From contig OZ253462.1 in the NCBI GenBank assembly GCA_965261395.1, positions 3,744,001 through 3,808,000 on the forward strand: a stretch of 64,000 bases of DNA, in the 5' to 3' direction. Below the pieces are notes generated by a model that saw only the letters and a program-made list of their open reading frames with translations, was not told where the DNA came from and did no database searches. Positions 1 to 64,000 of the stretch are shown here, piece after piece (positions within the stretch are counted from its first letter, which is position 1; each line of letters opens with the position of its first letter). A program made the translations under genes and the position numbers. This stretch comes from Candidatus Latescibacterota bacterium. Lineage in GTDB: Bacteria > Latescibacterota > UBA2968 > UBA8231.

Positions 1-1679
1 AGACCCCGAGCGCGCTGGTCGCCGACCTGCTGGGTGACTCCGTTGTCGTCGGGGATGGCGATGTGCTCTTTGGCGAGGTTGAAGACGGCGAAGTTGGCGT
101 TGAGCTTGCCGTCGAGCAGCGCGGCTTTGGCCCCGATTTCGTATTGGGTGCTTTCCTCGGCGTCGCGGTCGCCGACGACTTGCGAGGAAGGCGGGGCAAA
201 GGCGCGGCTCGTATTGGCGTAGAGCGAAAGGGTCTGGGTGGGGGCGAAGATCGCGCCGAGCAGCGGGCTTAGCTGCCGGTAATCGCGCTTGGTGGCGGTG
301 AGGTCGTCCTCGTAGTCGATTCGGTCGAAGCGGCCCCCGAGCAGGAGCTCGAAGTGGGGGCTGACGATGATGCGGTCGACAAAGTAGGGTGCCAGTGTTT
401 GCGCGGCGGCTTGGGCGGCGGTCGCTTGGTCGAGGAGGGGGACCACGAGGGAATCGGTCCCGGCTTCCGCTGGCATGAAGGGGGCCAGACTCGGCGGCAA
501 TGTCGCGTCGAGGGTGAACAGATCGACGAACGAGAGCAGCGCCACGTCCAAGGTGAAGTCGTCGGTGAGGTTGGCGATCTCGACGCCAAAGAGGAGCTGG
601 TGCTCGATACCGCTGGTTTGCAACTCCAGCAGGCCTTCGAGTTGGTTGCCGACGATCCGCTGTTGGTCGTCGAGGTCGAGCAACGTGCGGGCGAGGTCCA
701 GCGAACCGGCTGCGTTGGGGAAGGCCCCGTTGAAGAGGGTGCCCTGCGAGGGCCAGTCGAGGCTGGTGTAGTAGAGTTTGTCGCGCAAAGTGAAATTAGG
801 CGTTAGATGCCATTCATAATTGGCGCGAAAGCGCAGGATGGTCTGTTCGGAAAGGTCGAAAGGCGACTGGTAGGAACGGGTGCGCGGCACATCGGGCAGC
901 GCGCCGCCGACGATGGGCAGCCCCGAGTCGGACTGATGTTCGCTCGTCAAATACTCAAAGTCGAGGTGCAGCGTCGAGCGCTCACCGAGGTTCAGCCGCA
1001 GCGTTGGGTTTACGGCGAGGATCGAGCTGGTCTTGTCGTCGCGGTAGCCTTCCGCTTCCTGCCATAGGGCGTTGAGACGCAGGGCGTGGCCTTGGTCGGA
1101 TAGGGCGCGGCTAGCGTCGAGGGTGGCGCGGTAGGTGGAGAAGCTCCCTAAGGAGGCGTTGATGCGGGCGAAGTCGCTCGCCGGGTCTGGCCGTTTGCGG
1201 ACGAGGTTGATGGTGCCCGACAGCGGGTTGCCGCCGTAGAGAAAGGCACCGGGGCCTTTGAGAGCTTCGACGCGGTCCACATTGTAGAGCTGGTAGAAGG
1301 TCGCTTCGGGTTCAGGGACCCCGTCGGAGAGCACCAAGCCGTTGGCGAGCGAGTCGAAGCCGCGCAGGTAGAACATATCGTGGACGCCGAAATTGGTGTG
1401 GACGCCGACGCCACTGACATTGGCTAACGCGTCGCTGAGGGTCGCGCCGTCCTGCGTTTCGATCAGGGCTTGGGGGACGATCCCGACGCTTAAGGGGGTC
1501 TTGCGCAGGGGCAGTGGCATTTTGGTGGCGATGGCGTTGGCGCGGGGGATGGCTAGGCGCGAGCCGGTGACGATGGTCTCGTCGACGACGTGGAGTGAGT
1601 CGTCGGCGCTCTGAGCGTGGACGAGGGAGGTCGTCAGCGATAAGGCAAAAACCAGCAGCATACCGTGCAGCTTTTTCAT
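1..1679 (-). CDS. TonB-dependent receptor (3' end outside window)
   Basis: Not in the ORF track. Manual translation from ATG 1679 gives MKKLHGMLLVFALSLTTSLVHAQ (signal), ETIVTG (TonB box) and plug motifs YLRGF and VDRVEALKGPGAFLYGGNPLSGTINLVRK. ATGA overlap with the upstream gene's stop. Confidence 0.9.
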   Translation of the reverse strand, partial: MKKLHGMLLVFALSLTTSLVHAQSADDSLHVVDETIVTGSRLAIPRANAIATKMPLPLRKTPLSVGIVPQALIETQDGATLSDALANVSGVGVHTNFGVHDMFYLRGFDSLANGLVLSDGVPEPEATFYQLYNVDRVEALKGPGAFLYGGNPLSGTINLVRKRPDPASDFARINASLGSFSTYRATLDASRALSDQGHALRLNALWQEAEGYRDDKTSSILAVNPTLRLNLGERSTLHLDFEYLTSEHQSDSGLPIVGGALPDVPRTRSYQSPFDLSEQTILRFRANYEWHLTPNFTLRDKLYYTSLDWPSQGTLFNGAFPNAAGSLDLARTLLDLDDQQRIVGNQLEGLLELQTSGIEHQLLFGVEIANLTDDFTLDVALLSFVDLFTLDATLPPSLAPFMPAEAGTDSLVVPLLDQATAAQAAAQTLAPYFVDRIIVSPHFELLLGGRFDRIDYEDDLTATKRDYRQLSPLLGAIFAPTQTLSLYANTSRAFAPPSSQVVGDRDAEESTQYEIGAKAALLDGKLNANFAVFNLAKEHIAIPDDNGVTQQVGDQRARG

Positions 1680-2920
1680 TGGGTCATCCCCGCTAGGTTT
1701 ATGCGGACGATTTCCTTGCCGTCGCGCAGGTAGAGCCCGCCGTCGGCGAGTGAGGGGATGGTCTCACATCTGCTGCGGCGGAAGACTAGGGCGTTGGCCT
1801 TTTCGACGAAGCCTTTGGGCGTGGCTTCAGCTATGCCGAGATTGCCGCGTTCGCCCAAGATGACGAGGTGGCCGTCGGCGACGATCAGGGTGCCTTTGCC
1901 GTAGCCCCGAGTCTTCCACTTCTCGTCACCGGTCTCGGCGTCGAGGCATTTGAGAATTGAGCCGTCAAAACCGTAGAGATGCCCTTGGTAGTGGATGGAG
2001 GTGGCGAAGTGGTTTTTCATTTCCTTATTGCGCCAGACCTCCGCCACCTCATAGCCCTTATCTGTGGCGGTGACCTCCACCACCGTGCCGCCCATGTCGT
2101 AACCGGAGGAGATAAAGAAGCGATTGGGCGGGATAAAAACCGGGGTGGCGGCATTGGCGTTGTGGCTAGTCAGCCAGAGATGTTTCCACAGCACCCGGCC
2201 GTGTTGCGGCGCGACCGCGATCAGTCCACCACCAGTAAAAAATACCGCTTGGCGCGTTTGGCCGATGGTGGCGATGATGGGAGAGGAATAGCCCCTCTCG
2301 TCGCTGCCAGCGGTCCAGGCGACCTCGCCGCTAGTTTTGTCAAAGGCCATCAGAGAATGGCCATTCTTACCGCCCGCTTCGATCAAGACGACGTCTCCTT
2401 CGACTAGCGGCGACGCTCCAAAGCTCCGACCGCGCCTGATGCTGTCGAATTCGCGCACTAGGTCGTGGCTCCATTTTTCGGTGCCGAACTGGCTGTCGAG
2501 CGCGTAGAGTATGCCATAGACGCTGAAGACATAGACCATCTTGCCGTCAACCGTGGGGGTGGAGCGCGGACCGTCGCCGCCCTGCCGTTCCGGGAGGTTG
2601 CCGTCGGTGCGGGTGCGCCACAGCACTTCGCCGTTGCGGGCGTCGAGGCAGACCGCGTATTCCGCTTGACTGTGGACGTACATCGTATAGATGCGATCTC
2701 CGACTACGGACAGACCGGAAAAGCCAGGCCCGGCAGGGACCCGCCAGGACTCTTTAAAAGACGGTTTGTCGCCGAACAGGCCCGTCTGCGGCGAGACTCC
2801 GTTGCGGTAGGGCCCGAGCCATTGCGGCCAGTCCGCCCATTGCCAGTGCGACCAATCTTGGGCTAAGGCTGGAAAGGCACACAAGGCGAGGACTAGGGAC
2901 GTACCCAATATCTTCTTCAT
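1676..2920 (-). CDS. Secreted PQQ-like beta-propeller protein (paralog 1)
   Basis: Signal peptide MKKILGTSLVLALCAFPALA, DWPQWLGP motif, repeated LDAxxG...W blades; start set by ATGA overlap. Confidence 0.85.
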   Translation of the reverse strand: MKKILGTSLVLALCAFPALAQDWSHWQWADWPQWLGPYRNGVSPQTGLFGDKPSFKESWRVPAGPGFSGLSVVGDRIYTMYVHSQAEYAVCLDARNGEVLWRTRTDGNLPERQGGDGPRSTPTVDGKMVYVFSVYGILYALDSQFGTEKWSHDLVREFDSIRRGRSFGASPLVEGDVVLIEAGGKNGHSLMAFDKTSGEVAWTAGSDERGYSSPIIATIGQTRQAVFFTGGGLIAVAPQHGRVLWKHLWLTSHNANAATPVFIPPNRFFISSGYDMGGTVVEVTATDKGYEVAEVWRNKEMKNHFATSIHYQGHLYGFDGSILKCLDAETGDEKWKTRGYGKGTLIVADGHLVILGERGNLGIAEATPKGFVEKANALVFRRSRCETIPSLADGGLYLRDGKEIVRINLAGMTQ

Positions 2921-4158
2921 TGGACCGACTCCCGCATGTCGAGGCAGACGATTTCGCTTTCGTCGCGGAGGTAGAGCCGGCCGTCTGCGAGTGAGGGGGC
3001 CGTCCAGCATTTGCTGGGGAAGACCTGGGTGTTGGACTTTTCGACGAAGCCGGCGGGTGAGGCTGCGGCTATGCCGAGATTGCCTTGTTCGCCTAAGATG
3101 ACGAGGTGGCCGTCGGCGAGGATCAGACTGCCCTTGCCGTAGCCCCGGGTCTTCCACTTTTCGGTGCCCGTCTCGGCGTCGAGGCATTTGAGGATCGAGC
3201 TGTCAAAGCCGTAGAGGTGCCCTTGGTAGTAGATGGAGGTGGCGAAGTGATTTTTCATTTCCTTATTGCGCCAGACCTCCGCTACCTCATAGCCGCCGTC
3301 TGTAAGGTTGACCTCTACCACGGAGCCGCCCGTGCCGTAGTCGGAGGAGATAAAGAAGCGGTTGGGCGGGATGAAAACCGGGGTAGCGATGTTGATCTCG
3401 TGGCTGGTCTTCCAGGGGTGTTTCCACAGCACCCGGCCGTGTTGCGGCGTGGCCGAGATCAGCCCGTAACCGGTGAAAAACACCGCTTGGCGCGTTTGGC
3501 CGATGGTGGTGGCGATGGGAGAGGAGTAGCCCGTCTTGTCGCTGCCGGTGGCCCAGGCGACCTTGCCACTGGTTTTGTCAAAGGCTATCAGCGACTGGCC
3601 ATCCTTACCACCGGCTTCGATTAGGACGAGGTCCCCTTCGACCAGCGGCGACGCGCAAAAACCCCAGTTGGGCCTCTCGCTACCGAATTCGCTGACTAGG
3701 TCGTGGCTCCATTTTTGGGTGCCGGTCTGGCTGTCGAGGGCGTGGAGTTTGCCATAGGCGCTGAAGACATAGACCGTCTCACCGTCAACGGTTGGGGTGG
3801 CGCGCGGACCGTCGCCGCCCTGCCGTTCGACGAGATTGTCGTCGGTGCGGGTGCGCCACAGCACTTCGCCATTGCCGGCGTCGAGGCAGACCGCGTATTC
3901 CTCCTCGCTGTGAATGTACATCGTATAGATGCGCTCGCCGACGATGGACAGGCCGGAAAAGCCCTTCCCGCCTTGAACGCGCCAGGCCTCTTTAAAAGAC
4001 AGCTCGTCGCCGAACAAACCCGTCTCTGGCGAGATGCCATTGCGGTCGGGGCCGAGCCATTGCGGCCAGCCCGTTGATTGCCAGTTCGACGAATCTTGGG
4101 CTAAGGCTGGAAAGGCGCATAAGGCGAGGGCTAGGGACGTTCCCAATATCTTTTTCAT
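2917..4158 (-). CDS. Secreted PQQ-like beta-propeller protein (paralog 2)
   Basis: Near-identical to paralog 1 over most of its length; WPQWLGP motif; ATGA overlaps at both ends. Confidence 0.85.
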   Translation of the reverse strand: MKKILGTSLALALCAFPALAQDSSNWQSTGWPQWLGPDRNGISPETGLFGDELSFKEAWRVQGGKGFSGLSIVGERIYTMYIHSEEEYAVCLDAGNGEVLWRTRTDDNLVERQGGDGPRATPTVDGETVYVFSAYGKLHALDSQTGTQKWSHDLVSEFGSERPNWGFCASPLVEGDLVLIEAGGKDGQSLIAFDKTSGKVAWATGSDKTGYSSPIATTIGQTRQAVFFTGYGLISATPQHGRVLWKHPWKTSHEINIATPVFIPPNRFFISSDYGTGGSVVEVNLTDGGYEVAEVWRNKEMKNHFATSIYYQGHLYGFDSSILKCLDAETGTEKWKTRGYGKGSLILADGHLVILGEQGNLGIAAASPAGFVEKSNTQVFPSKCWTAPSLADGRLYLRDESEIVCLDMRESVQ

Positions 4159-5408
4159 TGGACTGACTCCCGCATGTTGAGGCAGACGATTTCGCTTTCG
4201 TCGCGGATGTAGAGCCGGCCGTCGGCCAGCGAAGGGACCGTCCAGCAACGGCTATTGAGGATTTGGGCCTTGCTCTTTTCGCGGAAGGCTGCTGGCGTGG
4301 CCTCGACCAGGCCGAGCTGGCCTTCTTCGCCGAGGACGATGAGCTGGCCATCGGCGACGATCAGGGTGCCCTTGTTGTAGCCCCGGGTCTTCCACTTTTC
4401 CGCGCCGGTCTCGGCGTCGAGGCACTTGAGGATCGAGTCGTCAAAGCCGTAGAGATGGTTCTCGTAGAGGACCGAGGTGCCGAAGTGGTTTTTCATCTTT
4501 TTGTTTTGCCAGACCTGCTCGATGGCGAGGCTGTCGCCGTCGCTCTTGATTTGCAAGACCGCGCCGCCGTTGCCGTCGCTGGTGGAGATAAAAAGCCGGT
4601 CGGGCGCGATGAAAACTGGGGTCGCCGCACTGACGTCGTAGCGGGTCTTCCAGGGGTAGCTCCAGTAAATGCGGCCGTCTTCCGGCGCTAGGCCGGTAAG
4701 CGAATAGGCCGTTAAATAGGCGAGTTGGCGGGTGCCAGCGGCGGTGAAGGCAATGGGCGATGAATAGCTCATCTTTTCGCTGAGGGCGGTCCAAGTGGTT
4801 GCGCCGGTGTTCTTGTCGAGGGCTACGGCGGTGACCGCGGTTGTGCGGTCGATGGCCATGTCGACGACGAAGTTGCCGTTGTGGCCGCCGGCTTCAACTA
4901 GGAGCAGGTCGCCCTCGATTAATGGGGAGGTACTAAACCCCCACCTAGGCACTTCGCTGCTAAATTCGGCGACCAAGTCCTTTTCCCAGATCGGCGTACC
5001 GCTCGCGGCTGCGAGTGCGAAGAGCTTGCCGGTGGCACCGAGTACATAGACGGTCTCGCCATCCACGGTGGGCGTCGAGCGCGGGCCGTCGCCGCCTTGG
5101 GTCTCCTTGTAGTAAGGGCCGGTGCGGTGACGCCAGCGTTCTGCGCCGGTCTCGGCGTCGAGGCAGATGGCGAACTCGTCGTCGCCTTGGGCGAACATGG
5201 TGAAGACCCGGCCGTTGGCGATGGAGATGCCGGAGAAGCCATTGCCGAGGGGAGTGCGCCACTGAACGGCGGGACCGTCGGCCGGCCAGCTTTGCAGTAG
5301 GTCCGTTTCGCTGGAGATGCCGTCGCGCTGGGGGCCGCGCCATTGGGGCCAGTCGGCCGCCTGCGCAGCGGCGGTCAAGAGCAGCAGAAGTGAAATTGCG
5401 GTTTTCAA
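4155..5408 (-). CDS. Secreted PQQ-like beta-propeller protein (paralog 3)
   Basis: Signal peptide, DWPQWRGPQRDG motif, propeller blades; TTG start after AGGAGG. Confidence 0.85.
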   Translation of the reverse strand: MKTAISLLLLLTAAAQAADWPQWRGPQRDGISSETDLLQSWPADGPAVQWRTPLGNGFSGISIANGRVFTMFAQGDDEFAICLDAETGAERWRHRTGPYYKETQGGDGPRSTPTVDGETVYVLGATGKLFALAAASGTPIWEKDLVAEFSSEVPRWGFSTSPLIEGDLLLVEAGGHNGNFVVDMAIDRTTAVTAVALDKNTGATTWTALSEKMSYSSPIAFTAAGTRQLAYLTAYSLTGLAPEDGRIYWSYPWKTRYDVSAATPVFIAPDRLFISTSDGNGGAVLQIKSDGDSLAIEQVWQNKKMKNHFGTSVLYENHLYGFDDSILKCLDAETGAEKWKTRGYNKGTLIVADGQLIVLGEEGQLGLVEATPAAFREKSKAQILNSRCWTVPSLADGRLYIRDESEIVCLNMRESVQ

Positions 5409-5421
5409 ATGTGCCTCCTAC

Positions 5422-6759
5422 TTAGGTATAGCGTGCGTTGCGGTATTGGGTTTGGTAAAAGTCGGGTAATAGCTGATCAACGCGCATGAGGCCCTCGTCG
5501 GTCAAGGTGACTGAGTCTGTGTCGAAATGGAGCATGCCTTCGTCGCGGAGGCCGCTGAGTGCAGCGGCGAAGTGGGCGACGATATCGACTCCGAATTTGG
5601 CGCGAAAATACGCAGTGTCGAGCGCGCCTAGTTTGAGCTGTAGGATCACCTCGCGGGTGAGCTGCTCTTCGCGGTCGGCGGCGAAGGCCCGGTGGATGGG
5701 GAGGTCGCCGCGGTCGATGGCGGCGAGGTAGTCGTCCCACTGTGGCGCGTTCTGATAGTGGACGCCGCTTAGATGCGAGAAGGAGGCGACGCCAGTGCCG
5801 ATCATGTCTTGGCCGGTCCACACGGCGTCGCGGTACACGAAGCGGGCGTCGGGCGTTTTCTTCATCGTATAGGCGCTCGAACGCACGTATCCAGCGGCGG
5901 CCAATTGCTCGAAGGCATAGGCGTGCCAGGCGCGCTTGGTTTTCCAGTCGGCCAAGGCCAGCGGCGCGCCGTCGCCAGCGAGCAGATCCTTGGAATAGAC
6001 CGTGTTGTAGGGCAGCTCCATCTGATAGACGGTGACGCTGTCGGGGTCGAACTCAATGGTCTTTTGCACGGTCTGACGCCAGCTCGGCCAGGTCTCGCCG
6101 ACCATGCCGGCGATCAGATCGACGTTGACCTGATCGAAGTCGAGCGCGTGGATCCAAGGCATGACTTGGTAGATTTCCTTGCTGACGTGGGCGCGGCCGT
6201 TGTGGCGCAGAATCTCGTCGTCGAGGTTTTCTATGCCTAGGCTGAGGCGAGTGACGCCGATGTCGCGGATGGCTTCTAATTTGGCTTGGGTTAGGGTGCC
6301 AGGCTCGCACTCAAAGGCGATTTCGTCGGCACGGTCCCAAGGCAGGGCGTCTTTGAGGCGCTGGACTAAGGAGCGCAGGTGGCGCGAGCTGATGTAGGAG
6401 GGGGTGCCGCCGCCGAAGTAGATAAAGTGCAGTGGTCGGTCTTGGACCGCTGGCTGTTGCGCGTAGTGTTCCACCTCGCGGGCGAGGGCGTCGAGATAGG
6501 TTTGGATCTGCTGGCTGTTTTTATCCGTGTAAACGCGGAAGTAACAGAACTTGCAGCGTTTGCGGCAGAAGGGGATGTGGAGGTAGAGGCCGAGCTTGGC
6601 GTCGGCGCGCGGCGAGTCGGCGAGTGCGCTATGCGCCTGCGGGATGTCTTCCTCACTCCAAAACGAATAGGCTGGATAATTGGAGACAAAGACGCTGCCG
6701 ACCTCGGTTTCGGTGCGGTCGGCGCGGGTGGTTGCTGGGTCGCTGCCGAGTGGACTCAT
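5422..6759 (-). CDS. HemN-like (class C) radical SAM enzyme
   Basis: LYLHIPFCRKRCKFC (CxxxCxxC), YFGGGTPS, HemN-type C-terminal region. Start inferred at MSPLGS. Confidence 0.88.
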   Translation of the reverse strand: MSPLGSDPATTRADRTETEVGSVFVSNYPAYSFWSEEDIPQAHSALADSPRADAKLGLYLHIPFCRKRCKFCYFRVYTDKNSQQIQTYLDALAREVEHYAQQPAVQDRPLHFIYFGGGTPSYISSRHLRSLVQRLKDALPWDRADEIAFECEPGTLTQAKLEAIRDIGVTRLSLGIENLDDEILRHNGRAHVSKEIYQVMPWIHALDFDQVNVDLIAGMVGETWPSWRQTVQKTIEFDPDSVTVYQMELPYNTVYSKDLLAGDGAPLALADWKTKRAWHAYAFEQLAAAGYVRSSAYTMKKTPDARFVYRDAVWTGQDMIGTGVASFSHLSGVHYQNAPQWDDYLAAIDRGDLPIHRAFAADREEQLTREVILQLKLGALDTAYFRAKFGVDIVAHFAAALSGLRDEGMLHFDTDSVTLTDEGLMRVDQLLPDFYQTQYRNARYT

Positions 6760-6793
6760 GGGTTGTGACCTTTGGGTCGAAATGTTAGGTGCA

Positions 6794-7882
6794 TCATGGT
6801 TTAACTTCTTTCCCGAAACAATACAGCATGCCGTCGGTGGCACCGATGACGAGCCGGTCGGCGGCGATGGCCGGCGAAGCCGCGATGGCCGCGCCTGTTT
6901 CAAAGCGCCAGACTTCGGCACCCGATGCGAGCGCGAGGGCGATGAGCGCACGGGCACCTACGTATATGTACTCGCCGGCGATGACCGGTGATGAATCCAC
7001 CCGCGCTCCTGCGGCAAAAGTCCACAAGGGTTGGCCGGTTTGCGGATCGAGGGCGTGTACGAGCTTGTCCCGACCGCCGATGACGACTGCTTGGTCGGTG
7101 ACGGCTGGCGACGAGTAAAACGGGAATTTTCGCACCGCGTGGGCGTAGCGCCAGCGGATTTCTCCTGTGTCTAAATCGACGCCTAGTACTTCGTTGCCAA
7201 AGGTGCCTAGGTACGCGCGGCCCGCGTGGATGGCGGCGCTGGAGGCTATGTAGCCGCCTAGTGCGAGTTGCTGGTGCTGCGTGCCGTCGGCGTGATCCAA
7301 GAGCCGCAAGTATCCGTCGCAACCGGCCACGGCGACGCGATTTTCGTACAGCGCCGGCGTACTGTGAATATATCCCTCTGTGGCGATTTTCCAAATCAGG
7401 GTCCCGGTGGTTGCGTCGAGGCAATACAGGTGCTGGTCATAGCTGCCGAAGTAGAGGCGGCCGTCGGTGTGGTTGGCCGAGGAGATGATGCCGGCGTCGG
7501 CAGCGAAAGTCCAGCGGCGCTGACCGCTCTGGGTGGCGACGGCGTGGAAGGTGCCGGCTTCGTCGCCGAAGTACACGGTGCTGTCGGCGACGGTGGGGGA
7601 GGACTTGATTTCGCCGCCGGCCTGGTACTGCCATACTAGCGCGCCGGTGTGCAAGTCGAGTGCGTAGAGTTGGCCGTCGAGCGAGCCGACGTACACCGTG
7701 CCCTCGTGAATGGCGGCGGTGGATTCGATGGCGTCCTCGGTGGAGTAGGCCCAAAGTAGCGTCAGGGGTGGAGCGAGATTGGAGGTGGCGACGCCGGTGA
7801 GTTGGGGATTGCCGCGGAAGGCGTTCCAGGTGTCGGCGGCGGCGGCGGATACTAGGAGGAGGGCTAGGAAGTAGAGTGGCAT
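6794..7882 (-). CDS. Secreted PQQ-like/BamB-like beta-propeller protein
   Basis: Signal peptide, WNAFRGN motif, regular SSP...VYxGSxDG.LYALD...G...W repeats. Confidence 0.85.
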   Translation of the reverse strand: MPLYFLALLLVSAAAADTWNAFRGNPQLTGVATSNLAPPLTLLWAYSTEDAIESTAAIHEGTVYVGSLDGQLYALDLHTGALVWQYQAGGEIKSSPTVADSTVYFGDEAGTFHAVATQSGQRRWTFAADAGIISSANHTDGRLYFGSYDQHLYCLDATTGTLIWKIATEGYIHSTPALYENRVAVAGCDGYLRLLDHADGTQHQQLALGGYIASSAAIHAGRAYLGTFGNEVLGVDLDTGEIRWRYAHAVRKFPFYSSPAVTDQAVVIGGRDKLVHALDPQTGQPLWTFAAGARVDSSPVIAGEYIYVGARALIALALASGAEVWRFETGAAIAASPAIAADRLVIGATDGMLYCFGKEVKP

Positions 7883-8015
7883 ATTTTGTTGGTTGAGGGG
7901 TTATGGACGAATTTAAATAAAAGAAGGTAGGAAAATTTTGCTAATTTGGTGGAAGACACCAGCCTTGACCGAGTGTGTTGTAAATATGTGTATATAGACG
8001 TGGATAGAGACTGCA

Positions 8016-9056
8016 ATGTCGGATAAGGGAGGCCCAGTGCTGGCGATTCTCCGGCCCATAGCCCAGATAATCGAATATTACCCTCGGGGTGGCCATATCA
8101 GCGTGGGCACCGTGGCACTTGCGTTCCAGGCTGCCGAGCAGGCACGATCTGGGTTTTCCCACCTGTTCCGCAATCTTGGGCTGTTCTACGAGCATACGAT
8201 CTTCGCCGGGATTCTCTTCCGGTTCCTCGACCTCGACCCCCGCTCAGTTGAAGGGGCACTGGCACCGCCCCCCGCGTCGCCTGTACCAGTCCCCGACCGT
8301 CTAACCCAAGGCATTGAGTTTCGCAACGTCTCCTTCCGCTATCCAGGCTCCGACAAGTATGTGTTAAAGAACGTCTCTTTTACGATCAGGGTGCGCGAAT
8401 CGGTAGCCGTTGTCGGGGAGAACGGAGCGGGTAAGACGACCGTCGTCAAGCTTTTGGCACGGTTCTACGACCCCACGGAAGGCGCTATTTATTTGGAGGG
8501 ACGAGATCTTCGGGAATACGATCTGGCCGATCTACGTCGCCAAATTGGGGTGATTTTCCAGGATTTTGTTCGCTATGATCTCTCAGCCAAGGAGAACGTC
8601 GGCTTTGGTCAAGTGGACCTGTTGGGCGATGCGGACCGGATTGAACGCGCGGCATATGAGGGCGGTGCCTCGGACCTCATCAAGGGCCTGCCGAAGGGAT
8701 ACGACACAATCCTGGGAAAGGAATTCGACGGGGGTGTTGATCTGTCTGGGGGAGAGTGGCAGAAGATCGCGCTGAGTCGCGCGTTCATGTAAGAAGCTGA
8801 GGTCCTCATCTTGGACGAGCCCACAGCCGCCCTCGATGCGTTCGCTGAACGCGATGTTTTCTCGCGCTTCGCCGAACTCACGTCAGACCGCACGGCTATC
8901 TTCATCTCCCACCGGTTCTCCACCGTGCGCATGGCTGATCACATCCTCGTTCTACAGCAGGGAGGGCTTGTCGAGCAGGGGAGTCATGAGCAACTCTTGG
9001 CCCAGAACGACAGGTACGCGCAGATGTTCAATACGCAAGCGAAGCAGTATCGGTAG
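8016..9056 (+). pseudogene. ABC transporter ATP-binding fragment, 5'-truncated with internal stop
   Basis: Walker A GENGAGKTT and signature LSGGEWQK. In-frame TAA at 8790-8792 in ALSRAFM*EAEVLILDEPT. Most of the membrane domain is missing. Confidence 0.85.
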
Positions 9057-9079
9057 GGGCGACCTCTCACAAGTATCGT

Positions 9080-9266
9080 ATGGAAGCAGAAATGTTTGAT
9101 CAGATACAAAGTTTGCTTTACGACGACACTCCGCTAACATACGATGAAGTGCGAAACCTGCTCGTCAGAGCGGGTATACGTGCCGGATGGAACGATGCGG
9201 AGATGGACATTTACAATGAACTTGATCCACGGAGAGACCATGAAGGTCCGACGGGATAGCAGATAG
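9080..9266 (+). pseudogene. Antitoxin-like ORF (59 aa, 9080-9259) followed by a stub of a probable MazF/PemK toxin (MKVRRDSR*, 9240-9266)
   Basis: Manual translation ...AGWNDAEMDIYNELDP resembles small proteins that precede PemK toxins; the overlapping start MKVRR stops after 8 codons. Confidence 0.45.
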
Positions 9267-9281
9267 AAGACCGTATCTAGG

Positions 9282-9521
9282 TCATTCCTGTCTGTAAGCC
9301 TCCAGAAAATCAGCTCTGGGAATGCCCGATTGGGTGCAGATTCGGCGCAACGTTGCGACTTTGATACGACGATGGTTGGGCATAGTCAACGGAGTTTGGC
9401 TTCCATCAGAATTTTCCCGCACCATTGAAATATGATTTCCTTCGCGAACCACGCGGAAGCCCAATTTTTCTAATGTTCTGATTACATTGGTTTTGGGCGC
9501 ATCTACAGGAAAACGGTCCAC
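9282..9521 (-). CDS. hicA: HicA-family mRNA interferase toxin
   Basis: LEKLGF..VREGNHISM...LTMPNH..IKVATLRRI pattern, 79 aa. Confidence 0.85.
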   Translation of the reverse strand: MDRFPVDAPKTNVIRTLEKLGFRVVREGNHISMVRENSDGSQTPLTMPNHRRIKVATLRRICTQSGIPRADFLEAYRQE

Positions 9522-9742
9522 TAGACCGCACTCGATTCTGAGATGAATACATCCAAGAGGGCGTCTTCCACCTCAAGCACTTCAGGCCCAAATGTCTCAA
9601 TGTGAAACTTAATGGCAGAGTTCATGTCAGCGACAGCTTGTTCATAGGTATCACCTTCACCTACGACAACGCCTTTTATACCGAGTGGATAGGCTACATA
9701 ACCATCCGCGTACTTTTCTACGATAATTTTAAAAGATTGCAT
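9521..9742 (-). CDS. hicB: HicB-family antitoxin
   Basis: YVAYP.GIKG...GEGDTYEQA motif; coupled to hicA. Confidence 0.85.
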   Translation of the reverse strand: MQSFKIIVEKYADGYVAYPLGIKGVVVGEGDTYEQAVADMNSAIKFHIETFGPEVLEVEDALLDVFISESSAV

Positions 9743-9771
9743 TTGAATGGTTCCCCTGCTTTTTGAGTTTT

Positions 9772-9799
9772 ATAATAAAAATCCTCTAGGCATTGTCAA
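9772..9799 (-). promoter_or_regulatory. Sigma70-like promoter of hicBA
   Basis: Minus strand TTGACA-N16-TATTAT about 30 bp upstream of the hicB start. Confidence 0.6.
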
Positions 9800-9814
9800 T
9801 TGGTCCCTCCCCCA

Positions 9815-10942
9815 TCAAAACGCCGTCTCGTAAAGCCGCAGGAAGTCCGCTTTTTGCAAGGGAAGCGGGTTGAAGGTGCCGGTCCATTGGCCAGCGGCTT
9901 CTTGGGCCATGGCGGGTAGATCGCTTGCGGCGACCTGACAATCGGCGAGTCGGCGCGGTAGCTCCGCCATAGAGCACAGTTCTTCGAGATGGGTGGCGAG
10001 CGCGAGTGCGCTGCCGTTGAGTTGGATATCCGCGCAAAGTTCGCCGTATAGATCGTCCACTGCTTGGCTATTCAAGCGGATCACGTGCGGCAGCATCAGG
10101 GCCACGGCGCGACCGTGGGTGAGTGGATAGCGGGCGGTGAGGGAGTTGGCGGTGGCGTGGGCGGCGCCGAGCATGGAGTTTTCGATGGCAGTACCGGCTA
10201 GGTGGGCACCTAAGAGCATGGCGGCGGCGGCGTTTTGGGGATCGGCGACGGCTGCCTCGTAGTGGGGCGCTAGCTGCCGCCAGGCTTGGCGGGCGAACAT
10301 TTGCGAGAGGGGCGTGCGGCGGGTGGAGACGTAGCTTTCGACGGCGTGGGCGAGGGCGTCGATACCGGCGTCGGCGCGGACGCGCTGGGGGGCGCTGGCC
10401 AGCAGATTGGGGTCGAGGATGGCGATGTGGAAGCGCGCTTTGCGGTCGCCGCAGGCCATTTTGGCATTCGTGTCGGCGCAGGTAATCAGGGCGTAGGATT
10501 GGGCCTCGCTGCCCGTTCCGGCTGTGGTGGGGATACCGATGGAGGGCAGCATGGGCTGGGTGGCTTTGCCGTAGCCTTGGTAGTCCTGCATCTGACCGTC
10601 GTTGGTGAGCAGGAAATTGATGCCCTTGGCGCAGTCCATAGCGCTACCGCCGCCCAAGGCGACGATCAGGTTGATGGGGCCGTGGGAGCGGGCGTGGTGG
10701 ACGCCAGCGGCTACGTGTTCGGTCGTGGGGTTTTCCTCTATGGCGGAAAAAGTAGTCGTCGCTAGGCCGGCGTTTTGTAGCGCGTGCTGAGCCTGTTCGG
10801 CGAGGTCGGCTTGGACGAGGCCGGGATCGGTTACGAGCAGGGCGCGGGGGCCGGCCAATGCGCTGGCGAGGTCGCCTAGCTGGTCGAGGGTTCCGGCTCC
10901 AAAGACTACGCGGATGGACGGATCGAAGTCGAAGGGGATCAT
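9815..10942 (-). CDS. Iron-containing alcohol dehydrogenase
   Basis: ALGGGSAMDCAK, IPTTAGTGSE, DALAHAVES and His ligands. True start MIPFDF by ATGA overlap. Confidence 0.92.
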   Translation of the reverse strand: MIPFDFDPSIRVVFGAGTLDQLGDLASALAGPRALLVTDPGLVQADLAEQAQHALQNAGLATTTFSAIEENPTTEHVAAGVHHARSHGPINLIVALGGGSAMDCAKGINFLLTNDGQMQDYQGYGKATQPMLPSIGIPTTAGTGSEAQSYALITCADTNAKMACGDRKARFHIAILDPNLLASAPQRVRADAGIDALAHAVESYVSTRRTPLSQMFARQAWRQLAPHYEAAVADPQNAAAAMLLGAHLAGTAIENSMLGAAHATANSLTARYPLTHGRAVALMLPHVIRLNSQAVDDLYGELCADIQLNGSALALATHLEELCSMAELPRRLADCQVAASDLPAMAQEAAGQWTGTFNPLPLQKADFLRLYETAF

Positions 10943-12336
10943 CCGGCTCTGCGCTGCAAGGCGCGTTGCTGGTAGAGGAAGTCGAAGAGGTTGCCTTCGT
11001 GCGGCTGGTCCCAAGCGATTTGGTGAGTGGGGATCGGGCCGAGGTTGAGGCGTTCGATGTGGGACGCGGCGAGCAGTTGGCGCGTTAGGCTCTCGTCCTC
11101 GGTGAGGGCGGTGGCTACCAGTGTCGGGCCGATGCGCGTGACTACTTCTTCTTGCGGGACTTCGACGACCGAGGCAAAGGGGAAGAGATATTCGGTGTTG
11201 GCGAGCGGATGTTGCCAGTCGGAGGCGTGGATCAAGGTTGGGTTGAGGAAGGTGCAGCCGCCGATCTCGGCGATGCGTTCGCCTTGGCCCCTGGCCGTGT
11301 CTTGGGCTGCGTCGCCGAGTTGGGCGTCGATTAGGGCTGAGAGTTGGCGCGCTCCTGCGGGGTTGGGGAAGGCGGCGATTTGGGCTTGGGGGTCGTCGAG
11401 GGGGCGGGCCTGGATTTGGCTCAGGCGCTCGCCGAGGGCGGCGGCGATTTCGCGGCCATGGGCAGGCACCCAGATGCCGGAGGCGTTGAGGCAGGAGCGG
11501 CCCCCATTGGCGGCGATGGAGGCGACCATGAGGTCGAGGTAATGCTCCCACTGGTCGATTTTGTCCGCGCCGATGATGATCTTGCTGCGCCCTGGTCCGT
11601 GTAGCTGGACGCGGGGGTCGCCGCGCCAAGGGGCAACGGTAGCGCCACCGCCAAACAGCAGCGAGCGACCGCAGCGGAGCAGGATTTCGGAACTGCCGCT
11701 GTGGTCGGTCGGGTAGTAGCTCAGGGCGTGGGGTGGACAGCCGGCCGCGATCAGGGATTGGGCGATGCGGTAAGGCGTCCACGGTTCTTCGCGGCCTGGC
11801 TTGAGCACCAGCGGGATCTTGAGCGGGATGGCCGGTAGCCACAGTGCGTGGACGCCGGGCGAGTTGCTGGGCAGGATGCAGCCGAGGGCGTGGGCGTGGG
11901 GCACGAAGTGGAGCGGACTTGGGCCGTCGTCGAGGATGGTCAGGTCCAAGCCTCGGGCTAGGCCGCTGAGCACGGCGGGCATTTCGACGCCGACGCGGTG
12001 GATTTTGTCCATGTTGGCGCGGGCCAGCGACTGCGGCAGGCCGGTGGTGGCTGAGACTTGGGCGACGTAGTCGTCTGGGGTTTGACCGTCGTCCCCTAAA
12101 GGCAGTTCGGCGTGCAAGAAGAGGTCGGCGGCTCGTTGGCAGATGGCGACCAATTCGGCGACGGTGAGGGCTTGCAGTGCCTGGCGGTTGCGTTCTTGGT
12201 CGGCTAAGTCGCGGGCGATCAAGCCACGGTTGGCTTGGCTGACTTGGGCCAGCGGTTGGCCGGTGGCGATGTGGGCGACGGCGAGGCGGTCGAGGCTGGT
12301 GTAGGGCTGGCCGGCGCGGAGGAGCGGTAGGTACAT
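10939..12336 (-). CDS. Aldehyde-dehydrogenase-fold acyl reductase, GriD/EhpG/LuxC-like
   Basis: LPSNSPG, VLKPG, catalytic Cys in NGGRSC and EYLFPF. LHGPGRSK replaces the LELGGK glutamate motif. Confidence 0.75.
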   Translation of the reverse strand: MYLPLLRAGQPYTSLDRLAVAHIATGQPLAQVSQANRGLIARDLADQERNRQALQALTVAELVAICQRAADLFLHAELPLGDDGQTPDDYVAQVSATTGLPQSLARANMDKIHRVGVEMPAVLSGLARGLDLTILDDGPSPLHFVPHAHALGCILPSNSPGVHALWLPAIPLKIPLVLKPGREEPWTPYRIAQSLIAAGCPPHALSYYPTDHSGSSEILLRCGRSLLFGGGATVAPWRGDPRVQLHGPGRSKIIIGADKIDQWEHYLDLMVASIAANGGRSCLNASGIWVPAHGREIAAALGERLSQIQARPLDDPQAQIAAFPNPAGARQLSALIDAQLGDAAQDTARGQGERIAEIGGCTFLNPTLIHASDWQHPLANTEYLFPFASVVEVPQEEVVTRIGPTLVATALTEDESLTRQLLAASHIERLNLGPIPTHQIAWDQPHEGNLFDFLYQQRALQRRAG

Positions 12337-12381
12337 GAGTTTGGATTTCGGTTTGGAGTTGGAGTAAGCCTTTACGATCTA

Positions 12382-12448
12382 TAATCTATAATCTGCAATA
12401 GTTTGGGACGTCGGAAAAGGCGTCGTCTTCAGGAAGAAGATTTCAAAA
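12382..12448 (+). repeat. 67-bp direct repeat, copy 1 (contains TATAAT and AGGAAG; abuts the ATG of the TonB receptor)
   Basis: 57/67 ungapped identity to 16262-16320 joined to 18404-18411. Confidence 0.85.
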
Positions 12449-14593
12449 ATGTTTAATCTGCGTCTCAGTTTATTCGTCTTGGCTGCCATCTGTATTGTGA
12501 ATCAATTATCGCTGGGGTTTCTAGACCGTGCGGTTGCACAGGATGATTCTGACAGGATTTATCAACTTGAAGAAACTGTCGTCACCGCGGAACGGATGGA
12601 AAACTCGCTTTTTGAATCTACCGCTGCTGTGTCGGTGCGTACCAGCGCTGAGCTGGAGTTCCTGCCACTAAAAAATCTCGCCGATGCGCTGGAAACTTTG
12701 CCGGGAATTTCGTTTTTGCACCGCGATGGGTTGGGGCGCGATCCGTTGGCAACGCTGCGCGGTTTTTACGGTGGTGGAGAAGCGGAGTATCTGCTTGTTA
12801 TGATCGATGGAAGGCCGATCAATGAGCTTGAGAAAGGGTTGATGAATTGGAATGCCATTCCGCTTGCAAGTATTAGCTCAATTGAATTTCTGCGCGGGGG
12901 CGCGTCTTCGCTGTACGGCGATGCTGCGATTGGTGGCGTTGTCAACGTGATCACCGCTGGCGATCATGCACCTCTAACGCAGATTTCAGTAACTGGTGGC
13001 AACTTTGGGGCACTGGGCGGACAGGCGCGAACAAGCGGTCTTTGGAATGGGCGCGAGTATGTGGCATTCGGATCGGGGGAGCGGCACATTGGGTTCCGAG
13101 AACATGCTGACCGCGCGGCAGAAAATCTTGGGGGTTCCTTTGCGCTGCTGCAAAAACCCAACGGTTCGCTTTCGGTTTCAACAACGCATCACTTCCAGCA
13201 ATTTGATGAACCCGGCCCGTTGACTGGCGCTGAGTTAGACAACTCCCGCTCCCAATCGACACCGTTCTACAAGTTTGACCATACTACCGACCGAACGCAT
13301 CGGGCGGCGATAACAGGTGATTATAATCTTCGCGATAGGGCCAAATTCTCCGGCGCGGTTGCCGGCGAGATTCGCGATTCCGATGCGGTCAGGACCCTGC
13401 AACTGAGCCCCGAATTTGCCGATACCAAGAATCGTTTACTTACGGTCTCGCGCCTCACGAGTTCGCTGCAACTGACGTTCGACCAACTAGGGCTTCTTTA
13501 CAAAGATCGCCTCAGTCTTGGCATGGACGCGGGCGTGCATTCGCTCTCGTCCGAGTATTATCAGTTCCTCCTTGGCGGACTGACTGACTATAGTGAGATG
13601 AATTCCGTTGCGCGCGGTGCATTGGCGGAAAAGGGCGCTAGCGCTCGACGCTCGGCCGCTGGGTTCCTGCAGTACGAACTTACGCCGATTCAAACACTGC
13701 GCGTCATCTTGGGAGTCCGCGCCGATATGATTCGCGATCGGTTTAGCCCTAGATCGCCGAGTGAAGGGGAGGAACAATCAACAACTCACTCGGAGTTGAG
13801 TCCAAAAGCGGGAGCGAATTTCCGTTATGTAAAAACGGAGCGGCATATCGGCAACCTGTACGCCAACGTTGCGCGATCGTTCAAAGCTCCAACACTGGAT
13901 CAGCTCTATGACCAGCGTTCAATCATCTTTCAAGTCCCGCCAGATCCCCCGTTCAAAGTTTTGCTTTCAAGCAGTGACCTAAATCCACAGTTTGGGACAT
14001 CTATCGAGGTGGGAGGTTATCATCGTGCGGTGCTGTCCCCCAACCTCTACGGCGAATTTTCGCTCGCAGCATATACCATGGACATGCAGGATGAGTTGGA
14101 TTTTGACCTTCAGCAGCTCAAGTACGTGAATATAGGCAAAAGCCGCCATCAGGGGGTTGAAACGGGTCTCAGGGTTACGATGAAGCAGAACCTGAATTTG
14201 TTTCTCAACTACACCCACCAAGCCGCTAAATCTCGAATTGGCGAGTATGCAGGCAAATTCTTGAAGGCAATCCCACGTGATGTGATCTACGGCGGCGTCA
14301 ACGCTGCCCATAAATCCGGCTTGGGTGGGAGTATCGTCATTAAATCGTCGAACCGCATTTTTCTGGATGACGCGAATGCGATTACACTGCCTAATTATAG
14401 CACTGTGGATGTTCGGCTCAAATATAAAGTGGGTCTAGTCGTCGCTACATTTGACGTATTCAATATCTTTGGTCAATCCTACAGTACAACGGGATATCCC
14501 GACGCATCGGGAAGTGGACATACCTACTTCTACCCAGCCGCTGGGCGACGTGCACGCTTCGGTTTTCAACTTCAGCATTGGAGAAAAAAATGA
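12449..14593 (+). CDS. TonB-dependent receptor (lower GC than backbone)
   Basis: ETVVTAER TonB box, IEFLRGGASSLYGDAAIGGVVNVIT plug, C-terminal barrel strand. Confidence 0.92.
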   Translation: MFNLRLSLFVLAAICIVNQLSLGFLDRAVAQDDSDRIYQLEETVVTAERMENSLFESTAAVSVRTSAELEFLPLKNLADALETLPGISFLHRDGLGRDPLATLRGFYGGGEAEYLLVMIDGRPINELEKGLMNWNAIPLASISSIEFLRGGASSLYGDAAIGGVVNVITAGDHAPLTQISVTGGNFGALGGQARTSGLWNGREYVAFGSGERHIGFREHADRAAENLGGSFALLQKPNGSLSVSTTHHFQQFDEPGPLTGAELDNSRSQSTPFYKFDHTTDRTHRAAITGDYNLRDRAKFSGAVAGEIRDSDAVRTLQLSPEFADTKNRLLTVSRLTSSLQLTFDQLGLLYKDRLSLGMDAGVHSLSSEYYQFLLGGLTDYSEMNSVARGALAEKGASARRSAAGFLQYELTPIQTLRVILGVRADMIRDRFSPRSPSEGEEQSTTHSELSPKAGANFRYVKTERHIGNLYANVARSFKAPTLDQLYDQRSIIFQVPPDPPFKVLLSSSDLNPQFGTSIEVGGYHRAVLSPNLYGEFSLAAYTMDMQDELDFDLQQLKYVNIGKSRHQGVETGLRVTMKQNLNLFLNYTHQAAKSRIGEYAGKFLKAIPRDVIYGGVNAAHKSGLGGSIVIKSSNRIFLDDANAITLPNYSTVDVRLKYKVGLVVATFDVFNIFGQSYSTTGYPDASGSGHTYFYPAAGRRARFGFQLQHWRKK

Positions 14594-14820
14594 GTAGATG
14601 AAGGCTGGTCTAGTACTGATTTTCCTGAAGGCGTTGATGAGTTGCATTTTGAATGCGCCGGTGTTATCACAGAGACTGAGTTGCTAAAGTATCTGTTCGG
14701 GTTGTTCTGTCTGATTTTAGAGCGCCTGGTTCAAATAGATTCGGCGTATGAGGACGATCCACAAATCACATTGAAATAGTCGCTGCCGAAGAGATCGGTA
14801 GGCGCAGTTGAGAAACGTGC

Positions 14821-15099
14821 CTACCGCGATTTGTCGATGACGGCTAAGTGCTCCTGCCAATCCGGTTCCCGTTCGGGGCCTTCCAACGCGTCGCAGGCGC
14901 GGAAGAACTCTTCGAGGTCGGCTGGGGATTCGAAGGGGTGGGATCGCTGCTGCTCTTCGAGCCGTTGGTGGGCGGCGGCCCTGAGCCACGCGCCCAAGGT
15001 CATGCCTTCGCTCCGCGCCTGACGGACGAAGCGATCACGGTCCTCGTCGGAAATCACTAACTGAACTCTGGCCACCTTCACATAGTCCTTTCTAGGCAT
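14821..15099 (-). CDS. Probable ribbon-helix-helix antitoxin, no intact toxin partner
   Basis: RVQLVISDEDRDRF...ARSEGMTLGAWLR pattern; start may be the GTG near 15080. Confidence 0.55.
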   Translation of the reverse strand: MPRKDYVKVARVQLVISDEDRDRFVRQARSEGMTLGAWLRAAAHQRLEEQQRSHPFESPADLEEFFRACDALEGPEREPDWQEHLAVIDKSR

Positions 15100-15123
15100 G
15101 TGTATAGACGATATACATGCCTA
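15093..15123. promoter_or_regulatory. Inverted repeat, putative autoregulatory operator
   Basis: TAGGCATGTGTAT...ATATACATGCCTA at the 5' end of the RHH gene. Confidence 0.5.
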
Positions 15124-15330
15124 TGCTGGAGATCAACCTTATCGGGTGGAGAATGCAGCCAGAACATCAGATACATTTCCTCGCTGTTGAAGGATTTGTG
15201 ATTTGCCCGCCTTGATGGATGATATGTGCGCTTGATGGTCTTGTTGCGAGAATTCGTCCGTTCCATTATATATTGTATAGATAAAAATTCACATAAAACG
15301 CGATTTTTTGCAGTTTTACTATATATCGCT

Positions 15331-16137
15331 ATGAGCTCAAAGATCGCCATACCTAAGGGACGCCGCAGGCTGACCGACGTTATTCGGGCATCCGGCGACA
15401 TCATTCATATCGCCGATGCTGAAGATGCCCTTGGCGTTAGCCGTTCCGACGCGACCAAGCTACTCTCCCGTTGGAGAGGGCAGGGCTGGCTGCGGCGCGT
15501 CGGCCCAGGTGCCTACGCACCAGTTGGCCTTGACTCCCTTGCCAGCGAGCAGGTTCTCGATGATCCCTGGGTGCTGGTGCCTGCGCTTTTTGAGCCGGCC
15601 TATATTGGCGGTCGGACTGCCGCCGAACATTGGGACCTGACGGAGCAGATCTTCCGCGACATTGTTGTGATGACTGCGCGGGCGGTGCGTGCGAAAAGCC
15701 AGCAATGCCATGGCGCACACTTCACCCTAAAGCATGTCCGGCAAGGTATGATCTTCGGGACGAAGACCGTCTGGCGTGGAAGAACCCAGATCGCCGTATC
15801 GGACGTTCACCGCACCATCATCGACATGCTCGACAATCCAGATCTTGGAGCTGGCATCCAGCATGTTGCCGACTGCCTTGCGATCTATTTCGACCGCAAG
15901 GACAGGGATGATGACAAGCTGATTGCCTATGCAGACCGGATCGGTAATGGTGCTGTATTCAAGCGTCTAGGCTTTCTGGCAGAACGCGGACCCGGCACTA
16001 CCACCCTTGTTGAGGCGTGCCGTGCGCGTCTGACCCAAGGCAACGCCAAGCTCGACCCGGGGCTTTCATGCCGCCGTCTCGTATCCCGATGGCGCCTCCT
16101 TATGCCTGAGAGCTGGGCCAAGGCAGCGTCCGCATGA
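15331..16137 (+). CDS. AbiEi-family type IV antitoxin/transcriptional regulator
   Basis: N-terminal wHTH, YIGGRTAAEHWDLTEQ, SDVHRTIIDMLD, NGAVFKRLGFL. Confidence 0.82.
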   Translation: MSSKIAIPKGRRRLTDVIRASGDIIHIADAEDALGVSRSDATKLLSRWRGQGWLRRVGPGAYAPVGLDSLASEQVLDDPWVLVPALFEPAYIGGRTAAEHWDLTEQIFRDIVVMTARAVRAKSQQCHGAHFTLKHVRQGMIFGTKTVWRGRTQIAVSDVHRTIIDMLDNPDLGAGIQHVADCLAIYFDRKDRDDDKLIAYADRIGNGAVFKRLGFLAERGPGTTTLVEACRARLTQGNAKLDPGLSCRRLVSRWRLLMPESWAKAASA

Positions 16138-16271
16138 TCGACCGCCGCTACTGAATTGACCGCATCTAGGGCGCGCAGACAACCGGGCAAAGTTTCATCC
16201 CGCGCTATACAGTGGAGCTGAGCCCGGAGGGCCTAGCCGTCATTCTGCCGACTACAACCCGTAATCTATAA
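16134..16271 (+). pseudogene. Collapsed AbiEii-type toxin remnant
   Basis: ATGA-coupled frame MIDRRY*IDRI*GAQTTGQSFIPRYTVELSP...: N-terminus apparently joined to a distal segment, with two nonsense codons. Confidence 0.6.
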
Positions 16272-16320
16272 TCTGTAATAGTTTGGGGTGTAGGAGAAAA
16301 CATCGTCTTTAGGAAGAAGG
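16262..16320 (+). repeat. 67-bp direct repeat, copy 2 (split by IS4; remainder at 18404-18411)
   Basis: Direct alignment with 12382-12448. Confidence 0.85.
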
Positions 16321-18394
16321 CTAAGTACACGACAGTAAAATCTGTACGGCCTCTCGACTTTCTTTAGATCGGTGTTCCGGATTGGCTATGAGTTGCTGTA
16401 ACCGATCTAAGCCCAGACGAAATAGGCTGATGGCTCGTCGGCCATGCTTTTTCTTGACAATGGGCTTGCGCCTATGCCCTTGCAGTCCAAGGAGCAGACA
16501 CCATAGGAGCCCTACCGCGAGTAGACCGATTAAAAGGTGCAGTCTTGGGGGCTGGGTCAATCGGGTTTCTTCCAAGTGGAAGCCTTTGGATTTGAGAAAC
16601 CCAAACGCGGTTTCTATAGACCAGCGATGCCCATAGGCGATCACGATGTTGTCGAGATCGGATCGATTGGTCACCAGTAACCGCGGCTCGTCTTTGTGGG
16701 GGCGATGGGCGACGAGATTCAAGCGCAGCGATTGGTAGAGCGTGACATTGTAAAACGTGCAGGTCGTCCCTCGTTTCCAATAGCGGGTCATCGACGCTAG
16801 GTAGCGCAGTTGCCCATCGTCGAGGGTGACCCAGCCGTTGCAGCGAATACGGATAACAAAAGAAACGTCGCGTTGCCGCAGCAGAAAGCGAAACCAGTCT
16901 TTGCCAATGAATTCTCGGTCGGCTAATAGACAACAGGTCGAGCCTTTTAAGAGTCTCTAACAAACCCTTTTTATGTCGTTTAGGCTGATCTATATTCATT
17001 TGTTCGGTATTGATGCTACTCCCTTGGTATGGAGGTTTGTTCATGGCCCAGCCCGTACTCGACGATGCGTTATGGGAACTCATTGAACCGGTTTTACCCC
17101 CCGATGTAGCCAAGCCCAAAGGCGGTCGGCCCCCGCTGGATAATCGTCGGGTGCTGACCGGCCTGGTCTTTGTGCTCAAGACGGGCATCCCTTGGGAGTA
17201 TTTGCCGCAAGAGTTGGGGTGCGGCTCGGGGATGACCTGCTGGCGTCGGCGGCGGGCTTGGCAGCAAGCCGGGGTCTGGAAGCGCGTCCACCATATTCTG
17301 TTGAACCAACTACGGGCGGCCGACCGGATCGACGGGTCTCGGGCGGTGATCGATAGTGCCTCGGTGCGGGCGGTTGGGGGGGGGCGCACCCCGGTCCCAA
17401 TCCGACCGATCGGGGCAAACCGGGCAGCAAACATCATGTAATCACCGATGCACAGGGGGTCCCGTTGGCCGCCAGCGTGACGGGGGCGCATCGGCATGAT
17501 GTGACGCAGTTGTTGCCGTTGGTGGATCGCATCCCTGCGGTGGCCGGTCGAGTCGGCCGACCGCGTCGTCGCCCCGATCAGGTGCAAGGCGACCGGGCCT
17601 ATGATTCGCAAGCGCATCGGCGCGCCTTGCAAAAGCGGGGCATCGGCGCGGTGTTGGCGCGGCGGGGACAAGCCCACGGCAGCGGCTTGGGCGTCTATCG
17701 GTGGGTGGTGGAACGGACGTTGGCGTGGTTGCATCAGTTTCGGCGGTTACGAGTGCGCTGGGAGCGGCGAGCCGAAATCCATGAGGCCTTCCTCGACATC
17801 GGATGTATACTCATCTGTTGGAACCACCTCAAAGAGTTTTGTTAGGAACTCTAAATAGGCAAGTGCCTGTCACATCACTTGTTTGCGTTCGCGCGTATGG
17901 GAGTTGCCGGGTCGTTGCAGCGACAAGGATATCAACGGGATTGATACGCCTTGAAACACCAGCCCTAAGCAGAGCAGATTCAGATCGGTCTGGCCCAACT
18001 GCCAGTGCGTCCGATCCAAAACTAACAGCAGCGGTTGCCCGGCAACGACCAGTTTGTCGACGATTAGTCGGGTAAAAACACTCGGGCAGAGGTCGCTGCT
18101 GAAAAACCGCTGCAATCGACGATACTGGCTGTCGATTTTCGTCAAACCCGGTAACGCACAGGCCAGCTTGCGTAGGTTGACCGAGCGGGTTTGGATCAAG
18201 GTAGGAAGCAGTTTGCATAGCAGGTCGATACGGTGACGAGACATGCCCAGCTTGGCTTGCTCCAAGGCGCGCTTGAATGTATGTATTAACACGGTGCAGC
18301 TCCGGAGATGAGAGTTTTATTTGCTTGCTTGGCAGCGTCAAATAAAACGCAACTCCGGACTGCACTACAACTTACACTACTGTCGTGTACTCAG
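16321..18394 (-). mobile_element. IS4-family element, inactivated
   Basis: Terminal inverted repeats CT(A/G)AGTACACGACAGTA; 9-bp target duplication GGAAGAAGG (16312-16320, 18395-18403). Transposase motifs LDRTHW, ADREFIG, RWSIETAF. In-frame TGA at 17870 and a nested IS5. Confidence 0.93.
16951..17851 (+). mobile_element. IS5-family element nested in IS4 (two ORFs, 17043-17441 and about 17465-17845)
   Basis: Inverted repeats GAGTCTCTAACAAA/GAGTTCCTAACAAA, target duplication TAA. Motifs LKTGIPW, GDRAYDS, RWVVERTLAWL. G9 run at 17376-17384 at the frame junction. Confidence 0.93.
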
Positions 18395-18790
18395 GGAAGA
18401 AGGTTTCAAAAGGAGCATAGGATGTCAGAGGGATACCGATCGCATCTCCGGTATGGCTGAGGATCTACAATATCTTGGGCAGCCAGTACGCACGCTGATG
18501 GACGAGATTCAACTTACCGGTAGGTCCAGGTACTTTGAGACGCGCGATGAGTGAGGCACTGCAGTATCGTCGGGGTCTATCTGGCACGCCCAGTTTATCC
18601 CGGTGGGGTCCAGACACGGCGGTGGCTATTGCTCATGTAGCATCGACCTCATATATTCCGAGATTGAGACGAGTTCACGGAGATAAGACCTCAGCGTAGC
18701 TCTAGGCTCGACCTTGGTATATCTCGAAAATTAACTGCGCCCGTGGGCGATAGACATGCCATTGCGAAGGCACTAACGGAAGGAGACGAA

Positions 18791-19063
18791 ATGAGCGATA
18801 AAGTCGATCCAATCGAACAAGAGGAGAAGGTGATCACAATAATAGTAAATGGCCGAGCTAGACAAATCACAGTAGATGAACTGTCGTTCGACGAATTGGT
18901 GGATTTGGCGTTCGATGATCCGGCGCGCGGCTCGCAGATTGTGTTTACGATCACATTTCGGAAAGCAGGCGGTCGGATCGAAGATGGCGAACTCGACGAA
19001 GGACAAAGGTTGAAGTTACGGGACGGGACCGTGGTTAATGTTACACGAACTGATCAGTCGTAA
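18791..19063 (+). CDS. Multiubiquitin-domain ubiquitin-like protein
   Basis: TIIVNGR...LSFDELVDLAF...FTITF...GTVVNVTRTDQS beta-grasp pattern; AGGAG ribosome-binding site. Confidence 0.8.
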   Translation: MSDKVDPIEQEEKVITIIVNGRARQITVDELSFDELVDLAFDDPARGSQIVFTITFRKAGGRIEDGELDEGQRLKLRDGTVVNVTRTDQS

Positions 19064-20243
19064 TCCCGATATACAGAGACTCGTCGGCGACGGCTACGAA
19101 GTAGAAATACGGGCGGGACATCTCGTTCTGCGCCGTATTCCTTATGTGTCAAGCCGGTGCGAGGTACGATATGGGGAGTTAGTCACCCCCATTACAATTA
19201 ATGGATATGAAGTGGGACCTCCACAAGATCACACAGTGTATTTTCGTGGCGAATACCCATGCGATGAAATTGGGAATCATATTGAAGCTATTAGGAATAG
19301 TAGCAATCGCATAGAATTAGCGAATGGCTTGTGGGTAGATCACTATTTTTCCGCAAAGCCTTACGGGAGAGACTACAGGGATTTCCACGACAAGATGACC
19401 CACTATGCTCAGATTTTGGGTCGATATGCTCGGAAGATAGATCCGGGAGCAACAGCACGGTCTGGTCGGCTCACGTTGACAGAAGATCCTAATGACCCCT
19501 TTGTGTACATGGAAACAGCGTCAAGTCGATCTGGAATAGCGAGAATGAATGAGATGCTTGCAAAGGACAAAATCGGGATCGTTGGACTAGGAGGTACCGG
19601 ATCATATATTATGGACTATGTAAGCAAGACACGAGTAGCGGAAATTCATCTGTTCGATGGCGACCAGTTTCAGCAACACAATGCATTTCGTGCGCCTGGA
19701 GCGGCAACCACGGAAGAAATCTCCGATAAGCGGAATAAGGCGGAATTTTACGCAGTAAAATACAGCGTAATGAGAAAGGGAATTGTCGCGCATCCAATAT
19801 ATATACAGCAAAACGATATAGATAAGCTAGTATGTTTGGATTTTGTTTTTGTGTCAATAGATGACAATTCAACAAAGCAGTGGTTGTTGCCCTTACTGGA
19901 GAAGAGGGAGATTCCTTTCATTGATGTAGGAATGGGAATTGAGAAGACTGATGAGAAGCTCTTGGGTATCATACGCACAAGCCTAAGTACACCGACAAAC
20001 GGGCTTTATGCGCCTCAAAAGAAAAAAGCATACGCGGATCTAGGTCAGCACGATGTTGGAGAGTACGAGCGGAATGTACAAATTGTCGAGCTAAACGCGT
20101 TAAATGCCGCCCTTGCTGTTATAAAATGGAAGAAATGGAGAGGCTTTTATCTTGATCTAGAAGGAGAGATACAAAGCACCTATACAGTGGATGGCAATCA
20201 TTTGGTGAACAGTGGTGAAAGGGCAATTGCTCCGATATCATGA
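19038..20243 (+). CDS. E2-like (DUF6791-like) plus ThiF/E1 fusion
   Basis: N-terminal DHTVYFRGEYPC; C-terminal IVGLGGTGS, LFDGD, HNAFR, FIDVGMG. Confidence 0.82.
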   Translation: MLHELISRNPDIQRLVGDGYEVEIRAGHLVLRRIPYVSSRCEVRYGELVTPITINGYEVGPPQDHTVYFRGEYPCDEIGNHIEAIRNSSNRIELANGLWVDHYFSAKPYGRDYRDFHDKMTHYAQILGRYARKIDPGATARSGRLTLTEDPNDPFVYMETASSRSGIARMNEMLAKDKIGIVGLGGTGSYIMDYVSKTRVAEIHLFDGDQFQQHNAFRAPGAATTEEISDKRNKAEFYAVKYSVMRKGIVAHPIYIQQNDIDKLVCLDFVFVSIDDNSTKQWLLPLLEKREIPFIDVGMGIEKTDEKLLGIIRTSLSTPTNGLYAPQKKKAYADLGQHDVGEYERNVQIVELNALNAALAVIKWKKWRGFYLDLEGEIQSTYTVDGNHLVNSGERAIAPIS

Positions 20244-20671
20244 ACATGCATCATGAATTTGTTGAGTACATACCGGAGGAGATAAGCAACGGGATCTTGT
20301 ATGTCTCGATTCCGTATGGGACCGTGGTTCACAAGTGTGCATGTGGGTGCGGAGAAGAAGTCGTGACACCTTTAGGTCCTGCAGAGTGGAAGTTTACATA
20401 CAATGGTAAAACAATATCTCTGTATCCGTCGGTAGGCAACTGGAGTTTCGCTTGCAGATCACACTACTGGATAAGCGAGAGTGAAGTCCAGTGGGCCAGA
20501 GCATTCTCAATGGAAGAGGTATTGGAAGCCCGGAAGAAGGCGAAACAGCTCCGAAAGCGGATGTACGGCCCGATCTCGGAAGCGAAGAGAGATACTACAC
20601 AGGAGACGACGAGGGAAAATCGTTTCGTTGCGATGGCGGTAAAGTTGTGGAAAAGAATGTGGAAGAGATAG
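20240..20671 (+). CDS. DUF6527-like Cys/His-rich metal-binding protein
   Basis: HKCACGCG, LYPSVGNW, CRSHYWI; ATGA-coupled to the E2-E1 gene. Confidence 0.75.
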   Translation: MNMHHEFVEYIPEEISNGILYVSIPYGTVVHKCACGCGEEVVTPLGPAEWKFTYNGKTISLYPSVGNWSFACRSHYWISESEVQWARAFSMEEVLEARKKAKQLRKRMYGPISEAKRDTTQETTRENRFVAMAVKLWKRMWKR

Positions 20672-20703
20672 TTGAGTCGCTGTCGGGTGGTCAAGAGCTA
20701 TAA

Positions 20704-21231
20704 ATGGACGAAATAGATCAGACAAAGGCGGATTCGGTGTCGGACTCTACAGACGAGTTGTGTGACGCGATCACCATCGCACGAGAGCGGTTACGCAAAT
20801 ACGAAGATTATGTAGGTGGAAAGGAGACACGGACCCGTGTGCTCATTATTGACGAGATTCTTAAGGGGCTAGGCTGGGACGTTACGGATCCAAGACTAGT
20901 TAAGATGGAACTTGGAGACAACCGCAGCATAATTGATTACGTTCTAATTGGGGAAGGAGGAGAACACCTCGGGGTGGTGGAGGCCAAGCGGTCAAAGGAC
21001 GTGTTAAGAGACATCGATCGCAGACAAGCCTCGGGATATGCAGTCGAATTAGGTGTGAGCTTTGCAATCTTAACGAATGGATGGCGTTGGGAAGCATGGA
21101 AGGTGGACCAGGCAATAGCTCGAAAGGACGCTATGATTGTGCAGACAAACATCACTACTGGCGACACTATAAATATCGCCGAGAATATGAAGGGTATTCA
21201 CCATTGCTGCCTATTAGCAGGGCAAAGTTAG
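20704..21231 (+). CDS. Stand-alone HsdR_N-like PD-(D/E)xK nuclease
   Basis: ETRTR...ILKGLGWD, IDYVL, VVEAKR, QASGYA, ILTNG.RW. Confidence 0.75.
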   Translation: MDEIDQTKADSVSDSTDELCDAITIARERLRKYEDYVGGKETRTRVLIIDEILKGLGWDVTDPRLVKMELGDNRSIIDYVLIGEGGEHLGVVEAKRSKDVLRDIDRRQASGYAVELGVSFAILTNGWRWEAWKVDQAIARKDAMIVQTNITTGDTINIAENMKGIHHCCLLAGQS

Positions 21232-21270
21232 CGGCGACTTTGGATACACTTGTCGGAGGCTTAAGAGATT

Positions 21271-21708
21271 TTGAGACATCCCCAGAAACGTAGCAAGACG
21301 AAAAGGAAGAGTGCTGTGGCATCGCTAGGTAAGATCAGCGAAGGAACACTCGAACAGATGGCTCAAGACGCCAGATACAGGGCTAGTCCGTACCATAAAT
21401 CCAACCCTGCGGACTGGGGTTTATCCAGACCAAGACCGCGTCCCGACAAGACCGTCTGCGAGGGATCTGGAATCACTTGTTGTTGGGACGCTACCGAGTT
21501 ACTCAAATCCGGCATTCGTCGTGGAATGGTTAGTGAACAAAAACGTGGAGACTGGCCCCAGAATGTATGGGCAGTTGACACCGAAGGCATCGTATATGAG
21601 GCTCAACTTTCTAATCGCGAACTTGGTGAATATCATGGATATCCTATGAAGCATGGCGATAGATTTGCCGAGTTCGTACAGAGCGAATGGGAGAAACGCA
21701 GCCAATGA
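21271..21708 (+). CDS. Hypothetical protein, putative toxin/RNase
   Basis: SPYHK, RPDKTVC, WPQNVWAV, YEAQL and YHGYP motifs; start uncertain. Confidence 0.5.
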   Translation: MRHPQKRSKTKRKSAVASLGKISEGTLEQMAQDARYRASPYHKSNPADWGLSRPRPRPDKTVCEGSGITCCWDATELLKSGIRRGMVSEQKRGDWPQNVWAVDTEGIVYEAQLSNRELGEYHGYPMKHGDRFAEFVQSEWEKRSQ

Positions 21709-23030
21709 CTTTACGGATTAAATCGCGATGGCTATGTAAGGCCGATCAAGATTTCGAGTCCACACTGCAGTCGGCTGAGGACGAAGCGACTTTGGGCGAA
21801 CTCGGCATCCACGTTGGTCAGAAATGCCTTACCCAAGCCTTTGACAGCGAAACTAATACACCACGAGATGGTGCGAACCTTTCGGCATATAGATTGGCCG
21901 AATGGATAGCGTGGCATTGGTGGCGCTTGCGCTGGGAGCCTGCACGACAGCGCCGCCGAGACGTGGATTGGAGTAGAGCTCATGATCTAGCCTGTATTGG
22001 GGGCGGATGGCTCTGGCCGAACATCACCATCAAATCAGATGGCGTTCGTATTGTTTTCGACGTAAGGCCGTCCGAAGTAGTGGAGACGGAACAGCTTCGT
22101 TATACTATGGGTGGAATAGCCACCATTCCAGCCCAGACATTCGAGGAAGGTATTGATGATTTTGTTGGGTGTGTCCTGACTCGCCTTAGAGAATGCACTA
22201 TGAATACGGACCTACACTCGATGTGGAGTGAGTTGAGTTCTGAACGGAAGGATCCGGAAATTTCTCTCTATAGAAGGTTTGAAGCCTATTTAGGCTTTGA
22301 CCCAGATGAAGCCCAACCGGAGTTGATTGAACGACTGATCACAGAGGGCAAGAGCATTGGGATAGAAGCCATATCGGAAGTTGTAGCTGACGACCACCAA
22401 AGCGCGTTAGAATTACATGAAGTGGCACAAGATTTTGGGTTTGACACGCGCCTTGGCGATGGTGTGCAAAGCGTCTCGATATCACAGCACAGTGACCGAA
22501 GTCAAGTCCCCGCTTGGCAGGTGGGAGTAGGAGTTGCAAATCGACTGCGCGAGCAGGAACATTTAGGCAATGACGCGATCCCAAATACTAGACTGGCCGA
22601 ATTATGCGGCATCAGTGAACAAATTCTAACTAGGCAAGACTCAACGGGGGATATCGCTTTTGCCTTTACGCTCGACGACGAGAACAAAGAAAAAGGTCGC
22701 ATTGTACTGCGGTCCACTTGGGAACAGGGGCGTCGATTTGCGGTTGCCCGCCTTCTCGCAGATCGTCTTTTGGACGACCACAACGAATTACTTCATCCGG
22801 CGACCCGAACATACACGTACCGTCAAAAAATGCAGCGTGCCTTTGCCGGCGAGTTCCTTTGCCCAATTCATTCTCTGCGGACTTTTTTGAACGATGATTT
22901 TTCGGACGAAAAACAGCAAGACGCCGCCGAGTATTTCAATGTATCGCCACATACCGTTACCGCACGCCTTGTTGATAACGGAGATCTCGATAGAGAAGAA
23001 TTACAAGACCCGGAAGCACAAGTTGCATAA
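21705..23030 (+). CDS. Protein with C-terminal ImmA/IrrE-like domain lacking HExxH
   Basis: RRFAVARLLAD at the RFTxAHExGH position, QRAFAGEFLCP, terminal HTH AAEYFNVS; ATGA-coupled. Confidence 0.6.
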   Translation: MTLRIKSRWLCKADQDFESTLQSAEDEATLGELGIHVGQKCLTQAFDSETNTPRDGANLSAYRLAEWIAWHWWRLRWEPARQRRRDVDWSRAHDLACIGGGWLWPNITIKSDGVRIVFDVRPSEVVETEQLRYTMGGIATIPAQTFEEGIDDFVGCVLTRLRECTMNTDLHSMWSELSSERKDPEISLYRRFEAYLGFDPDEAQPELIERLITEGKSIGIEAISEVVADDHQSALELHEVAQDFGFDTRLGDGVQSVSISQHSDRSQVPAWQVGVGVANRLREQEHLGNDAIPNTRLAELCGISEQILTRQDSTGDIAFAFTLDDENKEKGRIVLRSTWEQGRRFAVARLLADRLLDDHNELLHPATRTYTYRQKMQRAFAGEFLCPIHSLRTFLNDDFSDEKQQDAAEYFNVSPHTVTARLVDNGDLDREELQDPEAQVA

Positions 23031-23133
23031 GGCTGTAACGTAATGGCCGGGTCCTGTTCCGACCCAAGGATTGAGAGCAGGCGGAGACCCTAGTCCCAAA
23101 CATGAGGCAAAGTTACATTGGAGTCTAAGCAAT

Positions 23134-23346
23134 ATGGACAATGGAAATTATCGAAGCAAGATTGCGGTTGATCCGCAAATTCATTTTGGTAAGCCTTGTG
23201 TTGCAGGAACCCGGATTCCTGTGGTTGACGTTCTCGAATTGGTACGCGAGGGAATCTCGTTTAAGACAATTCTCTCTGATTATTTTTCAGACTTTCAAGA
23301 AGACGACATTCGCGCTTGCATCCATTATGCGATTGGCGCGGCTTAA
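23134..23346 (+). CDS. DUF433 antitoxin (C-terminus possibly clipped)
   Basis: IAVDPQIHFGKPCVAGTRIPV...DDIRACIHYA. Confidence 0.85.
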   Translation: MDNGNYRSKIAVDPQIHFGKPCVAGTRIPVVDVLELVREGISFKTILSDYFSDFQEDDIRACIHYAIGAA

Positions 23347-23613
23347 TCCCACAAATCTATCTGCGGTTCACAAGGAACTGAAACGCGTTTTAGAAACGTA
23401 CGTCTGAATCAGAACTCAAAGAAGCATTTGTCGTTGTCGAGACGGGACGACATCGTTTTCGCAATATTGCTGGACTTGAGGACTGACTGAAACCGCCCCG
23501 TGTTACCGAGGAATCGTTGAAATGAAAAGAGCAAGTTTTTTTTGACTCGCTCTTTTTTAGCAACTATTCTGAAACAGGCGGGCGCAACCACAGAAGAATT
23601 TCTTCAAACGTAG
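23333..23613 (+). pseudogene. Remnants of a DUF5615/PIN toxin C-terminus and a HicA C-terminus
   Basis: LARLNPTN...EAFVVVETGRHRFR (frameshifted) then LATILKQAGATTEEFL*. Confidence 0.5.
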
Positions 23614-23623
23614 AACGCCCAAC

Positions 23624-24700
23624 TCAGTACACTCCCACCACGACAGACTCCTGCAGTTCCGTGAGCAGCCGCAAATCTTTAACGCCATCCCAAGGATACG
23701 CCTCAATAGGCGCTGCGCGTTCGGCCTCGTCGCGTTCGAGGAAGCGGGGCATGAAAAATTCCTTGGTCAGGGTGGTGAGCATGACTTGGCCGGTCTCGCC
23801 GTAGCTGACCTTGCGTGAGGGGTCTTTGGGATCGACCAACTCGATGACGGCGCGAGGCTGCGGCGGGTAGTAGGTGATGGCGTACTCGTCGGCCGGGTCA
23901 AAGGGCTTGGGGCAGGCCAGGCCCATCAGGGTGTTGCCGTAGGTGGGGACAAAGGCGAGGCCGGGCACCAACTCCTCGCGGGCGAAGCGGTGGAACTGGG
24001 CGTTCATTTCCGTGCCGCCGCAGAAGATGCCCTTAATGCCGAGCTTGGGCAGCGAGACTTTTTCGCAGAGGGCTTCAAGGAGCCGGGGAGTGGTGAAGAC
24101 GCACTGCACGTTGTCGTGGGCCTTGAGAATTTTGAGCGCCTGATTGACGACGTGGGCCTTGTAGTCTTCCAAGTCGCGCATCTTGCCGGCGCGGATGAGT
24201 TCGTTGACCCAGCGCGGGTCGAGATCCACCAAAAAGCACAAGCCGCCGCGTAGCTGAGCGAGATACTCGATGGCAAGGCGTAGGCGGCGCGGCCCCGAAG
24301 GCCCCAGCATCAGCCAGTCGGCTCCCTTGGGAAAATCCTCCTCGGACAGGCTCTCGCTGTAGAGCGCGTAATCGGTTTGGAAGTCGCGGATGTTGATGCG
24401 GTATTTGGGCAAGCCGGTCGAGCCGCCAGTCTCGAAGACATAGATCGGCTCATCGGCATAGGCTTTGGGCACCCACTGGCGCACTGGGCCGCCGCGCAGC
24501 CACTCGTCCTCAAAGTGGCCGAGCAGGGTCAAGTCGGCGTAGGAGCGAATTTTCTCGCGTGGGTCGAAGTCGAGTTGTTGCGCGTAGGAAAGCCAAAAGG
24601 GGCAGCCGGTCTCGGGGTTGAAGTGCCACTCGACGATGGTACGGACGTGGGCGTCGAGGGCGTCTCGGGCGTCGTCGATTTTGTCTGGTGCAACGCTCAT
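23624..24700 (-). CDS. GriC/EhpF-like adenylating enzyme (LuxE/PaaK-related ANL fold)
   Basis: WHFNPETGCPFW, P-loop FETGGSTGLPK, YGNTLMG, FMPRFLERD. Confidence 0.78.
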   Translation of the reverse strand: MSVAPDKIDDARDALDAHVRTIVEWHFNPETGCPFWLSYAQQLDFDPREKIRSYADLTLLGHFEDEWLRGGPVRQWVPKAYADEPIYVFETGGSTGLPKYRINIRDFQTDYALYSESLSEEDFPKGADWLMLGPSGPRRLRLAIEYLAQLRGGLCFLVDLDPRWVNELIRAGKMRDLEDYKAHVVNQALKILKAHDNVQCVFTTPRLLEALCEKVSLPKLGIKGIFCGGTEMNAQFHRFAREELVPGLAFVPTYGNTLMGLACPKPFDPADEYAITYYPPQPRAVIELVDPKDPSRKVSYGETGQVMLTTLTKEFFMPRFLERDEAERAAPIEAYPWDGVKDLRLLTELQESVVVGVY

Positions 24701-26124
24701 GGGCTCTCTTCCGCGATGGCAAAGAGGGTGTTGCGGGAGGCGATGTAGAGGACGCCGTCGCGGGCGACCGGGGTGGTGTACACCGCGCTGCCCAGATTGG
24801 TTTCGAGTAGTACTTCGAGCGTTGTGCCGGCCTTGAGCACATCGATATCGCCGTCCTCGTCACCGATATAAACCTTGCCGTCGGCGACAAAGGGCGAGCC
24901 CCAGACCGCGGCGAACGTGTCGTGGGTCCAGTGGTGGGTGCCGGTTTTGGCGTCGAGGCAATAGACGAAGCCGCTCAGGTCGGTGGTGTAGAGCAGGCCG
25001 TCGGCAATGGCGACGGTGGAGATGGTGCGGTTGTAGTGTTCGCCGCCGAAGTGCCAGATTGCGCCTGTCTCAGTGATGTCGCCGGTGCCGCTGGCGTCAA
25101 TGGCCCACAGGTGCCCCTCGCCTTCGCCGTGCTCGGGGTCTTGGCCGACGCCGAGATAGACTATGCCGTCGTGAAAAACGGGCGTGGAGACGAGGTTGTT
25201 GCGGGTGCCGCGGCCGCCCAATTCCCAGACCGAATCCTTGGGGTTGCAGTCGAATTTCCAGATCAGCTCGCCGGTGTCGGGGGCGAGGGCATAGACCCAG
25301 CCGTCGCCGCCGGGGAAGATCACTTGCTTGCGGCCACCAGCCTCGCCGTAGGCGGGGTTGGACCACTGGCCGTGCAGAATCTGGTCGCCGGGCAGGTCGC
25401 TGTCCCAGAGGAGGCTGCCAGTCTGCATGTCGAGGGCGATGAAGCTGGGGGCAAAAGGGGCGGGGATGTGGACGTGGCCCTCGTCCACGCCGTTGCTGGT
25501 CAAGGCGAAGAGCCGGCCATCGACGCCCAGCGGCGAGCTGGTGGCGAGGTTGTGGGGGAAGACGTCCAACTCGGCGATCATGTCGAATTTCCAGATCAGA
25601 TCCGCGTTGGTGGGCGCGGTGGCGGTTTCGTCGGCGATGGGGCCGTCGTTCTCGCCGTCTAAAAATCCCTCGGTGTCGAGGCATACTACTTCGGCGCGGT
25701 TGGAGATATAGTAGAGGCGATCGTCGGCGACAAAAGGAGTGGAGCAGACGCCCTGCTGCGGCCAGTCGTTGACGCGGCCGGCCGGCAGCTTGGGATGGGC
25801 GATTTGCCAGAGGAAGGTGCCGTCGGCGTGGTTAAAGGCCATCACCACCCCGCGATCGCCCTTGTGGTTGGGATCGCGCGCGGCCTGGTTGTTGGTGCCG
25901 ACGAAAATTTTGTCGCCGACGATCAGGGGGCCGCCGTAGGTCTGCGAGCCGAGGGTGGCGCGCCACTTGACGTTTGCGCCGGTCTCAGTGTTCCAAGTGG
26001 TGGGTAGGTTTTGCTCGTCCGAGACTTGGTTGCGCCCGGGCGAGCCGCCCCACATCGCGGTTTGGGCACCGGCGGAGGCGGTTAGGGCAAAGGCGAGGAT
26101 GAGGCTGCGCGAAGCTGTATGCAT
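24697..26124 (-). CDS. Secreted PQQ-like beta-propeller protein
   Basis: Signal peptide, MWGGSPGRN, propeller blades; overlaps both neighbours. Confidence 0.85.
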   Translation of the reverse strand: MHTASRSLILAFALTASAGAQTAMWGGSPGRNQVSDEQNLPTTWNTETGANVKWRATLGSQTYGGPLIVGDKIFVGTNNQAARDPNHKGDRGVVMAFNHADGTFLWQIAHPKLPAGRVNDWPQQGVCSTPFVADDRLYYISNRAEVVCLDTEGFLDGENDGPIADETATAPTNADLIWKFDMIAELDVFPHNLATSSPLGVDGRLFALTSNGVDEGHVHIPAPFAPSFIALDMQTGSLLWDSDLPGDQILHGQWSNPAYGEAGGRKQVIFPGGDGWVYALAPDTGELIWKFDCNPKDSVWELGGRGTRNNLVSTPVFHDGIVYLGVGQDPEHGEGEGHLWAIDASGTGDITETGAIWHFGGEHYNRTISTVAIADGLLYTTDLSGFVYCLDAKTGTHHWTHDTFAAVWGSPFVADGKVYIGDEDGDIDVLKAGTTLEVLLETNLGSAVYTTPVARDGVLYIASRNTLFAIAEESP

Positions 26125-28286
26125 TACCAAACTTTCAGGTTGTCGTAGTAGATTTCAGCGGGGGAATAACCGTAGATGCCGGGGCTGCCGCTGCGGTTGG
26201 GTAGGGGATCGACCGCTTGGATGCTCCACGTGGCCGGCTCCGGCTCGTCGCGGGGCCAGACCTTGCCGCGGATATGGGCTTTATCGCCTTCGATTTCTAC
26301 CTGCAACTTCATGGTGTACCAGACGCCGGGTTCCCAGGCGAAGGGCACGGTTTTGGCCATCCGCAACTCGGCGGCCCAGGTGCGGATCTGCAACTGCTGG
26401 TGGTAGCCCATCATGTCGAGGGTGTAGCGATTCGCGATCAGGCCCATGTCGGGGACGGCGCGGCGCTTCTTGATGCCGAGTAGGTCGGCTTGGATGGTGT
26501 AGCCGGCCATGTCGGGCGCGCCGAGATAGGTGTTGGCGCGGTGCAATCCGCGGGCGGCGGGCGGTTTGACCAGCACCTTGTTGCCTTCCATTTCGCGCAC
26601 CTTGAATTTGCTGCCCGTGCCGACCCATACCGGTGAGGCATCGGCGGCGAACCCCCCGAAGTCTTCGCTGTAGGTCGGCGGTGGCAGCACGGCGATGCGC
26701 GCCTCGGCGGTCAATTCGCCGGCGCTGGCGACGATTTTGCCGCCGCTGGGTGCGTCCGCAAGGACGAGCGTATTGTCGTCGAGTTGGCCGACCGCACCGG
26801 CGAGCGACCATTCGGCTGCGACCGGGCCGATCAGGCGGCCATGCGCGTCGAAAGCTCGGGCGCGGAACGACACGCGAGCTCCGGGCTGGGCGACGACTTC
26901 GGCGGGGATGATTTGCAGATGCGCCGGTGTTGCGTCGGGGGGAGCTTGTTCGCGTGGATAGTTAGCTGCGGTCCCTGCAACCTTGAACTGCGCCTCTGGG
27001 TCGCCGAGGCAGTAAACGCCAGCCTCGGTGGAAAGGTAGATGCGGCTGTAGGCTATGGCTGGCGAGCCGAACAGTTCGGCTGGGCGGCCGTCGGGCATTG
27101 CAATCTCGGCGAGATCGAGGGTCTCGGCGGTGTCGCTGCTAGGGGCGACGATGGCGAAGCGGCCGTTGACCTCTGGTGCGTAGAGCCGGCCATCGGCCCA
27201 CACGGGCGATCCCTTGCCGACGGTGCCGATGTTGTGAATCCAGTGTGCTTGGCCGCTGGCGGCGTTGAGTGCGTGGATGTTGGCCGAGTTGTCGATGATG
27301 TACAAGTGGCTATCGTGGACGACCGGGCTAGTATAACCGGCGAAAACGCCGTCGTAGCGCCAGACCTCGTGGGTGTTGGTAACGTCGCCTTGGCCGGTGG
27401 CGTCGATGCACACGACGCGGCCGAGGGCGGTGTTGTCGAGGTTTTCCTCGCTGTGGGCCGCGTACACCTTGTCGCCGGCGACGACGACCGAGGAGTTGAT
27501 GCCGCGACGGCTGAGCTTGAAGCCCCATACCATCTCGCCGGTGCGGATTTTCACGGCATAGATGGAGCCGTCGGCATTGCCGCCGATGAGCAAGCGGACG
27601 CCGTTGATGGTGGCGACGACGGGCACGGAGTACGTGGTGTCGAGCGGCCGGCCCCCGGGGGTGGCGATCCAGACGACTTCGCCGCTGCGCTTGTCAAAGG
27701 CGAAGTAGCGGTGGCGGCCCGGAGTGTGGCTGCCCCAGTTGGAGCTGAGATAGCTGATGATGACGAGGTCTTCATCGACGACGGGCGTGTGGACGCGGCC
27801 GCCGTAGCCGGAGATGCGCCCGAATTCCTCGGTCAGTGAGCGCGACCAGACGACCTTGCCGTCGCGGTCGAAGCAAAGGAACAGCCCGCTGACGGTATGG
27901 GCATAGACATAGCCGGTCTCTGGGTCGCCAGCGAGGCTGGCCCAGCCGACGCGGTTGAAGGGAATGGTGGTGTGGAAGATGTTGTAGGCGTGCTCCCAGA
28001 GCAGGGTGCCGTCTTGGGCGTCAAAGGCGGCGACGACGCCCTCTTGGGAGATGCCCTCGCCGCGACGGCCGATGACGAATACTCGTCCGTCGAGGACGAT
28101 GGGGGTTGAGCGGCCGGTAAATTCGGCGTGCCAGATGGGTGACCAGGATTTGACGAGGCCGGTCTCCTCGGAGACGCCGTTTTGCGCCGGGCCGCGCCAA
28201 GAGGGCCAGTCGGCTGGGTAGGCGCTGGAAGCGGCGAGCAGGAGACCAAGAAAGGCGCAGGGAAGTTGCATGCGGAGGTTGGACAC
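26124..28286 (-). CDS. Large secreted PQQ-like beta-propeller with C-terminal Ig-like and lectin-like domains
   Basis: DWPSWRGP motif, blades, then a beta-rich C-terminus (WYTMKLQVE..RGKVWPR). Confidence 0.82.
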   Translation of the reverse strand: MSNLRMQLPCAFLGLLLAASSAYPADWPSWRGPAQNGVSEETGLVKSWSPIWHAEFTGRSTPIVLDGRVFVIGRRGEGISQEGVVAAFDAQDGTLLWEHAYNIFHTTIPFNRVGWASLAGDPETGYVYAHTVSGLFLCFDRDGKVVWSRSLTEEFGRISGYGGRVHTPVVDEDLVIISYLSSNWGSHTPGRHRYFAFDKRSGEVVWIATPGGRPLDTTYSVPVVATINGVRLLIGGNADGSIYAVKIRTGEMVWGFKLSRRGINSSVVVAGDKVYAAHSEENLDNTALGRVVCIDATGQGDVTNTHEVWRYDGVFAGYTSPVVHDSHLYIIDNSANIHALNAASGQAHWIHNIGTVGKGSPVWADGRLYAPEVNGRFAIVAPSSDTAETLDLAEIAMPDGRPAELFGSPAIAYSRIYLSTEAGVYCLGDPEAQFKVAGTAANYPREQAPPDATPAHLQIIPAEVVAQPGARVSFRARAFDAHGRLIGPVAAEWSLAGAVGQLDDNTLVLADAPSGGKIVASAGELTAEARIAVLPPPTYSEDFGGFAADASPVWVGTGSKFKVREMEGNKVLVKPPAARGLHRANTYLGAPDMAGYTIQADLLGIKKRRAVPDMGLIANRYTLDMMGYHQQLQIRTWAAELRMAKTVPFAWEPGVWYTMKLQVEIEGDKAHIRGKVWPRDEPEPATWSIQAVDPLPNRSGSPGIYGYSPAEIYYDNLKVW

Positions 28287-28339
28287 GGTTAGTCTGCCTT
28301 GATCTTGGTAATGAGGGAGTGGAGGTTAAACATTAATAA

Positions 28340-28370
28340 GTACATAACGAGTGCCGCCAATTCTTGTCAA
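28340..28370 (-). promoter_or_regulatory. Putative sigma70 promoter of the propeller/GriC operon
   Basis: Minus-strand TTGACA at 28370-28365 followed 17-18 nt later by an AT-rich -10-like element. Confidence 0.4.
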
Positions 28371-28422
28371 TCGGCGTCCCAGTGTGCAACTTGTCCGAGT
28401 CCATTCACAATAGGGAGGAGCC

Positions 28423-29634
28423 ATGAGCAATCAGAAAGACTACACCGTCCGAGCCACCCACTGTAGCCACCAAGCGTCGCTGGATGAGATCTACGACAGG
28501 CTGGTGGAAATCACCGCGCCCTTGCACCGGTCGTGGGCCAAGATCGAAAAGGCGCGGAGGATCGGCATCAAGATCAACATGCAGATGCGCACCAATAGCA
28601 TTCGCCGGATCGGCGGGCGGCGGCAGGAACTAGTGGACGACGACGTGATGCGGGCCGTGCTGCGGCTGTTGCGGGAGCGTAGCGACGCGGAAATCTTCGC
28701 GCTCGATACCAGCTTCGCGCCTGCGGGCGAGCGCCCTGGCGACGATTTCAACGCTAGGCCGATCTTGGAGGAATTCGGCGTCGAATACGTCGAGGCTGGC
28801 GACCCGCCCTTTGAGCGCTACAAGGTGCCTGGCGGCGGGATCATGTTTTCCGAGTACCAGCTTTCGGCCGCTTTGGGTGAGGCCGACGCCTTTGTCTCGC
28901 TGGCCAAGATGAAAAATCACGGTTTTATGGGCATCACCCTGTGCCTGAAAAACCTCTTCGGCCTGCCGCCGATTCCGCCGCACGGCCGCTTGCGCACGTA
29001 CTTCCACCACGTCATCCGCCTCTCGTATGTCCTGCCCGACTTGGGGCTGATTGCCCAGCCTTGCCTCAACATTATCGACGGGCTGACCGGTCAGGCGCGC
29101 ATGGAGTGGGGCGGCGAGGGCCGGATCGCCGACTGCTTGGTCGCCGGCGACCACGTCATCGCCACCGACGCCTGCGGTTCGCACCTAATGGGTACCGACC
29201 CTCGGCTCGATTGGCCGACGCCGCCCTTCCGCCGCGATCGCAGCCCAGTGGCAGTGGCCGCTGAGCACGGCTTCGGGACGGTGGACTTGGACGAAATCGA
29301 CTTTGCCATGGAGGGTTTGACGCCGCCGGTGGCCGAGTTCGACTCGGCTGAAGCCGATCCGCCGGAGCAGATTGCGCGGCTGCGGCAGACGGCCAGCGAG
29401 CAGGCGCTTTTTTATTGGGACTACTGCGAGCGGATTTGGGACGCCCACGCCGGCAATTACGTCTTTTTGCAAGACGGCGAGGTGATTTGGAGCGGGCCTG
29501 ATCCCGGGCAAGCGGGCGCTGTGCAGGAGGTCGCCGCTGGCAAAAAGGATCAGGCGGTCTGGCTCAAGCTAGCCGATCCAGCAGAGCGCGAAGGCGAGCG
29601 GATGGAGGTGTACGAGAAGATTCTGGCGGCCTAG
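28423..29634 (+). CDS. DUF362-domain protein
   Basis: IGIKIN, VSLAKMKNHGFMGITLCLKNLFG, NIIDG, DHVIATDA. Confidence 0.85.
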   Translation: MSNQKDYTVRATHCSHQASLDEIYDRLVEITAPLHRSWAKIEKARRIGIKINMQMRTNSIRRIGGRRQELVDDDVMRAVLRLLRERSDAEIFALDTSFAPAGERPGDDFNARPILEEFGVEYVEAGDPPFERYKVPGGGIMFSEYQLSAALGEADAFVSLAKMKNHGFMGITLCLKNLFGLPPIPPHGRLRTYFHHVIRLSYVLPDLGLIAQPCLNIIDGLTGQARMEWGGEGRIADCLVAGDHVIATDACGSHLMGTDPRLDWPTPPFRRDRSPVAVAAEHGFGTVDLDEIDFAMEGLTPPVAEFDSAEADPPEQIARLRQTASEQALFYWDYCERIWDAHAGNYVFLQDGEVIWSGPDPGQAGAVQEVAAGKKDQAVWLKLADPAEREGERMEVYEKILAA

Positions 29635-29646
29635 CGGCTTTTATGC

Positions 29647-30630
29647 TCATTGCACCTCTCGCTCCACCAACGCGCTGATGGCTTCGAGGTCGAGGTCGCT
29701 GCCGTCCTGGGGATAGGTGTAGGGCAGGAGCCACCAGTCCTCGGTGAAGGACGCCTCGCCGCCGGGCGGTATGTTCTCGCGCGGGCCGATTGGCTCTAAC
29801 TCGCACATCAGATCCTTGTAATACCATATCGAGATGGTCAGCCCGGCCAGTTCGCCGTAGGGGCGGTCGGGGTACACCGGATAGCGCTTGATCCACAGTA
29901 GGTCGTTGCGGTCGAGATAGGCAAACCACCCGGCTTGCGAGTCCATGCCGAGCTTGGCTCTGAGCGGCGTGGAGAGGACTTCGAGGAAGTTGTCGCGGAT
30001 GCGGATGTTGGGGTCTTCGGGGTGGTAGTTGATGACCGGGCCAGGGCCGTACATGACATAGGAATCCGGGAAGCGGCTCCCGGGCGTCAGGGGAATGAGC
30101 ACGATTCCGCCGCCGGTGCCAAAGGTGCGGCTCCAGTGCCCCCAGTGTTTTTCGCTGTCGGAGACGTTTTTGATGGTCTGGGTGACGCTCAAGTGCGTAG
30201 AGTCCTCGGCGAGTTGGAAGTCGCGGATGAGTTGGACGCCGGTAGGCTCGTCCTTTTTGCTGATCAGGCGGGCCGAGCGCGGGCCGGTGATTTGGCTTTC
30301 CCACTGTCCGAGCCAGAGGTCGGGATGAGCGGGGATGATCATTTCCGGGCCGATGTCGAGGCGGCCGCCGGTGGGACCGAAGGGAGGATCGCCGCCCTCA
30401 AAGGTCGCGCCTTCTTGCGCGGGGTCGAGGTAGATGGCGTTGGGACCTTTGCGCGAGTATTCGAGGATGCGACCAGCCGATGAGGTGAGGACGACGCGGG
30501 TGTGGGCGTTTTCGAGGAGGATGCAGTCTTCGTAGCCGAAGTAGGTGATGCGGTCGGTACCGGGCATGTTGGGGTCGGCTCCAGCTTGGGTGGCGGCGAG
30601 GCTGAGAAGTAGAAGCGTTAGTCGGCGCAT
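29647..30630 (-). CDS. Secreted galactose-mutarotase-like hypothetical protein
   Basis: Signal peptide; GRILEY, GGRLDIGPE, CELEPIGP beta-sandwich pattern. Confidence 0.55.
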   Translation of the reverse strand: MRRLTLLLLSLAATQAGADPNMPGTDRITYFGYEDCILLENAHTRVVLTSSAGRILEYSRKGPNAIYLDPAQEGATFEGGDPPFGPTGGRLDIGPEMIIPAHPDLWLGQWESQITGPRSARLISKKDEPTGVQLIRDFQLAEDSTHLSVTQTIKNVSDSEKHWGHWSRTFGTGGGIVLIPLTPGSRFPDSYVMYGPGPVINYHPEDPNIRIRDNFLEVLSTPLRAKLGMDSQAGWFAYLDRNDLLWIKRYPVYPDRPYGELAGLTISIWYYKDLMCELEPIGPRENIPPGGEASFTEDWWLLPYTYPQDGSDLDLEAISALVEREVQ

Positions 30631-30643
30631 AGCGTGTTTTTCC

Positions 30644-31618
30644 TTACTGATTGGGATTGACGATGACGCGGCCTTGGACTTTGCCTGCTAAGATGTCCTT
30701 GCCGAGGCGGGGGACGTCGGCTAAACCGACCTCAGTGCAGATAAGATCTAATTTTTCCAAGGGCAGTTCGGTGGCCAAGCGCGCCCAAGCGGCAGCGCGG
30801 CGCTCGGCTGGGTAGAACACGGAGTCGATGCCGAGGATGTTGACGCCGCGCAGCAAAAAGGGGATGACGGTAGTTGTGAGTTGGGCACCGCCGGCTAAGC
30901 CCACCGAGGCGACGGAACCCCCGTAGGCCATCTGGGCCAAGGCGCGGGCTAGCGTGGTACCGCCGACCGAGTCGATGCAGGCGGCCCAGCGCGCACTTTC
31001 CAAGGGTTTGTTGGATGGCTCGGCGAGGTCTTGGCGCGGGATGATGGTCTGGGCACCGAGATCTTTTAGATAGGGTTCGAGTTCGGGGCGGCCCGTGGAT
31101 GCGGCGACTTGGTAGCCCAGCGAGGCGAGGAGTAGGACGGATAAGGAGCCGACGCCGCCGGCCGCCCCGGTGACGAGGACCCCGCCTTTGTCGGGCGTGA
31201 GGCCGTGGGCTTCGAGCGCTTCTAAGGAGATGGCCGCGGTCAGGCCAGCGGCACCTAATCCCATGGCATTGCGCAGGGTTAGGCCGGCGGGTAGGGGCAC
31301 GAGCCAGTCGGCCTTGAGCCGCGCCTTTTGCGCGTAGCCGCCCCAGTGGATTTCGCCGACGCGCCAGCCAGTGCATATAACTTGGTCGCCGGGCTGGAAC
31401 TGGTCGCTCTGGCTGTGGACGACAGTGCCGGCGAGGTCGATGCCGGGGACGTGGGGGTAGGTTTTGACCAAGCCGCCCAAGCCGTTGAGGACCAGCCCGT
31501 CCTTGTAGTTGAGCGAGGAGTACGCAACGGCGATTTCTACGTCGCCGGCGGGCAGGCGGCTTTCGTCGAGTTCTTCGATGAGGGCAGAGTGCTCATGTAA
31601 GATGAGTGCTTTGAACAT
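30644..31618 (-). CDS. acuI: Acryloyl-CoA reductase AcuI/YhdH family (MDR)
   Basis: YSSLNYKDG, VPGIDLAG, VTGAAGGVGS, PFLLRGVNILGIDSV. Confidence 0.85.
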   Translation of the reverse strand: MFKALILHEHSALIEELDESRLPAGDVEIAVAYSSLNYKDGLVLNGLGGLVKTYPHVPGIDLAGTVVHSQSDQFQPGDQVICTGWRVGEIHWGGYAQKARLKADWLVPLPAGLTLRNAMGLGAAGLTAAISLEALEAHGLTPDKGGVLVTGAAGGVGSLSVLLLASLGYQVAASTGRPELEPYLKDLGAQTIIPRQDLAEPSNKPLESARWAACIDSVGGTTLARALAQMAYGGSVASVGLAGGAQLTTTVIPFLLRGVNILGIDSVFYPAERRAAAWARLATELPLEKLDLICTEVGLADVPRLGKDILAGKVQGRVIVNPNQ

Positions 31619-31693
31619 GGTTCCTATTAAGATCAAAAGAGGGGACTGAAGCAAGCGAACAGTCCGCCGACAGACGATCTGCCGGGGGATTTA

Positions 31694-32558
31694 GAAGCTG
31701 TTGAGTTAAAGTTATTTTGTATGTTATTTTGTCGTAACCGCTTTTTTCGTCTAGGATTTAGGAGGTTTGTATTATGCTTGGGTATCCCAGTGACGTGACC
31801 GATGCAGAATGGGCGTTGCTGGCTCCTTTTTTTGCTCGCCCCGATCCGCGGGGCAATCCGGGCAAGTATGCCAAACGGGATGTGGTCAATGCTATTTTCT
31901 ATGTGGTCAAAGGCGGCATCCCCTGGCGGATGCTTCCGTTGGATTTTCCGCCGTGGGACACCGTGTATGACCATTACCGGCGCTGGAATCAGCGCGGGGT
32001 GTGGGAACAAGCTTTGGATGCGCTGAACGAGCGCGCACGACACAAGCAGGGCAAACACAAGCATCCGACCTACGCCTTGGTCGATTCGCAATCGGTTAAG
32101 ACCCAATATGCCAGTCAGGATCGAGGCATCGACGGGGGAAAAAAAGATCAAAGGTCGTAAACGCCACATCGCCACTGATACGCTAGGTAACATGCTAACG
32201 GTCCAAGTCCATGCGGCCAATCTCGCCGATACCAGCCAAGGATGGGATGTCTGCGACCAAGTCGCCGAAAAGTATGATTCGATACAAGCGTTCTGCGGCG
32301 ACCAAGGATACCGAGGCACCACCGTCGAATTCGTCGAAAACCTGTTGGGATTGCGGCTGGATATAACCGATAAGCCAACCCAAGGGTTCCAAGTGGTGCC
32401 CAAACGCTGGATCATCGAACGAACGTTTGCTTGGTTGGGGGGATTTCGTCGCTTGGCCAAGGACTTTGAAATACGCACTCGATCCGCCGAAAACATGATT
32501 CGTATCGCCATGATAAACATTACCGTCGCTAAATGTGTCTGAATAACTCAACAGCTTC
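31694..32558 (+). mobile_element. IS5-family element, transposase split by a frameshift motif (31774-32542)
   Basis: Perfect 15-bp inverted repeats GAAGCTGTTGAGTTA, target duplication TTA. YPSDVTDAEW, GGGGGAAAAAAAG at 32134-32146, KRWIIERTFAWL. Confidence 0.95.
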
Positions 32559-32723
32559 TTATGGTAGGGTCTCGGTTTGAAATCCGCAAACTAATCCGCA
32601 GATGGCGCAGATAGCGCAGATAGCGCGGAGGGGTGAATCGACCGTTTTAGTGCCGACGATTTTCAGAACGAACCTACGGTCGGACAAAGAAGGACGAGAA
32701 TACGCGGACGAAACCTGTCGGTT

Positions 32724-33172
32724 TCAAGTAATTAGCCTCTGATCGAAGCGGCAGTGTGTATTTGCGCGAAGTCGGGATGCTGTGGATTTAAGAGGAAATT
32801 GTGTTCCTGCGGAACGACGGCACTGGGAACGACGAGCACTGCTGATTCACTAGCGGCGGCCCACATTGACCCCATCTCTTGGACGTTCGGTGGTGCCGGA
32901 TCGGACGACCAATTATCGGGTAAGGCGTCCAACGCTAGCATCTTGCACAGGCTGTCGTCAAATTCGACCGGAATGCTCAGATATCGATCAAGAGTTGCGG
33001 CGGAGTCGAGGTTGACGAGGATTTCGAGTGTGGCCAACGACAGCGATTCCGCCGTATAGATGATAGGGGTGCCTCGGCGATTCCAGCGTCCCCCGAAAAG
33101 ACGCGCTCCTTCTCCTGCAAAGGCTCGATCTGCGAAGCGCATCTGGACGATGCGCCAAGCCCGGATGATCAC
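32724..33172 (-). pseudogene. RES-domain toxin with frameshifted C-terminus
   Basis: GGRWN, YTAES.SLA.LE, VPSAVVP.E.NFLLNP.HPDF. The expected terminal RFDQRL is present but out of frame. Confidence 0.72.
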
Positions 33173-33684
33173 GAAAACACACCGTACTCGAGGCGACCGA
33201 GGAGGTTTTCGACCTCGCGGGCACCAGGCTCGGTGTCGGCGTATTGCAATGGCGTCTTCATGCCGAGGGCCTTCTTCGGCTCTTTGAACCACGCCCTCGC
33301 CCGCTCTTGGTCGCCCAAGACTTCAATCGCCCGGTCGTATAGCACGGCAATGCGGAATAAACGCTCGGATTCATCGGTTTGGAGGCGGCCTTCTTTGCGG
33401 CGGCGATTGAGCGTCCGAACCGCGATATTAGCCGCGTTGGCCAACGTCTTGGCCGGTACGGCCATGGCGGCTTGAAGGTCGTCAAAAGCGTTCATAGGCA
33501 ACCCGCGCTTGAGCTGGCGGATCAGGGTTCCGGTATCTTTGAACGACAGTCCCGCAGAGGCCCCATAGGAAGGTCCGCTGGGGGCGTCCGCGCTGATGGT
33601 TGAAGCGGCCAAAGGCTTCGCGCCTTCGGAAGCCCAAACATAGGTGCCCGTGGGTTTATTTTTTTTCTTAGACGATGGAGACAT
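33169..33684 (-). CDS. Xre/MbcA/ParS antitoxin
   Basis: RTLNRRRKEGRL..DESERL, W...P..ALG..PL, LLGRLEYGVFS. GCCATAT/ATATGGC inverted repeat upstream. Confidence 0.9.
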   Translation of the reverse strand: MSPSSKKKNKPTGTYVWASEGAKPLAASTISADAPSGPSYGASAGLSFKDTGTLIRQLKRGLPMNAFDDLQAAMAVPAKTLANAANIAVRTLNRRRKEGRLQTDESERLFRIAVLYDRAIEVLGDQERARAWFKEPKKALGMKTPLQYADTEPGAREVENLLGRLEYGVFS

Positions 33685-33946
33685 GGTGGGAGCTCGTTCT
33701 CCTTTTCGTGAAGGAGATAAGGCTATATTGCCATATAAGATAGGCCATATGGCGTTATTGAACAATCCGCTAGCGGCAGTTCTTTACAATTTTAGCGATG
33801 TTGGCACGGGACTAAGTGGGCGTCTGTGGTAGGGTCCGGAGGTCATCCACAGGCGGTTATGTCTCTTGTGTGCGAGAGGCTGCTGTGTTGGAAATTATAT
33901 GGAGTGGCGAGACTTGCTCCGCGCTTTAGAGACGCTAATTGATCCC

Positions 33947-35022
33947 CTACTCCCATCCCGGGGGATTAGATCCGTTTAGACAGAAGAAGAGTTGGACGTG
34001 CCCACACTTGTTACAGGTGAATATCTTGAAGGCAGCCCCCCCGGATTCAACCCGAAACTTCTAGTGGCCGTAGAGTCCTTGTCCGTAAATAGTCGATACT
34101 TCCCGAAACCACAAATCCTACACGGGCGCTCAAAATCTCCTATTGGATCTGCACCGAGTCTTAGGGCATCGAGGAGATTGTCGATCTGCTCAAGTAGCAG
34201 ATCCGCGTCTTCAAGACAGTCCTTTTCATGTTCAACAAGGCACTTATCGAGCAAGTCATTAAGAAATGCCATTTCGGGCCTATCAGGGAATTGTCTCTTA
34301 AGATCGAATTCCTCTTCTTGGTGAGCCCAAAGGCGGAGAAGTGGAGTACGCGATACCATTGACCAGATGGTCTTACCCAATGAAAAGACATCGAAACTGG
34401 GTTTTATATCTTCTATCCGCATACGTGTAGCCCATGGTGGCATCCAGTCGGTACTACCCACGTTTTCGTAGGTACCGCTGAGCCTCGTGTGTTCTCTATC
34501 CATGAAAAACACGAGGCCAAAGTCGCCAAGTACTAGTTGTTCACTCTCATCTACGAAAATGTTCTCTGGCTTGATGTCACGATGGACGAGTCCCTTTCCG
34601 TGCAAGGTGGCAACCCCTTCAACGACCGGCCGAATTGCGGTTAGGGTGCGTTCTACTTGACCGATAAACCAGCCGGATCTGTCTTTCAAGGTTCCCTTGG
34701 GATGGTATTTTGAGACAAACCACTTCTCATCAAGATTATGATCTTCAATCTTCAGGAGGCTCGGGTGGTCAGCTTGCGTCATAGCCTCCAACTCGCGTTT
34801 TAGCCGTTTCTCTGCATCCTTGGAATTCCGGGCTTTATTCAGCGGGTGAAGAATTTTGAGCGCACCGTGGTTTATAGGATTTTCAGCATGCATAATTTCG
34901 GCAATGCCTTTTCGTATCTGCTCCTCTGTACTCTGATCTGGTTTCTGCAGACTGCCAACCTGCGCCAAGCCGATCGGACGCCGCATCCTTGACCAATCCT
35001 CCTTGTGATAAGCCGCGCCCAT
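33947..35022 (-). pseudogene. Ser/Thr protein kinase with C-terminal Zn ribbon; no recognisable Gly-rich loop and frameshifted at a G7 run
   Basis: ALKIL, HRDIKPEN, DFG. CRICG is in frame; CNKCG is in frame only if the C7 at 34036-34042 gains one base. Confidence 0.72.
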
Positions 35023-35105
35023 CCGCGTCGAAGCTAGTCACAAAAGCAGAGCACTGCCGCTGACCGAGGAAGATCAACGAGGCTTCACCACAGAGCAACC
35101 GGCGT

Positions 35106-36702
35106 TCACTGACAGAAGGCTAGCCCTAGGTCGTCTAAGTCATTGAACGATATAGCTTGCAGTGCTGAGGGTATGCACCCGGTTAACTCGTTGTCGTTGA
35201 GATATAGGTATCGCAGGTTTTCGAGTTGTCCCAACGTTTCGGGAATTGGCCCCGTCAACTGATTGTCGCTGAGCCACAGGTATTGCAGGTTATTGAGTTG
35301 TCCGATTGTTTCGGGGATCGGTCCCGTCAACCCGTTGGCGAGGAGAGATAGGCTAGTAACCCGCCCATTTTCGTCAGTTTCGACGCCGAGCCATTCGCTC
35401 AGCGGTGTTCCACTTAGCCATTTGGTGTTGTTCCCCCAGTGGTCGCCGCCGGTAGACTCATATAAAGCGACCAACGCGGCCACCTGAGGCTCTTCTACTA
35501 TAATATATATGACAAGAATATAGCTCTAGGCGGTGTAAGTCATTGTTCGGTATGGCGTACAATGCTAAGGGGATGCACCCCGTCAACTGGTTGCCGCCGA
35601 GGTACAGGTCTTGCAGGTTTTTGAGTTGTCCGATTGTTTCGGGAATCGTCCCTGTCATCGTCCCTGTCAACTGATTGTTCACGAGGCTCAGGTCTTGCAG
35701 GTTGTTGAGTTGTCCGATTGTTTCGGGGATTGATCCCGTCAACTGGTTGCCGCCGAGGTACAGGTCTTGCAGGTTGTTGAGTTGTCCGATTGTTTCGGGG
35801 ATTGATCCCGTCAACTGGTTGCTGTTGAGCCATAGGTCTTGCAGGTTGTTGAGTTGTCCCAACGCTTCGGGTATCGATCCCGTCAACTCGTTGTAAGCGA
35901 GGTCTAGGCTGATGACACGCCCTTCGTCGTCAGTGGTAACGCCGTGCCATTGATCGAGCGGGTACGTGTTGATGAGCCAGTTCGTATTGTACTTCCAGTT
36001 GCCTCCGCCGGTAGCCTCATAGAACGCGACTAACACAGCCCGATCTTGTTCAACGGCGTCCGCGACCACAGTCTGTTCAGTGGCTAAACCGATTCCATCC
36101 GGCAACGTCGGGTCAAGCGGATTCGCAATATAGGTCATAATAAGAAGGACATCCGCTAGGTTTATCAGGCCGTCCTCGTTGACGTCACCTAGGGCGATAT
36201 TGCCTTGGTTGGGCGCTACGAAGGAGAAGCGTTCTAGGGTATAAAGCAGCACGAGCAGCGCGTCCGCTATATCGACTTGATTATCGTTGTTGACATCGCC
36301 CAATATGCCCACCGCTTGTGCGGCCTTGCCCGCAGCATACGACCGAGGAGCCTCATCGATGGTTATGGCCCCTCCCGTAAAAGCAAACGCCGTGTCCACA
36401 TGGGTTGTCATATAGGGACCGGAAACGCCCAACCAGTAGCTCGGTCGCTGGGGCACAGAGACCTCGAAGCCTCCTTGGTCATCCACCGGCGCACGGGCCA
36501 GCACTACTAGACGCTCCGCGTCGATGATAACCACCTCGGCCTCTGACACCGCAGAACTCTCACCCGTCACAATCTGGCCTCGTTGGACCTGTTCCGGTCC
36601 AGACGGATAGAGCGGGTTGGAAGATTGGTTTTCGAACCGGAGGTTGCTGTCGCCACAAGCGATCATCGACAAGGCGGATATCAGAACAAATAGGCTACGC
36701 AT
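35106..36702 (-). CDS. Lipoprotein with dockerin-like domain and plant-type LRR modules, split by a frameshift near 35505
   Basis: Lipobox SMIAC, paired GDVN.D repeats, 24-aa LRRs NQLTGSIPETIGQLNNLQDL. The second module (35106-35483) is in another frame. Confidence 0.82.
35575..35890 (-). repeat. About four 72-bp tandem repeats encoding LRRs
   Basis: Recurrent CCCGTCAACT...GGTCTTGCAGGTTGTTGAGTTGTCC at 72-nt period; one unit has a 12-bp duplication (LTGTMTGT). Confidence 0.85.
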
Positions 36703-36779
36703 GGCATGTTTTTCCGGTTTAGAGTGAAGGGTCTTCGTCTTTTCAGTATATCGTTTAGCGTCTTGATCTGGAGGTGTAT

Positions 36780-36998
36780 TCATGGCGAAGTAATAGGCGT
36801 GAGACTGAACACACGTGAACATTTTGCAGCGGTCTTAATGTCTCCTCGACGAAGGGCTTCCCGCACCTCGTCGAGACGATATGCGTCTTCAAGAGAAAGG
36901 TACGGGGACCATCCTTCAGGTTCTTCTAGTAGCTCTACGTCAACTTCCGCAACGTAGATTCCTTCGTGAACGAGCTTCGTCCGTTCTTTCTTATTCAC
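36780..36998 (-). CDS. Small hypothetical protein (possibly an antitoxin)
   Basis: 72-aa ORF, KLVHEG.YVAEVDVEL...WSPYLSLEDAY. Confidence 0.55.
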   Translation of the reverse strand: MNKKERTKLVHEGIYVAEVDVELLEEPEGWSPYLSLEDAYRLDEVREALRRGDIKTAAKCSRVFSLTPITSP

Positions 36999-37016
36999 TG
37001 ACGTTACGCAGTGCCC

Positions 37017-37892
37017 CTACTCGGCTTCGTCTAACAGGTGCCTAAAGGCTTCGAGGCTCGGCACCTGTACAGCCGCCCGAAACAACTGCTTGAGGCGCTG
37101 CACATCGTCGATGGCCCCAATGCGGTCGGCCAACGGATCCGACGCGGCCAGCCCAAAGCGAATCTCCAGCACATCGAGCAAATCTTCAACGGCGCGTTCT
37201 CGGCCGCCTCGCTCGATGCCCTTTTCCGTGAAATACTGCACGATCGACGATTCGTACATGGTCTCCTCCGACATGATGGTCATGATGGTCTCTGATTTAT
37301 ACACCAATCCGCTCAAAATCGCAAGATCGGCCAGATAATTCGCCTTGAGAGTCTCGTCCATCGGCACCTGCTGCGCCCGGTTCACACACTGGCGCAACCA
37401 CGCTTCCGCATCCACCCCCACCGGCTGCTGCATTAACGGCGCAAAAGGGATCAAGCCCGAATGCCCCTCGTCGAGGATGCGTTGGCCGTCTAGTTCACTC
37501 AGCCGAATCACCTGGTATTGCACCAACACGCGGAAGCTGTGCCGTTCTTGGATATAGTGCCCTGGATCGGTTCGGCCCGCCTCCGGGCGCAGATAGATGA
37601 CGCTAGAATAGATCGGCAGGCCGTGCTGCTCAATGCCGCGCCCGATATAGCCAGCCATGCGGCGCGGCATCGGCGGGGTGCTGTCGGTGGTTTGAAATTC
37701 GTGATGGACTAACGCCTCCTCGCTGCCGATGCGCACGCGGATGAGGCTATCAGTGCGATGGGCTTCGACCGTGGGTTGCTCCGTGTCGATCACGTCGAGT
37801 ACCTCAAGGTCGTCTTGCTGGAGGGCGAAGCGGGCGAAGTCGTGGGGGTAGGTGTGGATGAGGTGCTTGGAAATCGTGTCGAATTCGGCCAT
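37017..37892 (-). CDS. Rpn-family PD-(D/E)xK nuclease
   Basis: RTDSL, HHEFQT, MPRRMAGY, SSVIYL and C-terminal EKGIERG...LEIRFG. True start MAEFD. Confidence 0.82.
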   Translation of the reverse strand: MAEFDTISKHLIHTYPHDFARFALQQDDLEVLDVIDTEQPTVEAHRTDSLIRVRIGSEEALVHHEFQTTDSTPPMPRRMAGYIGRGIEQHGLPIYSSVIYLRPEAGRTDPGHYIQERHSFRVLVQYQVIRLSELDGQRILDEGHSGLIPFAPLMQQPVGVDAEAWLRQCVNRAQQVPMDETLKANYLADLAILSGLVYKSETIMTIMSEETMYESSIVQYFTEKGIERGGRERAVEDLLDVLEIRFGLAASDPLADRIGAIDDVQRLKQLFRAAVQVPSLEAFRHLLDEAE

Positions 37893-37904
37893 GGCGATCC
37901 ATCG

Positions 37905-38012
37905 GGAATTAGGAACCGAGAATTGAGAATCAGGAATTAGAGCTTGCCAAGCCGTCCGAACTGGGGGGCGGTTGGGTCTATTCATGATTCCTAATTCGTA
38001 GTTCCTAATTGC
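37905..38012. repeat. Two heptamer arrays in inverted orientation
   Basis: Five GGAATTA-like units at 37905-37939 and four complementary units at 37985-38012. Confidence 0.75.
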
Positions 38013-38150
38013 AATATCCATGCCAAGGCCAAGTGCAGCGGGACGGACGGGGCCGCGCAGGGTGAGACTGTATCGGGCACAACCCATAAATGAGACCTTT
38101 AGGGGATAAGCCGACCGCGTAACATCAGTGGTATAATACGCTTAGAGTGT

Positions 38151-38963
38151 TCACTCCACAGGTATTTCGTCGTTGAAAACTTGGGTGCGTTTCATCAGGC
38201 GGCGCTGGTCTGGGGGGAAGGCGAGGCGGCGGTGCATGGTCGGGCGGTTGTCGAAGAGGACGAGGTCGCCGACTTGCCACTCATGGGTCCAGACGAAGCG
38301 CGGCTGTTCGAGATGGGCGTACAGTTCGCCGAGCAGGGCGTCGCTGTCTTGGCGGCTGAGGCCGACGACGTATTTGGTCAGGTGCGGCCCTACGTAGAGC
38401 GAGCGGCGACCTGTTTCGGGGTGCGTGCGGACGATGGGGTGGGCGATGCGCTCGGGAGGGTTTTGCGCTTCGACGTAGTGGCGATGCACGGCGCGCATTC
38501 CCTTGAGGCGGCTTTTCCAAGCGTCGTCGAGCGCTTTGTAGGCAGCCGTGCAATTGCACTACTGGGTCTGGCCGCCCTGGGAGGGAATCTCCACCGCATA
38601 GAGCACCGACAGGGTGCCAGGACGCAGCAGGTAGGAAAGATCCGAGTGGAAGGGGATCAGTTCGGCGCCTAGTTCGCCGATTGGCTCGCCGTTTTCTTTG
38701 ACATTGGAGATGAGGAAAATCTCCTTGACTCGCCGTGGGCGCTGCTTGCGCACGTGGGGTACGGGTTTGCCAAAGTGCGCGGTGAAACGCACTAGGTCCT
38801 CGTCGCTGAGTTGCTGCTGGCGAAAGAAGACCACGCCGTGATCGAGCAGTGCCTGGCGCACCTGCACAACTTGGTCGGGCGCGAGCGGTGCGGACAGGTC
38901 GCAACCTTTGATCTCCGCGCCGAGCGCGCCGCCGGTGGGCACGATTTGTATCTCAGAGTCCAT
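38151..38963 (-). pseudogene. TauD/TfdA dioxygenase with in-frame TAG
   Basis: LGAEIKG, FHSD, DNRPTMHR. Stop at 38559-38561 in GGQTQ*CNCTAAY with the frame continuing. Confidence 0.88.
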
Positions 38964-39067
38964 TTGAAAATCCCGCGTACGCCCCAAACAACGTCATCCC
39001 GCATCTGCGTTTAGCTGCGGATACTTTGCCCCCATGCGACCGTCGCCGGGAGTTTTTAGACGGCTTC

Positions 39068-39829
39068 TCAGACATCGCAGACTTCAAAGGCGTGAGCTAG
39101 CGAGTCAACGGGATCGCCCTTGGGCCGGTACTCGTGGCCGACGTAGCCCGCGTAGGAAGTGGCGGCGATGGCCTGCATGATCGGCGGGTAGTAAATCTCC
39201 TGCTGGTCGTCGAGATCCTGGCGACCAGGGTTGCCGGCAGTGTGGAAGTGGCCGATGCAGTCGATGTGGTCGGTGATGTTGCGGATGAGATCGCCTTCCA
39301 TGATCTGCATGTGGTAAATGTCGTAGAGCAGCTTGAAGCGGGGCGAGCCGACGGCCCGACAGAGGGCCGCGCCCCAAGCGGTGCGGTCGCACTGGTAGTC
39401 GGGATGGTTGACGCGCGAGTTGAGCAATTCCATGCAGAGGGTAATGCCTTTTTCCTCGGCGGCCCCGGTGACGCGGCGCAGGCCAGCGACGCAGTTGGCG
39501 AGCCCCTCTTCTGAGGAGCGCCCCTCGCAGTTGCCGGAAAAGCAAATCAGCGAGGGAATGCCGTGCTCAACGGCGAGGTCGATGTTGGCGAGGAGCTCGT
39601 CTTCGATGCGGTCGTGGTTTTCGGGCTTGTTGAGGCCGTCGGGCAGGGAGGCGTGGCCGGAGACAATGGCGATGGCGAGGCCGTGGTCTTGGATGAGCGG
39701 CCAGTGTTCCTGAGCGGCCATTTCTACGGATTGGTAGCCGATGCGGGCGGCGGCAGCGCCCAATTCTTGCGGACTGAGGCCGCTGCCGGTGAAGGGATTG
39801 AAGCAGACGGATTGCTTGATGGCAGGCAT
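39068..39829 (-). CDS. Hydroxypyruvate isomerase family TIM-barrel protein
   Basis: MELLNS, LLYDIYHMQIMEGD, HFHTAGNPGR. Confidence 0.88.
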   Translation of the reverse strand: MPAIKQSVCFNPFTGSGLSPQELGAAAARIGYQSVEMAAQEHWPLIQDHGLAIAIVSGHASLPDGLNKPENHDRIEDELLANIDLAVEHGIPSLICFSGNCEGRSSEEGLANCVAGLRRVTGAAEEKGITLCMELLNSRVNHPDYQCDRTAWGAALCRAVGSPRFKLLYDIYHMQIMEGDLIRNITDHIDCIGHFHTAGNPGRQDLDDQQEIYYPPIMQAIAATSYAGYVGHEYRPKGDPVDSLAHAFEVCDV

Positions 39830-39833
39830 AAAG

Positions 39834-41321
39834 CTAGGCTCCTGTGCCGAACATTTCGGCGACTGGGGTAAAAGGGGCATCGAGTTCGAGCGGGTACATG
39901 GGCCGCTGGCAGACGCCGTGCCCGAGGGTGGGCAAGTTTGCGCTGGTCGAGCCGAGGGCATCGATGTTGAAGTTTATATCGGCCCATTCGTCGAAAAAGT
40001 GCCATTGGCAGTGCGGCGACTTGATGACGATGAGGTCGTAGTCCTTGGGGTTGATGTCGTGGGCGATAAAGACCGAGCGATCGATAAAGGGCACTGAGCG
40101 GCTGACGCAGACGATGGTGAGATTGTCGCTTTGCAGCACGGCTGTAGGCCCGGCGTGTTGGGGCGTGTTCCAAGATTCGCAGAGATATTCGCCGTCGCCG
40201 AGTTGGGTGACTTCGACCTCTAGGTCGAGCGGGGCAAAGCGCGAGTCGAGCGAGCCGCCCAAAACCACGTGGATGCGCGCGCCTAGCCCGGCGTCGTGGG
40301 CCATGTACGCGGCAGGCGCATCCACTAGTGGCGCGAGCACTTGGCCGGAGTAGCCGCTGGCGTGCAGGGCTTGGAGCAGCACGTTGCTGTCGCCGGTCGC
40401 GCCCGAGGAGGGGGCATCGGCCGCGTCGGTAAAGAGCACCGGACCGCTGTATTGGGCGGCTTGGGCGACGGCGTCTTCGACCGACACGAGGTCGGGCTGC
40501 ATGAGTGCGCGGCGTTCCCAAAAGTCGGCGGCGAGTTGTAGGGCCTCACTGCGGGCAAGGTCGGGGTCGGCATCGGCCACGACGATGGCTTGGGAGCACA
40601 GCTCAGGCACATCGGTGAACGGGTTACCGATCATCATGCCGGCGGCGAGAATGTCGGGCTGTTCCTCTAGGGCTTGGCAGTAGCGGATGGACTCGCCGTA
40701 CACGCCGGAGGCGGTGATTAGCTCATTGCCGCGCACGAGCGCGGGCACCTGCACGCGGGCCACCACGGGCTGCGCGCCGGCGAGGACTTGCAGAAGCAAG
40801 TACGCGGCGCGGCGGCCGGTGTCGGCAAGATCAACGTGCGGATAGGTGTGATAAATGGCGAGGCCGTTCGAATGCTCCAGCATGCGGTGGGTGAGGATGC
40901 CGTGGAGGTCTTGCGAGATCACGATGGGGAAGTCCGGGCCAGCGCTTTGGCGGATCTCTTGCAGCAAGTAGCCCTCCGGGTCGAGTTCCTCGGTGCAGCC
41001 CATTGCGCCGTGCAGGCAGAAGTACATGCCGTCGGCCTCGGCTAGATGCGGCGTGACCTCGGCTAGCAGCTCGGCGGCAAGGCGCTCGAAATCCTGTTGG
41101 TCTAAAGGCCCGGCCGAGGGGGCGACGGCCCCGTACGTGGGGATGACTTCAACGTGGCTGTCGGCGAAGACCTGCAAGGCACCGCACAGCTCGGTCTCGC
41201 GGCCTTGGTGATAGGTGAGCAACTCGGAGCCACGGCGGACAGAGAAGTTGTCGTACGCGCCGATGACCGGGTTGAAGGAGGAGATTTCTTGCTTGCACTC
41301 GGCGACGAGGATGCGGGACAT
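39834..41321 (-). CDS. MlrC/M81 metallopeptidase
   Basis: QEISSF, LHGAM, DPEG, DLHG, TYPHVD. Confidence 0.88.
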   Translation of the reverse strand: MSRILVAECKQEISSFNPVIGAYDNFSVRRGSELLTYHQGRETELCGALQVFADSHVEVIPTYGAVAPSAGPLDQQDFERLAAELLAEVTPHLAEADGMYFCLHGAMGCTEELDPEGYLLQEIRQSAGPDFPIVISQDLHGILTHRMLEHSNGLAIYHTYPHVDLADTGRRAAYLLLQVLAGAQPVVARVQVPALVRGNELITASGVYGESIRYCQALEEQPDILAAGMMIGNPFTDVPELCSQAIVVADADPDLARSEALQLAADFWERRALMQPDLVSVEDAVAQAAQYSGPVLFTDAADAPSSGATGDSNVLLQALHASGYSGQVLAPLVDAPAAYMAHDAGLGARIHVVLGGSLDSRFAPLDLEVEVTQLGDGEYLCESWNTPQHAGPTAVLQSDNLTIVCVSRSVPFIDRSVFIAHDINPKDYDLIVIKSPHCQWHFFDEWADINFNIDALGSTSANLPTLGHGVCQRPMYPLELDAPFTPVAEMFGTGA

Positions 41322-41335
41322 GGGCGTCCGTTCGG

Positions 41336-42715
41336 TTAGGTTTTGCGCGGGCGAATGTGGGGGCCTTGGGGGGTGTCTTCGATTTCGTAGCCGGCCGCGG
41401 CGATTTCGTCGCGCAGGGCGTCGGCCGTGGCCCAGTCCTTGGCAGTGCGGGCCTGTTGCCGCTGTTCGGCGAGCGCCTCGATTGCGGCGGGAACCTCCTC
41501 TGTGGGAGGCGTCCACGTAGCCAGCCCTAAGCCCATGACTTGGTCGAAGTGCAGGAGCGTGGCTTTCTTGGCGGCGGCTGGCAGATCGTCGGCCACCAGT
41601 TCCCAGCACAGGGCGAGGACGCGCGGCATGTTGAGGTCGTCCTCGACGCGCTCTTTGAACTCGGCCACGTAGCGGGCATCGAGTTCAGACGGCGCACCCC
41701 AAGCGTGGGCGGCGGCGCGCAGCCGGTCGAAGGCCGTAGCCGCGCCGCTGAGACTTTCCCAAGTGAAGGAGAGCTTGGCTCGGTAGCGCGCCCCGAGGCA
41801 GAAAAAGCGGTAGGCGAGCGGGTCGTACCCCTTTTCGACGAGGGATTCGAGGCGCAGGAAGTCGCCGCTCGACTTGGACATCTTCTCCCCGTCGAGCTGC
41901 AAGAACGCGCCGTGGAGCCAGAATTCGGCCAGCCGCGTGTCGTAGCAGGCTTGGGCTTGGGCGATCTCGTTGGTGTGGTGGACCGGGACGTGATCCTCGC
42001 CGCCGCAGTGGATGTCGAAGTACGGCCCCAAGTACTTGGCCGCCATGGCCGTGCATTCGATGTGCCAGCCGGGGAAGCCGCGCCCCCACGGGCTGTCCCA
42101 TTCCATCTGCCGCTGTGCCTCTGCCGGGCTTAACTTCCACAGCGCGAAGTCCGTGAGGCGGCGCTTCTGCCCGAGATCGACGCGCTGGCCGCCTTGCAGG
42201 CCTTTGATGTCGAGGCGGGCGAGGTGGCCGTAGTCGTTCAGGCGCGAGGTGTCGAAGTACAGGCCGTCGTCCGTGCGGTACGCATAGCCTTTTTCCTCAA
42301 TGGCGGCGATAGCCGCAATCTGCTCGCGGATGTGGTCGGTGGCCCGGCACCAGACGTGGGGCGCGCGCACGTTGAGCCACTCGAGCTTTTCTTGGAAGTC
42401 TGCGGTGTAGCGCTCGGCGATTTCCCACGCCGTCAGGCCGGTGCGCCGCGCGCCGGCCTCCATCTTGTCCTCGCCGGTGTCCGCGTCAGAGGTCAGGTGT
42501 CCCACGTCGGTGATGTTGACGACGTGATGGACTTCATAGCCGCTGTATTCGAGGGCACGCCGCAGGATGTCTTCGAAGATATAGGTGCGCAAGTTGCCGA
42601 TGTGCTGGTAGTTGTACACGGTCGGGCCGCAGGCGTACAGGCGGACTTGGGGCGGTGCGAGCGGTGTAAAGGGGCGCTCTTGGCGGGCATAGGTATCAAA
42701 AAGATGCAGGGTCAT
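41336..42715 (-). CDS. cysS: Cysteine--tRNA ligase
   Basis: CGPTVY, HIGN, GFPGWHIEC, KMSKS. Confidence 0.98.
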   Translation of the reverse strand: MTLHLFDTYARQERPFTPLAPPQVRLYACGPTVYNYQHIGNLRTYIFEDILRRALEYSGYEVHHVVNITDVGHLTSDADTGEDKMEAGARRTGLTAWEIAERYTADFQEKLEWLNVRAPHVWCRATDHIREQIAAIAAIEEKGYAYRTDDGLYFDTSRLNDYGHLARLDIKGLQGGQRVDLGQKRRLTDFALWKLSPAEAQRQMEWDSPWGRGFPGWHIECTAMAAKYLGPYFDIHCGGEDHVPVHHTNEIAQAQACYDTRLAEFWLHGAFLQLDGEKMSKSSGDFLRLESLVEKGYDPLAYRFFCLGARYRAKLSFTWESLSGAATAFDRLRAAAHAWGAPSELDARYVAEFKERVEDDLNMPRVLALCWELVADDLPAAAKKATLLHFDQVMGLGLATWTPPTEEVPAAIEALAEQRQQARTAKDWATADALRDEIAAAGYEIEDTPQGPHIRPRKT

Positions 42716-42769
42716 AAGTCTATTAAAGAGGGGTTAGTGGCGAGATGTGGCAATGAAGAAAGAGCCAGT

Positions 42770-43777
42770 CTATAGCTCGGCGATGGATACTTCGCGGCCC
42801 TCCATTGCGCTTTTGACGGCCGCAAAAACCATGGCCATGGACTTGAGGTTGTCGGCTGCGTTGCACTCGGGCTGGCGGCTCTCGGCCACCGCAGCGATGA
42901 ACTCGCTCAGAACGGGATTTTGCCCTTCGGTATCCGTTTGGTCGAGCGAGATCTGCCGCCTGATTTTGGGATCGGCGCGGTGCGAGTGGGTGTGGTAGAG
43001 GTCCATGCCCTCCCACGTTAGGGTGCCGCGCGGCCCCTCGTAACGCCACTCGCCGTTGTGCCCGGCCGGTACGTGCCCGACGGTGCAGCCGATGCCGCGA
43101 TGGGTGGCCACTGTGCCGTCGGCAAAGCGGAAGAGGATTATCTGGGCGGCGTCGCCTTGGTGCCAACCCCAGGGGAGGTTCCAGGTGAGGGCGTGCGCGC
43201 TGACGGGGTCTTGGCCGAGGGTGTAGCGCATCATGTCGAAGTGGTGGATGCCCATGTCGGTGAGGAACATGTACGGCTCGGTGACGTAATGAGATCCGGG
43301 TGAGTCAGCCCAATTGACGTAGAGCGAAACATCGAGCTGGCCGACCGGGCCGATGAGGTCTTCGGTGAGCAGGCGGCGAGTCGTGCGCGGCAGGCCGTTG
43401 AATCGGTAGTTCTGGGTGATCATGTGCGCGACGCTGGCTCGGGTGCCGGCCTTCACCACGCGCTGGGCAGCCTCGTACTGATCGCTGAGGGGCTTTTCCC
43501 CGAGCAAGTGTAGGCCCGCGGCAAAAGTCTGCATGGCGATTTCTTCGTGGGTGGCTGGCGGCGTCACGTCGAGGACGAAGTCGGCTTGCACAGCGTCGAG
43601 GGCTTGGCCGAGGTTGTCGTGTATCCGGTCAGTGGCGAAGCCGAGGTCGTCTATAGCGCGCTGGCGGTTTTGCGCGAAGGGTTCGACGCAGGCGACCACA
43701 TCGACGCTCGGTTGCTTCTGGCATTGGCCGAGCCAATAGCGGCCCCTGCCGCCCAACCCTACAAGTATGGCTTTCAT
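42770..43777 (-). CDS. Gfo/Idh/MocA oxidoreductase
   Basis: VGLGGRG, EKP, DMGIHHFD. Confidence 0.9.
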   Translation of the reverse strand: MKAILVGLGGRGRYWLGQCQKQPSVDVVACVEPFAQNRQRAIDDLGFATDRIHDNLGQALDAVQADFVLDVTPPATHEEIAMQTFAAGLHLLGEKPLSDQYEAAQRVVKAGTRASVAHMITQNYRFNGLPRTTRRLLTEDLIGPVGQLDVSLYVNWADSPGSHYVTEPYMFLTDMGIHHFDMMRYTLGQDPVSAHALTWNLPWGWHQGDAAQIILFRFADGTVATHRGIGCTVGHVPAGHNGEWRYEGPRGTLTWEGMDLYHTHSHRADPKIRRQISLDQTDTEGQNPVLSEFIAAVAESRQPECNAADNLKSMAMVFAAVKSAMEGREVSIAEL

Positions 43778-43942
43778 CGGAGTCCTTTCTCTATTTTTGT
43801 CTAAAATAAAGGGCTTGGCCTGCGGCCGGGCCAGTCGGCAGAAAAAATTGACACAGTTTCAGCGCAGGGCTACCTTTGGACGCTTTCAACGCGCAATGCC
43901 ATAGCGCACCGCTCGTCCCCTTGCCGCTGAGGTACGCTTCTT

Positions 43943-45109
43943 TTGGCTATACTGCATAAGGCGTCCACGCGCCTCGTCCTCGCGATTCTCGCGTGGTGCT
44001 TGAGTTGGAGCTGCGCCCGGGAAAACACCGAGGAGCTAGCGCCCGGGGTGGTGTACCACGAGATCCACCTGCCCGAGGGGCCGTGGCGGATACACGTGGT
44101 GGAAGTGGATCTGCCGCGCGCTTGGGCGGCGGGTATCCGCGTACGCACGGCCAAGCAGAAAGAGGCGCAAAAGACCAGTAGCTTGGCCGCCGGCGCTTTA
44201 GCGGCCATAAACGGGGACTTCTTATTTCCCGGTGAGTCCAGCCAGCCAGCCGGGTTGTACATCGAGTCCGGCAATCTCATCCGCATCCCACAGCGACGCT
44301 CGGCCTTTGCCATTACCGAGGCGGGCCAGCCCTTGATTGCAGTATACAAGATGGAATGGGGCCTGTTGACGGCTGAGGGCGAGCACCTGCTCGTCGCGGG
44401 CTTTAACCGCGAGCCAGCGCTAGGGGAACTGTCCGTATTCAATAATCGCGCGCAGGGGCAAGGAGATTCGCTACAAGCAGCCACGGGCTTTTTGTTGCAA
44501 GGGCTGGGCAACACCTCCATTGCCAACGACACGATTTCCTTTCGGGTTCAACAAATCCGGCGGGAGGCTTGGCCGCTGTCTCTCCAGCGCGACCAATGGC
44601 TGTTGGCCGCTGGCGCTGAATACGAGGCGACGGAACAGATCGCCTTGGGCGACACGGTGCAGCTGTATTGTCGGCTGGCACCTGCCCACGCCAAGCTAAT
44701 GGAGGCCATCAGTGGCGGCCCGCGCATCCTGCGCAACGGCGCAGTATCCATTGAAGTAGAAAATGAACGGCTCAGCCGCAGCTTTGCCGACAAGCGACAC
44801 CCGCGCACGGCTATTGGGTATTCCCAAAACGCGCAGGTGCTCTTTCTGATTGTGGTTGATGGGCGGCAGCCAGGATACAGCGTTGGCATGAGCTTACAGG
44901 AAATGGCCGAATTTATGCGCACGCGCTTGGCCGAATTTTCCCGCGCCAAGGTCAACGCCTATCAGGGGTTAAACCTCGACGGCGGCGGCTCGACGACGAT
45001 GGTCGTAAGCGAGCAGGTGGTCAACAAGCCCTCCGATCCCACGGGCGAGCGGCCGGTGGCCAACGCCCTGTTGGTCGTGGCGGACACTTGGGACGAGGAG
45101 CGGCCCTAG
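43943..45109 (+). CDS. Phosphodiester glycosidase (NAGPA/DUF2233) family exported protein
   Basis: AINGDF, HPRTAIG, VDGRQ, NLDGGGST. Confidence 0.88.
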   Translation: MAILHKASTRLVLAILAWCLSWSCARENTEELAPGVVYHEIHLPEGPWRIHVVEVDLPRAWAAGIRVRTAKQKEAQKTSSLAAGALAAINGDFLFPGESSQPAGLYIESGNLIRIPQRRSAFAITEAGQPLIAVYKMEWGLLTAEGEHLLVAGFNREPALGELSVFNNRAQGQGDSLQAATGFLLQGLGNTSIANDTISFRVQQIRREAWPLSLQRDQWLLAAGAEYEATEQIALGDTVQLYCRLAPAHAKLMEAISGGPRILRNGAVSIEVENERLSRSFADKRHPRTAIGYSQNAQVLFLIVVDGRQPGYSVGMSLQEMAEFMRTRLAEFSRAKVNAYQGLNLDGGGSTTMVVSEQVVNKPSDPTGERPVANALLVVADTWDEERP

Positions 45110-46173
45110 TGCCGACCTTGCGCGCCGAAGACCTCGATGGGCTGGCAAGGGCTTGCTTGCGACAGGTCGGCGTTCCCCCGGCTGATGCCGCGTTGGTGGC
45201 CGAGCACTTGGTCGAAGCCGGGCTGATGGGGCACGATACCCACAGCGTGTTGCGGCTGCCCCAATACGTGAACATGGTGCGCGACGGCCAAGTCGAGCCT
45301 GGAGCCGCATTGGTGGTGTTGGACGAAAGCGAGTGCGGCGGGCGGCTGAGCGGCCAGTGGAATTACGGCCCGGTGACCGCGACCGAGGCCGTGCGCTGGG
45401 CGCTGGATAAGCTCGACGGCGGGGCCGTGGCGGTCGTCGGAGTGCGCGACTGCAACCACGTGGCGCGGCTGGGGCGTTTCGCCGAAATCGCTACCCGCGC
45501 CGATTGCATCGCCCTGATCGCAGCCAATGGCCACGGCGGCGATTGGTCGGTGGCTCCCTTTGGCGGTCGCAGCCGTCGCCTGCCGACGAATCCAATTTGC
45601 TGCGGCATTCCCACCGGCGGCGATTGGCCCGTGATCCTAGACATGACGACGAGCATGATTTCTGGCGGGGATATGCGGCTTTTGCGCAACAGGGGTGAGG
45701 ACGCTCCACCCGGAATGCTAATCGACGCAGAGGGCCGCCCGACGACGAGCGTGGACGCGTACTACGGCCCGCCAACTGGCGCCATGTTGCCGCTCGGTTT
45801 TCCGCAGAGCGGGCACAAGGGCTATGGGCTTTCCGTGCTCGTCGATATTTTGGCCGGGTCGCTTTCCGGAGTTGGGATGACGCAAGAAGCGCCCGCGCGC
45901 ACCGGTAACGCGCTTTTCATTGCCGTGCTCAAGGTCGCGGCTTTCCTGCCGTTGGACGAGTTTTACGCCGAGGTCGCGGGCTTTGTCGAGTGGGTCAAGT
46001 CGTGCCCGCCAGCCCCTGGAGTGGCCGAGGTGTTGCTGCCCGGGGAGCGGGCGCACCAGCGGTTGCAGGCGCGCCGGCGCGATGGGTTGTACGTAGATGA
46101 GACGGCTTGGACCGAGATAGGGGCTTTGGCGACCGGTTTGGGAGTGGAGCTGCCCATGCCGGTGGCCGCTTAA
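45109..46173 (+). CDS. Ldh_2 (malate/L-lactate-type) oxidoreductase
   Basis: GHDTHS, NHVARLG, TNPI, LDMTTS, HKGYGL, LPGE. Confidence 0.9.
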   Translation: MPTLRAEDLDGLARACLRQVGVPPADAALVAEHLVEAGLMGHDTHSVLRLPQYVNMVRDGQVEPGAALVVLDESECGGRLSGQWNYGPVTATEAVRWALDKLDGGAVAVVGVRDCNHVARLGRFAEIATRADCIALIAANGHGGDWSVAPFGGRSRRLPTNPICCGIPTGGDWPVILDMTTSMISGGDMRLLRNRGEDAPPGMLIDAEGRPTTSVDAYYGPPTGAMLPLGFPQSGHKGYGLSVLVDILAGSLSGVGMTQEAPARTGNALFIAVLKVAAFLPLDEFYAEVAGFVEWVKSCPPAPGVAEVLLPGERAHQRLQARRRDGLYVDETAWTEIGALATGLGVELPMPVAA

Positions 46174-46193
46174 AAATTAACAAGGAGTTTGCG

Positions 46194-47189
46194 ATGCTTC
46201 ACATTGGTATTGTCGGCATGGGTGGAATTGGCAACAACCATGCCCGCTGCTACGCTGCAAACGAAAACGCAAAGATCGTCGCCGTGTGCGATATGGTTAA
46301 AGAGCAAGCGGATAAAGCGGCCGAGTCCTACGGGGCGCAGGCCTTTTATTCGGTCGAGGAAATGGTCGCTAGCGGCCTGCGGCTCGACGCCTGTTCGGTG
46401 ACTACGGCTGGGGTGGAGAACGGGGGCGATCACTACGAGCCGACGATGGCGCTTTTACGGGCTGGCATTCCGGTGCTGGGCGAGAAGCCGATTTCCAATG
46501 AAATTCCCAAGGCGCGGGAGATGGTGGCCTTGGCCGAAGAAAAGCAATTGCCCTACGGGATCAACCTGAACCACCGCTTCACGCCCGCAGCCGCCAAGGC
46601 CAAGGAATGGCTGATCAATGGGCGGCTCGGCGAGCTACAGATAGTCAACATGACGATGTGGATCAACAATCCCAACGAGTCGAGCCCGTGGTTCCACATT
46701 CGCGCCCTGCATCCGCACTCGCTGGACGTGATGAGCTATTTCGCCGGAGGGGTGGATCGGGCACAGGCCTTTTTCAAGAAAGGCAAAGGGCGGCAGATCT
46801 GGTCCAATGTGCAGGCGAACCTGCTGTACGAGAATGGCGTCATCGGGCATTTGACCGGGTCGTACGACGCCGGGGGGAGCTACGGCTTGGAGACCTTGGA
46901 ATTAGTTGGTTCGGAGGGACGGATCATCATCAATGAAGCCTGCGAGAAGCTGACGTTTTACCCGCGCTTTTCGCGGGAAGTGGAAAGCTACGATCACCTC
47001 GGAGGCATGGGTGGCTTTGGGGATACCTTTCCGGCGCGCATCAACGCTTGGATCGACGACTTGCGCAACCAAGTCCCGCCTTCGCAGGTGGATGCCAAAG
47101 GAGCGGACGCCCTGCGGGTCCAGCTCGTAATTGAGTCGCTCATCGAAAGCTGGGAAACCGGGCAGGTGGTGAAGGTGCCGCAGCGGTAA
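46194..47189 (+). CDS. Gfo/Idh/MocA oxidoreductase
   Basis: IVGMGGIG, GEKPI, HSLD; AAGGAG ribosome-binding site. Confidence 0.9.
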   Translation: MLHIGIVGMGGIGNNHARCYAANENAKIVAVCDMVKEQADKAAESYGAQAFYSVEEMVASGLRLDACSVTTAGVENGGDHYEPTMALLRAGIPVLGEKPISNEIPKAREMVALAEEKQLPYGINLNHRFTPAAAKAKEWLINGRLGELQIVNMTMWINNPNESSPWFHIRALHPHSLDVMSYFAGGVDRAQAFFKKGKGRQIWSNVQANLLYENGVIGHLTGSYDAGGSYGLETLELVGSEGRIIINEACEKLTFYPRFSREVESYDHLGGMGGFGDTFPARINAWIDDLRNQVPPSQVDAKGADALRVQLVIESLIESWETGQVVKVPQR

Positions 47190-47247
47190 GCGCAAATGGC
47201 GGCTAAGGGGGTAGTTTATTATACTCAGGTCTGAGGAGATACTGAGG

Positions 47248-47952
47248 ATGAAGCACGCCAAGCAAAAGTCCGAACTCGGCCAATACCTGTATTCTATACT
47301 GACCGTCGTGGGTTTGTTTCTGGTTATTCGCACCAGTGTGGTGCAGGCCTTTTACATCCCTTCCAGTTCAATGGAAGATACGCTCTTGGTGGGCGATTAT
47401 CTGCTGGCCAACAAGTTTGTCTACGGCGTTCCGGTTGATGTGCCCCTGACGAGCATTTCCCTCTTCCGCCTGCCCACGCTCAGGGAACCGCAGCCGGGCG
47501 ACATCGTCATTTTCCGCTCTCTGCAGGACGAGGGGCGCGACTTGATCAAGCGCTGCGTCGCCGTCGGGGGACAGCAAGTGGAGATTGTCAACAAGGTGCT
47601 CTACGTCGATGGCGAGCCGGTGCAAGACCCGCCGTTGTCCAAGCACACCGACCGCACGTACTATCCGCGGGAGCTCAATCCCCGCGATAATTTCGGTCCA
47701 TATATCGTGCCCGAAGATCATTTCTTTATGATGGGCGACAACCGCGACAACAGCCACGACAGCCGTTACTTTCGCGCTGTGCCCAAGCGGTTGATCAAGG
47801 GCAAGGCCATGATCATCTATTGGTCGTGGGAGCCCGACACCCGCGGTCCGTACTACAGTGACTTGAGTTCGCTGCCCGCGGTGGTGGCCAGCTTTATTTG
47901 GCGCCTGCCTAGCCGAGTGCGCTACGGGCGACTCGGCGACGTTATTTACTAG
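47248..47952 (+). CDS. lepB: Signal peptidase I
   Basis: IPSSSM, IKR, GDNRDNSHDSR. Confidence 0.95.
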   Translation: MKHAKQKSELGQYLYSILTVVGLFLVIRTSVVQAFYIPSSSMEDTLLVGDYLLANKFVYGVPVDVPLTSISLFRLPTLREPQPGDIVIFRSLQDEGRDLIKRCVAVGGQQVEIVNKVLYVDGEPVQDPPLSKHTDRTYYPRELNPRDNFGPYIVPEDHFFMMGDNRDNSHDSRYFRAVPKRLIKGKAMIIYWSWEPDTRGPYYSDLSSLPAVVASFIWRLPSRVRYGRLGDVIY

Positions 47953-48014
47953 TACTTCTTCCCTTGCTGTCACGCCTAAAGGCGCGGTGAAGCGGCGAGG
48001 GAACGGATTGAAAC

Positions 48015-49709
48015 ATGAACCGCAGAGAATCACACGAATACGACCAGGACCAAGAGCCGGAAGAGCAGGCCGCCGAGCCATTGCGCTTGGTCGATCAGCT
48101 ACTCGCGCTAGCTCCAGACCGCGATCCGGCTCGGCCCCTGCTGTACCGCCTCCGGCGTCAGCTCATGGAGCGGGAGATTTCCTTTCAGGAGGCGCGTCGT
48201 GCCCTCGTGGAGATGGAAGCTGCCCTAGAGAAGGTGACGGCACCGGCCAACCGCGTCGGCATCTTTCTCGGCATGCCGAGCGAGGGGATTGCCACGGTCT
48301 TCGTCGGCAGCGCCGAGTACTATGCCAATATCGACCCGCGCGTCGATGCAGCTCAGCTCAAGGTCGGCTGTCGGGTGCTGGTAAACGAAGCCTACGCGGT
48401 CGTCGGCAATTTGGGGCACAGCCCCTCTGGGCCGGTGGCCAAGGTCGGCGATCTGCTCCCAGAGGGTCGGTTGCGGATCACCCAAGCGCACGGCACCCAA
48501 GAGGTGGTCGTGGAGCGCGCCGCGGAATTGGCTGACGAGGATTTGCAAATCGGCGACGAGGTGCGGATGGACCCGGCCTACAAGGTCGCGCTGGAAGTGT
48601 TGCAGTCCGCCGAGAGCAAGGAGTACTTCATCGAAGACGTCCTCCCGACTCCCTGGGAGAGCATCGGCGGCCAAGCCGAAGCAATCGAGGCCATCCGCGA
48701 CACCATTGAACTGCCCGCGTTGCACCCCCAGCTCTTCGAGCGCTTCGAGTACTCGACGCCCAAGGGCTTTCTGCTCTACGGCCCTCCGGGCTGCGGCAAG
48801 ACCCTCATCGGCAGGGCCACGGCGTACAACTTGGTGCAGCACATGCGCGAGGTCGAGGGATTGGAGCTGGAAGAGTACTTCATGCACATCAAGGGGCCGG
48901 AGATCCTCAACATGTGGCTCGGTGAGACCGAGCGCATGGTGCGCGAGGTCTTTGCCCAAGCGCGCCAAAAGCGCAAGGAAGGCTATTTGCCCTTTGTCTT
49001 TATCGACGAAGCCGAGTCGATCTTGGGCACTCGGCGCTCGATGCGCAGCCACAACATCTCCAACACGGTCGTGCCGATGTTTTGCACTGAGATGGACGGC
49101 ATTGAGTCGCTGCACGATGTGGTGCTGATTTTGGCCTCCAACCGCCACGATCTGATTGATCCGGCCGTGCTCCGACCCGGCCGCATCGACCGCAAGATCA
49201 AGGTCGCGCGCCCCAACTACGAGGCGGCCGGCGACATTTTGGGGATTTACCTCAAGCCCGAGCTACCGCTCGACTGCGCCGAGGTGGAGCAGCACGGCGG
49301 CGCAGCGGCGGCGCGCGAGGCCCTGATACAGGAGGGTCTAGACGAGTTGTTTTCCAAAGGCGAAGAGGCCCGCTTCTTGGAGGTGTCGTTGCGCAGTGGC
49401 CGCCAAGAAGTGCTCTATCGCGGCGACCTGATTTCCGGGGCCATCATCGCCTCGGTCGTATCGCGGGCCAAGGAAATGGCGATCAAGCGCGCCATAGCCG
49501 AGGGCGACCCCGAAGGCGGGATCCGCGCCGAGGATCTGCGGCAGGCGACGCGGGCTGAATACCGCGAGAACGAGGTGTTCCCACCCTCGGACAGCGTCGA
49601 GGACTGGCTCAAGCTGCTCGACTACGAGCCGGAGAACGTGGTGAGGGTGATACCCGTTAGACCTCAGCCGGAAAAGGCAGCGGAAAAGCGCGTCGGTCAG
49701 GTGATCTGA
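48015..49709 (+). CDS. arc: Proteasome AAA ATPase (ARC/Mpa)
   Basis: Coiled coil, OB domains, GPPGCGKT, IKGPEILN, FIDEAE, LRPGRIDRKI. Confidence 0.93.
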   Translation: MNRRESHEYDQDQEPEEQAAEPLRLVDQLLALAPDRDPARPLLYRLRRQLMEREISFQEARRALVEMEAALEKVTAPANRVGIFLGMPSEGIATVFVGSAEYYANIDPRVDAAQLKVGCRVLVNEAYAVVGNLGHSPSGPVAKVGDLLPEGRLRITQAHGTQEVVVERAAELADEDLQIGDEVRMDPAYKVALEVLQSAESKEYFIEDVLPTPWESIGGQAEAIEAIRDTIELPALHPQLFERFEYSTPKGFLLYGPPGCGKTLIGRATAYNLVQHMREVEGLELEEYFMHIKGPEILNMWLGETERMVREVFAQARQKRKEGYLPFVFIDEAESILGTRRSMRSHNISNTVVPMFCTEMDGIESLHDVVLILASNRHDLIDPAVLRPGRIDRKIKVARPNYEAAGDILGIYLKPELPLDCAEVEQHGGAAAAREALIQEGLDELFSKGEEARFLEVSLRSGRQEVLYRGDLISGAIIASVVSRAKEMAIKRAIAEGDPEGGIRAEDLRQATRAEYRENEVFPPSDSVEDWLKLLDYEPENVVRVIPVRPQPEKAAEKRVGQVI

Positions 49710-49717
49710 CTCAGCTC

Positions 49718-51262
49718 ATGCAGCGGCTCTGCGGGCTAGAAACCGAATACGGCATCCAAGTTGGTGAGGGCGAGTCCATAGACGTGGTGGTAGAATCCAT
49801 GGAGTTGATCCGCTGCTATGTGCGCCAGGATTTTGTCGCCCTCTGGAATTACGCGCTCGAAAACCCGCGGCTCGACATGCGCGGCTTTGAGGTCGCCGAG
49901 CTTCGCAACGACAAGGACGAGACCGTCCACTTGCAGAAGGATCGCCAGCGCCCGATCCAGCTAGCGGACCTCAAAAGCGACTTGATCGTCCACAACGGTG
50001 CCCGCCTCTACAACGACCACACCCACCCGGAATTTTCTACTCCCGAATGCTATAGCCTCCGCGACTTAGTAGCTGTCGATCGCGCCGGGGAGCGGATTCT
50101 TCTCCAATGCGCGCGCCAGCGCACCGAGGATCGCGGCCGGGGCGTGGTGCGCTTGTACAAAAACAACACCGACTTCGAGGGGCACAGCTATGGCTGCCAC
50201 GAGAACTTCCTGCTCAGCCGCGACATGCCCTTCCAGCAGGTGATCAACGGGCTGCTGCCCTTTGTGGTGACGCGGCAAATTTTTGCCGGGGCCGGCAAGG
50301 TCGGCATTGAACAGGACACCCGGGCGCGGGCCGCCATCTATCAGCTAACCCAGCGCGCGGACTTTTTCGAAGTCATCGCCAGCGTCGATACCATGCACCG
50401 CCGCCCGCTGGTCAATACCCGCGACGAGCCGCACGCCGATCCAGCGCTCTACCGCCGCCTGCATCTGATCATCGGTGACGCCAACATGTGCGAATACGCC
50501 ACCGCGCTCAAGGTCGGCACGGCTTCCTTGGTGCTGGACCTGCTAGAGGCCGGCGCGTTGCCCGCGTTTGCCTTGGCCGATCCCATTGGCGCGCTCAAAG
50601 CCATTTCCCGCGACGAGTCCCGGCAGTGGCCGGTGGCCTTGTCCGGAGGAGATTCGAGCTCGGCGCTGGAGATCCAGACGGCCATTATGGCGGCGGCGGC
50701 GCGGATTTTTCAAGGCCGCGACGCGGAGACCGATTGGGTGCTCGCGGCTTGGCGCGACGTGTTGGAATCCCTCGCGCGCGACCCGCAAGAGCTGATTGGA
50801 CGCCTCGATTGGGTGACCAAAAAGTGGCTTTTGGATGCGTTTGCCGAGTCCGAGGGGCTCGATTGGGAACGACCGGAGGACCGCGCTTGGCTGCAAAGCC
50901 AAGATCTCGAATACCACAACATCGACCCGGCTGAGGGGCTATACTCGACGCTCGAAGCCGCCGGCCAAGTAGAGCGCATTGTCTCCGAGGAGGCGGTGGG
51001 CCGGGCGTTGGTCGATCCGCCCGGGGACACGCGGGCCTATTTCCGCGGCAAGATGTTGCAGAAATTTGCCGCCGCGGTGCGCTCGCTCAACTGGGACAGC
51101 ATTGAGCTGGAACTCGACGGCCGCTGCGAGGTCATTGACCTCAAGGCTTGTGTCAGCCGGGAGACAGCGGCTTATTATAATCAAGCCCTAGACGCGGCTT
51201 TGAGCATCGAGGATTTGCTCGCCAGATTGGGTAGAAACCCGAAACCGGAGGTATCACCATGA
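49718..51262 (+). CDS. dop: Dop-type deamidase/depupylase
   Basis: GLETEYG, NGARLYNDHTHPEFSTPEC, NTRDEPHAD. Confidence 0.88.
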   Translation: MQRLCGLETEYGIQVGEGESIDVVVESMELIRCYVRQDFVALWNYALENPRLDMRGFEVAELRNDKDETVHLQKDRQRPIQLADLKSDLIVHNGARLYNDHTHPEFSTPECYSLRDLVAVDRAGERILLQCARQRTEDRGRGVVRLYKNNTDFEGHSYGCHENFLLSRDMPFQQVINGLLPFVVTRQIFAGAGKVGIEQDTRARAAIYQLTQRADFFEVIASVDTMHRRPLVNTRDEPHADPALYRRLHLIIGDANMCEYATALKVGTASLVLDLLEAGALPAFALADPIGALKAISRDESRQWPVALSGGDSSSALEIQTAIMAAAARIFQGRDAETDWVLAAWRDVLESLARDPQELIGRLDWVTKKWLLDAFAESEGLDWERPEDRAWLQSQDLEYHNIDPAEGLYSTLEAAGQVERIVSEEAVGRALVDPPGDTRAYFRGKMLQKFAAAVRSLNWDSIELELDGRCEVIDLKACVSRETAAYYNQALDAALSIEDLLARLGRNPKPEVSP

Positions 51263-51447
51263 GCGATTTTATCCACTACCGGGAGCGCGTCCCTCGGCCG
51301 ACCAAGCCGATCGACGATGGCGAGGAGCCGGATACCGGTCCGCGCCGGCCGAGAGTCGAGCGCCCCAGCACGGACGACATTCTCAAGCGGATGCGCCGAG
51401 TAGATCCGAATCAGGCCCGTCGCTACCGCCAGCGCACCGGACAGTAG
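51259..51447 (+). CDS. ubact: Ubiquitin-like modifier UBact
   Basis: 62 aa, disordered, ends KRMRRVDPNQARRYRQRTGQ; sits between dop and prcB. Confidence 0.92.
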   Translation: MSDFIHYRERVPRPTKPIDDGEEPDTGPRRPRVERPSTDDILKRMRRVDPNQARRYRQRTGQ

Positions 51448-51453
51448 CCGCCG

Positions 51454-52212
51454 ATGGAAAGCTGCGATTTCCTTGAGTTGCTCAAGGAGCGGGGGCTTTT
51501 GCCCGCCGCCCCGCCCTTTGCTCCAGAAGCGTCTTTGCAGCCAGTCGAGGGCACCACGATTATAGCGGTGCGCTGCGCCGACGGGGTGGTGGTAGCCGGC
51601 GACCGCCGCGCCACCATGGGCAACTCGGTGGTGTACGACCGCGCCGACAAAGTGCTGATCATCGACGATGAAGCGGTCATGGCCATTGCCGGCTCGCCGG
51701 CGGTGGCGTGGGACATTGCGCGCATGCTGGAAATGTCGGTGCAGTACTATCGCCGCAGCCAGCTCCAAGGGCTGAGCTTGGACGGCAAGGTGCGGACTTT
51801 GTCGCGGCTGTTGCGCCAGAACCTGCCGCTGGCCATGCAGGGGATTGGCGCGGTGGTGCCGATCTTTGCGGCCTTTGACCACGCGGCCGCGGAGGGCAAA
51901 ATTTTCTTTTACGATCTCTTGGGGGCTGAGTTCGAGTGTGTGGATTTCTGCGCCACCGGGTCGGGCGCGCACATTGTGCGCGGCGCGCTGTACTACCAAA
52001 ACCGCTGGGGGCCACAGCCGCTGCGGGAGATGGCCGGGGAGCAGGCTGTCGAACTGTTGCTCAAGATGCTGGAGACGGCCGCTGAATACGACACGGCGAC
52101 CGGCGGCTTCCGCGAGTCCGCGCACATCTTTCCCCAGGTCGTACAGGTGACGGCCGCGGGCTTGAGTGCCGTGCCCGAAGCAGAGCTGGCCGCGCTCTAT
52201 CAAAGGGCTTGA
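51454..52212 (+). CDS. prcB: 20S proteasome beta subunit
   Basis: Propeptide then EG/TTIIA, AGDRRATMG, ATGSG. Confidence 0.93.
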   Translation: MESCDFLELLKERGLLPAAPPFAPEASLQPVEGTTIIAVRCADGVVVAGDRRATMGNSVVYDRADKVLIIDDEAVMAIAGSPAVAWDIARMLEMSVQYYRRSQLQGLSLDGKVRTLSRLLRQNLPLAMQGIGAVVPIFAAFDHAAAEGKIFFYDLLGAEFECVDFCATGSGAHIVRGALYYQNRWGPQPLREMAGEQAVELLLKMLETAAEYDTATGGFRESAHIFPQVVQVTAAGLSAVPEAELAALYQRA

Positions 52213-52217
52213 GGCGC

Positions 52218-52979
52218 ATGTTAGAAGAACCTTATCGCTGGGTCGAGGCCATCAACAACCGCCGCGAATACTTGGAAGACCAACTCGCGAGCGGCAGTCC
52301 GGTGGTGGGTACGACGTATGCCGACGGGGTGCTGCTGCTGACAGCTACTCCAGGCCCGCGCAAGCTCTTTGAGGTGTACGACGAGATTGCCTTCGCGGCC
52401 GTGGGGCACCCGTCCGACATTGAGAAGCTGCGCAAAGCCGTCATCGACATCGCCCATCTCGAAGGATTTAACCTGTCGGCCAACGACGTGACCTTGCAGC
52501 GGTTGGTCAGCTTTGGCATTGGCCCGCTGATGAAGGCGGCTTTCGACGAGCTATTTCGCTCGCCCTTCATCGCCCGCGTGATGATGGCCGAGCTAGACCC
52601 GGACGGCGGCGGAGACTCCTTTTTCACCATTGACGCCGATGGGTCCTTTGCCCGGAGCGGCGGGGTGGCGGCCCTCAGCGGCAGCGCGGAGAGCGCGCAG
52701 GCCATGACGGCACAACTGCAAGCGGCCGACCCGGAGCTGCCTCTCAGCCAAGCCTTGGGCGCGGCGTTGGAGGTATGGGGATTGGGCCGGTTGACCCTCG
52801 ACGCCCGCGATGGCGAGGTGCCCAACGCGGAGGCGGTTTGCGATTTTCTCAAGGGCGGTTTGCAAGGGCTGACCATCGAGGCCGCAGTACTCGACCGCGA
52901 GCGCGTCGCCAAGTCGAAGTTCCGCATGCTCACCGCGGAACAACTAGCCGAGCCACTTGCTTCCTACTTCGAGGTCTAG
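52218..52979 (+). CDS. prcA: 20S proteasome alpha subunit
   Basis: GSPVV, KLFEVYDEIAFAAVG, IEAAVLDR. Confidence 0.9.
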   Translation: MLEEPYRWVEAINNRREYLEDQLASGSPVVGTTYADGVLLLTATPGPRKLFEVYDEIAFAAVGHPSDIEKLRKAVIDIAHLEGFNLSANDVTLQRLVSFGIGPLMKAAFDELFRSPFIARVMMAELDPDGGGDSFFTIDADGSFARSGGVAALSGSAESAQAMTAQLQAADPELPLSQALGAALEVWGLGRLTLDARDGEVPNAEAVCDFLKGGLQGLTIEAAVLDRERVAKSKFRMLTAEQLAEPLASYFEV

Positions 52980-52980
52980 T

Positions 52981-54408
52981 ATGGAAGATCGCATCTACGG
53001 GATAGAGACCGAGTACGGCTGTCTGCCGCCGGCTTCAGATCCCTTTTTGAGTCCCGATTTCGTTTCGATAAAGGTCAAGGACTGCGTGTTCTACCGCGAG
53101 GGCTTGGGCATTGTCGATATGCACTATCGGGGCCGAGACGAGCCGCCCGGCAACGGCGGCTTTCTCTTCAACGGTGGGCGCGTGTACATCGACATGGGCC
53201 ACGTCGAGTACGCCACCCCGGAATGCACCGGCCTTTTTGATTTGGTGGCCGCCGACCGGGCTGGCGAGCGGTTGGTGCAGCGCGCGCTAGACCAGCTTGG
53301 CTTGGCCGATAGCGCGGCCTTTTTCAAGAACAATATCGACCACTACACAGGGGCTACTTTTGGCTGTCACGAAAACTACCTCGTGCGGCGGGAGGTGCCG
53401 TTTTCGCAAGTATTATTGCCGACCATGTTGCCCTTTTTCGTCACCCGCCAGATATTCGCCGGCGCTGGCCGAGTCGGTTGTCACACGGATATTTTCGAGT
53501 ACGGCAATGCCGAGGACGAAGGCGTTGAATTCCAACTCTCGCAGCGGGCCGATCACATCGTCACCGAGATCTACCAGTGGATCCAGTTCAGTCGCGCGAT
53601 CATTAACACGCGCGACGAGCCGCTGGCCGATTGGGGGCTGTACCGCCGCTTGCACCTGCTGGTAGGCGACTCGAATATGATGGAGTACGCCACGGCCCTG
53701 AAAGTGGGCACCACGGCCTTGGTGTTGCAGCTTTTGGAAGAGCAAGAGCGCGTGATCTGCGACGACATCAAGCTCCTCGATCCGGTGCAGGCCATCCGCG
53801 ACATTTCGCGCGACATGACCTATCGCTGGGAAGTGCAGCTAGAGGACGGCCGCTACACTACTGCGACGGAGATACAGCGCACGTATCTCGACTTGGCCGA
53901 GCGCTACCTGCGCGGTCGGGATGAAGAGGGTGACTGGGTGTTGGATGAGTGGCGCTTTGTCATCGACGCCTTAGAACACGATCCCGGGTGCTTGGTCGAT
54001 CGCGTCGATTGGGTGGCCAAGAAGTGGCTGTTGGAGTACTTCATGCGGGAAGAGGGGCTGGACTGGCAGGATACTTGGATCCAAAGTTTGGATTTGGAAT
54101 ACCACAATCTCAACACGGCGCGAAGCCTCTATTTCGATCTGTACGAGCGCGGGTTGGTCAAGCGAATCGTCAGCGACGAGCAGATCAATCAGGCCATCAC
54201 GCATCCCCCGGCCAATACCCGCGCTCTCGCCCGCTCCCGAGTGATGAGGGCGCTGACCGACCAGAAGACGCGTTACCAAATTGATTGGGACTCCATTTGC
54301 GTGGGCGACGATAAGTTCCTCAGCCTCGACGACCCCTTTCTCATCTATGATCGCGAAGCCGAAGTCTTCATCCGCGAATGCCGGCAGATGCCGGTCGATA
54401 AGTTTTGA
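52981..54408 (+). CDS. pafA: PafA-type ligase
   Basis: RIYGIETEYG, HVEYATPEC, GCHENY, SQRADH, RRLHLLVGDSN. Confidence 0.9.
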   Translation: MEDRIYGIETEYGCLPPASDPFLSPDFVSIKVKDCVFYREGLGIVDMHYRGRDEPPGNGGFLFNGGRVYIDMGHVEYATPECTGLFDLVAADRAGERLVQRALDQLGLADSAAFFKNNIDHYTGATFGCHENYLVRREVPFSQVLLPTMLPFFVTRQIFAGAGRVGCHTDIFEYGNAEDEGVEFQLSQRADHIVTEIYQWIQFSRAIINTRDEPLADWGLYRRLHLLVGDSNMMEYATALKVGTTALVLQLLEEQERVICDDIKLLDPVQAIRDISRDMTYRWEVQLEDGRYTTATEIQRTYLDLAERYLRGRDEEGDWVLDEWRFVIDALEHDPGCLVDRVDWVAKKWLLEYFMREEGLDWQDTWIQSLDLEYHNLNTARSLYFDLYERGLVKRIVSDEQINQAITHPPANTRALARSRVMRALTDQKTRYQIDWDSICVGDDKFLSLDDPFLIYDREAEVFIRECRQMPVDKF

Positions 54409-54446
54409 TGTAGGCCGCTAGGCCATGCAAGTCTCAGGAGATTGTC

Positions 54447-54710
54447 ATGCGTAGCTATAGAGCACTCCTCCACGGGAACCGTCTCGAGTGGCTGGAAGAA
54501 GCACCAGAACCTCATAAAGACGTGCCGTTGCAGGTCCATGTAATGGTGCTAGAGCAAGCGAGTTTCGCCGATACGGACACAAGGGGACGCGCTATGGCGG
54601 CGATACTTGAAAAGCTAGCGGAAAGCGGTGCGTTTTCCGCGATTGCTGACCCTGCAAAGTGGCAACGCGCACTCCGTCGAGACCGCGTATTGCCGGAGCG
54701 CGAAGAGTAG
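54447..54710 (+). CDS. Putative VapB-like antitoxin
   Basis: Coupled upstream of the PIN toxin; DP.KWQR..RRDR.LP tail. Confidence 0.7.
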   Translation: MRSYRALLHGNRLEWLEEAPEPHKDVPLQVHVMVLEQASFADTDTRGRAMAAILEKLAESGAFSAIADPAKWQRALRRDRVLPEREE

Positions 54711-55093
54711 TGCTCATTGACAGCAACATTCTTATCTATGCATCCCAATCTACACATGCTCATCTGAGACAGTTGATTGTTAAGTATGCGCCGGCCATTT
54801 CAGCCGTCAGTTACGTAGAAGTCCTCGGGTATCATCAACTCGATGACGAGGAGCGGCAATACTTGGAGGCATTTTTTCGCTTGGCTCAGGTCCTACCTCT
54901 TTCGCAAGACGTCCTCGACCGAGCAGTAACCCTCCGACAGCAGAAAAAAATGTCCCTCGGTGATGCCCTCGTAGCCGGGACTGCGCTAATACACGAACTG
55001 ACGTTGGTAACTCGTAATGTGGAGGATTTTCAGTGGATTCAGGAATTGTCATTATTGAACCCTTTTGAATCTGGAACTCTACAAGACCACTAA
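54710..55093 (+). CDS. vapC: VapC PIN-domain toxin
   Basis: LIDSNILIY, SYVEVL, LGDALVAGTAL, LVTRNVEDF. Confidence 0.9.
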   Translation: MLIDSNILIYASQSTHAHLRQLIVKYAPAISAVSYVEVLGYHQLDDEERQYLEAFFRLAQVLPLSQDVLDRAVTLRQQKKMSLGDALVAGTALIHELTLVTRNVEDFQWIQELSLLNPFESGTLQDH

Positions 55094-55120
55094 GTCCACT
55101 CCCGATAGGGAATTCTCAAA

Positions 55121-57088
55121 ATGAACAGATGGACTAAGTTAAGCATCGATTATGCAAACCAGAGGTCGTACTTGGATGATTTATTTCAAGTCTATCCAAC
55201 GATTCCAGAAGGAATAAGAGATATAGACAAAAAATCTTGGGCCAAAATTGAGCAAGCATTTTATGATGAAGATAATTATACTCTAGTCTGCGAGTTATTA
55301 GAACTTGACTTATTTCCAATAAAGGCTTTGGTGCATGGATCGGTATTTTTGGGTTTCTCGGTTGAATAAAGACAGGCTCCTCAGTAGATTGGGCATGACT
55401 TTTTTGCGAAAAGACTCTATGCCTTCTCTTCCAAGGAACCTGTCCTGTCCAACGTATCGTCTGCTCCGTCTTCGGTCAAGCCCCGTCGCCGTCGCTCGAA
55501 GGTTGTGTATCGGGTGCGTAATTGGCCTGATTATGATGCGGGGCTTACCCAGCGCGGTAGCCTGACGGTGTGGTTTTCCCCCCAAGCGGTCGAAGCGTGG
55601 TATTATCAAGGGCCGCGCCAACGGGGGGCGCAATATACCTTTTCGGACGTAGCCATCCACACGGCGTTGACGTTGCGGCTTATGTATCACTTGCCGCTAC
55701 GCCAAACCGAGGGGTTTGTCGCTTCCATTGTAGCCTTGATGGGCTTGGCTATACGGGTGCCGGATCATACGACCCTCTCGCGGCGTCAGGCTGACTTGAC
55801 AGTAGCGTTGCCTACCCAGCCCACGGATCAACCCCGGCATTGGGTCGTTGATTCGACGGGGTTGAAGGGGTATGGCGAAGGCGAGTGGAAGGTGCGTCAG
55901 CACGGCTGGGGCAAGCGGCGCACCTGGCGCAAATTGCACCTTGGGGTCGACGAAGCCACCGGCGAGATCGTCGCCCAGACGTTGACGGCCAATCGCCCAG
56001 ATGATGCCGGGCAGGTCGAGCCGTTGCTGGAGCAAGTCGCGGCCCCCATCGCGGCGGTGGGCGGGGATGGAGCCTATGATAAACGCAAGGTGTTTGAGGC
56101 GTTGGCTGCGCCGGACCGAGGGCCGCCGATCCGGCCGATCATTCCGCCGCGCAAAGACGCCAAAATCCAGCAACATGGCAACTGCAACGCGGAGCCGTTG
56201 CCCCGCGATGAGACGATCCGAACCATCCGTAGCCGGGGCCGTCGAACCTGGAAAAAAACCAGTGGCTATCATCGCCGATCCCTCGTCGAAACCCAGATCG
56301 GCCGCTACAAACAGAGCCTCGGCGACACCTTGCACGCCCGAACCCTATCCCACCAACAAACCGAAACACGAGTGGGATGTGCCATACTCAACCGGCTATT
56401 GCATTTGGCTAAGCCCGAGTCCTATCCGATAACCAAGGAAGTCTAAAACACACCAGACAAGGGGCAACACGGCCCCGACAGTTTTCATGCACCAAAGCCT
56501 CCAATAAAAGATAGCTATATTGCCTATCTGAGAAGAGATAGAAGTGCATTAGGCAGAAATCCTAGAACGATAAATAGAATATGCGGTAGGTTATATGAAA
56601 TGGGCATTGACAAAATTTTTGAAAGATGCACTGAACCGAAAGAAACTAATAGACAAATTGGCCCTATGTTTCGAGATTGGTTAAGAAAAAAATCATTGGG
56701 TGTTAGTCCTGTCGATTTAGCAACTTTTGTATCAAGTACTGGAGATGCAGTTTTAGATGGAAGTGATGAAGAAAATATGAATTTTGCTAAAAAGTATTTA
56801 GGCTATAAACACAATAAAGGATTAGATATTGTGGCGAGATTTAACAATAAGTATGTGATTGGGGAAGCAAAATTTCTTACAGATTTTGGCGGACATCAAA
56901 ATGCCCAATTTAACGATGCTATTAGTACTGTGGAAACAGAGGGCGTAAATGCTGTAAAGGTTGCCATATTGGATGGGGTTCTTTATATAAAAAGAAAAAA
57001 TAAAATGCATAAATTAATAACCGAAGATTATAAAGGATATAACATTATGAGTGCTCTTGTATTGCGAGACTTTTTGTACCAAATATAA
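55121..57088 (+). pseudogene. Type II restriction endonuclease (probably Tsp45I-like) interrupted by an IS
   Basis: Removing the IS and one target duplication restores DLFPIK/DSYIAYL and an ORF with LDIV...IGEAKF. Very AT-rich; the family name is from recall. Confidence 0.8.
55324..56499 (+). mobile_element. IS5-family (IS903-type) element, transposase about 55505-56446
   Basis: Inverted repeats GGCTTTGGTGCATG/CATGCACCAAAGCC, 9-bp target duplication TCCAATAAA. YRVRNW, DSTGLK, WRKLH, DGAYD. Confidence 0.95.
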
Positions 57089-57106
57089 TTGAGGAGGTAT
57101 ATACCT

Positions 57107-57652
57107 GTGAATTTACTTATCCAAGGTCAACTGTTCTATTTCCCGATGAACTTCCTCAAGAAGGCTACCGGACTCATTGACAAATATCTAGAGAACCTTG
57201 ATGAGAGAAAAGAGAATTGTCCTGATCCCGATAGCTTTGGGTTCTACGACGATGGCGAGCATATCACTGGTCTTGGTTTCGTTGTATGCCAGTACTACAT
57301 CACAGCCATTTATTCTTTTTATAAAGAAAACAAATCGGCAGCACTAAAGCGCGGTCCAAAACATTGTACAGGCCTACCTTTTGCAGAACTGATAAACGCA
57401 TGCGCCAATTATTGGAAGCATCATGAAGAGTGGCGAGGAGTGCCGAAGGAACAATTGAGGCCTGACTCTGCCAAGACCATTAAGGCCATGAAGAGTTTAG
57501 GGATTAAAGCGGCAGAGGGTTACTATCCGCTTAATAACGCCTTCTGTAAATTGCTCGGTTCCCCTCCTTATAGGTTCAACGCTCTCCTACCGCTTCTGAA
57601 AGAATGGAGAGAAGCAGTGCGTCAAGCGGCTAAAGAGGCTAAAGGGCCTTGA
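57107..57652 (+). CDS. Hypothetical protein inserted between the R and M genes
   Basis: Open frame with INACANYWKHHEEW; its start copies the methyltransferase start. Confidence 0.65.
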   Translation: MNLLIQGQLFYFPMNFLKKATGLIDKYLENLDERKENCPDPDSFGFYDDGEHITGLGFVVCQYYITAIYSFYKENKSAALKRGPKHCTGLPFAELINACANYWKHHEEWRGVPKEQLRPDSAKTIKAMKSLGIKAAEGYYPLNNAFCKLLGSPPYRFNALLPLLKEWREAVRQAAKEAKGP

Positions 57653-57719
57653 ACCATGACGTCGAACTGGACCAACTATACGATGTGGACGGATGCCAAT
57701 CTAGACGAGGTATATACTG

Positions 57720-58760
57720 ATGAACCTACTCATTGAAGGCGACAACACCAAAGGCTTGAACTACCTTCTACGAGAAAAAAATATCAAAGAAAAAATAGAC
57801 TTGGTGTACATCGATCCGCCCTTTGCCACTGGTATTAATTTCACCATTACCGAAGATCGCGCTGCGACGATTAGCAATTCAAAACGTGGATCCGTCGCTT
57901 ATTCTGATCGATTAGTAGGTTCTGAGTTTGTTGATTTTTTGCGCGAAAGATTGCTCTTGCTAAGGGAACTTTTATCTACAAGTGGTTCAATTTACTTGCA
58001 TATCGACTATAAGATCGGCCATTACATCAAAGTTATGATGGACGAAGTGTTCGGCATAGAGAATTTTCGCAACGACATAACGAGAATAAAGTGCAATCCC
58101 AAGAATTTTAAGAGAACGGGCTATGGCAACGTAAAAGACTTGATTCTCTTTTACAGTAAAACAGCGCATCCTATATGGAATGAACCAAGAGAGAAATACT
58201 CGGCAGAAGATATAGGGAGGCTATTCCCTAAGACGGACAAACGAGGAAGGCGCTATACTACAGTGCCGATTCACGCGCCGGGAGAAACTCAACGCGGAAA
58301 ATCCAATCAGCCATTTAGAGGCATGATGCCGCCAAAGGGCCGGCATTGGAGAACTGATGTCGAGACGCTAGAAAGATGGGATAAAGAGGGTCTGATAGAA
58401 TGGTCGGCAACGGGTAACCCAAGAAAAGTAGTATTTGCAGATGAGAGAGAGGGTAAGAGGGTACAAGATATTTGGGAGTATAAAGACCCCCAATATCCAG
58501 TGTATCCAACGGAGAAAAACTCCGAACTCTTGGACTTGATTATTCGCACTTCTTCCAATCCGGGAAGTATTGTGCTGGACTGTTTCTGCGGATCAGGGAC
58601 GACGTTAAAATCCGCTCAGCGGCTCAACAGAAATTGGATCGGTATTGACCAATCGGAACACGCGATTAAAGCAACGGTCGAAAAACTTGAGGACATCGAA
58701 GACGATTTTTTTACGGGCAAGCTAGAATACGAGTTTTTGAAACTCGCTGTGGCGGATTGA
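57720..58760 (+). CDS. Beta-class N6-adenine/N4-cytosine DNA methyltransferase
   Basis: YIDPPF precedes LDCFCGSGTT; YPTEK. Confidence 0.93.
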   Translation: MNLLIEGDNTKGLNYLLREKNIKEKIDLVYIDPPFATGINFTITEDRAATISNSKRGSVAYSDRLVGSEFVDFLRERLLLLRELLSTSGSIYLHIDYKIGHYIKVMMDEVFGIENFRNDITRIKCNPKNFKRTGYGNVKDLILFYSKTAHPIWNEPREKYSAEDIGRLFPKTDKRGRRYTTVPIHAPGETQRGKSNQPFRGMMPPKGRHWRTDVETLERWDKEGLIEWSATGNPRKVVFADEREGKRVQDIWEYKDPQYPVYPTEKNSELLDLIIRTSSNPGSIVLDCFCGSGTTLKSAQRLNRNWIGIDQSEHAIKATVEKLEDIEDDFFTGKLEYEFLKLAVAD

Positions 58761-58788
58761 AAGCAGCACTTTTGAAAGTGAGCATTCT

Positions 58789-59028
58789 ATGCTAACGGCC
58801 TATATCCAATCGGCAATGAGACGCGCGACATACGAGATCCTCGACGATCAAACGTTTTATGGAGAAATCATTGGATTTCAAGGCGTGTATGCAAATACTG
58901 ATACTTTAGAACAGTGCCACGAAGAATTGCAATCCGTGCTTGAAGGCTGGATCATCCTCGGATTGAGAATGGACCATCTGATTCCACAAGTAGATGGGTT
59001 GCGCTTGGATAGCGTACTTACTATCTAA
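58789..59028 (+). CDS. Orphan HicB-family antitoxin
   Basis: MLTAYIQSAMRRATYEIL...FYGEI..FQGVYA...LEGWI. Confidence 0.8.
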   Translation: MLTAYIQSAMRRATYEILDDQTFYGEIIGFQGVYANTDTLEQCHEELQSVLEGWIILGLRMDHLIPQVDGLRLDSVLTI

Positions 59029-59098
59029 CGGATAAAACACCGTTGCGATGCCTAGGGCTAATTTTTTGGAATTTCACTATGGGACCAACCCTAAAGGA

Positions 59099-62000
59099 AT
59101 GGCGTGTAGGTTATTCCTTTTCCTTGTCCTCGTCCTCCCTTCCCAAGTCCTAGCCGCCGAGTTTGCCTGCGCGGCGTTGGAGCCGTCAGCGCGACGGGTT
59201 GCGCAGACGCCGGAGCATCTGAGCGCGCTGGTTATATTTTCGCAGTTCCAGAACGAGGGTGCCCCTGCCACTGCACCCTCTTGGGCGAACGACCTTTTCG
59301 ACGCTGAGTTGCCCGGCAGTTTTGCTCACTTCTACCGCGAGATGTCGGGCGGACGGATCCATGTCGATGGCCAGGTGCTGCCTCGGCGCTACCGCTCGCG
59401 CATGGCAGCAGATACCTACTTGGCCGATACTCCAGGGGCCTTGGGCCAGTTTGGTCGCTTCAACTTGGAGATTCTCACAGCAGCCGACGCGGACGTCGAT
59501 TTGGGGCATTTCGACAATGACGGTCCCGACGGGGTACCCAACTCCGGCGACGACGACGGCTACGTCGATATCGTCTTTATCAATTTGCAGACCGCGCCCC
59601 GCGACTTCTTCGTCGGTGCGGCCACTGGCATCGCTAGTTTGGGGATGGACGCCGATTACATCAGCGGCGATCCGGCAGCCAGCGGCGGCTTTGTGCGGGT
59701 GCGGAGTCGCTTCACAGGTTTCAGTGGCACCACGCAGCGGGGCCACACCTTCAGCGTCACGGCCTCGACGATGTGCCACGAGTTCGCGCACATATTGGGG
59801 TTGCCCGATCTCTTCGATCAGACGGCGTTGACCGTGAGCGAGCTGGACCCGGAGGAGGACTCCGCGGGCATTGGCAATTGGGGGATCATGGGCTGGGGGA
59901 CGCTCGGTTGGGGCGTGGAAGATGGTCCCAACGCCTTTTCAGCTTGGTCGCTGGCCACCCTTGGTTGGGTCGAGGTGATAGAAGTGGAAGGGAGCGTCGA
60001 AGGGCTGGAGATCGGGGAGATCTTCAGCGATCGGAAGGCGTACAAAATTCCCCTGACCCAAGACGAGTACTTCCTGCTGGAACACCGGCGAGCTGGCGGT
60101 TCGTACTACAACCGCAATATCCCACAAGACGGCCTGCTCATCTGGCACGTAGACGAGCAGGCGGACAACGACGAGGAACGCCACAAACAGGTCGATTTAG
60201 TCTGTGCCGATGGACTTTTTGCCGACCAAGGCTTTCCCAACGGCGACCCCGATGCCGTGGAGGGACGGGACAATCTCGACTTCTGGGCACGGGACTTGGC
60301 GTACTCCTCGGCCCACAACGGTAACAAAGGCGACGCGACCGATCCCTTTGACGGCGTCCGCTTCCGCCGCTTCGCCTGGGACACGAACCCGGCCTTCAGC
60401 GGGCACACGGGCTTTGTGCGGAACTTGCCGTTGGGCATGGCCATAGAAAATATCCGCCCGCACGGCGCAGCCATGGTCGTCGATGTGGTGCGGCAGCAAC
60501 TCGTCGGCCACATTGTCGGCGACGCGACGTGGACGGGCCGGGTGGATTTGGACGGGGACGTGATCGTGGCACCGGGCGCAACACTGACCATTGATACCGA
60601 TGCGGAGATCCGCTTTGCCCGCGGCGATGCGCAGGACACGGGGTTTGATCCAGACCGCAGTGAGTTGATCGTCTATGGCGATCTCAAAATTGGGGAGGGC
60701 GCATCTTTTAAGTCGAGTGCGACACGCACCGGGCCCTTGGACTGGTCGGGTATTTATTTGCTCGACGGCCAAGCGGTCGATCCAGCGGCCATCGCGATTG
60801 AACACGCCCATCGTGGGATTATCGGCTTCCGCCTACCCCCGGGACGGACGCAGTGGCTGGACGAGCAGGCCGTGTACGCGGATTTGCTGGTGCCGGCCGG
60901 GTCTGAACTGCACATCGGTCCGAGCAGTGTGTCCTTTCCTCGCTTTGATCTCAGCCGGCGCGGCGTGTCCCCGGACTTCGCCGAGCTGATCGTGGAAGGC
61001 GCGTTGACGATTGAGGGGATGGCCGGAGATCGGGCACAGCTAACCACTGATCCCGGCCCGGACAACGACGGCTTGTGGTATGGCATTCGCGTGCTGCCGG
61101 GTGCCCAAGTCGAGGTGCAGCACGCCGAGCTAACGCGCACGGCTTTTGCCTTTAGCGGCGAGATTGACGAGGTGACGACCCTGCGCATCGCCGACTCCGC
61201 GGTGAGCGAAAGCGGCGGCAACGGCTTGCTGCTGAGGCTAAACGGTCAAGCACAGGTAGATCGGACTCAGTTTACGTTCATCTCTGGCCCGGCCGTGTTC
61301 ATCGCCGGCAGCGGGCAACTCGCGCTGCGCAACGTCACCATTGAGGGCAATGGCCAAGAGGGGATCTTGCTCAATAACGCATCCTTAGAGGCCATCCGCG
61401 TCGCCGTAATCGACAACGGCCAGCTCGACCCAGACGACCCACGGACTGGGGTGCGGGCCATAGGCGGCCGCGGCCAGCGCATCGAGATGTGGAAGTCGCA
61501 GATTGAGCAAAACACCGCGCACGGCATGGATTTGGAGGAGTGGCTGGGCGAGGTGGAATTGCACGACAGCCGCATTGTTGGCAACCAAGGCGATGGCTTG
61601 CGCGCCGGGGGTGCGGCGCGTTTGGTCCTTGCGCAGGTACTGGTCGAGCGCAACTTGCGCGTCGGTGCCGAAATCGCCGGGTCGCTGGTGGAGATATGGA
61701 ATTCGACGTTTAGGGCCCATGTTACTGCGGGTCTGCGCTTAGGGTTGGGGACGAGAGGGGTAATCGAGATGAGCGCGTTTGTCGGGGGCCGGGGTTTGGA
61801 GCTAGCCGGCGTGGAGGCGCTGGAGATTCGTGCCAGCGAGTTTGTCCGTGGGACGCCGGCCATCCAATCCGTGGATTCTGCGCCGCATATCGTCGGCAAC
61901 CGCTTTGCCGACAATGCCGTGGCCATCCGGGTCGAAGGGCGACGGGTGCCGCTGGGGATCCACGGCAACACCTTTGCCAACAACTCCACGGCCATTGAGA

Positions 62001-62422
62001 ACTTGAGCACCGAGGAGCTGAACGCCCAAGACAACTACTGGAGCGGGGCCGACAGCGCGGCTATTGCCGCGCAGATCGAGGGCGCGGTGGCGTGGACGCC
62101 GTTTCGCACGGAGGAAGGAGTGTCCAAGGCGGTGGTCCTGCCTGCCGACTTCGCACTACATCCGGCCTATCCCAATCCCTTCAACGCCGAGGTCGCGCTG
62201 TCGTTTGACCTGCCGAAGGCGGCGGCGGTCGGCCTAGTGCTCTACGATGCGCTGGGCCGGCCTGTGCGCCATCTTGTGGATGGGCCGTTAGCGGCTGGTC
62301 GCTATCGGTTTGTCTGGGATGGGCGCGACCGAGGCGGGCAGGCGGTGGCTTCGGGGATTTACTTTTATCGCTTGGCGGCGGATTCGTTTGTCGCGGTGGG
62401 CCGCTTGGCCTTGGTGCGTTGA
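59099..62422 (+). CDS. Secreted M6-family metalloprotease with beta-helix repeats and a C-terminal FlgD-Ig-like domain
   Basis: HEFAHILGLPDLFD, EYFLLE.R, GLLIWHVDE, YPNPFN...WDGRD..G..VASGIYFYRL. Confidence 0.88.
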   Translation: MACRLFLFLVLVLPSQVLAAEFACAALEPSARRVAQTPEHLSALVIFSQFQNEGAPATAPSWANDLFDAELPGSFAHFYREMSGGRIHVDGQVLPRRYRSRMAADTYLADTPGALGQFGRFNLEILTAADADVDLGHFDNDGPDGVPNSGDDDGYVDIVFINLQTAPRDFFVGAATGIASLGMDADYISGDPAASGGFVRVRSRFTGFSGTTQRGHTFSVTASTMCHEFAHILGLPDLFDQTALTVSELDPEEDSAGIGNWGIMGWGTLGWGVEDGPNAFSAWSLATLGWVEVIEVEGSVEGLEIGEIFSDRKAYKIPLTQDEYFLLEHRRAGGSYYNRNIPQDGLLIWHVDEQADNDEERHKQVDLVCADGLFADQGFPNGDPDAVEGRDNLDFWARDLAYSSAHNGNKGDATDPFDGVRFRRFAWDTNPAFSGHTGFVRNLPLGMAIENIRPHGAAMVVDVVRQQLVGHIVGDATWTGRVDLDGDVIVAPGATLTIDTDAEIRFARGDAQDTGFDPDRSELIVYGDLKIGEGASFKSSATRTGPLDWSGIYLLDGQAVDPAAIAIEHAHRGIIGFRLPPGRTQWLDEQAVYADLLVPAGSELHIGPSSVSFPRFDLSRRGVSPDFAELIVEGALTIEGMAGDRAQLTTDPGPDNDGLWYGIRVLPGAQVEVQHAELTRTAFAFSGEIDEVTTLRIADSAVSESGGNGLLLRLNGQAQVDRTQFTFISGPAVFIAGSGQLALRNVTIEGNGQEGILLNNASLEAIRVAVIDNGQLDPDDPRTGVRAIGGRGQRIEMWKSQIEQNTAHGMDLEEWLGEVELHDSRIVGNQGDGLRAGGAARLVLAQVLVERNLRVGAEIAGSLVEIWNSTFRAHVTAGLRLGLGTRGVIEMSAFVGGRGLELAGVEALEIRASEFVRGTPAIQSVDSAPHIVGNRFADNAVAIRVEGRRVPLGIHGNTFANNSTAIENLSTEELNAQDNYWSGADSAAIAAQIEGAVAWTPFRTEEGVSKAVVLPADFALHPAYPNPFNAEVALSFDLPKAAAVGLVLYDALGRPVRHLVDGPLAAGRYRFVWDGRDRGGQAVASGIYFYRLAADSFVAVGRLALVR

Positions 62423-62545
62423 GAGGCCAAGCGGGTACGTGAGCTGTCAGCAAGTGGGCGACAGGAGAAAGTTCTTCAGATCCGCACGGGAGACGGCGGT
62501 ATCGAATCCGACATCGCAGGGACGAGGAAGCCTTGGGACGCTGGA

Positions 62546-63685
62546 TTAGGGTAGCCCTACTTCGCAGCAGAAGGTAGAAAACGGCAGAACGCGCGTGTTG
62601 GTGGTGGCGTTGCCAAAGTCTTTTGTGCCGAGGTGTACCTGATAGAATCGTGGAATATCTGTTCGCTCCCTGAAGTACCGGCAGGTGGGCGCAGCGTTTC
62701 GCTCACCGCTTTTGCACTCTACGGCGAATTCCGCCCTGCCATCGCGGAGAACGACGAAGTCCACCTCGCGCTTGTCGGTATCGCGAATGAAGCGCAATTC
62801 CATCTCATGCCCTTCGGTATCTTCGACATAGTGGCAGTACTTCAGCAGATGGCCAGCCACCATGTTCTCAAATCGAGCACCCCGGTCGGCCACGCGCGAC
62901 CAGTCCCAGAAATACAGCTTTTTCTCCTTGCGGACAGCCCGGACCCGCTTGGCTCCAAACGGCGGAATGCGGTAGCACAGGTACAGCCGTTCAAAGATCG
63001 TCAGCCAGCGCTCGACGGTTTCATACGCCACTTGTAGCAGTTTGCTGAGGCTGTTGACCGAAAGAGGGGAGCCTACGCACGCCGGCAAGTGCGACAGCAG
63101 CAATTCTAGCATGGACACCTCGCGGACATTCTCCAGATCGCGGAGGTCTTCATAGAGGACTCTTGCGGAATGCTCGCGCAGCCAGCGGCGCTGAAAGCGC
63201 TCCTCGCCCCTGAGAAAAGGCTCGGGGAAACCGCCAAACCTGAGTAATTGTTCCACGAGTGCGTCATCGGGTGCCCGCCCGTATTCCATTGCCGTGAACG
63301 GATGAAGCCGGTAGTAGTGATACCGGCCCTGCAAGGAGTCGCCGCCTTTGCGATAGTAATCCAGACGCGCCGAGCCGGTGACGATGAAGGAAACGGCGCT
63401 CTTGTTCTTGTCGAATAATCCCTTCATCAGGTTGCGCCAGCGCGCGTACTTGTGAATCTCGTCAAAAATGACGCGGGTCTGATCAGCGGGAAGTCGCTCG
63501 GCCAGAATGTCCTCGCGATCGGCCAACACATCCCAGTTCAGATAAGCTGGCGACGATTCGTCTTGGCCGCGGTCCAGTAGAGATAGGGCGAGGGTTGTTT
63601 TGCCAACTTGGCGTGGCCCGCCGATGAATACCATCCTGTCCGCAAGATCCGCTTCAAGACTATCTTTGATATAGCGCGGCTCCAT
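62546..63685 (-). CDS. AAA_14 ATPase with DUF4143 nuclease-like domain
   Basis: GPRQVGKTT, FDEIH, TGSA, FEN, REVDF, AVECK. Confidence 0.92.
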   Translation of the reverse strand: MEPRYIKDSLEADLADRMVFIGGPRQVGKTTLALSLLDRGQDESSPAYLNWDVLADREDILAERLPADQTRVIFDEIHKYARWRNLMKGLFDKNKSAVSFIVTGSARLDYYRKGGDSLQGRYHYYRLHPFTAMEYGRAPDDALVEQLLRFGGFPEPFLRGEERFQRRWLREHSARVLYEDLRDLENVREVSMLELLLSHLPACVGSPLSVNSLSKLLQVAYETVERWLTIFERLYLCYRIPPFGAKRVRAVRKEKKLYFWDWSRVADRGARFENMVAGHLLKYCHYVEDTEGHEMELRFIRDTDKREVDFVVLRDGRAEFAVECKSGERNAAPTCRYFRERTDIPRFYQVHLGTKDFGNATTNTRVLPFSTFCCEVGLP

Positions 63686-63714
63686 CCTGCTGACTTTCTC
63701 GATTATTGCGTTGT

Positions 63715-63738
63715 TATTTTAGATTGTACTCTAAAATA
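63715..63738. promoter_or_regulatory. Palindromic putative operator upstream of the AAA_14 gene
   Basis: TATTTTAGA-N6-TCTAAAATA. Confidence 0.5.
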
Positions 63739-64000
63739 CTCATGAGTGTTTCAGAGTCAACAGGAAAACGAGGATATGGAGTCGAGTGGTAGGAATCGAC
63801 GCTAGCAACCCACTAGTGGATTGCCGGAGTCGGGGTGAGTGGATAGCTGAGCAGAGGCTATTTGCAATAGATCGCAGATTGTAAATATGTACTTGCATAT
63901 CAAGCCTACGACCGTGGAGGATTGTTCATAGGGCAGCCTATGGCTCCTCTGTGCCAAGAGGCGGGAGCGAAGACCGCGCAACTGCTGGAAGACTACTTGG

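Follow-up and report, generated by a model that had tools for sequence, protein, structure and literature searches.

Biosynthetic clusters serving paralogous client enzymes are known from the mycofactocin and PQQ systems. In the grixazone pathway, GriC adenylates and GriD reduces 3,4-AHBA (accessible text of PMC10179220). YbbAP extracts hydrophobic compounds and hands them to a periplasmic partner, according to the available part of PMC12646458, and the accessible part of PMC12324236 states that SHC-like cyclases have no known function.

This work analyzes a window of 64,000 nucleotides from Candidatus Latescibacterota bacterium (assembly GCA_965261395.1, contig OZ253462.1, positions 3,744,001 to 3,808,000), in which putative carboxylate-reducing enzymes and a radical SAM enzyme are encoded among exported propellers. 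The constant core of the system is the GT4 glycosyltransferase, the ABC transporter and the propellers, not the four enzymes of the window, a finding that is new relative to the original prediction. The window genes are probably the front half of a conserved pathway from an imported acid through a sugar-linked small molecule to propellers outside the inner membrane. No description of the cluster was found in a literature search whose coverage left out subscription papers, nor did a term search of PMC8269204 find it; no NCBIfam model scored above its cut-off for the enzymes or propellers, and an Atlas search returned generic PQQ_2 clusters only.

Layout and extent of the cluster

Eleven genes run in one direction on the minus strand (Table 1), with order, strand and the many start/stop overlaps as predicted from the sequence alone: from the 28286 side to the TonB receptor, the ten junctions measure -7, -4, 11,287 (island), -4, 1,932 (island), 34, 13, -4, -4 and -4 bases. 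Both islands have a GC content below that of their surroundings, no flanking repeats were found at their ends, and the EhpF and EhpG genes adjoin each other in the close relative L013, without the large island between them. The start of the Fe-ADH gene overlaps the reductase stop, a 675-aa ORF call being an upstream read-through. Contigs in three metatranscriptomes (90-97% alike) span stretches of the PQ720, PQ477, EhpF-like and reductase genes; such contigs are no evidence of transcription, its level or co-transcription, and nothing follows from the portions they leave uncovered. While the predicted genes stand, they are only part of the cluster. Beyond the left edge of the window follow eight further genes in the same orientation and a seventh propeller, and the window holds about half of a system of ~19 genes.

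Table 1. Features of the cluster. Coordinates marked L001 lie left of the window and follow L001 numbering (window position = L001 minus 18000).
Feature	Coordinates	Strand	Remarks
PQ720 propeller	26124-28286	-	exported 8-blade PQQ_2, WPSWRGP start
PQ477 propeller	24697-26130	-	exported 8-blade, 477 aa
EhpF-like adenylating subunit (AMP-binding)	23624-24700	-	358 aa
Inserted island	~12400-23600		outside pathway; unrelated TonB receptor (+), AbiEi, DUF6791-ThiF, DUF6527, HSDR_N, others
ALDH-fold reductase partner	10939-12336	-	putatively EhpG/GriD-like
Fe-ADH (iron-containing alcohol dehydrogenase)	9815-10942	-	375 aa
Small inserted island	~7900-9800		HicAB-like pair (by eye), truncated ABC transporter fragment
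PQ362 propeller	6794-7882	-	exported, regular, 362 aa, invariant GCDG
HemN-fold radical SAM enzyme	5422-6759	-	CxxxCxxC
PQa propeller	4155-5408	-	WPQWRGP start; ancestral copy of local triplet
PQb propeller	2917-4158	-	WPQWLGP start; recent duplicate
PQc propeller	1676-2920	-	WPQWLGP start; 77% identical to PQb
TonB-dependent receptor	1-1679, continuing past left window edge	-	711 aa, siderophore-receptor subfamily TIGR01783
PaaK-like ligase	L001 16270-17553	co-oriented	
Flavin halogenase-like enzyme	L001 15017-16273	co-oriented	
SSS symporter	L001 13345-14799	co-oriented	
GT4	L001 12056-13342	co-oriented	CxxC-bearing
Inserted stretch	L001, between GT4 and 156-aa membrane protein genes		
156-aa membrane protein	L001 7635-8105	co-oriented	
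YbgC-type thioesterase	L001 7217-7624	co-oriented	
LolD-like ATPase	L001 6543-7220	co-oriented	half of type VII ABC pair
1090-aa double-FtsX permease	L001 3286-6558	co-oriented	half of type VII ABC pair
Seventh propeller	L001 1976-3259	convergent	WPQWRGP

Constant core and exchangeable front ends

The neighborhood of the EhpF-like gene is conserved, its gene order being kept in Latescibacterota, Poribacteria, Acidobacteriota and Planctomycetota. Of 80 EhpF-like loci, 74 have one or more partner genes within 10 kb and 55 have the ALDH-fold partner within that distance; the TonB receptor and SSS symporter are often absent or substituted (TRAP in L119, MFS in L117). A distant EhpF-like clade (33-38%) was rejected as the same system, as GT4 or propellers occur in 0/20 such genomes, and is regarded as a separate one.

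Bacteria that are abundant and for the most part uncultured commonly carry the system. Within Latescibacterota, the EhpF-like gene occurs in 98/168 genomes, 97 of which carry a GT4 orthologue; propellers occur in 106/168, among them all 102 with GT4, and entire genera in the same family are without any of the three markers. The system is also present in 31/121 Acidobacteriota genomes; where the cluster is split, the remaining genes are found at other sites (radical SAM and flavoprotein orthologues in 4/5 genomes, PQ477 in 5/5). It is further present in 69/221 Planctomycetota genomes, where WPQWRG-type propellers were found in 71, namely all 69 GT4-positive genomes plus two, and in 0/150 others; the genomes are mostly MAGs, related ones give non-independent counts, and the propeller profile (A5) was made from cluster-linked propellers, so that propeller presence, but not absence, is partly circular.

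The EhpF-like gene (>50%) occurs in 48/221 planctomycete genomes, all GT4-positive, and it travels with the radical SAM gene as anticipated (47/48 genomes, none elsewhere among the 221). A NapH-like gene is present in 21/21 GT4-positive, EhpF-negative genomes, and each of the 69 GT4 genomes carries the EhpF/radical-SAM module (48) or the NapH/NuoEF module (21). COX1 (cytochrome oxidase) was detected in 5/5 sampled EhpF/radical-SAM-only genomes versus 0/5 NapH/NuoEF-only genomes. The expected correlation with propeller number was also found, with 16-41 versus 1-6 PF13360 matches in five versus five hand-picked genomes. The claim that four cytoplasmic enzymes make a small molecule is supported for the acid-reduction module but not as stated: these enzymes are not the whole pathway, and the occurrence of the propellers follows GT4 and the ABC and not the enzymes.

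In planctomycetes, a DUF116-polyprenyl synthase is present in 53/221 genomes, 51 of them GT4-positive, and often lies within these loci with a terpene cyclase retaining the DxDDTA motif. This module was not found in our own genome nor in 5/5 non-planctomycete genomes tested, which rules it out as a universal partner.

Enzymes, transporter and propellers

Residues 17-358 of the EhpF-like protein align to residues 22-366 of EhpF (PDB 3l2k, E 1e-42) over the full length, both proteins ending together; the subunit is single copy and 70-97% identical across the class. Apparent EhpF fusions in 833-835-aa open frames were discarded, the upstream part being another frame over PQ477 (checked in L103). 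The ALDH-fold protein retains the catalytic Cys (NGGRSC) and has His at the ALDH general-base Glu position (LHGPG). EhpG and ADH are fused in 16/20 long homologues, and EhpF and EhpG in 2/20. Homology to EhpF, the one sequence compared, bears out part of the predicted GriC/GriD-like reductase, and by extension the pair would be EhpG/GriC/GriD-like. Together with the EhpG+ADH fusions it supports the predicted acid-aldehyde-alcohol module, and the acid-to-alcohol step taken alone appears likely. Phenazine genes (PF03284, phzA/B) were found in 0/1 genome (our own) and pqqC in 0/1 and 0/5 genomes searched; the controls were silent too, so these absences are weak.

The radical SAM enzyme has a HemN fold, CxxxCxxC and a HemN_C domain, and matches NocN (E 1e-26). 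It scores below the cut-offs of the HemN, HemW, HutW/ChuW and STM4012 families (206 bits against a cut-off of 325 for HemN model TIGR00538, 205 against 400 for HutW). GPRYTSYP and RNFQGY, which we take to be the motifs marking HemN coproporphyrinogen dehydrogenase, are both altered in the alignment to 1olt, and by fold and motif the enzyme may be a candidate of the class C methyltransferase type (ChuW/HutW, NocN). The best structure matches of the flavoprotein are phenol/pyrrole halogenases, its WFWYIP and FPRK aligning with 8zop, 5buk and ChlB4; a WxWxIP motif and the catalytic Lys position are presumably marks of flavin-dependent halogenases. QhpG and LodB matches are weaker, and the Cytophaga-type flavoprotein 3nix, without a halogenase label, scores equally well.

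GT4 is modeled with a retaining GT-B fold like MshA/BshA and keeps the donor-binding motifs R...KG and E-x7-E, the first acidic position being Asp in our own copy. Its CxxC, kept in 54/57 sequences and placed by the model where the first helix begins, is absent among the matches listed and could signal something other than an ordinary glycosyltransferase. The permease is one long double-FtsX protein of 1090 aa, with a first periplasmic domain of ~470 aa. PQ362 has an invariant Cys, and its gene also adjoins GT4 in the anaerobic version of the cluster. Complex prediction of permease residues 1-640 with PQ362 gave 0.40 versus 0.01 for the best control (contact agreement of 88% or more, partner pLDDT of 87 or more) and weakly suggests PQ362 as a candidate partner; the mark applied was reached by 116/157 solved and 2/215 mismatched pairs, and those reaching it with scores of at most 0.60 were 18 solved pairs and both mismatches.

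Six secreted WPQWRGP-type propellers had been predicted. All six appear to be secreted, with signal peptides judged by eye, but the WP(Q/S)W(R/L)GP start occurs in only four, PQ477 and PQ362 lacking it; the eight-blade fold derives from a structure model for PQ477 and from Pfam matches for the others. PQ720, conserved as a single orthologue whose gene almost always lies immediately ahead of that for PQ477, has a ~260-aa C-terminal region without a Pfam match. PQ477 is 46-84% identical across phyla, and its model (pLDDT 89.6) resembles YxaL (Z 37.4, rmsd 2.1, 334 aligned) and PedH (Z 29.5, rmsd 2.5, 378 aligned). With invariant His, Asp, Glu, Arg and Trp in loops on one face, by secondary-structure position, it is a candidate periplasmic enzyme or ligand-binding protein. 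The tandem PQa/PQb/PQc (identities 77% and 55%) is, judged by sequence, a recent local amplification; other loci hold 0-2 copies. Our own genome (6.5 Mb) contains ~16 PQQ_2 ORFs, 7 of them in the cluster; a regex result placing all its WPQ propellers there was wrong, as one dispersed copy exists. Among the seven propellers, the best score was 82.6 bits against quinoprotein models (cut-offs 480 for TIGR03075, 650 for TIGR04528, 833 for TIGR03074) and 156 bits against BamB model TIGR03300 (cut-off 285). With a threshold of E 1e-30, the WPQWRG family numbers 11,093 representatives, among them some members of neighboring families.

A PQQ-like cofactor or ligand for the propellers, as originally suggested, is possible but weakened, since the EhpF-like gene is absent from 23/71 propeller-bearing planctomycete genomes and no family-wide polar/cofactor pocket was seen across 51 diverse propellers. 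That only 3/150 propellers carry CxxCH likewise makes a single redox cofactor of the PQQ type less likely. R35, D146, D203, R226, Y257 and R423 are retained in a narrower set of 147 propellers, so some clades may have a site of their own.

Proposed pathway, alternatives and known systems

We tentatively propose, at slightly less than an even chance, that a carboxylic acid is taken up, tailored and reduced to an alcohol, which is then glycosylated and extracted by the ABC onto periplasmic propellers. The core would consist of PQ362, the CxxC-bearing GT4, the type VII ABC (ATPase and 1090-aa permease) and WPQWRG-type propellers, with exchangeable front ends, the window encoding the aerobic one. 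In an order of steps guessed from family precedent, the TonB receptor and SSS symporter would import a scarce (hetero)aromatic carboxylic acid, which the PaaK-like ligase would tether to CoA. Tailoring would fall to the radical SAM enzyme, by a methyl or C-C step, and to the flavoprotein, by halogenation or hydroxylation, before the thioesterase frees the acid. The EhpF-like protein would then adenylate the acid, the ALDH-fold protein reduce it to the aldehyde via its Cys, Fe-ADH yield the alcohol and GT4 glycosylate it. The product, an amphiphile, would be pulled out of the inner membrane by the ABC transporter and passed via PQ362 to the periplasmic propellers, for which it would be a required ligand, prosthetic group or cargo. 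Anaerobes would use the same core with a NapG/NapH/NuoEF/GltD front end, and many planctomycetes would add the polyprenyl-synthase/terpene-cyclase module. No evident chemistry leads from the anaerobic front end to this alcohol, so each front end may have its own reason for using the core.

The product could instead be an envelope lipid or glycolipid (an aromatic, fatty or cyclic-terpenoid alcohol glycoside) that the ABC and propellers move or anchor rather than use as a prosthetic group. We consider this unlikely, although the polyprenyl synthase tracks GT4, type VII ABCs extract lipids and lipoproteins (in the accessible part of the source), and the propellers resemble YxaL, BamB and Rv3035 and are fused mostly to ankyrin (15/55) or FG-GAP (5/55): the terpene module is confined as described above, and a lipid shuttle leaves dozens of dispersed propeller paralogues and the enzyme-like conserved face of PQ477 unexplained. 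Both front ends might also feed reducing power or a redox carrier to propeller enzymes, with the GT4 CxxC as a site of redox chemistry or Fe-S binding and with propellers matured by the core, by analogy with the ABC of nitrous-oxide reductase. The complementary NapG-like, NapH-like, NuoEF and GltD-like front end, the CxxC position and the invariant Cys of PQ362 are consistent with such a conduit, which is nevertheless quite improbable given tailoring enzymes without a membrane electron carrier in the aerobic front end, the rarity of CxxCH and the retained donor-binding motifs.

Uptake and catabolism, with propellers as periplasmic hydrolases or binding proteins freeing the acid from a polymer, importers and PaaK taking it up and activating it, and ADH and the ALDH-fold protein acting oxidatively, is a doubtful reading. 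It draws on two importers and a PaaK-like ligase within the operon, a cofactor-free hydrolase of the same fold (tetrathionate hydrolase) and a sulfatase fused to one propeller. It is opposed by the truncated EhpF type of the adenylating protein, the His at the general-base position and the constancy of GT4 and an exporter-type ABC above all other genes; to our knowledge, it is unusual for a catabolic operon to be single-copy and to keep 60-80% conservation across phyla. That common genes came together by chance in a genome rich in propellers might be suspected from the abundance of propellers in some of these phyla and the two islands breaking up the cluster, but is refuted by the share of PQQ_2 ORFs located here, the partners kept at 74/80 loci and near-exact co-occurrence in two phyla.

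In the most far-reaching reading, the core would make and load a so far undescribed glycosylated prosthetic group or redox cofactor needed by the whole WPQWRG family, with chemistry differing between aerobes and anaerobes and a cyclic terpenoid part in planctomycetes; we hold this to be a long shot, which, if true, would assign a function to the orphan SHC-like cyclases. In any case these cyclases gain a testable context. A very large propeller family, routinely labeled BamB or PQQ protein, is tied to one small gene set, so a few knockouts could show its function, and swapping the aerobic and anaerobic front ends allows a direct complementation test.

Compared with known systems, the cluster resembles mycofactocin and PQQ in that a radical SAM enzyme and a glycosyltransferase are encoded together and the presence of the cluster is predictive of a large set of paralogous clients (the peptides searched being of 70 aa or more). 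It differs in that the radical SAM enzyme is HemN-fold and not SPASM, the glycosyltransferase is a GT4, the clients are exported propellers without a family-wide polar pocket, and the enzyme module is exchangeable. The eight-blade PQQ_2 fold is shared with BamB, YxaL, Rv3035 and PQQ alcohol dehydrogenases, but all six window propellers fall far under the BamB and quinoprotein cut-offs, are shorter than quinoproteins and have subfamily-specific conserved loops. As in YbbAP-TesA (available part of PMC12646458), a LolD-like ATPase and a single long double-FtsX permease occur with an exported partner encoded nearby; there the partner is the TesA esterase, whereas here the candidate is a propeller and the system is tied to GT4. 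The ~630-aa planctomycete cyclase beside a polyprenyl synthase inside related loci recalls the arrangement that PMC12324236 and PMC7306690 describe for the SHC-like clade, a possible kinship suggested by Pfam/NCBIfam matches, length and context; the module is absent from our own genome, and the accessible parts of both papers do not mention a GT4/ABC/propeller context. With EhpF/EhpG of the Pantoea D-alanylgriseoluteic acid pathway and GriC/GriD, the locus shares an EhpF homologue that is full-length and carries no additional C-terminal domain, and an adjoining ALDH-fold partner with the catalytic Cys. Here, however, these are coupled to Fe-ADH, a radical SAM enzyme, a halogenase-like enzyme, GT4, ABC and propellers, and whereas the former pairs sit in strain-specific antibiotic clusters, the genes described here are single-copy and kept across phyla.

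Gene order and enzymes of the cluster

The eleven minus-strand genes that the original prediction read as one co-oriented cluster are all present as described, in the claimed order, upon inspection of ORFs and domains in the window. Neighbouring genes overlap by 4 or 7 bases at six of the ten junctions; two further junctions measure 13 and 34 bases, and the other two are inserted islands of 11,287 and 1,932 bases. The cluster did not hold as a complete unit: the window is part of a 6.5-Mb single-contig genome, and to the left the operon runs on through genes for a PaaK-like ligase, a flavoprotein, one SSS symporter and a glycosyltransferase (GT4); past an inserted stretch come those for a 156-aa membrane protein, a YbgC-type thioesterase, a LolD-like ATPase and a double-FtsX permease of 1090 aa, which a seventh propeller gene faces. 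The eleven genes are therefore about half of the system.

The 358-aa adenylating protein has EhpF as its sole PDB match (E 1e-42, aligned up to the last residue), and its closest named relative among the matches listed is a Latescibacterota record (95%). Its 465-aa partner displays an ALDH fold with the catalytic Cys kept and His at the general-base position; this type is fused with an iron-containing alcohol dehydrogenase (Fe-ADH) in 16/20 long homologues and with an EhpF-like protein in 2/20. According to excerpts of the respective papers, 3,4-AHBA is adenylated by GriC and reduced by GriD (PMC10179220), and phenazine dicarboxylate is carried onward by EhpF-O (PMC3175449). Because of the EhpF match, the ALDH fold, the fusions and these precedents, the module likely converts an acid via an aldehyde into an alcohol. 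The radical SAM enzyme has a HemN fold, scores below every family cut-off tested and is devoid of HemN's own motifs. Phenol/pyrrole halogenases are the nearest matches of the flavoprotein; QhpG and LodB, maturases of quinone cofactors, match it more weakly. GT4 is predicted structurally as a retaining GT-B enzyme, and CxxC is present in 54/57 of its homologues.

Coordinates of features in the window, in fetched loci (L) and in genome G000
Sequence	Position	Strand	Feature
Window	6794-7882	minus	PQ362, exported propeller
Window	8016-8792		truncated ABC fragment
Window	9280-9800	minus	HicB-like/HicA-like pair (judged by eye)
Window	9799-9772		near-consensus sigma-70 promoter, with the HicB-like/HicA-like pair
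Window	12373-12439; 16253-16319		67-nt direct repeat, 81% identical; one copy directly upstream of the reductase gene
Window	12449-14593	plus	large island: second TonB receptor, unrelated, opposite in strand to the cluster
Window	19038-21231	plus	large island: low-GC defence-like cassette (DUF6791-ThiF, DUF6527 and HSDR_N proteins)
Window	24697-26130	minus	PQ477, exported propeller
Window	26124-28286	minus	PQ720, exported propeller
Window	32732-33765	minus	RES/Xre toxin-antitoxin pair
Window	48015-54408	plus	ORFs resembling a Pup-proteasome cluster (ARC ATPase, Pup ligase-like, proteasome subunit), by eye
L120; L121	5176-10436; 5188-10662		distant EhpF-like gene (35-36%) after male-sterility-type reductase and MMPL protein, without ALDH-fold partner
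L122; L123	8705-11827; 9281-12202		~1000-aa ORFs (predicted starts) ending in distant EhpF-like domain; no Pfam match in N-terminal part
L132	12791-13840		membrane-anchored NHL propeller with CGCC motif, adjoining NapG-like gene; likewise in four other anaerobic-type loci
G000:C1	181991; 841772; 958785; 961894; 6062921		full-length PQQ-dehydrogenase-like proteins, 150-186 bits to TIGR03075

Conservation and the two front ends

A pattern search of the genome collection gave at least 600 matches, of which 595 were confirmed, and 80 EhpF-like loci were kept. The neighbourhood proved conserved, as proposed: a partner gene lies within 10 kb in 74/80 loci, and only 47 of the 80 loci extend to 20 kb. 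These partners are the reductase (55), PQ477 (47), PQ720 (42), ADH (28), GT4 (23), PQ362 (22) and the radical SAM gene (21). L092, L094, L096, L098, L104 and L107 keep almost the full gene order; Poribacteria and several classes of Acidobacteriota keep the front part. The locus of Bryobacterales, Blastocatellia and Vicinamibacterales reads EhpF-EhpG-GT4-ABC-propeller, with radical SAM and flavoprotein orthologues elsewhere in 4/5 genomes and PQ477 elsewhere in 5/5.

Co-occurrence was counted in genomes that are mostly MAGs, with kin that are not independent, and with a propeller profile built from cluster-linked copies. Among 168 genomes of the own phylum, the EhpF-like gene occurs in 98 (four further matches near E 1e-4 excluded), GT4 in 102, covering 97/98 EhpF-positive genomes, and WPQWRG-type propellers in 106, covering 102/102 GT4-positive genomes; the four propeller-positive, GT4-negative genomes are fragmented MAGs. 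Within this set, none of the three was found in g2, g12, g15, g16 and g17, genera that belong to the same family. In one sample of 221 Planctomycetota genomes, EhpF-like genes above 50% occur in 48, GT4 in 69, radical SAM in 47, NapH-like in 27, the DUF116-polyprenyl synthase in 53 and propellers in 71 (the 69 with GT4 plus G188 and G254). All 48 EhpF-like genomes have GT4 and include all 47 radical SAM genomes. A distant EhpF-like clade occurs in 20 genomes of this sample, 0/20 of which have GT4 or propellers. In Acidobacteriota, 32/121 genomes match, 31 at 58% or more. Two EhpF-like paralogues (59-63%) occur in planctomycetes G173, G318, G344, G355 and G365 and one elsewhere; locus L086 has two in tandem around GT4. 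The gene set of L120 and L121 is perhaps a separate fatty-alcohol module.

In EhpF-negative genomes, the genes upstream of the core (PQ362-GT4-ATPase-permease-propeller) encode NapG-like, NapH-like, membrane-anchored propeller, NuoEF and GltD-like proteins. The NapH-like gene is visible in 13/20 fetched planctomycete loci and present in 21/21 GT4-positive, EhpF-negative planctomycetes; five genomes have both modules. Among hand-picked genomes, COX1 occurs in 5/5 with the EhpF/radical SAM module only and 0/5 with the NapG/NapH module only. Many planctomycete loci of both types add genes for GcvH-like, CobW, ferredoxin, radical SAM, DUF116-polyprenyl synthase, prenyltransferase and terpene-cyclase proteins; this terpene-cyclase module was not found in the own genome nor in five others tested. 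The literature gives no known function for an SHC-like cyclase clade from these phyla (PMC12324236) and reports that a polyprenyl synthase usually adjoins the cyclase gene (PMC7306690).

Propellers and the cofactor question

Propeller number follows cluster presence, as anticipated: 16-41 PF13360 matches (E 1e-12) in cluster-positive planctomycetes versus 1-6 in similar-sized negatives (5 vs 5, hand-picked). The proposed PQQ-like cofactor fared less well as one quinone shared by all propellers, against which count scores far under quinoprotein cut-offs, the lack of family-wide polar invariants except two Arg in 51 diverse propellers, CxxCH in 3/150, and fusions that are mainly ankyrin (15) or FG-GAP (5) among 55 longer propellers chosen from 150. 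Asp and Arg residues outside the repeat pattern are conserved in a narrower set, which counts for some shared ligand. In genome G000, pqqC was not found by a search whose control was silent; its five PQQ-dehydrogenase-like proteins possibly use scavenged PQQ or another cofactor.

PQ477 is predicted as an 8-blade propeller (pLDDT 89.6), closest to YxaL, BamB, Rv3035, tetrathionate hydrolase and PedH. Its invariant residues (numbered in the PQ477 alignment) include His171, His197, His231, His312, Asp100, Asp309, Glu311, Glu314, Asp402, Glu403 and Arg346, and judged by strand order rather than coordinates they would sit in loops forming one face. Complex prediction scored 0.40 for a permease half with PQ362 and 0.01 for the control; contacts agree at least 88% and partner pLDDT is at least 87. 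The mark used was reached by 116/157 solved and 2/215 mismatched pairs, among them 18 solved and both mismatched pairs at 0.60 or under. The models point weakly to a complex.

Proposed system and known systems

In our tentative reading, the window encodes the aerobic supply branch of a system that makes and delivers a product, and we infer every chemical step of it. A substrate would be imported, tailored while CoA-tethered and reduced to an alcohol, which would then be glycosylated; the type VII ABC transporter would extract the product onto periplasmic propellers. The product is unlikely to be an envelope glycolipid, a redox conduit or maturation role is improbable, catabolism still more so, and a chance grouping of the genes is negligible.

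The present genome counts are the source of the link between the aerobic and anaerobic clusters, of their shared extent with the propeller family and of their connection to the cyclase module. No description of this cluster was found in the freely accessible literature covered. For the proposed mode of extraction and handover, YbbAP-TesA is a precedent reported in PMC12646458. The whole matches no known system tested, and its parts fall in known families.

Follow-up and report, generated by a model that had tools for sequence, protein, structure and literature searches.

A Latescibacterota locus with the gene content and conserved residues of the Type II Bub operon

In this study, we analysed a 64,000-nucleotide stretch of a Candidatus Latescibacterota genome (contig OZ253462.1, positions 3,744,001 to 3,808,000; hereafter the window) and found a three-gene locus that is very probably an intact copy of the standard Type II Bub operon (formerly 6E.2/DUF6527), for which we infer the published mechanism. 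The initial annotation described this operon type as noted computationally, which is outdated, since the accessible passages of the preprint by Ye, Gong, Chambers and Corbett (10.1101/2024.11.21.623953) already dissect it biochemically and structurally. The window copy has every Type II Bub hallmark published there. The traits that make the operon look unusual, namely a ubiquitin-like protein (Ubl) ending in serine, a cysteine-poor E1 and the lack of a JAB peptidase, are traits of the Type II Bub family, and therefore no new chemistry has to be invoked. As a discovery the operon thus matters little, since this kind of operon, a Tyr/Ser oxyester chemistry that works without cysteines, and the DUF6527 protein as a peptidase have all been published. 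The features of the locus and its surroundings, in window positions, are as follows.

15331 to 16137, plus strand: orphan AbiEi-like wHTH gene (Pfam AbiEi_4, 3.7e-9), without an AbiEii partner
16150 to 18560, no strand assigned: nested IS block of about 2.4 kb with NCBIfam transposase matches
18562 to 18790, plus strand: bubA leader and probable promoter region, intact, downstream of the IS insertion
18791 to 19063, plus strand: bubA, a 90-residue single beta-grasp ubiquitin-like protein with a Ser90 end (TDQS-stop)
19038 to 19532, plus strand: bubBD, E2-like domain (about residues 1–165), carrying His65, Ser105 and Lys107
19533 to 20243, plus strand: bubBD, ThiF-type E1 adenylation domain (about residues 166–401), carrying the nucleotide loop G183xGGxG188, Arg218 and Tyr343 of the crossover loop
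20240 to 20671, plus strand: bubE, a zinc-binding Ser-His peptidase (DUF6527) whose C-terminal tail is basic/hydrophobic
20704 to 21231, plus strand: fourth gene, sub-lineage-specific, encoding a 175-residue standalone HSDR_N-like (PD-(D/E)xK-type) protein, Pfam HSDR_N_2

According to the ORF list, bubA, bubBD (19038–20243, 401 residues) and bubE (143 residues) all lie on the plus strand, with overlaps of 26 nt between the first two and 4 nt between the last two, which bears out the three overlapping genes and the TDQS end described initially. Since Pfam families match all three, we regard the ORFs as real genes rather than chance reading frames; none is disrupted, and each matches a full-length family model. 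Gene complement and same-strand order BubA–BubBD–BubE without a JAB peptidase fit the Type II definition in the preprint, and both are shared, together with the Pfam families, with the Type II Bub operon of E. coli ZDHYS365 as described there. A Pfam search of the neighbouring ORFs returned no JAB domain, in line with the earlier reading of a non-canonical, ubiquitination-like system devoid of this peptidase. A hidden JAB peptidase was considered and rejected: none lies among the neighbouring ORFs, and of the three Prok-JAB matches in the whole genome none falls within the window, the closest being some 325 kb away from the operon. PADLOC offered no model covering BubA or BubE.

The bubA ORF could start at 18743 (GTG) or at 18791 (ATG) and stops at 19063, its product ending in NVTRTDQS directly before the stop codon. 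The ATG is the likely start, because an AAGGAG motif lies 5 nt upstream and a 95%-identical relative (locus L001) starts at the same ATG. BubA belongs to Pfam PF14452 (Multi_ubiq, 4e-11) and aligns end to end with residues 137–222 of the 222-residue E. coli ZDHYS365 BubA (PDB 9cd2), a crystallised protein that also served in the published assays. In a phmmer search against the PDB the match to 9cd2_A reached 2.7e-6 with an alignment extending to the last residue, and a family profile of BubA matched 9cd2 at 1e-23. Both proteins end in T-D-x-S, with TDQS in the window and TDKS in E. coli. They differ in that BubA here consists of one beta-grasp domain (90 residues), while its E. coli counterpart has three; both architectures appear in the published catalogue (10.1101/2024.11.21.623953, in the accessible passages).

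That the Ubl is used with a terminal serine, as first proposed from the window alone, is upheld by E. coli BubA 9cd2 and by 84 of 84 related loci, which share the end pattern NVT.T..S-stop and in which the serine is encoded by all four TCN codons. The C-terminus is fixed as T-[DN]-[KRQ]-S, and the stop codon always follows immediately. This invariant end of a Ubl that undergoes no processing step differs from Type I, where the Ubl ends in glycine, and may be a small but useful point for those working on Bub. We consider it quite unlikely, though worth stating, that Type II BubA makes active use of its terminal serine, with the hydroxyl taking part in the cysteine-free acyl relay or the residue serving as a recognition mark, rather than carrying it as a passive substitute for glycine. 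The Ser90 hydroxyl might assist activation or transfer, or form a transient intramolecular ester; alternatively, the serine might mark the unprocessed Ubl for recognition by BubBD and BubE and so let Type II dispense with a JAB peptidase. In the accessible passages of the preprint (10.1101/2024.11.21.623953) we found no discussion of this residue, and a literature search on C-terminal serine in bacterial ubiquitin-like adenylation returned nothing relevant.

BubBD combines a DUF6791 domain (PF20590, residues 10–160, 5.6e-47) with a ThiF domain (PF00899, residues 172–299, 2.7e-9) and scores 457 bits against the NCBIfam model NF004805, whose cut-off is 352. The NCBIfam label for the protein is 'hypothetical protein'. 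The full-length AF2 model (pLDDT 89.3) has its top Foldseek matches in Citrobacter BubCD (3.7e-14), and the E1 domain also matches BubCD at 8e-4 when searched against PDB sequences. A low-confidence loop at residues 330–342 directly precedes Tyr343, which in the model would fit a mobile crossover loop. For the E2-like domain (AF2 model, pLDDT 82.8), Foldseek alone gave no match at E<=0.001, the best having an E of 0.096 and Citrobacter BubB an E of 0.19. It was only VIA re-alignment that singled out BubB (9eae_C, Z 8.6, rmsd 3.6 Å, 119 aligned residues), the next rows, at Z <= 5.9, being E2/UEV folds.

These matches also bear on whether the genes could instead be a sulfur-carrier module of the ThiS/ThiF or MoaD/MoeB type, or a decaying remnant, without any protein conjugation. 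We find this hardly conceivable. The ThiF domain does weakly match ThiF/MoeB models (NCBIfam, 1.4e-6 and weaker) and an IS block lies upstream; however, the three ORFs are intact and covered by full-length family models, with the NF004805 score above its cut-off, and the nearest structures are BubCD and BubB, not ThiF. Moreover, the Ubl lacks the GG end typical of sulfur carriers, the locus encodes a domain of E2 fold as well as a peptidase of its own, and Pfam detects no thiamine or molybdopterin genes among the neighbouring ORFs.

For catalytic residues, we followed conservation in 150 BubBD sequences, comprising the window protein and 149 representatives of 50% identity clusters, with one 273-residue fragment left out. 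His65, Arg218 and Tyr343 are each present in 150 of 150, Lys107 in 132, and position 105 is serine in 147 and cysteine in the remaining three. Since only Ser or Cys is tolerated there, the position displays the pattern of a nucleophile. From invariance, motif context and near-identical numbering, Ser105, Arg218 and Tyr343 probably correspond to S106, R219 and Y342 of E. coli BubBD, where the accessible passages report that mutation of S106, the Lys+His pair, R219 or Y342 abolished conjugation in vitro (10.1101/2024.11.21.623953). The E2 serine with Lys and His, the adenylation arginine, the crossover-loop tyrosine and the C4 plus Ser-His signature of BubE are thus found alike in both operons, as far as the preprint describes the E. 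coli one.

BubBD itself contains three cysteines, C41, C75 (in GEYPC) and C266 (in LVCLDF), and no CxxC pair. C41 is cysteine in 12 of 150 homologues and the C266 position is mostly Gly, Asp or Glu, so that the earlier impression of an E1 without an obvious catalytic cysteine stands: C266, the only cysteine of the ThiF half, is not conserved. The alignment for conserved Cys, Ser and Tyr suggested in the initial annotation was thereby carried out, and it yields Ser105 and Tyr343 as conserved residues and no conserved cysteine anywhere in BubBD. The same annotation had proposed that the E1 adenylates the terminal serine of the Ubl and hands it over, as a thioester, directly to Cys75, the DUF6527 protein serving as an E3-like adaptor through Cys/His. 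Cysteine is indeed the commonest residue at position 75 (102 of 150, and above 90% in a closer set of 38), it directly follows the invariant Pro74, and the E1 half offers no conserved cysteine of its own. However, the other 48 homologues carry His (23), Tyr (7), Ser (6), Arg (5), Phe (4) or other residues there, while Ser105 is kept or exchanged for cysteine throughout and Tyr343 is invariant; in the E. coli protein, Y342F and S106A each abolished the conjugate, according to the preprint passages. On conservation we therefore rejected Cys75 as the E2 nucleophile; the pattern fits the published S106/Y342 oxyester relay.

The adaptor half of this proposal depends on BubE, which matches PF20137 (DUF6527) at 1.4e-25. 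Among 73 sequences, C33, C37, C72, S64 and H75 are found in all, as are S74 and H31, and C35 in 72. By comparison of its spacing with that of the published C99/H102 and S92, the S64/H75 pair would be the BubE dyad, the residue roles (a C4 zinc site and a Ser-His dyad) being those given by Ye et al. in the accessible passages (10.1101/2024.11.21.623953). There, the S92A/H102A exchange led to loss of peptidase activity and restored conjugates in cells. An adaptor role gains some support from the same source, in which the Ser/His pair beside the BubA C-terminus is described as compatible with Ubl transfer or proteolysis (10.1101/2024.11.21.623953). Against it, the BubE cysteines form the CxCxC...C arrangement described as a zinc site, and S92A/H102A killed peptidase activity. 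Taken with the BubBD data, we regard the direct Cys75 transfer with a Cys/His adaptor as very improbable. Of the two roles first suggested for the DUF6527 protein, the deconjugase agrees with the published BubE result, while the Cys/His chemistry has to be dropped, with the cysteines as zinc ligands and the Ser-His pair as the catalytic residues.

We propose a model, by homology to the E. coli ZDHYS365 system, in which the ThiF-type domain of a BubBD dimer would bind BubA and adenylate the Ser90 carboxylate by means of Arg218 and the GxGGxG loop. The acyl group would pass to Tyr343 of the flexible crossover loop as an oxyester, then to Ser105 of the E2-like domain, helped by His65 and Lys107, and would finally be transferred from Ser105 to an amine of a target protein. 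BubE, a predicted zinc-stabilised Ser64–His75 peptidase, would strip BubA from conjugates and thereby restrain the pathway. A JAB peptidase would be unnecessary in this scheme, as translation itself yields BubA with an exposed, reactive C-terminus. The chemistry at the locus, its targets and its biological role are thus projected from relatives: it is for the proteins of E. coli and Citrobacter that published experiments report Ubl conjugation driven by ATP via oxyester intermediates, and removal of the conjugates by BubE, the Type II data in vitro comprising a BubA–BubA product and AlphaFold models (10.1101/2024.11.21.623953, accessible passages).

Among related systems, the best structural matches of the E1 and E2 folds belong to Type I Bub of Citrobacter sp. 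RHBSTW-00271 (BubAB, BubCD, BubE; PDB 9ea4, 9ea5, 9ea8, 9eae, 9eav), which, as described in the preprint passages, shares the cysteine-free Tyr/Ser oxyester logic and BubE. In Type I, Ubl and E2 form one polypeptide, from which a JAB domain attached to the E1 releases the Ubl with a terminal glycine, whereas in the window the E2 is fused to the E1, JAB is missing and the Ubl is made with its terminal serine. The residues assisting the E2 serine differ likewise, being His and Asp in Type I and Lys and His in Type II. An E2–E1 fusion on one polypeptide is also found in Cap2 of Type II CBASS; Cap2 is among the structural matches, and the Rossmann region of BubBD gives weak matches to the PADLOC 'E1-E2' models (best 7.9e-8, at most 29 bits). 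Cap2, however, is described as using cysteines and conjugating a CD-NTase instead of a Ubl, paired with the JAB peptidase Cap3, and among the neighbouring ORFs CD-NTase, CBASS effector and JAB are all absent, which places the locus outside the definition of Type II CBASS. With Bil (bacterial ISG15-like) systems the operon has in common that bacterial Ubl conjugation is encoded on defence islands. Bil is reported to comprise separate E1, E2 and JAB proteins with a cysteine-based cascade and to act against phage by tagging a phage tail protein, while the operon here has a fused E2/E1, no conserved cysteine and no JAB, a gene content that does not agree with Bil. The antiphage role, deemed likely in the initial annotation, is unproven for Bub, since the authors report no protection so far in the accessible text (10.1101/2024.11.21.623953; EMBO J 2026).

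Compared with the published system, no adjoining CapW, CapH+CapP or CapK+CapS regulator was seen, the upstream side being taken up by the orphan AbiEi-like gene and the IS block. The latter, in which an IS5-family element interrupts an IS4-family transposase gene, separates the AbiEi-like gene from the bubA leader and ends 230 nt upstream of bubA; its borders are approximate, as they derive from alignment with the IS-free relative L001. The leader aligns with the AbiEi–bubA intergenic DNA of L001, where the AbiEi-like gene occupies the same position, 235 nt before bubA. Scanning the leader for the sigma-70 consensus revealed no promoter-like site, and a sigma-70 promoter and terminator scan around the operon gave nothing informative. 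Among 85 related loci the AbiEi-like gene adjoins Bub only in the near-identical L001. It is therefore indistinguishable from an island neighbour, and we rejected it as a Bub regulator. The genes at 21271–21708 and 21687–23030 and a DUF433 gene were likewise discarded as system parts, occurring in 0 of 85 loci.

In a further difference from E. coli ZDHYS365, a PD-(D/E)xK-like fourth gene begins 33 nt after bubE. Its Pfam match to HSDR_N_2 (2.4e-5, 24.8 bits) lies just below the cut-off of 25, and a D...EAK motif is kept in four homologues. The four standalone copies found (window, L001/L091, L003 and L092) all reside downstream of a Type II Bub operon, L001/L091 being a near-twin of the window copy, L003 a gammaproteobacterial MAG (44% identity) and L092 coming from another family of the same class (46%). 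It is conceivable, though in our estimate unlikely, that the unit in this sub-lineage comprises four genes, with the PD-(D/E)xK protein as an effector or target switched on or off by the Bub machinery, which, if true, would give Bub an output. Such a unit is favoured by the exclusive position of the standalone homologues behind Type II Bub in at least three backgrounds, by the conserved motif and by the short gaps to bubE of 33, 33 and 28 nt in three copies. The gap of 371 nt in L092 and the sub-threshold Pfam score speak against it, as does the distribution: among 85 related loci only L001 and L003 carry the gene, and L002, whose BubBD is 63% identical, has a different gene at this position. 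In the wider Type II Bub family the gene is absent after bubE. No co-directional ORF of at least 70 residues follows bubE in 22 loci whose downstream flank measures 1 kb or more, the ORFs present elsewhere are heterogeneous, and among 24 downstream proteins searched against Pfam only singletons came up, apart from HSDR_N in three. The ORF-less loci and the singleton families rule out a fourth gene conserved across Type II Bub. A PD-(D/E)xK-type gene travelling with the operon across distant hosts could nevertheless be a lead to the output of Bub.

The three core genes themselves are widely retained. By tblastn, BubBD was detected in 85 of 85 loci, BubA in 82 and BubE in 77, six of the eight BubE misses being loci that end at most 111 nt past bubBD; the remaining two (L042 and L061) gave no BubE match despite ample downstream flank. 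One 512-residue apparent BubBD–BubE fusion (P0071) looks frameshifted past 'APSIG' and probably reflects an artefact or gene decay. The BubBD family is large, with 7985 of 8000 scored candidates at E<=1e-5 and 1872 representatives at E<=1e-3.

Three co-directional, overlapping ORFs on the plus strand, taken from the ORF listing of the window, make up the operon:

18743 (GTG) or 18791 (ATG) to 19063, plus strand: bubA, small protein with the C-terminus ...NVTRTDQS
19038-20243, plus strand: bubBD, 401 aa
20240-20671, plus strand: bubE, 143 aa

Translation of bubA likely begins with the ATG at 18791, since AAGGAG lies 5 nt upstream and the same start codon is found in a 95%-identical relative. 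In Pfam, the bubA product matched PF14452 Multi_ubiq (4e-11), BubBD matched PF20590 DUF6791 at residues 10-160 (5.6e-47) and PF00899 ThiF at residues 172-299 (2.7e-9), and BubE matched PF20137 DUF6527 (1.4e-25). BubBD contains three cysteines, C41, C75 (GEYPC) and C266 (LVCLDF). No ORF neighbouring the operon carries a JAB domain in Pfam, and the three Prok-JAB matches in the genome are all located elsewhere, the nearest ~325 kb away. Since ORFs, Pfam domains, cysteine count and JAB absence all agree, the initial annotation described the three genes, the TDQS end, the cysteines and the missing JAB peptidase correctly in every detail. Such operons were reported by Iyer et al. in 2006 as '6E/DUF6527' operons (PMC1779556) and renamed Bub in the preprint of Ye, Gong, Chambers & Corbett (bioRxiv 10.1101/2024.11.21.623953), which has since appeared in final form (Nat Struct Mol Biol 2026 33:71-83), as has a companion paper on ubiquitin-like proteins (Ubls; Structure 2025). 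According to the preprint, Type II Bub consists of BubA (Ubl), BubBD (E2-E1 fusion) and BubE (DUF6527), 'typically' without a JAB peptidase. The gene set in the window is identical to this definition, which makes the locus a typical and intact member of an already known operon type, Type II Bub. The 3' end of bubA lies within bubBD (19038-19063), and this 26-nt overlap encodes both the last eight codons of BubA and the first of BubBD; its conservation in 70 of 84 related loci, by a simple first-start rule, suggests translational coupling.

Along its whole length, the window Ubl can be aligned to the final beta-grasp domain (residues 137-222 of 222) of the crystallised E. coli ZDHYS365 BubA (PDB 9cd2_A), which terminates in ...TQTDKS, and a profile of 60 family members gave the same end-to-end alignment to 9cd2 (1e-23). 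The comparison set consisted of 85 related loci: 5 came from genomes, and 80 were the top-ranking of 572 confirmed metagenome matches, their BubBD sharing 41-49% identity with the window protein. Upstream DNA is missing from L077, and the bubA end was scored in the other 84. In all 84, which were picked by BubBD similarity, are akin to one another and do not represent independent samples, the Ubl frame ending at the bubBD start carries serine directly before the stop codon, in the motif NVT.T[DN][KRQ]S. Automatic frame choice yielded 82 of these ends, while the wrong-frame picks in L026 and L045 were settled by the tblastn frame as ...NVTATDKS. The terminal codon is TCG in 58 loci, TCA in 13, TCT in 11 and TCC in 2; all four TCN codons are in use, and selection therefore acts on the amino acid. 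The serine end of BubA is a family trait. We found no mention of it in the preprint text or in a wider literature search; it may be treated in the published version or its supplements.

The initial annotation had proposed an unusual chemistry, with adenylation of the terminal Ser followed by direct transfer to the E2 cysteine in GEYPC. The general sense of this proposal was right and is already explained in print: as stated in the Bub preprint, the catalytic cysteine is absent from both E1 and E2, and an ATP-dependent BubA-BubA product formed in vitro is abolished by R219A, Y342F or S106A. The specific cysteine-based route, however, is unsupported. A whole-library HMMER search returned 1872 proteins at E<=1e-3 (452 at E<=1e-30), from which 150 representatives at 50% clustering were collected; one 273-aa fragment was left out and 149 were aligned with the window protein. 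Position 75 is Cys in only 102/150 sequences (His in 23, Tyr in 7, Ser in 6, Arg in 5, Phe in 4), in contrast to Ser105 (FSAKP), which is Ser in 147/150 and Cys in the other 3, a pattern that would be expected of a nucleophile and that argues against Cys75 as the E2 acceptor. Cys occurs at position 41 in 12/150 sequences, and Gly, Asp or Glu predominate at position 266. His65, Arg218 (NAFRAPG) and Tyr343 (GEYERN) are each conserved in 150/150 and Lys107 in 132/150. We infer that S105, R218 and Y343 correspond to the published S106, R219 and Y342 because of invariance, motif context and numbering, rather than a direct alignment to E. coli BubBD. The three homologues with Cys in place of Ser105 (P0129, P0170 and P0267) keep Tyr343 and might represent naturally occurring variants that use a thioester at the E2 step.

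The full-length AlphaFold2 model of BubBD is confident (pLDDT 89.3, pTM 0.81), with a single long low-confidence stretch at 330-342, just before Tyr343, in keeping with the mobility expected of a crossover loop. In Foldseek the model came closest to the Type I Citrobacter BubCD structures (3.7e-14), with MccB, PaaA, ThiF, UBA5 and Cap2 ranking lower. For the isolated E2 domain (pLDDT 82.8) Foldseek returned no significant match; VIA re-alignment placed Citrobacter BubB (9eae_C) first, with Z 8.6 and rmsd 3.6 A over 119 aligned residues, followed at Z 5.9 at most by E2 folds, UEV folds and the Cap2 E2 domain.

Published BubE is described in the preprint as a peptidase that binds zinc, has a C4 site and a Ser-His dyad, and removes BubA conjugates. 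The window BubE shares both its CxCxC...S...C..H layout and its basic/hydrophobic C-terminal extension. Together with 72 complete homologues drawn from related loci (77 tblastn matches less five with incomplete ORFs), the window protein gave an alignment in which C33, C37, C72, Ser64 and His75 are each conserved in 73/73 and C35 in 72/73. One 512-aa protein, P0071, resembles a BubBD-BubE fusion; since the conserved BubE sequence ends after 'APSIG', it is probably the product of a frameshift or misassembly rather than a true fusion.

Gene content, folds and residues of the operon are those reported here, and every chemical step is drawn by analogy from published homologues. BubA would be made ready for use, its reactive end already exposed; the ThiF domain of BubBD would adenylate the carboxylate of Ser90, the acyl group would pass to Tyr343, then to the E2-domain Ser105 of the partner protomer and finally to an amine on the target, and BubE (Ser64/His75) would reverse the modification. 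With regard to biological role, the authors of the preprint saw no phage protection of E. coli from any Bub operon, and in 2026 the same group described such protection in EMBO J (PMC13373217) as still undemonstrated. In the count given there, 219 of 544 Bub operons neighbour CapW or CapH+CapP and 59 neighbour CapK+CapS; none of these regulators was seen at the window operon.

The operon is located within a low-GC stretch (0.44-0.52 compared to 0.62-0.67 in the flanks). Around it in the window are:

15331-16137, plus strand: orphan AbiEi-like antitoxin/regulator gene (AbiEi_4 wHTH, 3.7e-9)
16150-18560 (approximate): nested IS block of ~2.4 kb, an IS4-family transposase gene split by an IS5-family element
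16321-16791, minus strand: IS4-family transposase gene, C-terminal part
17010-17441 and 17465-17845: IS5-family transposase, two ORFs
17870-18292, minus strand: IS4-family transposase gene, N-terminal part
20704-21231, plus strand: fourth gene, 175-aa HSDR_N-like (PD-(D/E)xK-type) protein, 33 nt after bubE
21271-21708, plus strand: 145-aa gene, no Pfam, PADLOC or NCBIfam match
21687-23030, plus strand: 447-aa gene, weak C-terminal ImmA/IrrE (M78) and HTH matches, weak PADLOC RmrA match
23071-23346, plus strand: DUF433 gene (1.1e-18)

The fourth-gene protein, encoded after bubE in this Bub sub-lineage, retains a conserved D...EAK motif. Among the 85 related loci the gene follows bubE only in L001 (5667-6188) and L003 (5677-6201). 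In 22 loci whose flank beyond bubE reaches at least 1 kb, no co-directional ORF is present there; the ORFs that do follow bubE in the wider family are heterogeneous. A search of 168 genomes of the phylum gave weaker matches in 54, mostly 30-39% identical N-terminal domains of ~320-390-aa open frames, and these longer paralogues do not lie beside Bub. Of the 30 loci returned, only the window, L091 (from the L001 genome) and L092 (minus strand, 46% identity, gap of 371 nt) also contain BubBD and BubE. Every standalone copy found, four in all, adjoins and travels with a Type II Bub operon, but the wider Bub family lacks the gene; the hosts of these copies range as far as a gammaproteobacterial MAG (L003).

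L001, a Candidatus Latescibacterota MAG with 95% identical BubBD, contains the same island in the same place, ordered as AbiEi-like gene, 235 nt, bubA-bubBD-bubE and fourth gene. The IS block is missing there; in the window it was inserted directly after the AbiEi-like stop codon and directly before the bubA leader, leaving the last 229 nt upstream of bubA intact. The AbiEi-like gene is not followed by an AbiEii toxin gene, its slot being held by the Bub operon in both genomes. The DUF433 gene has no obvious partner gene downstream. The genes at 21271-21708 and 21687-23030 overlap, and neither has a confident family; since both are absent from L001 and all 85 related loci, they appear to have entered the island as a separate insertion.
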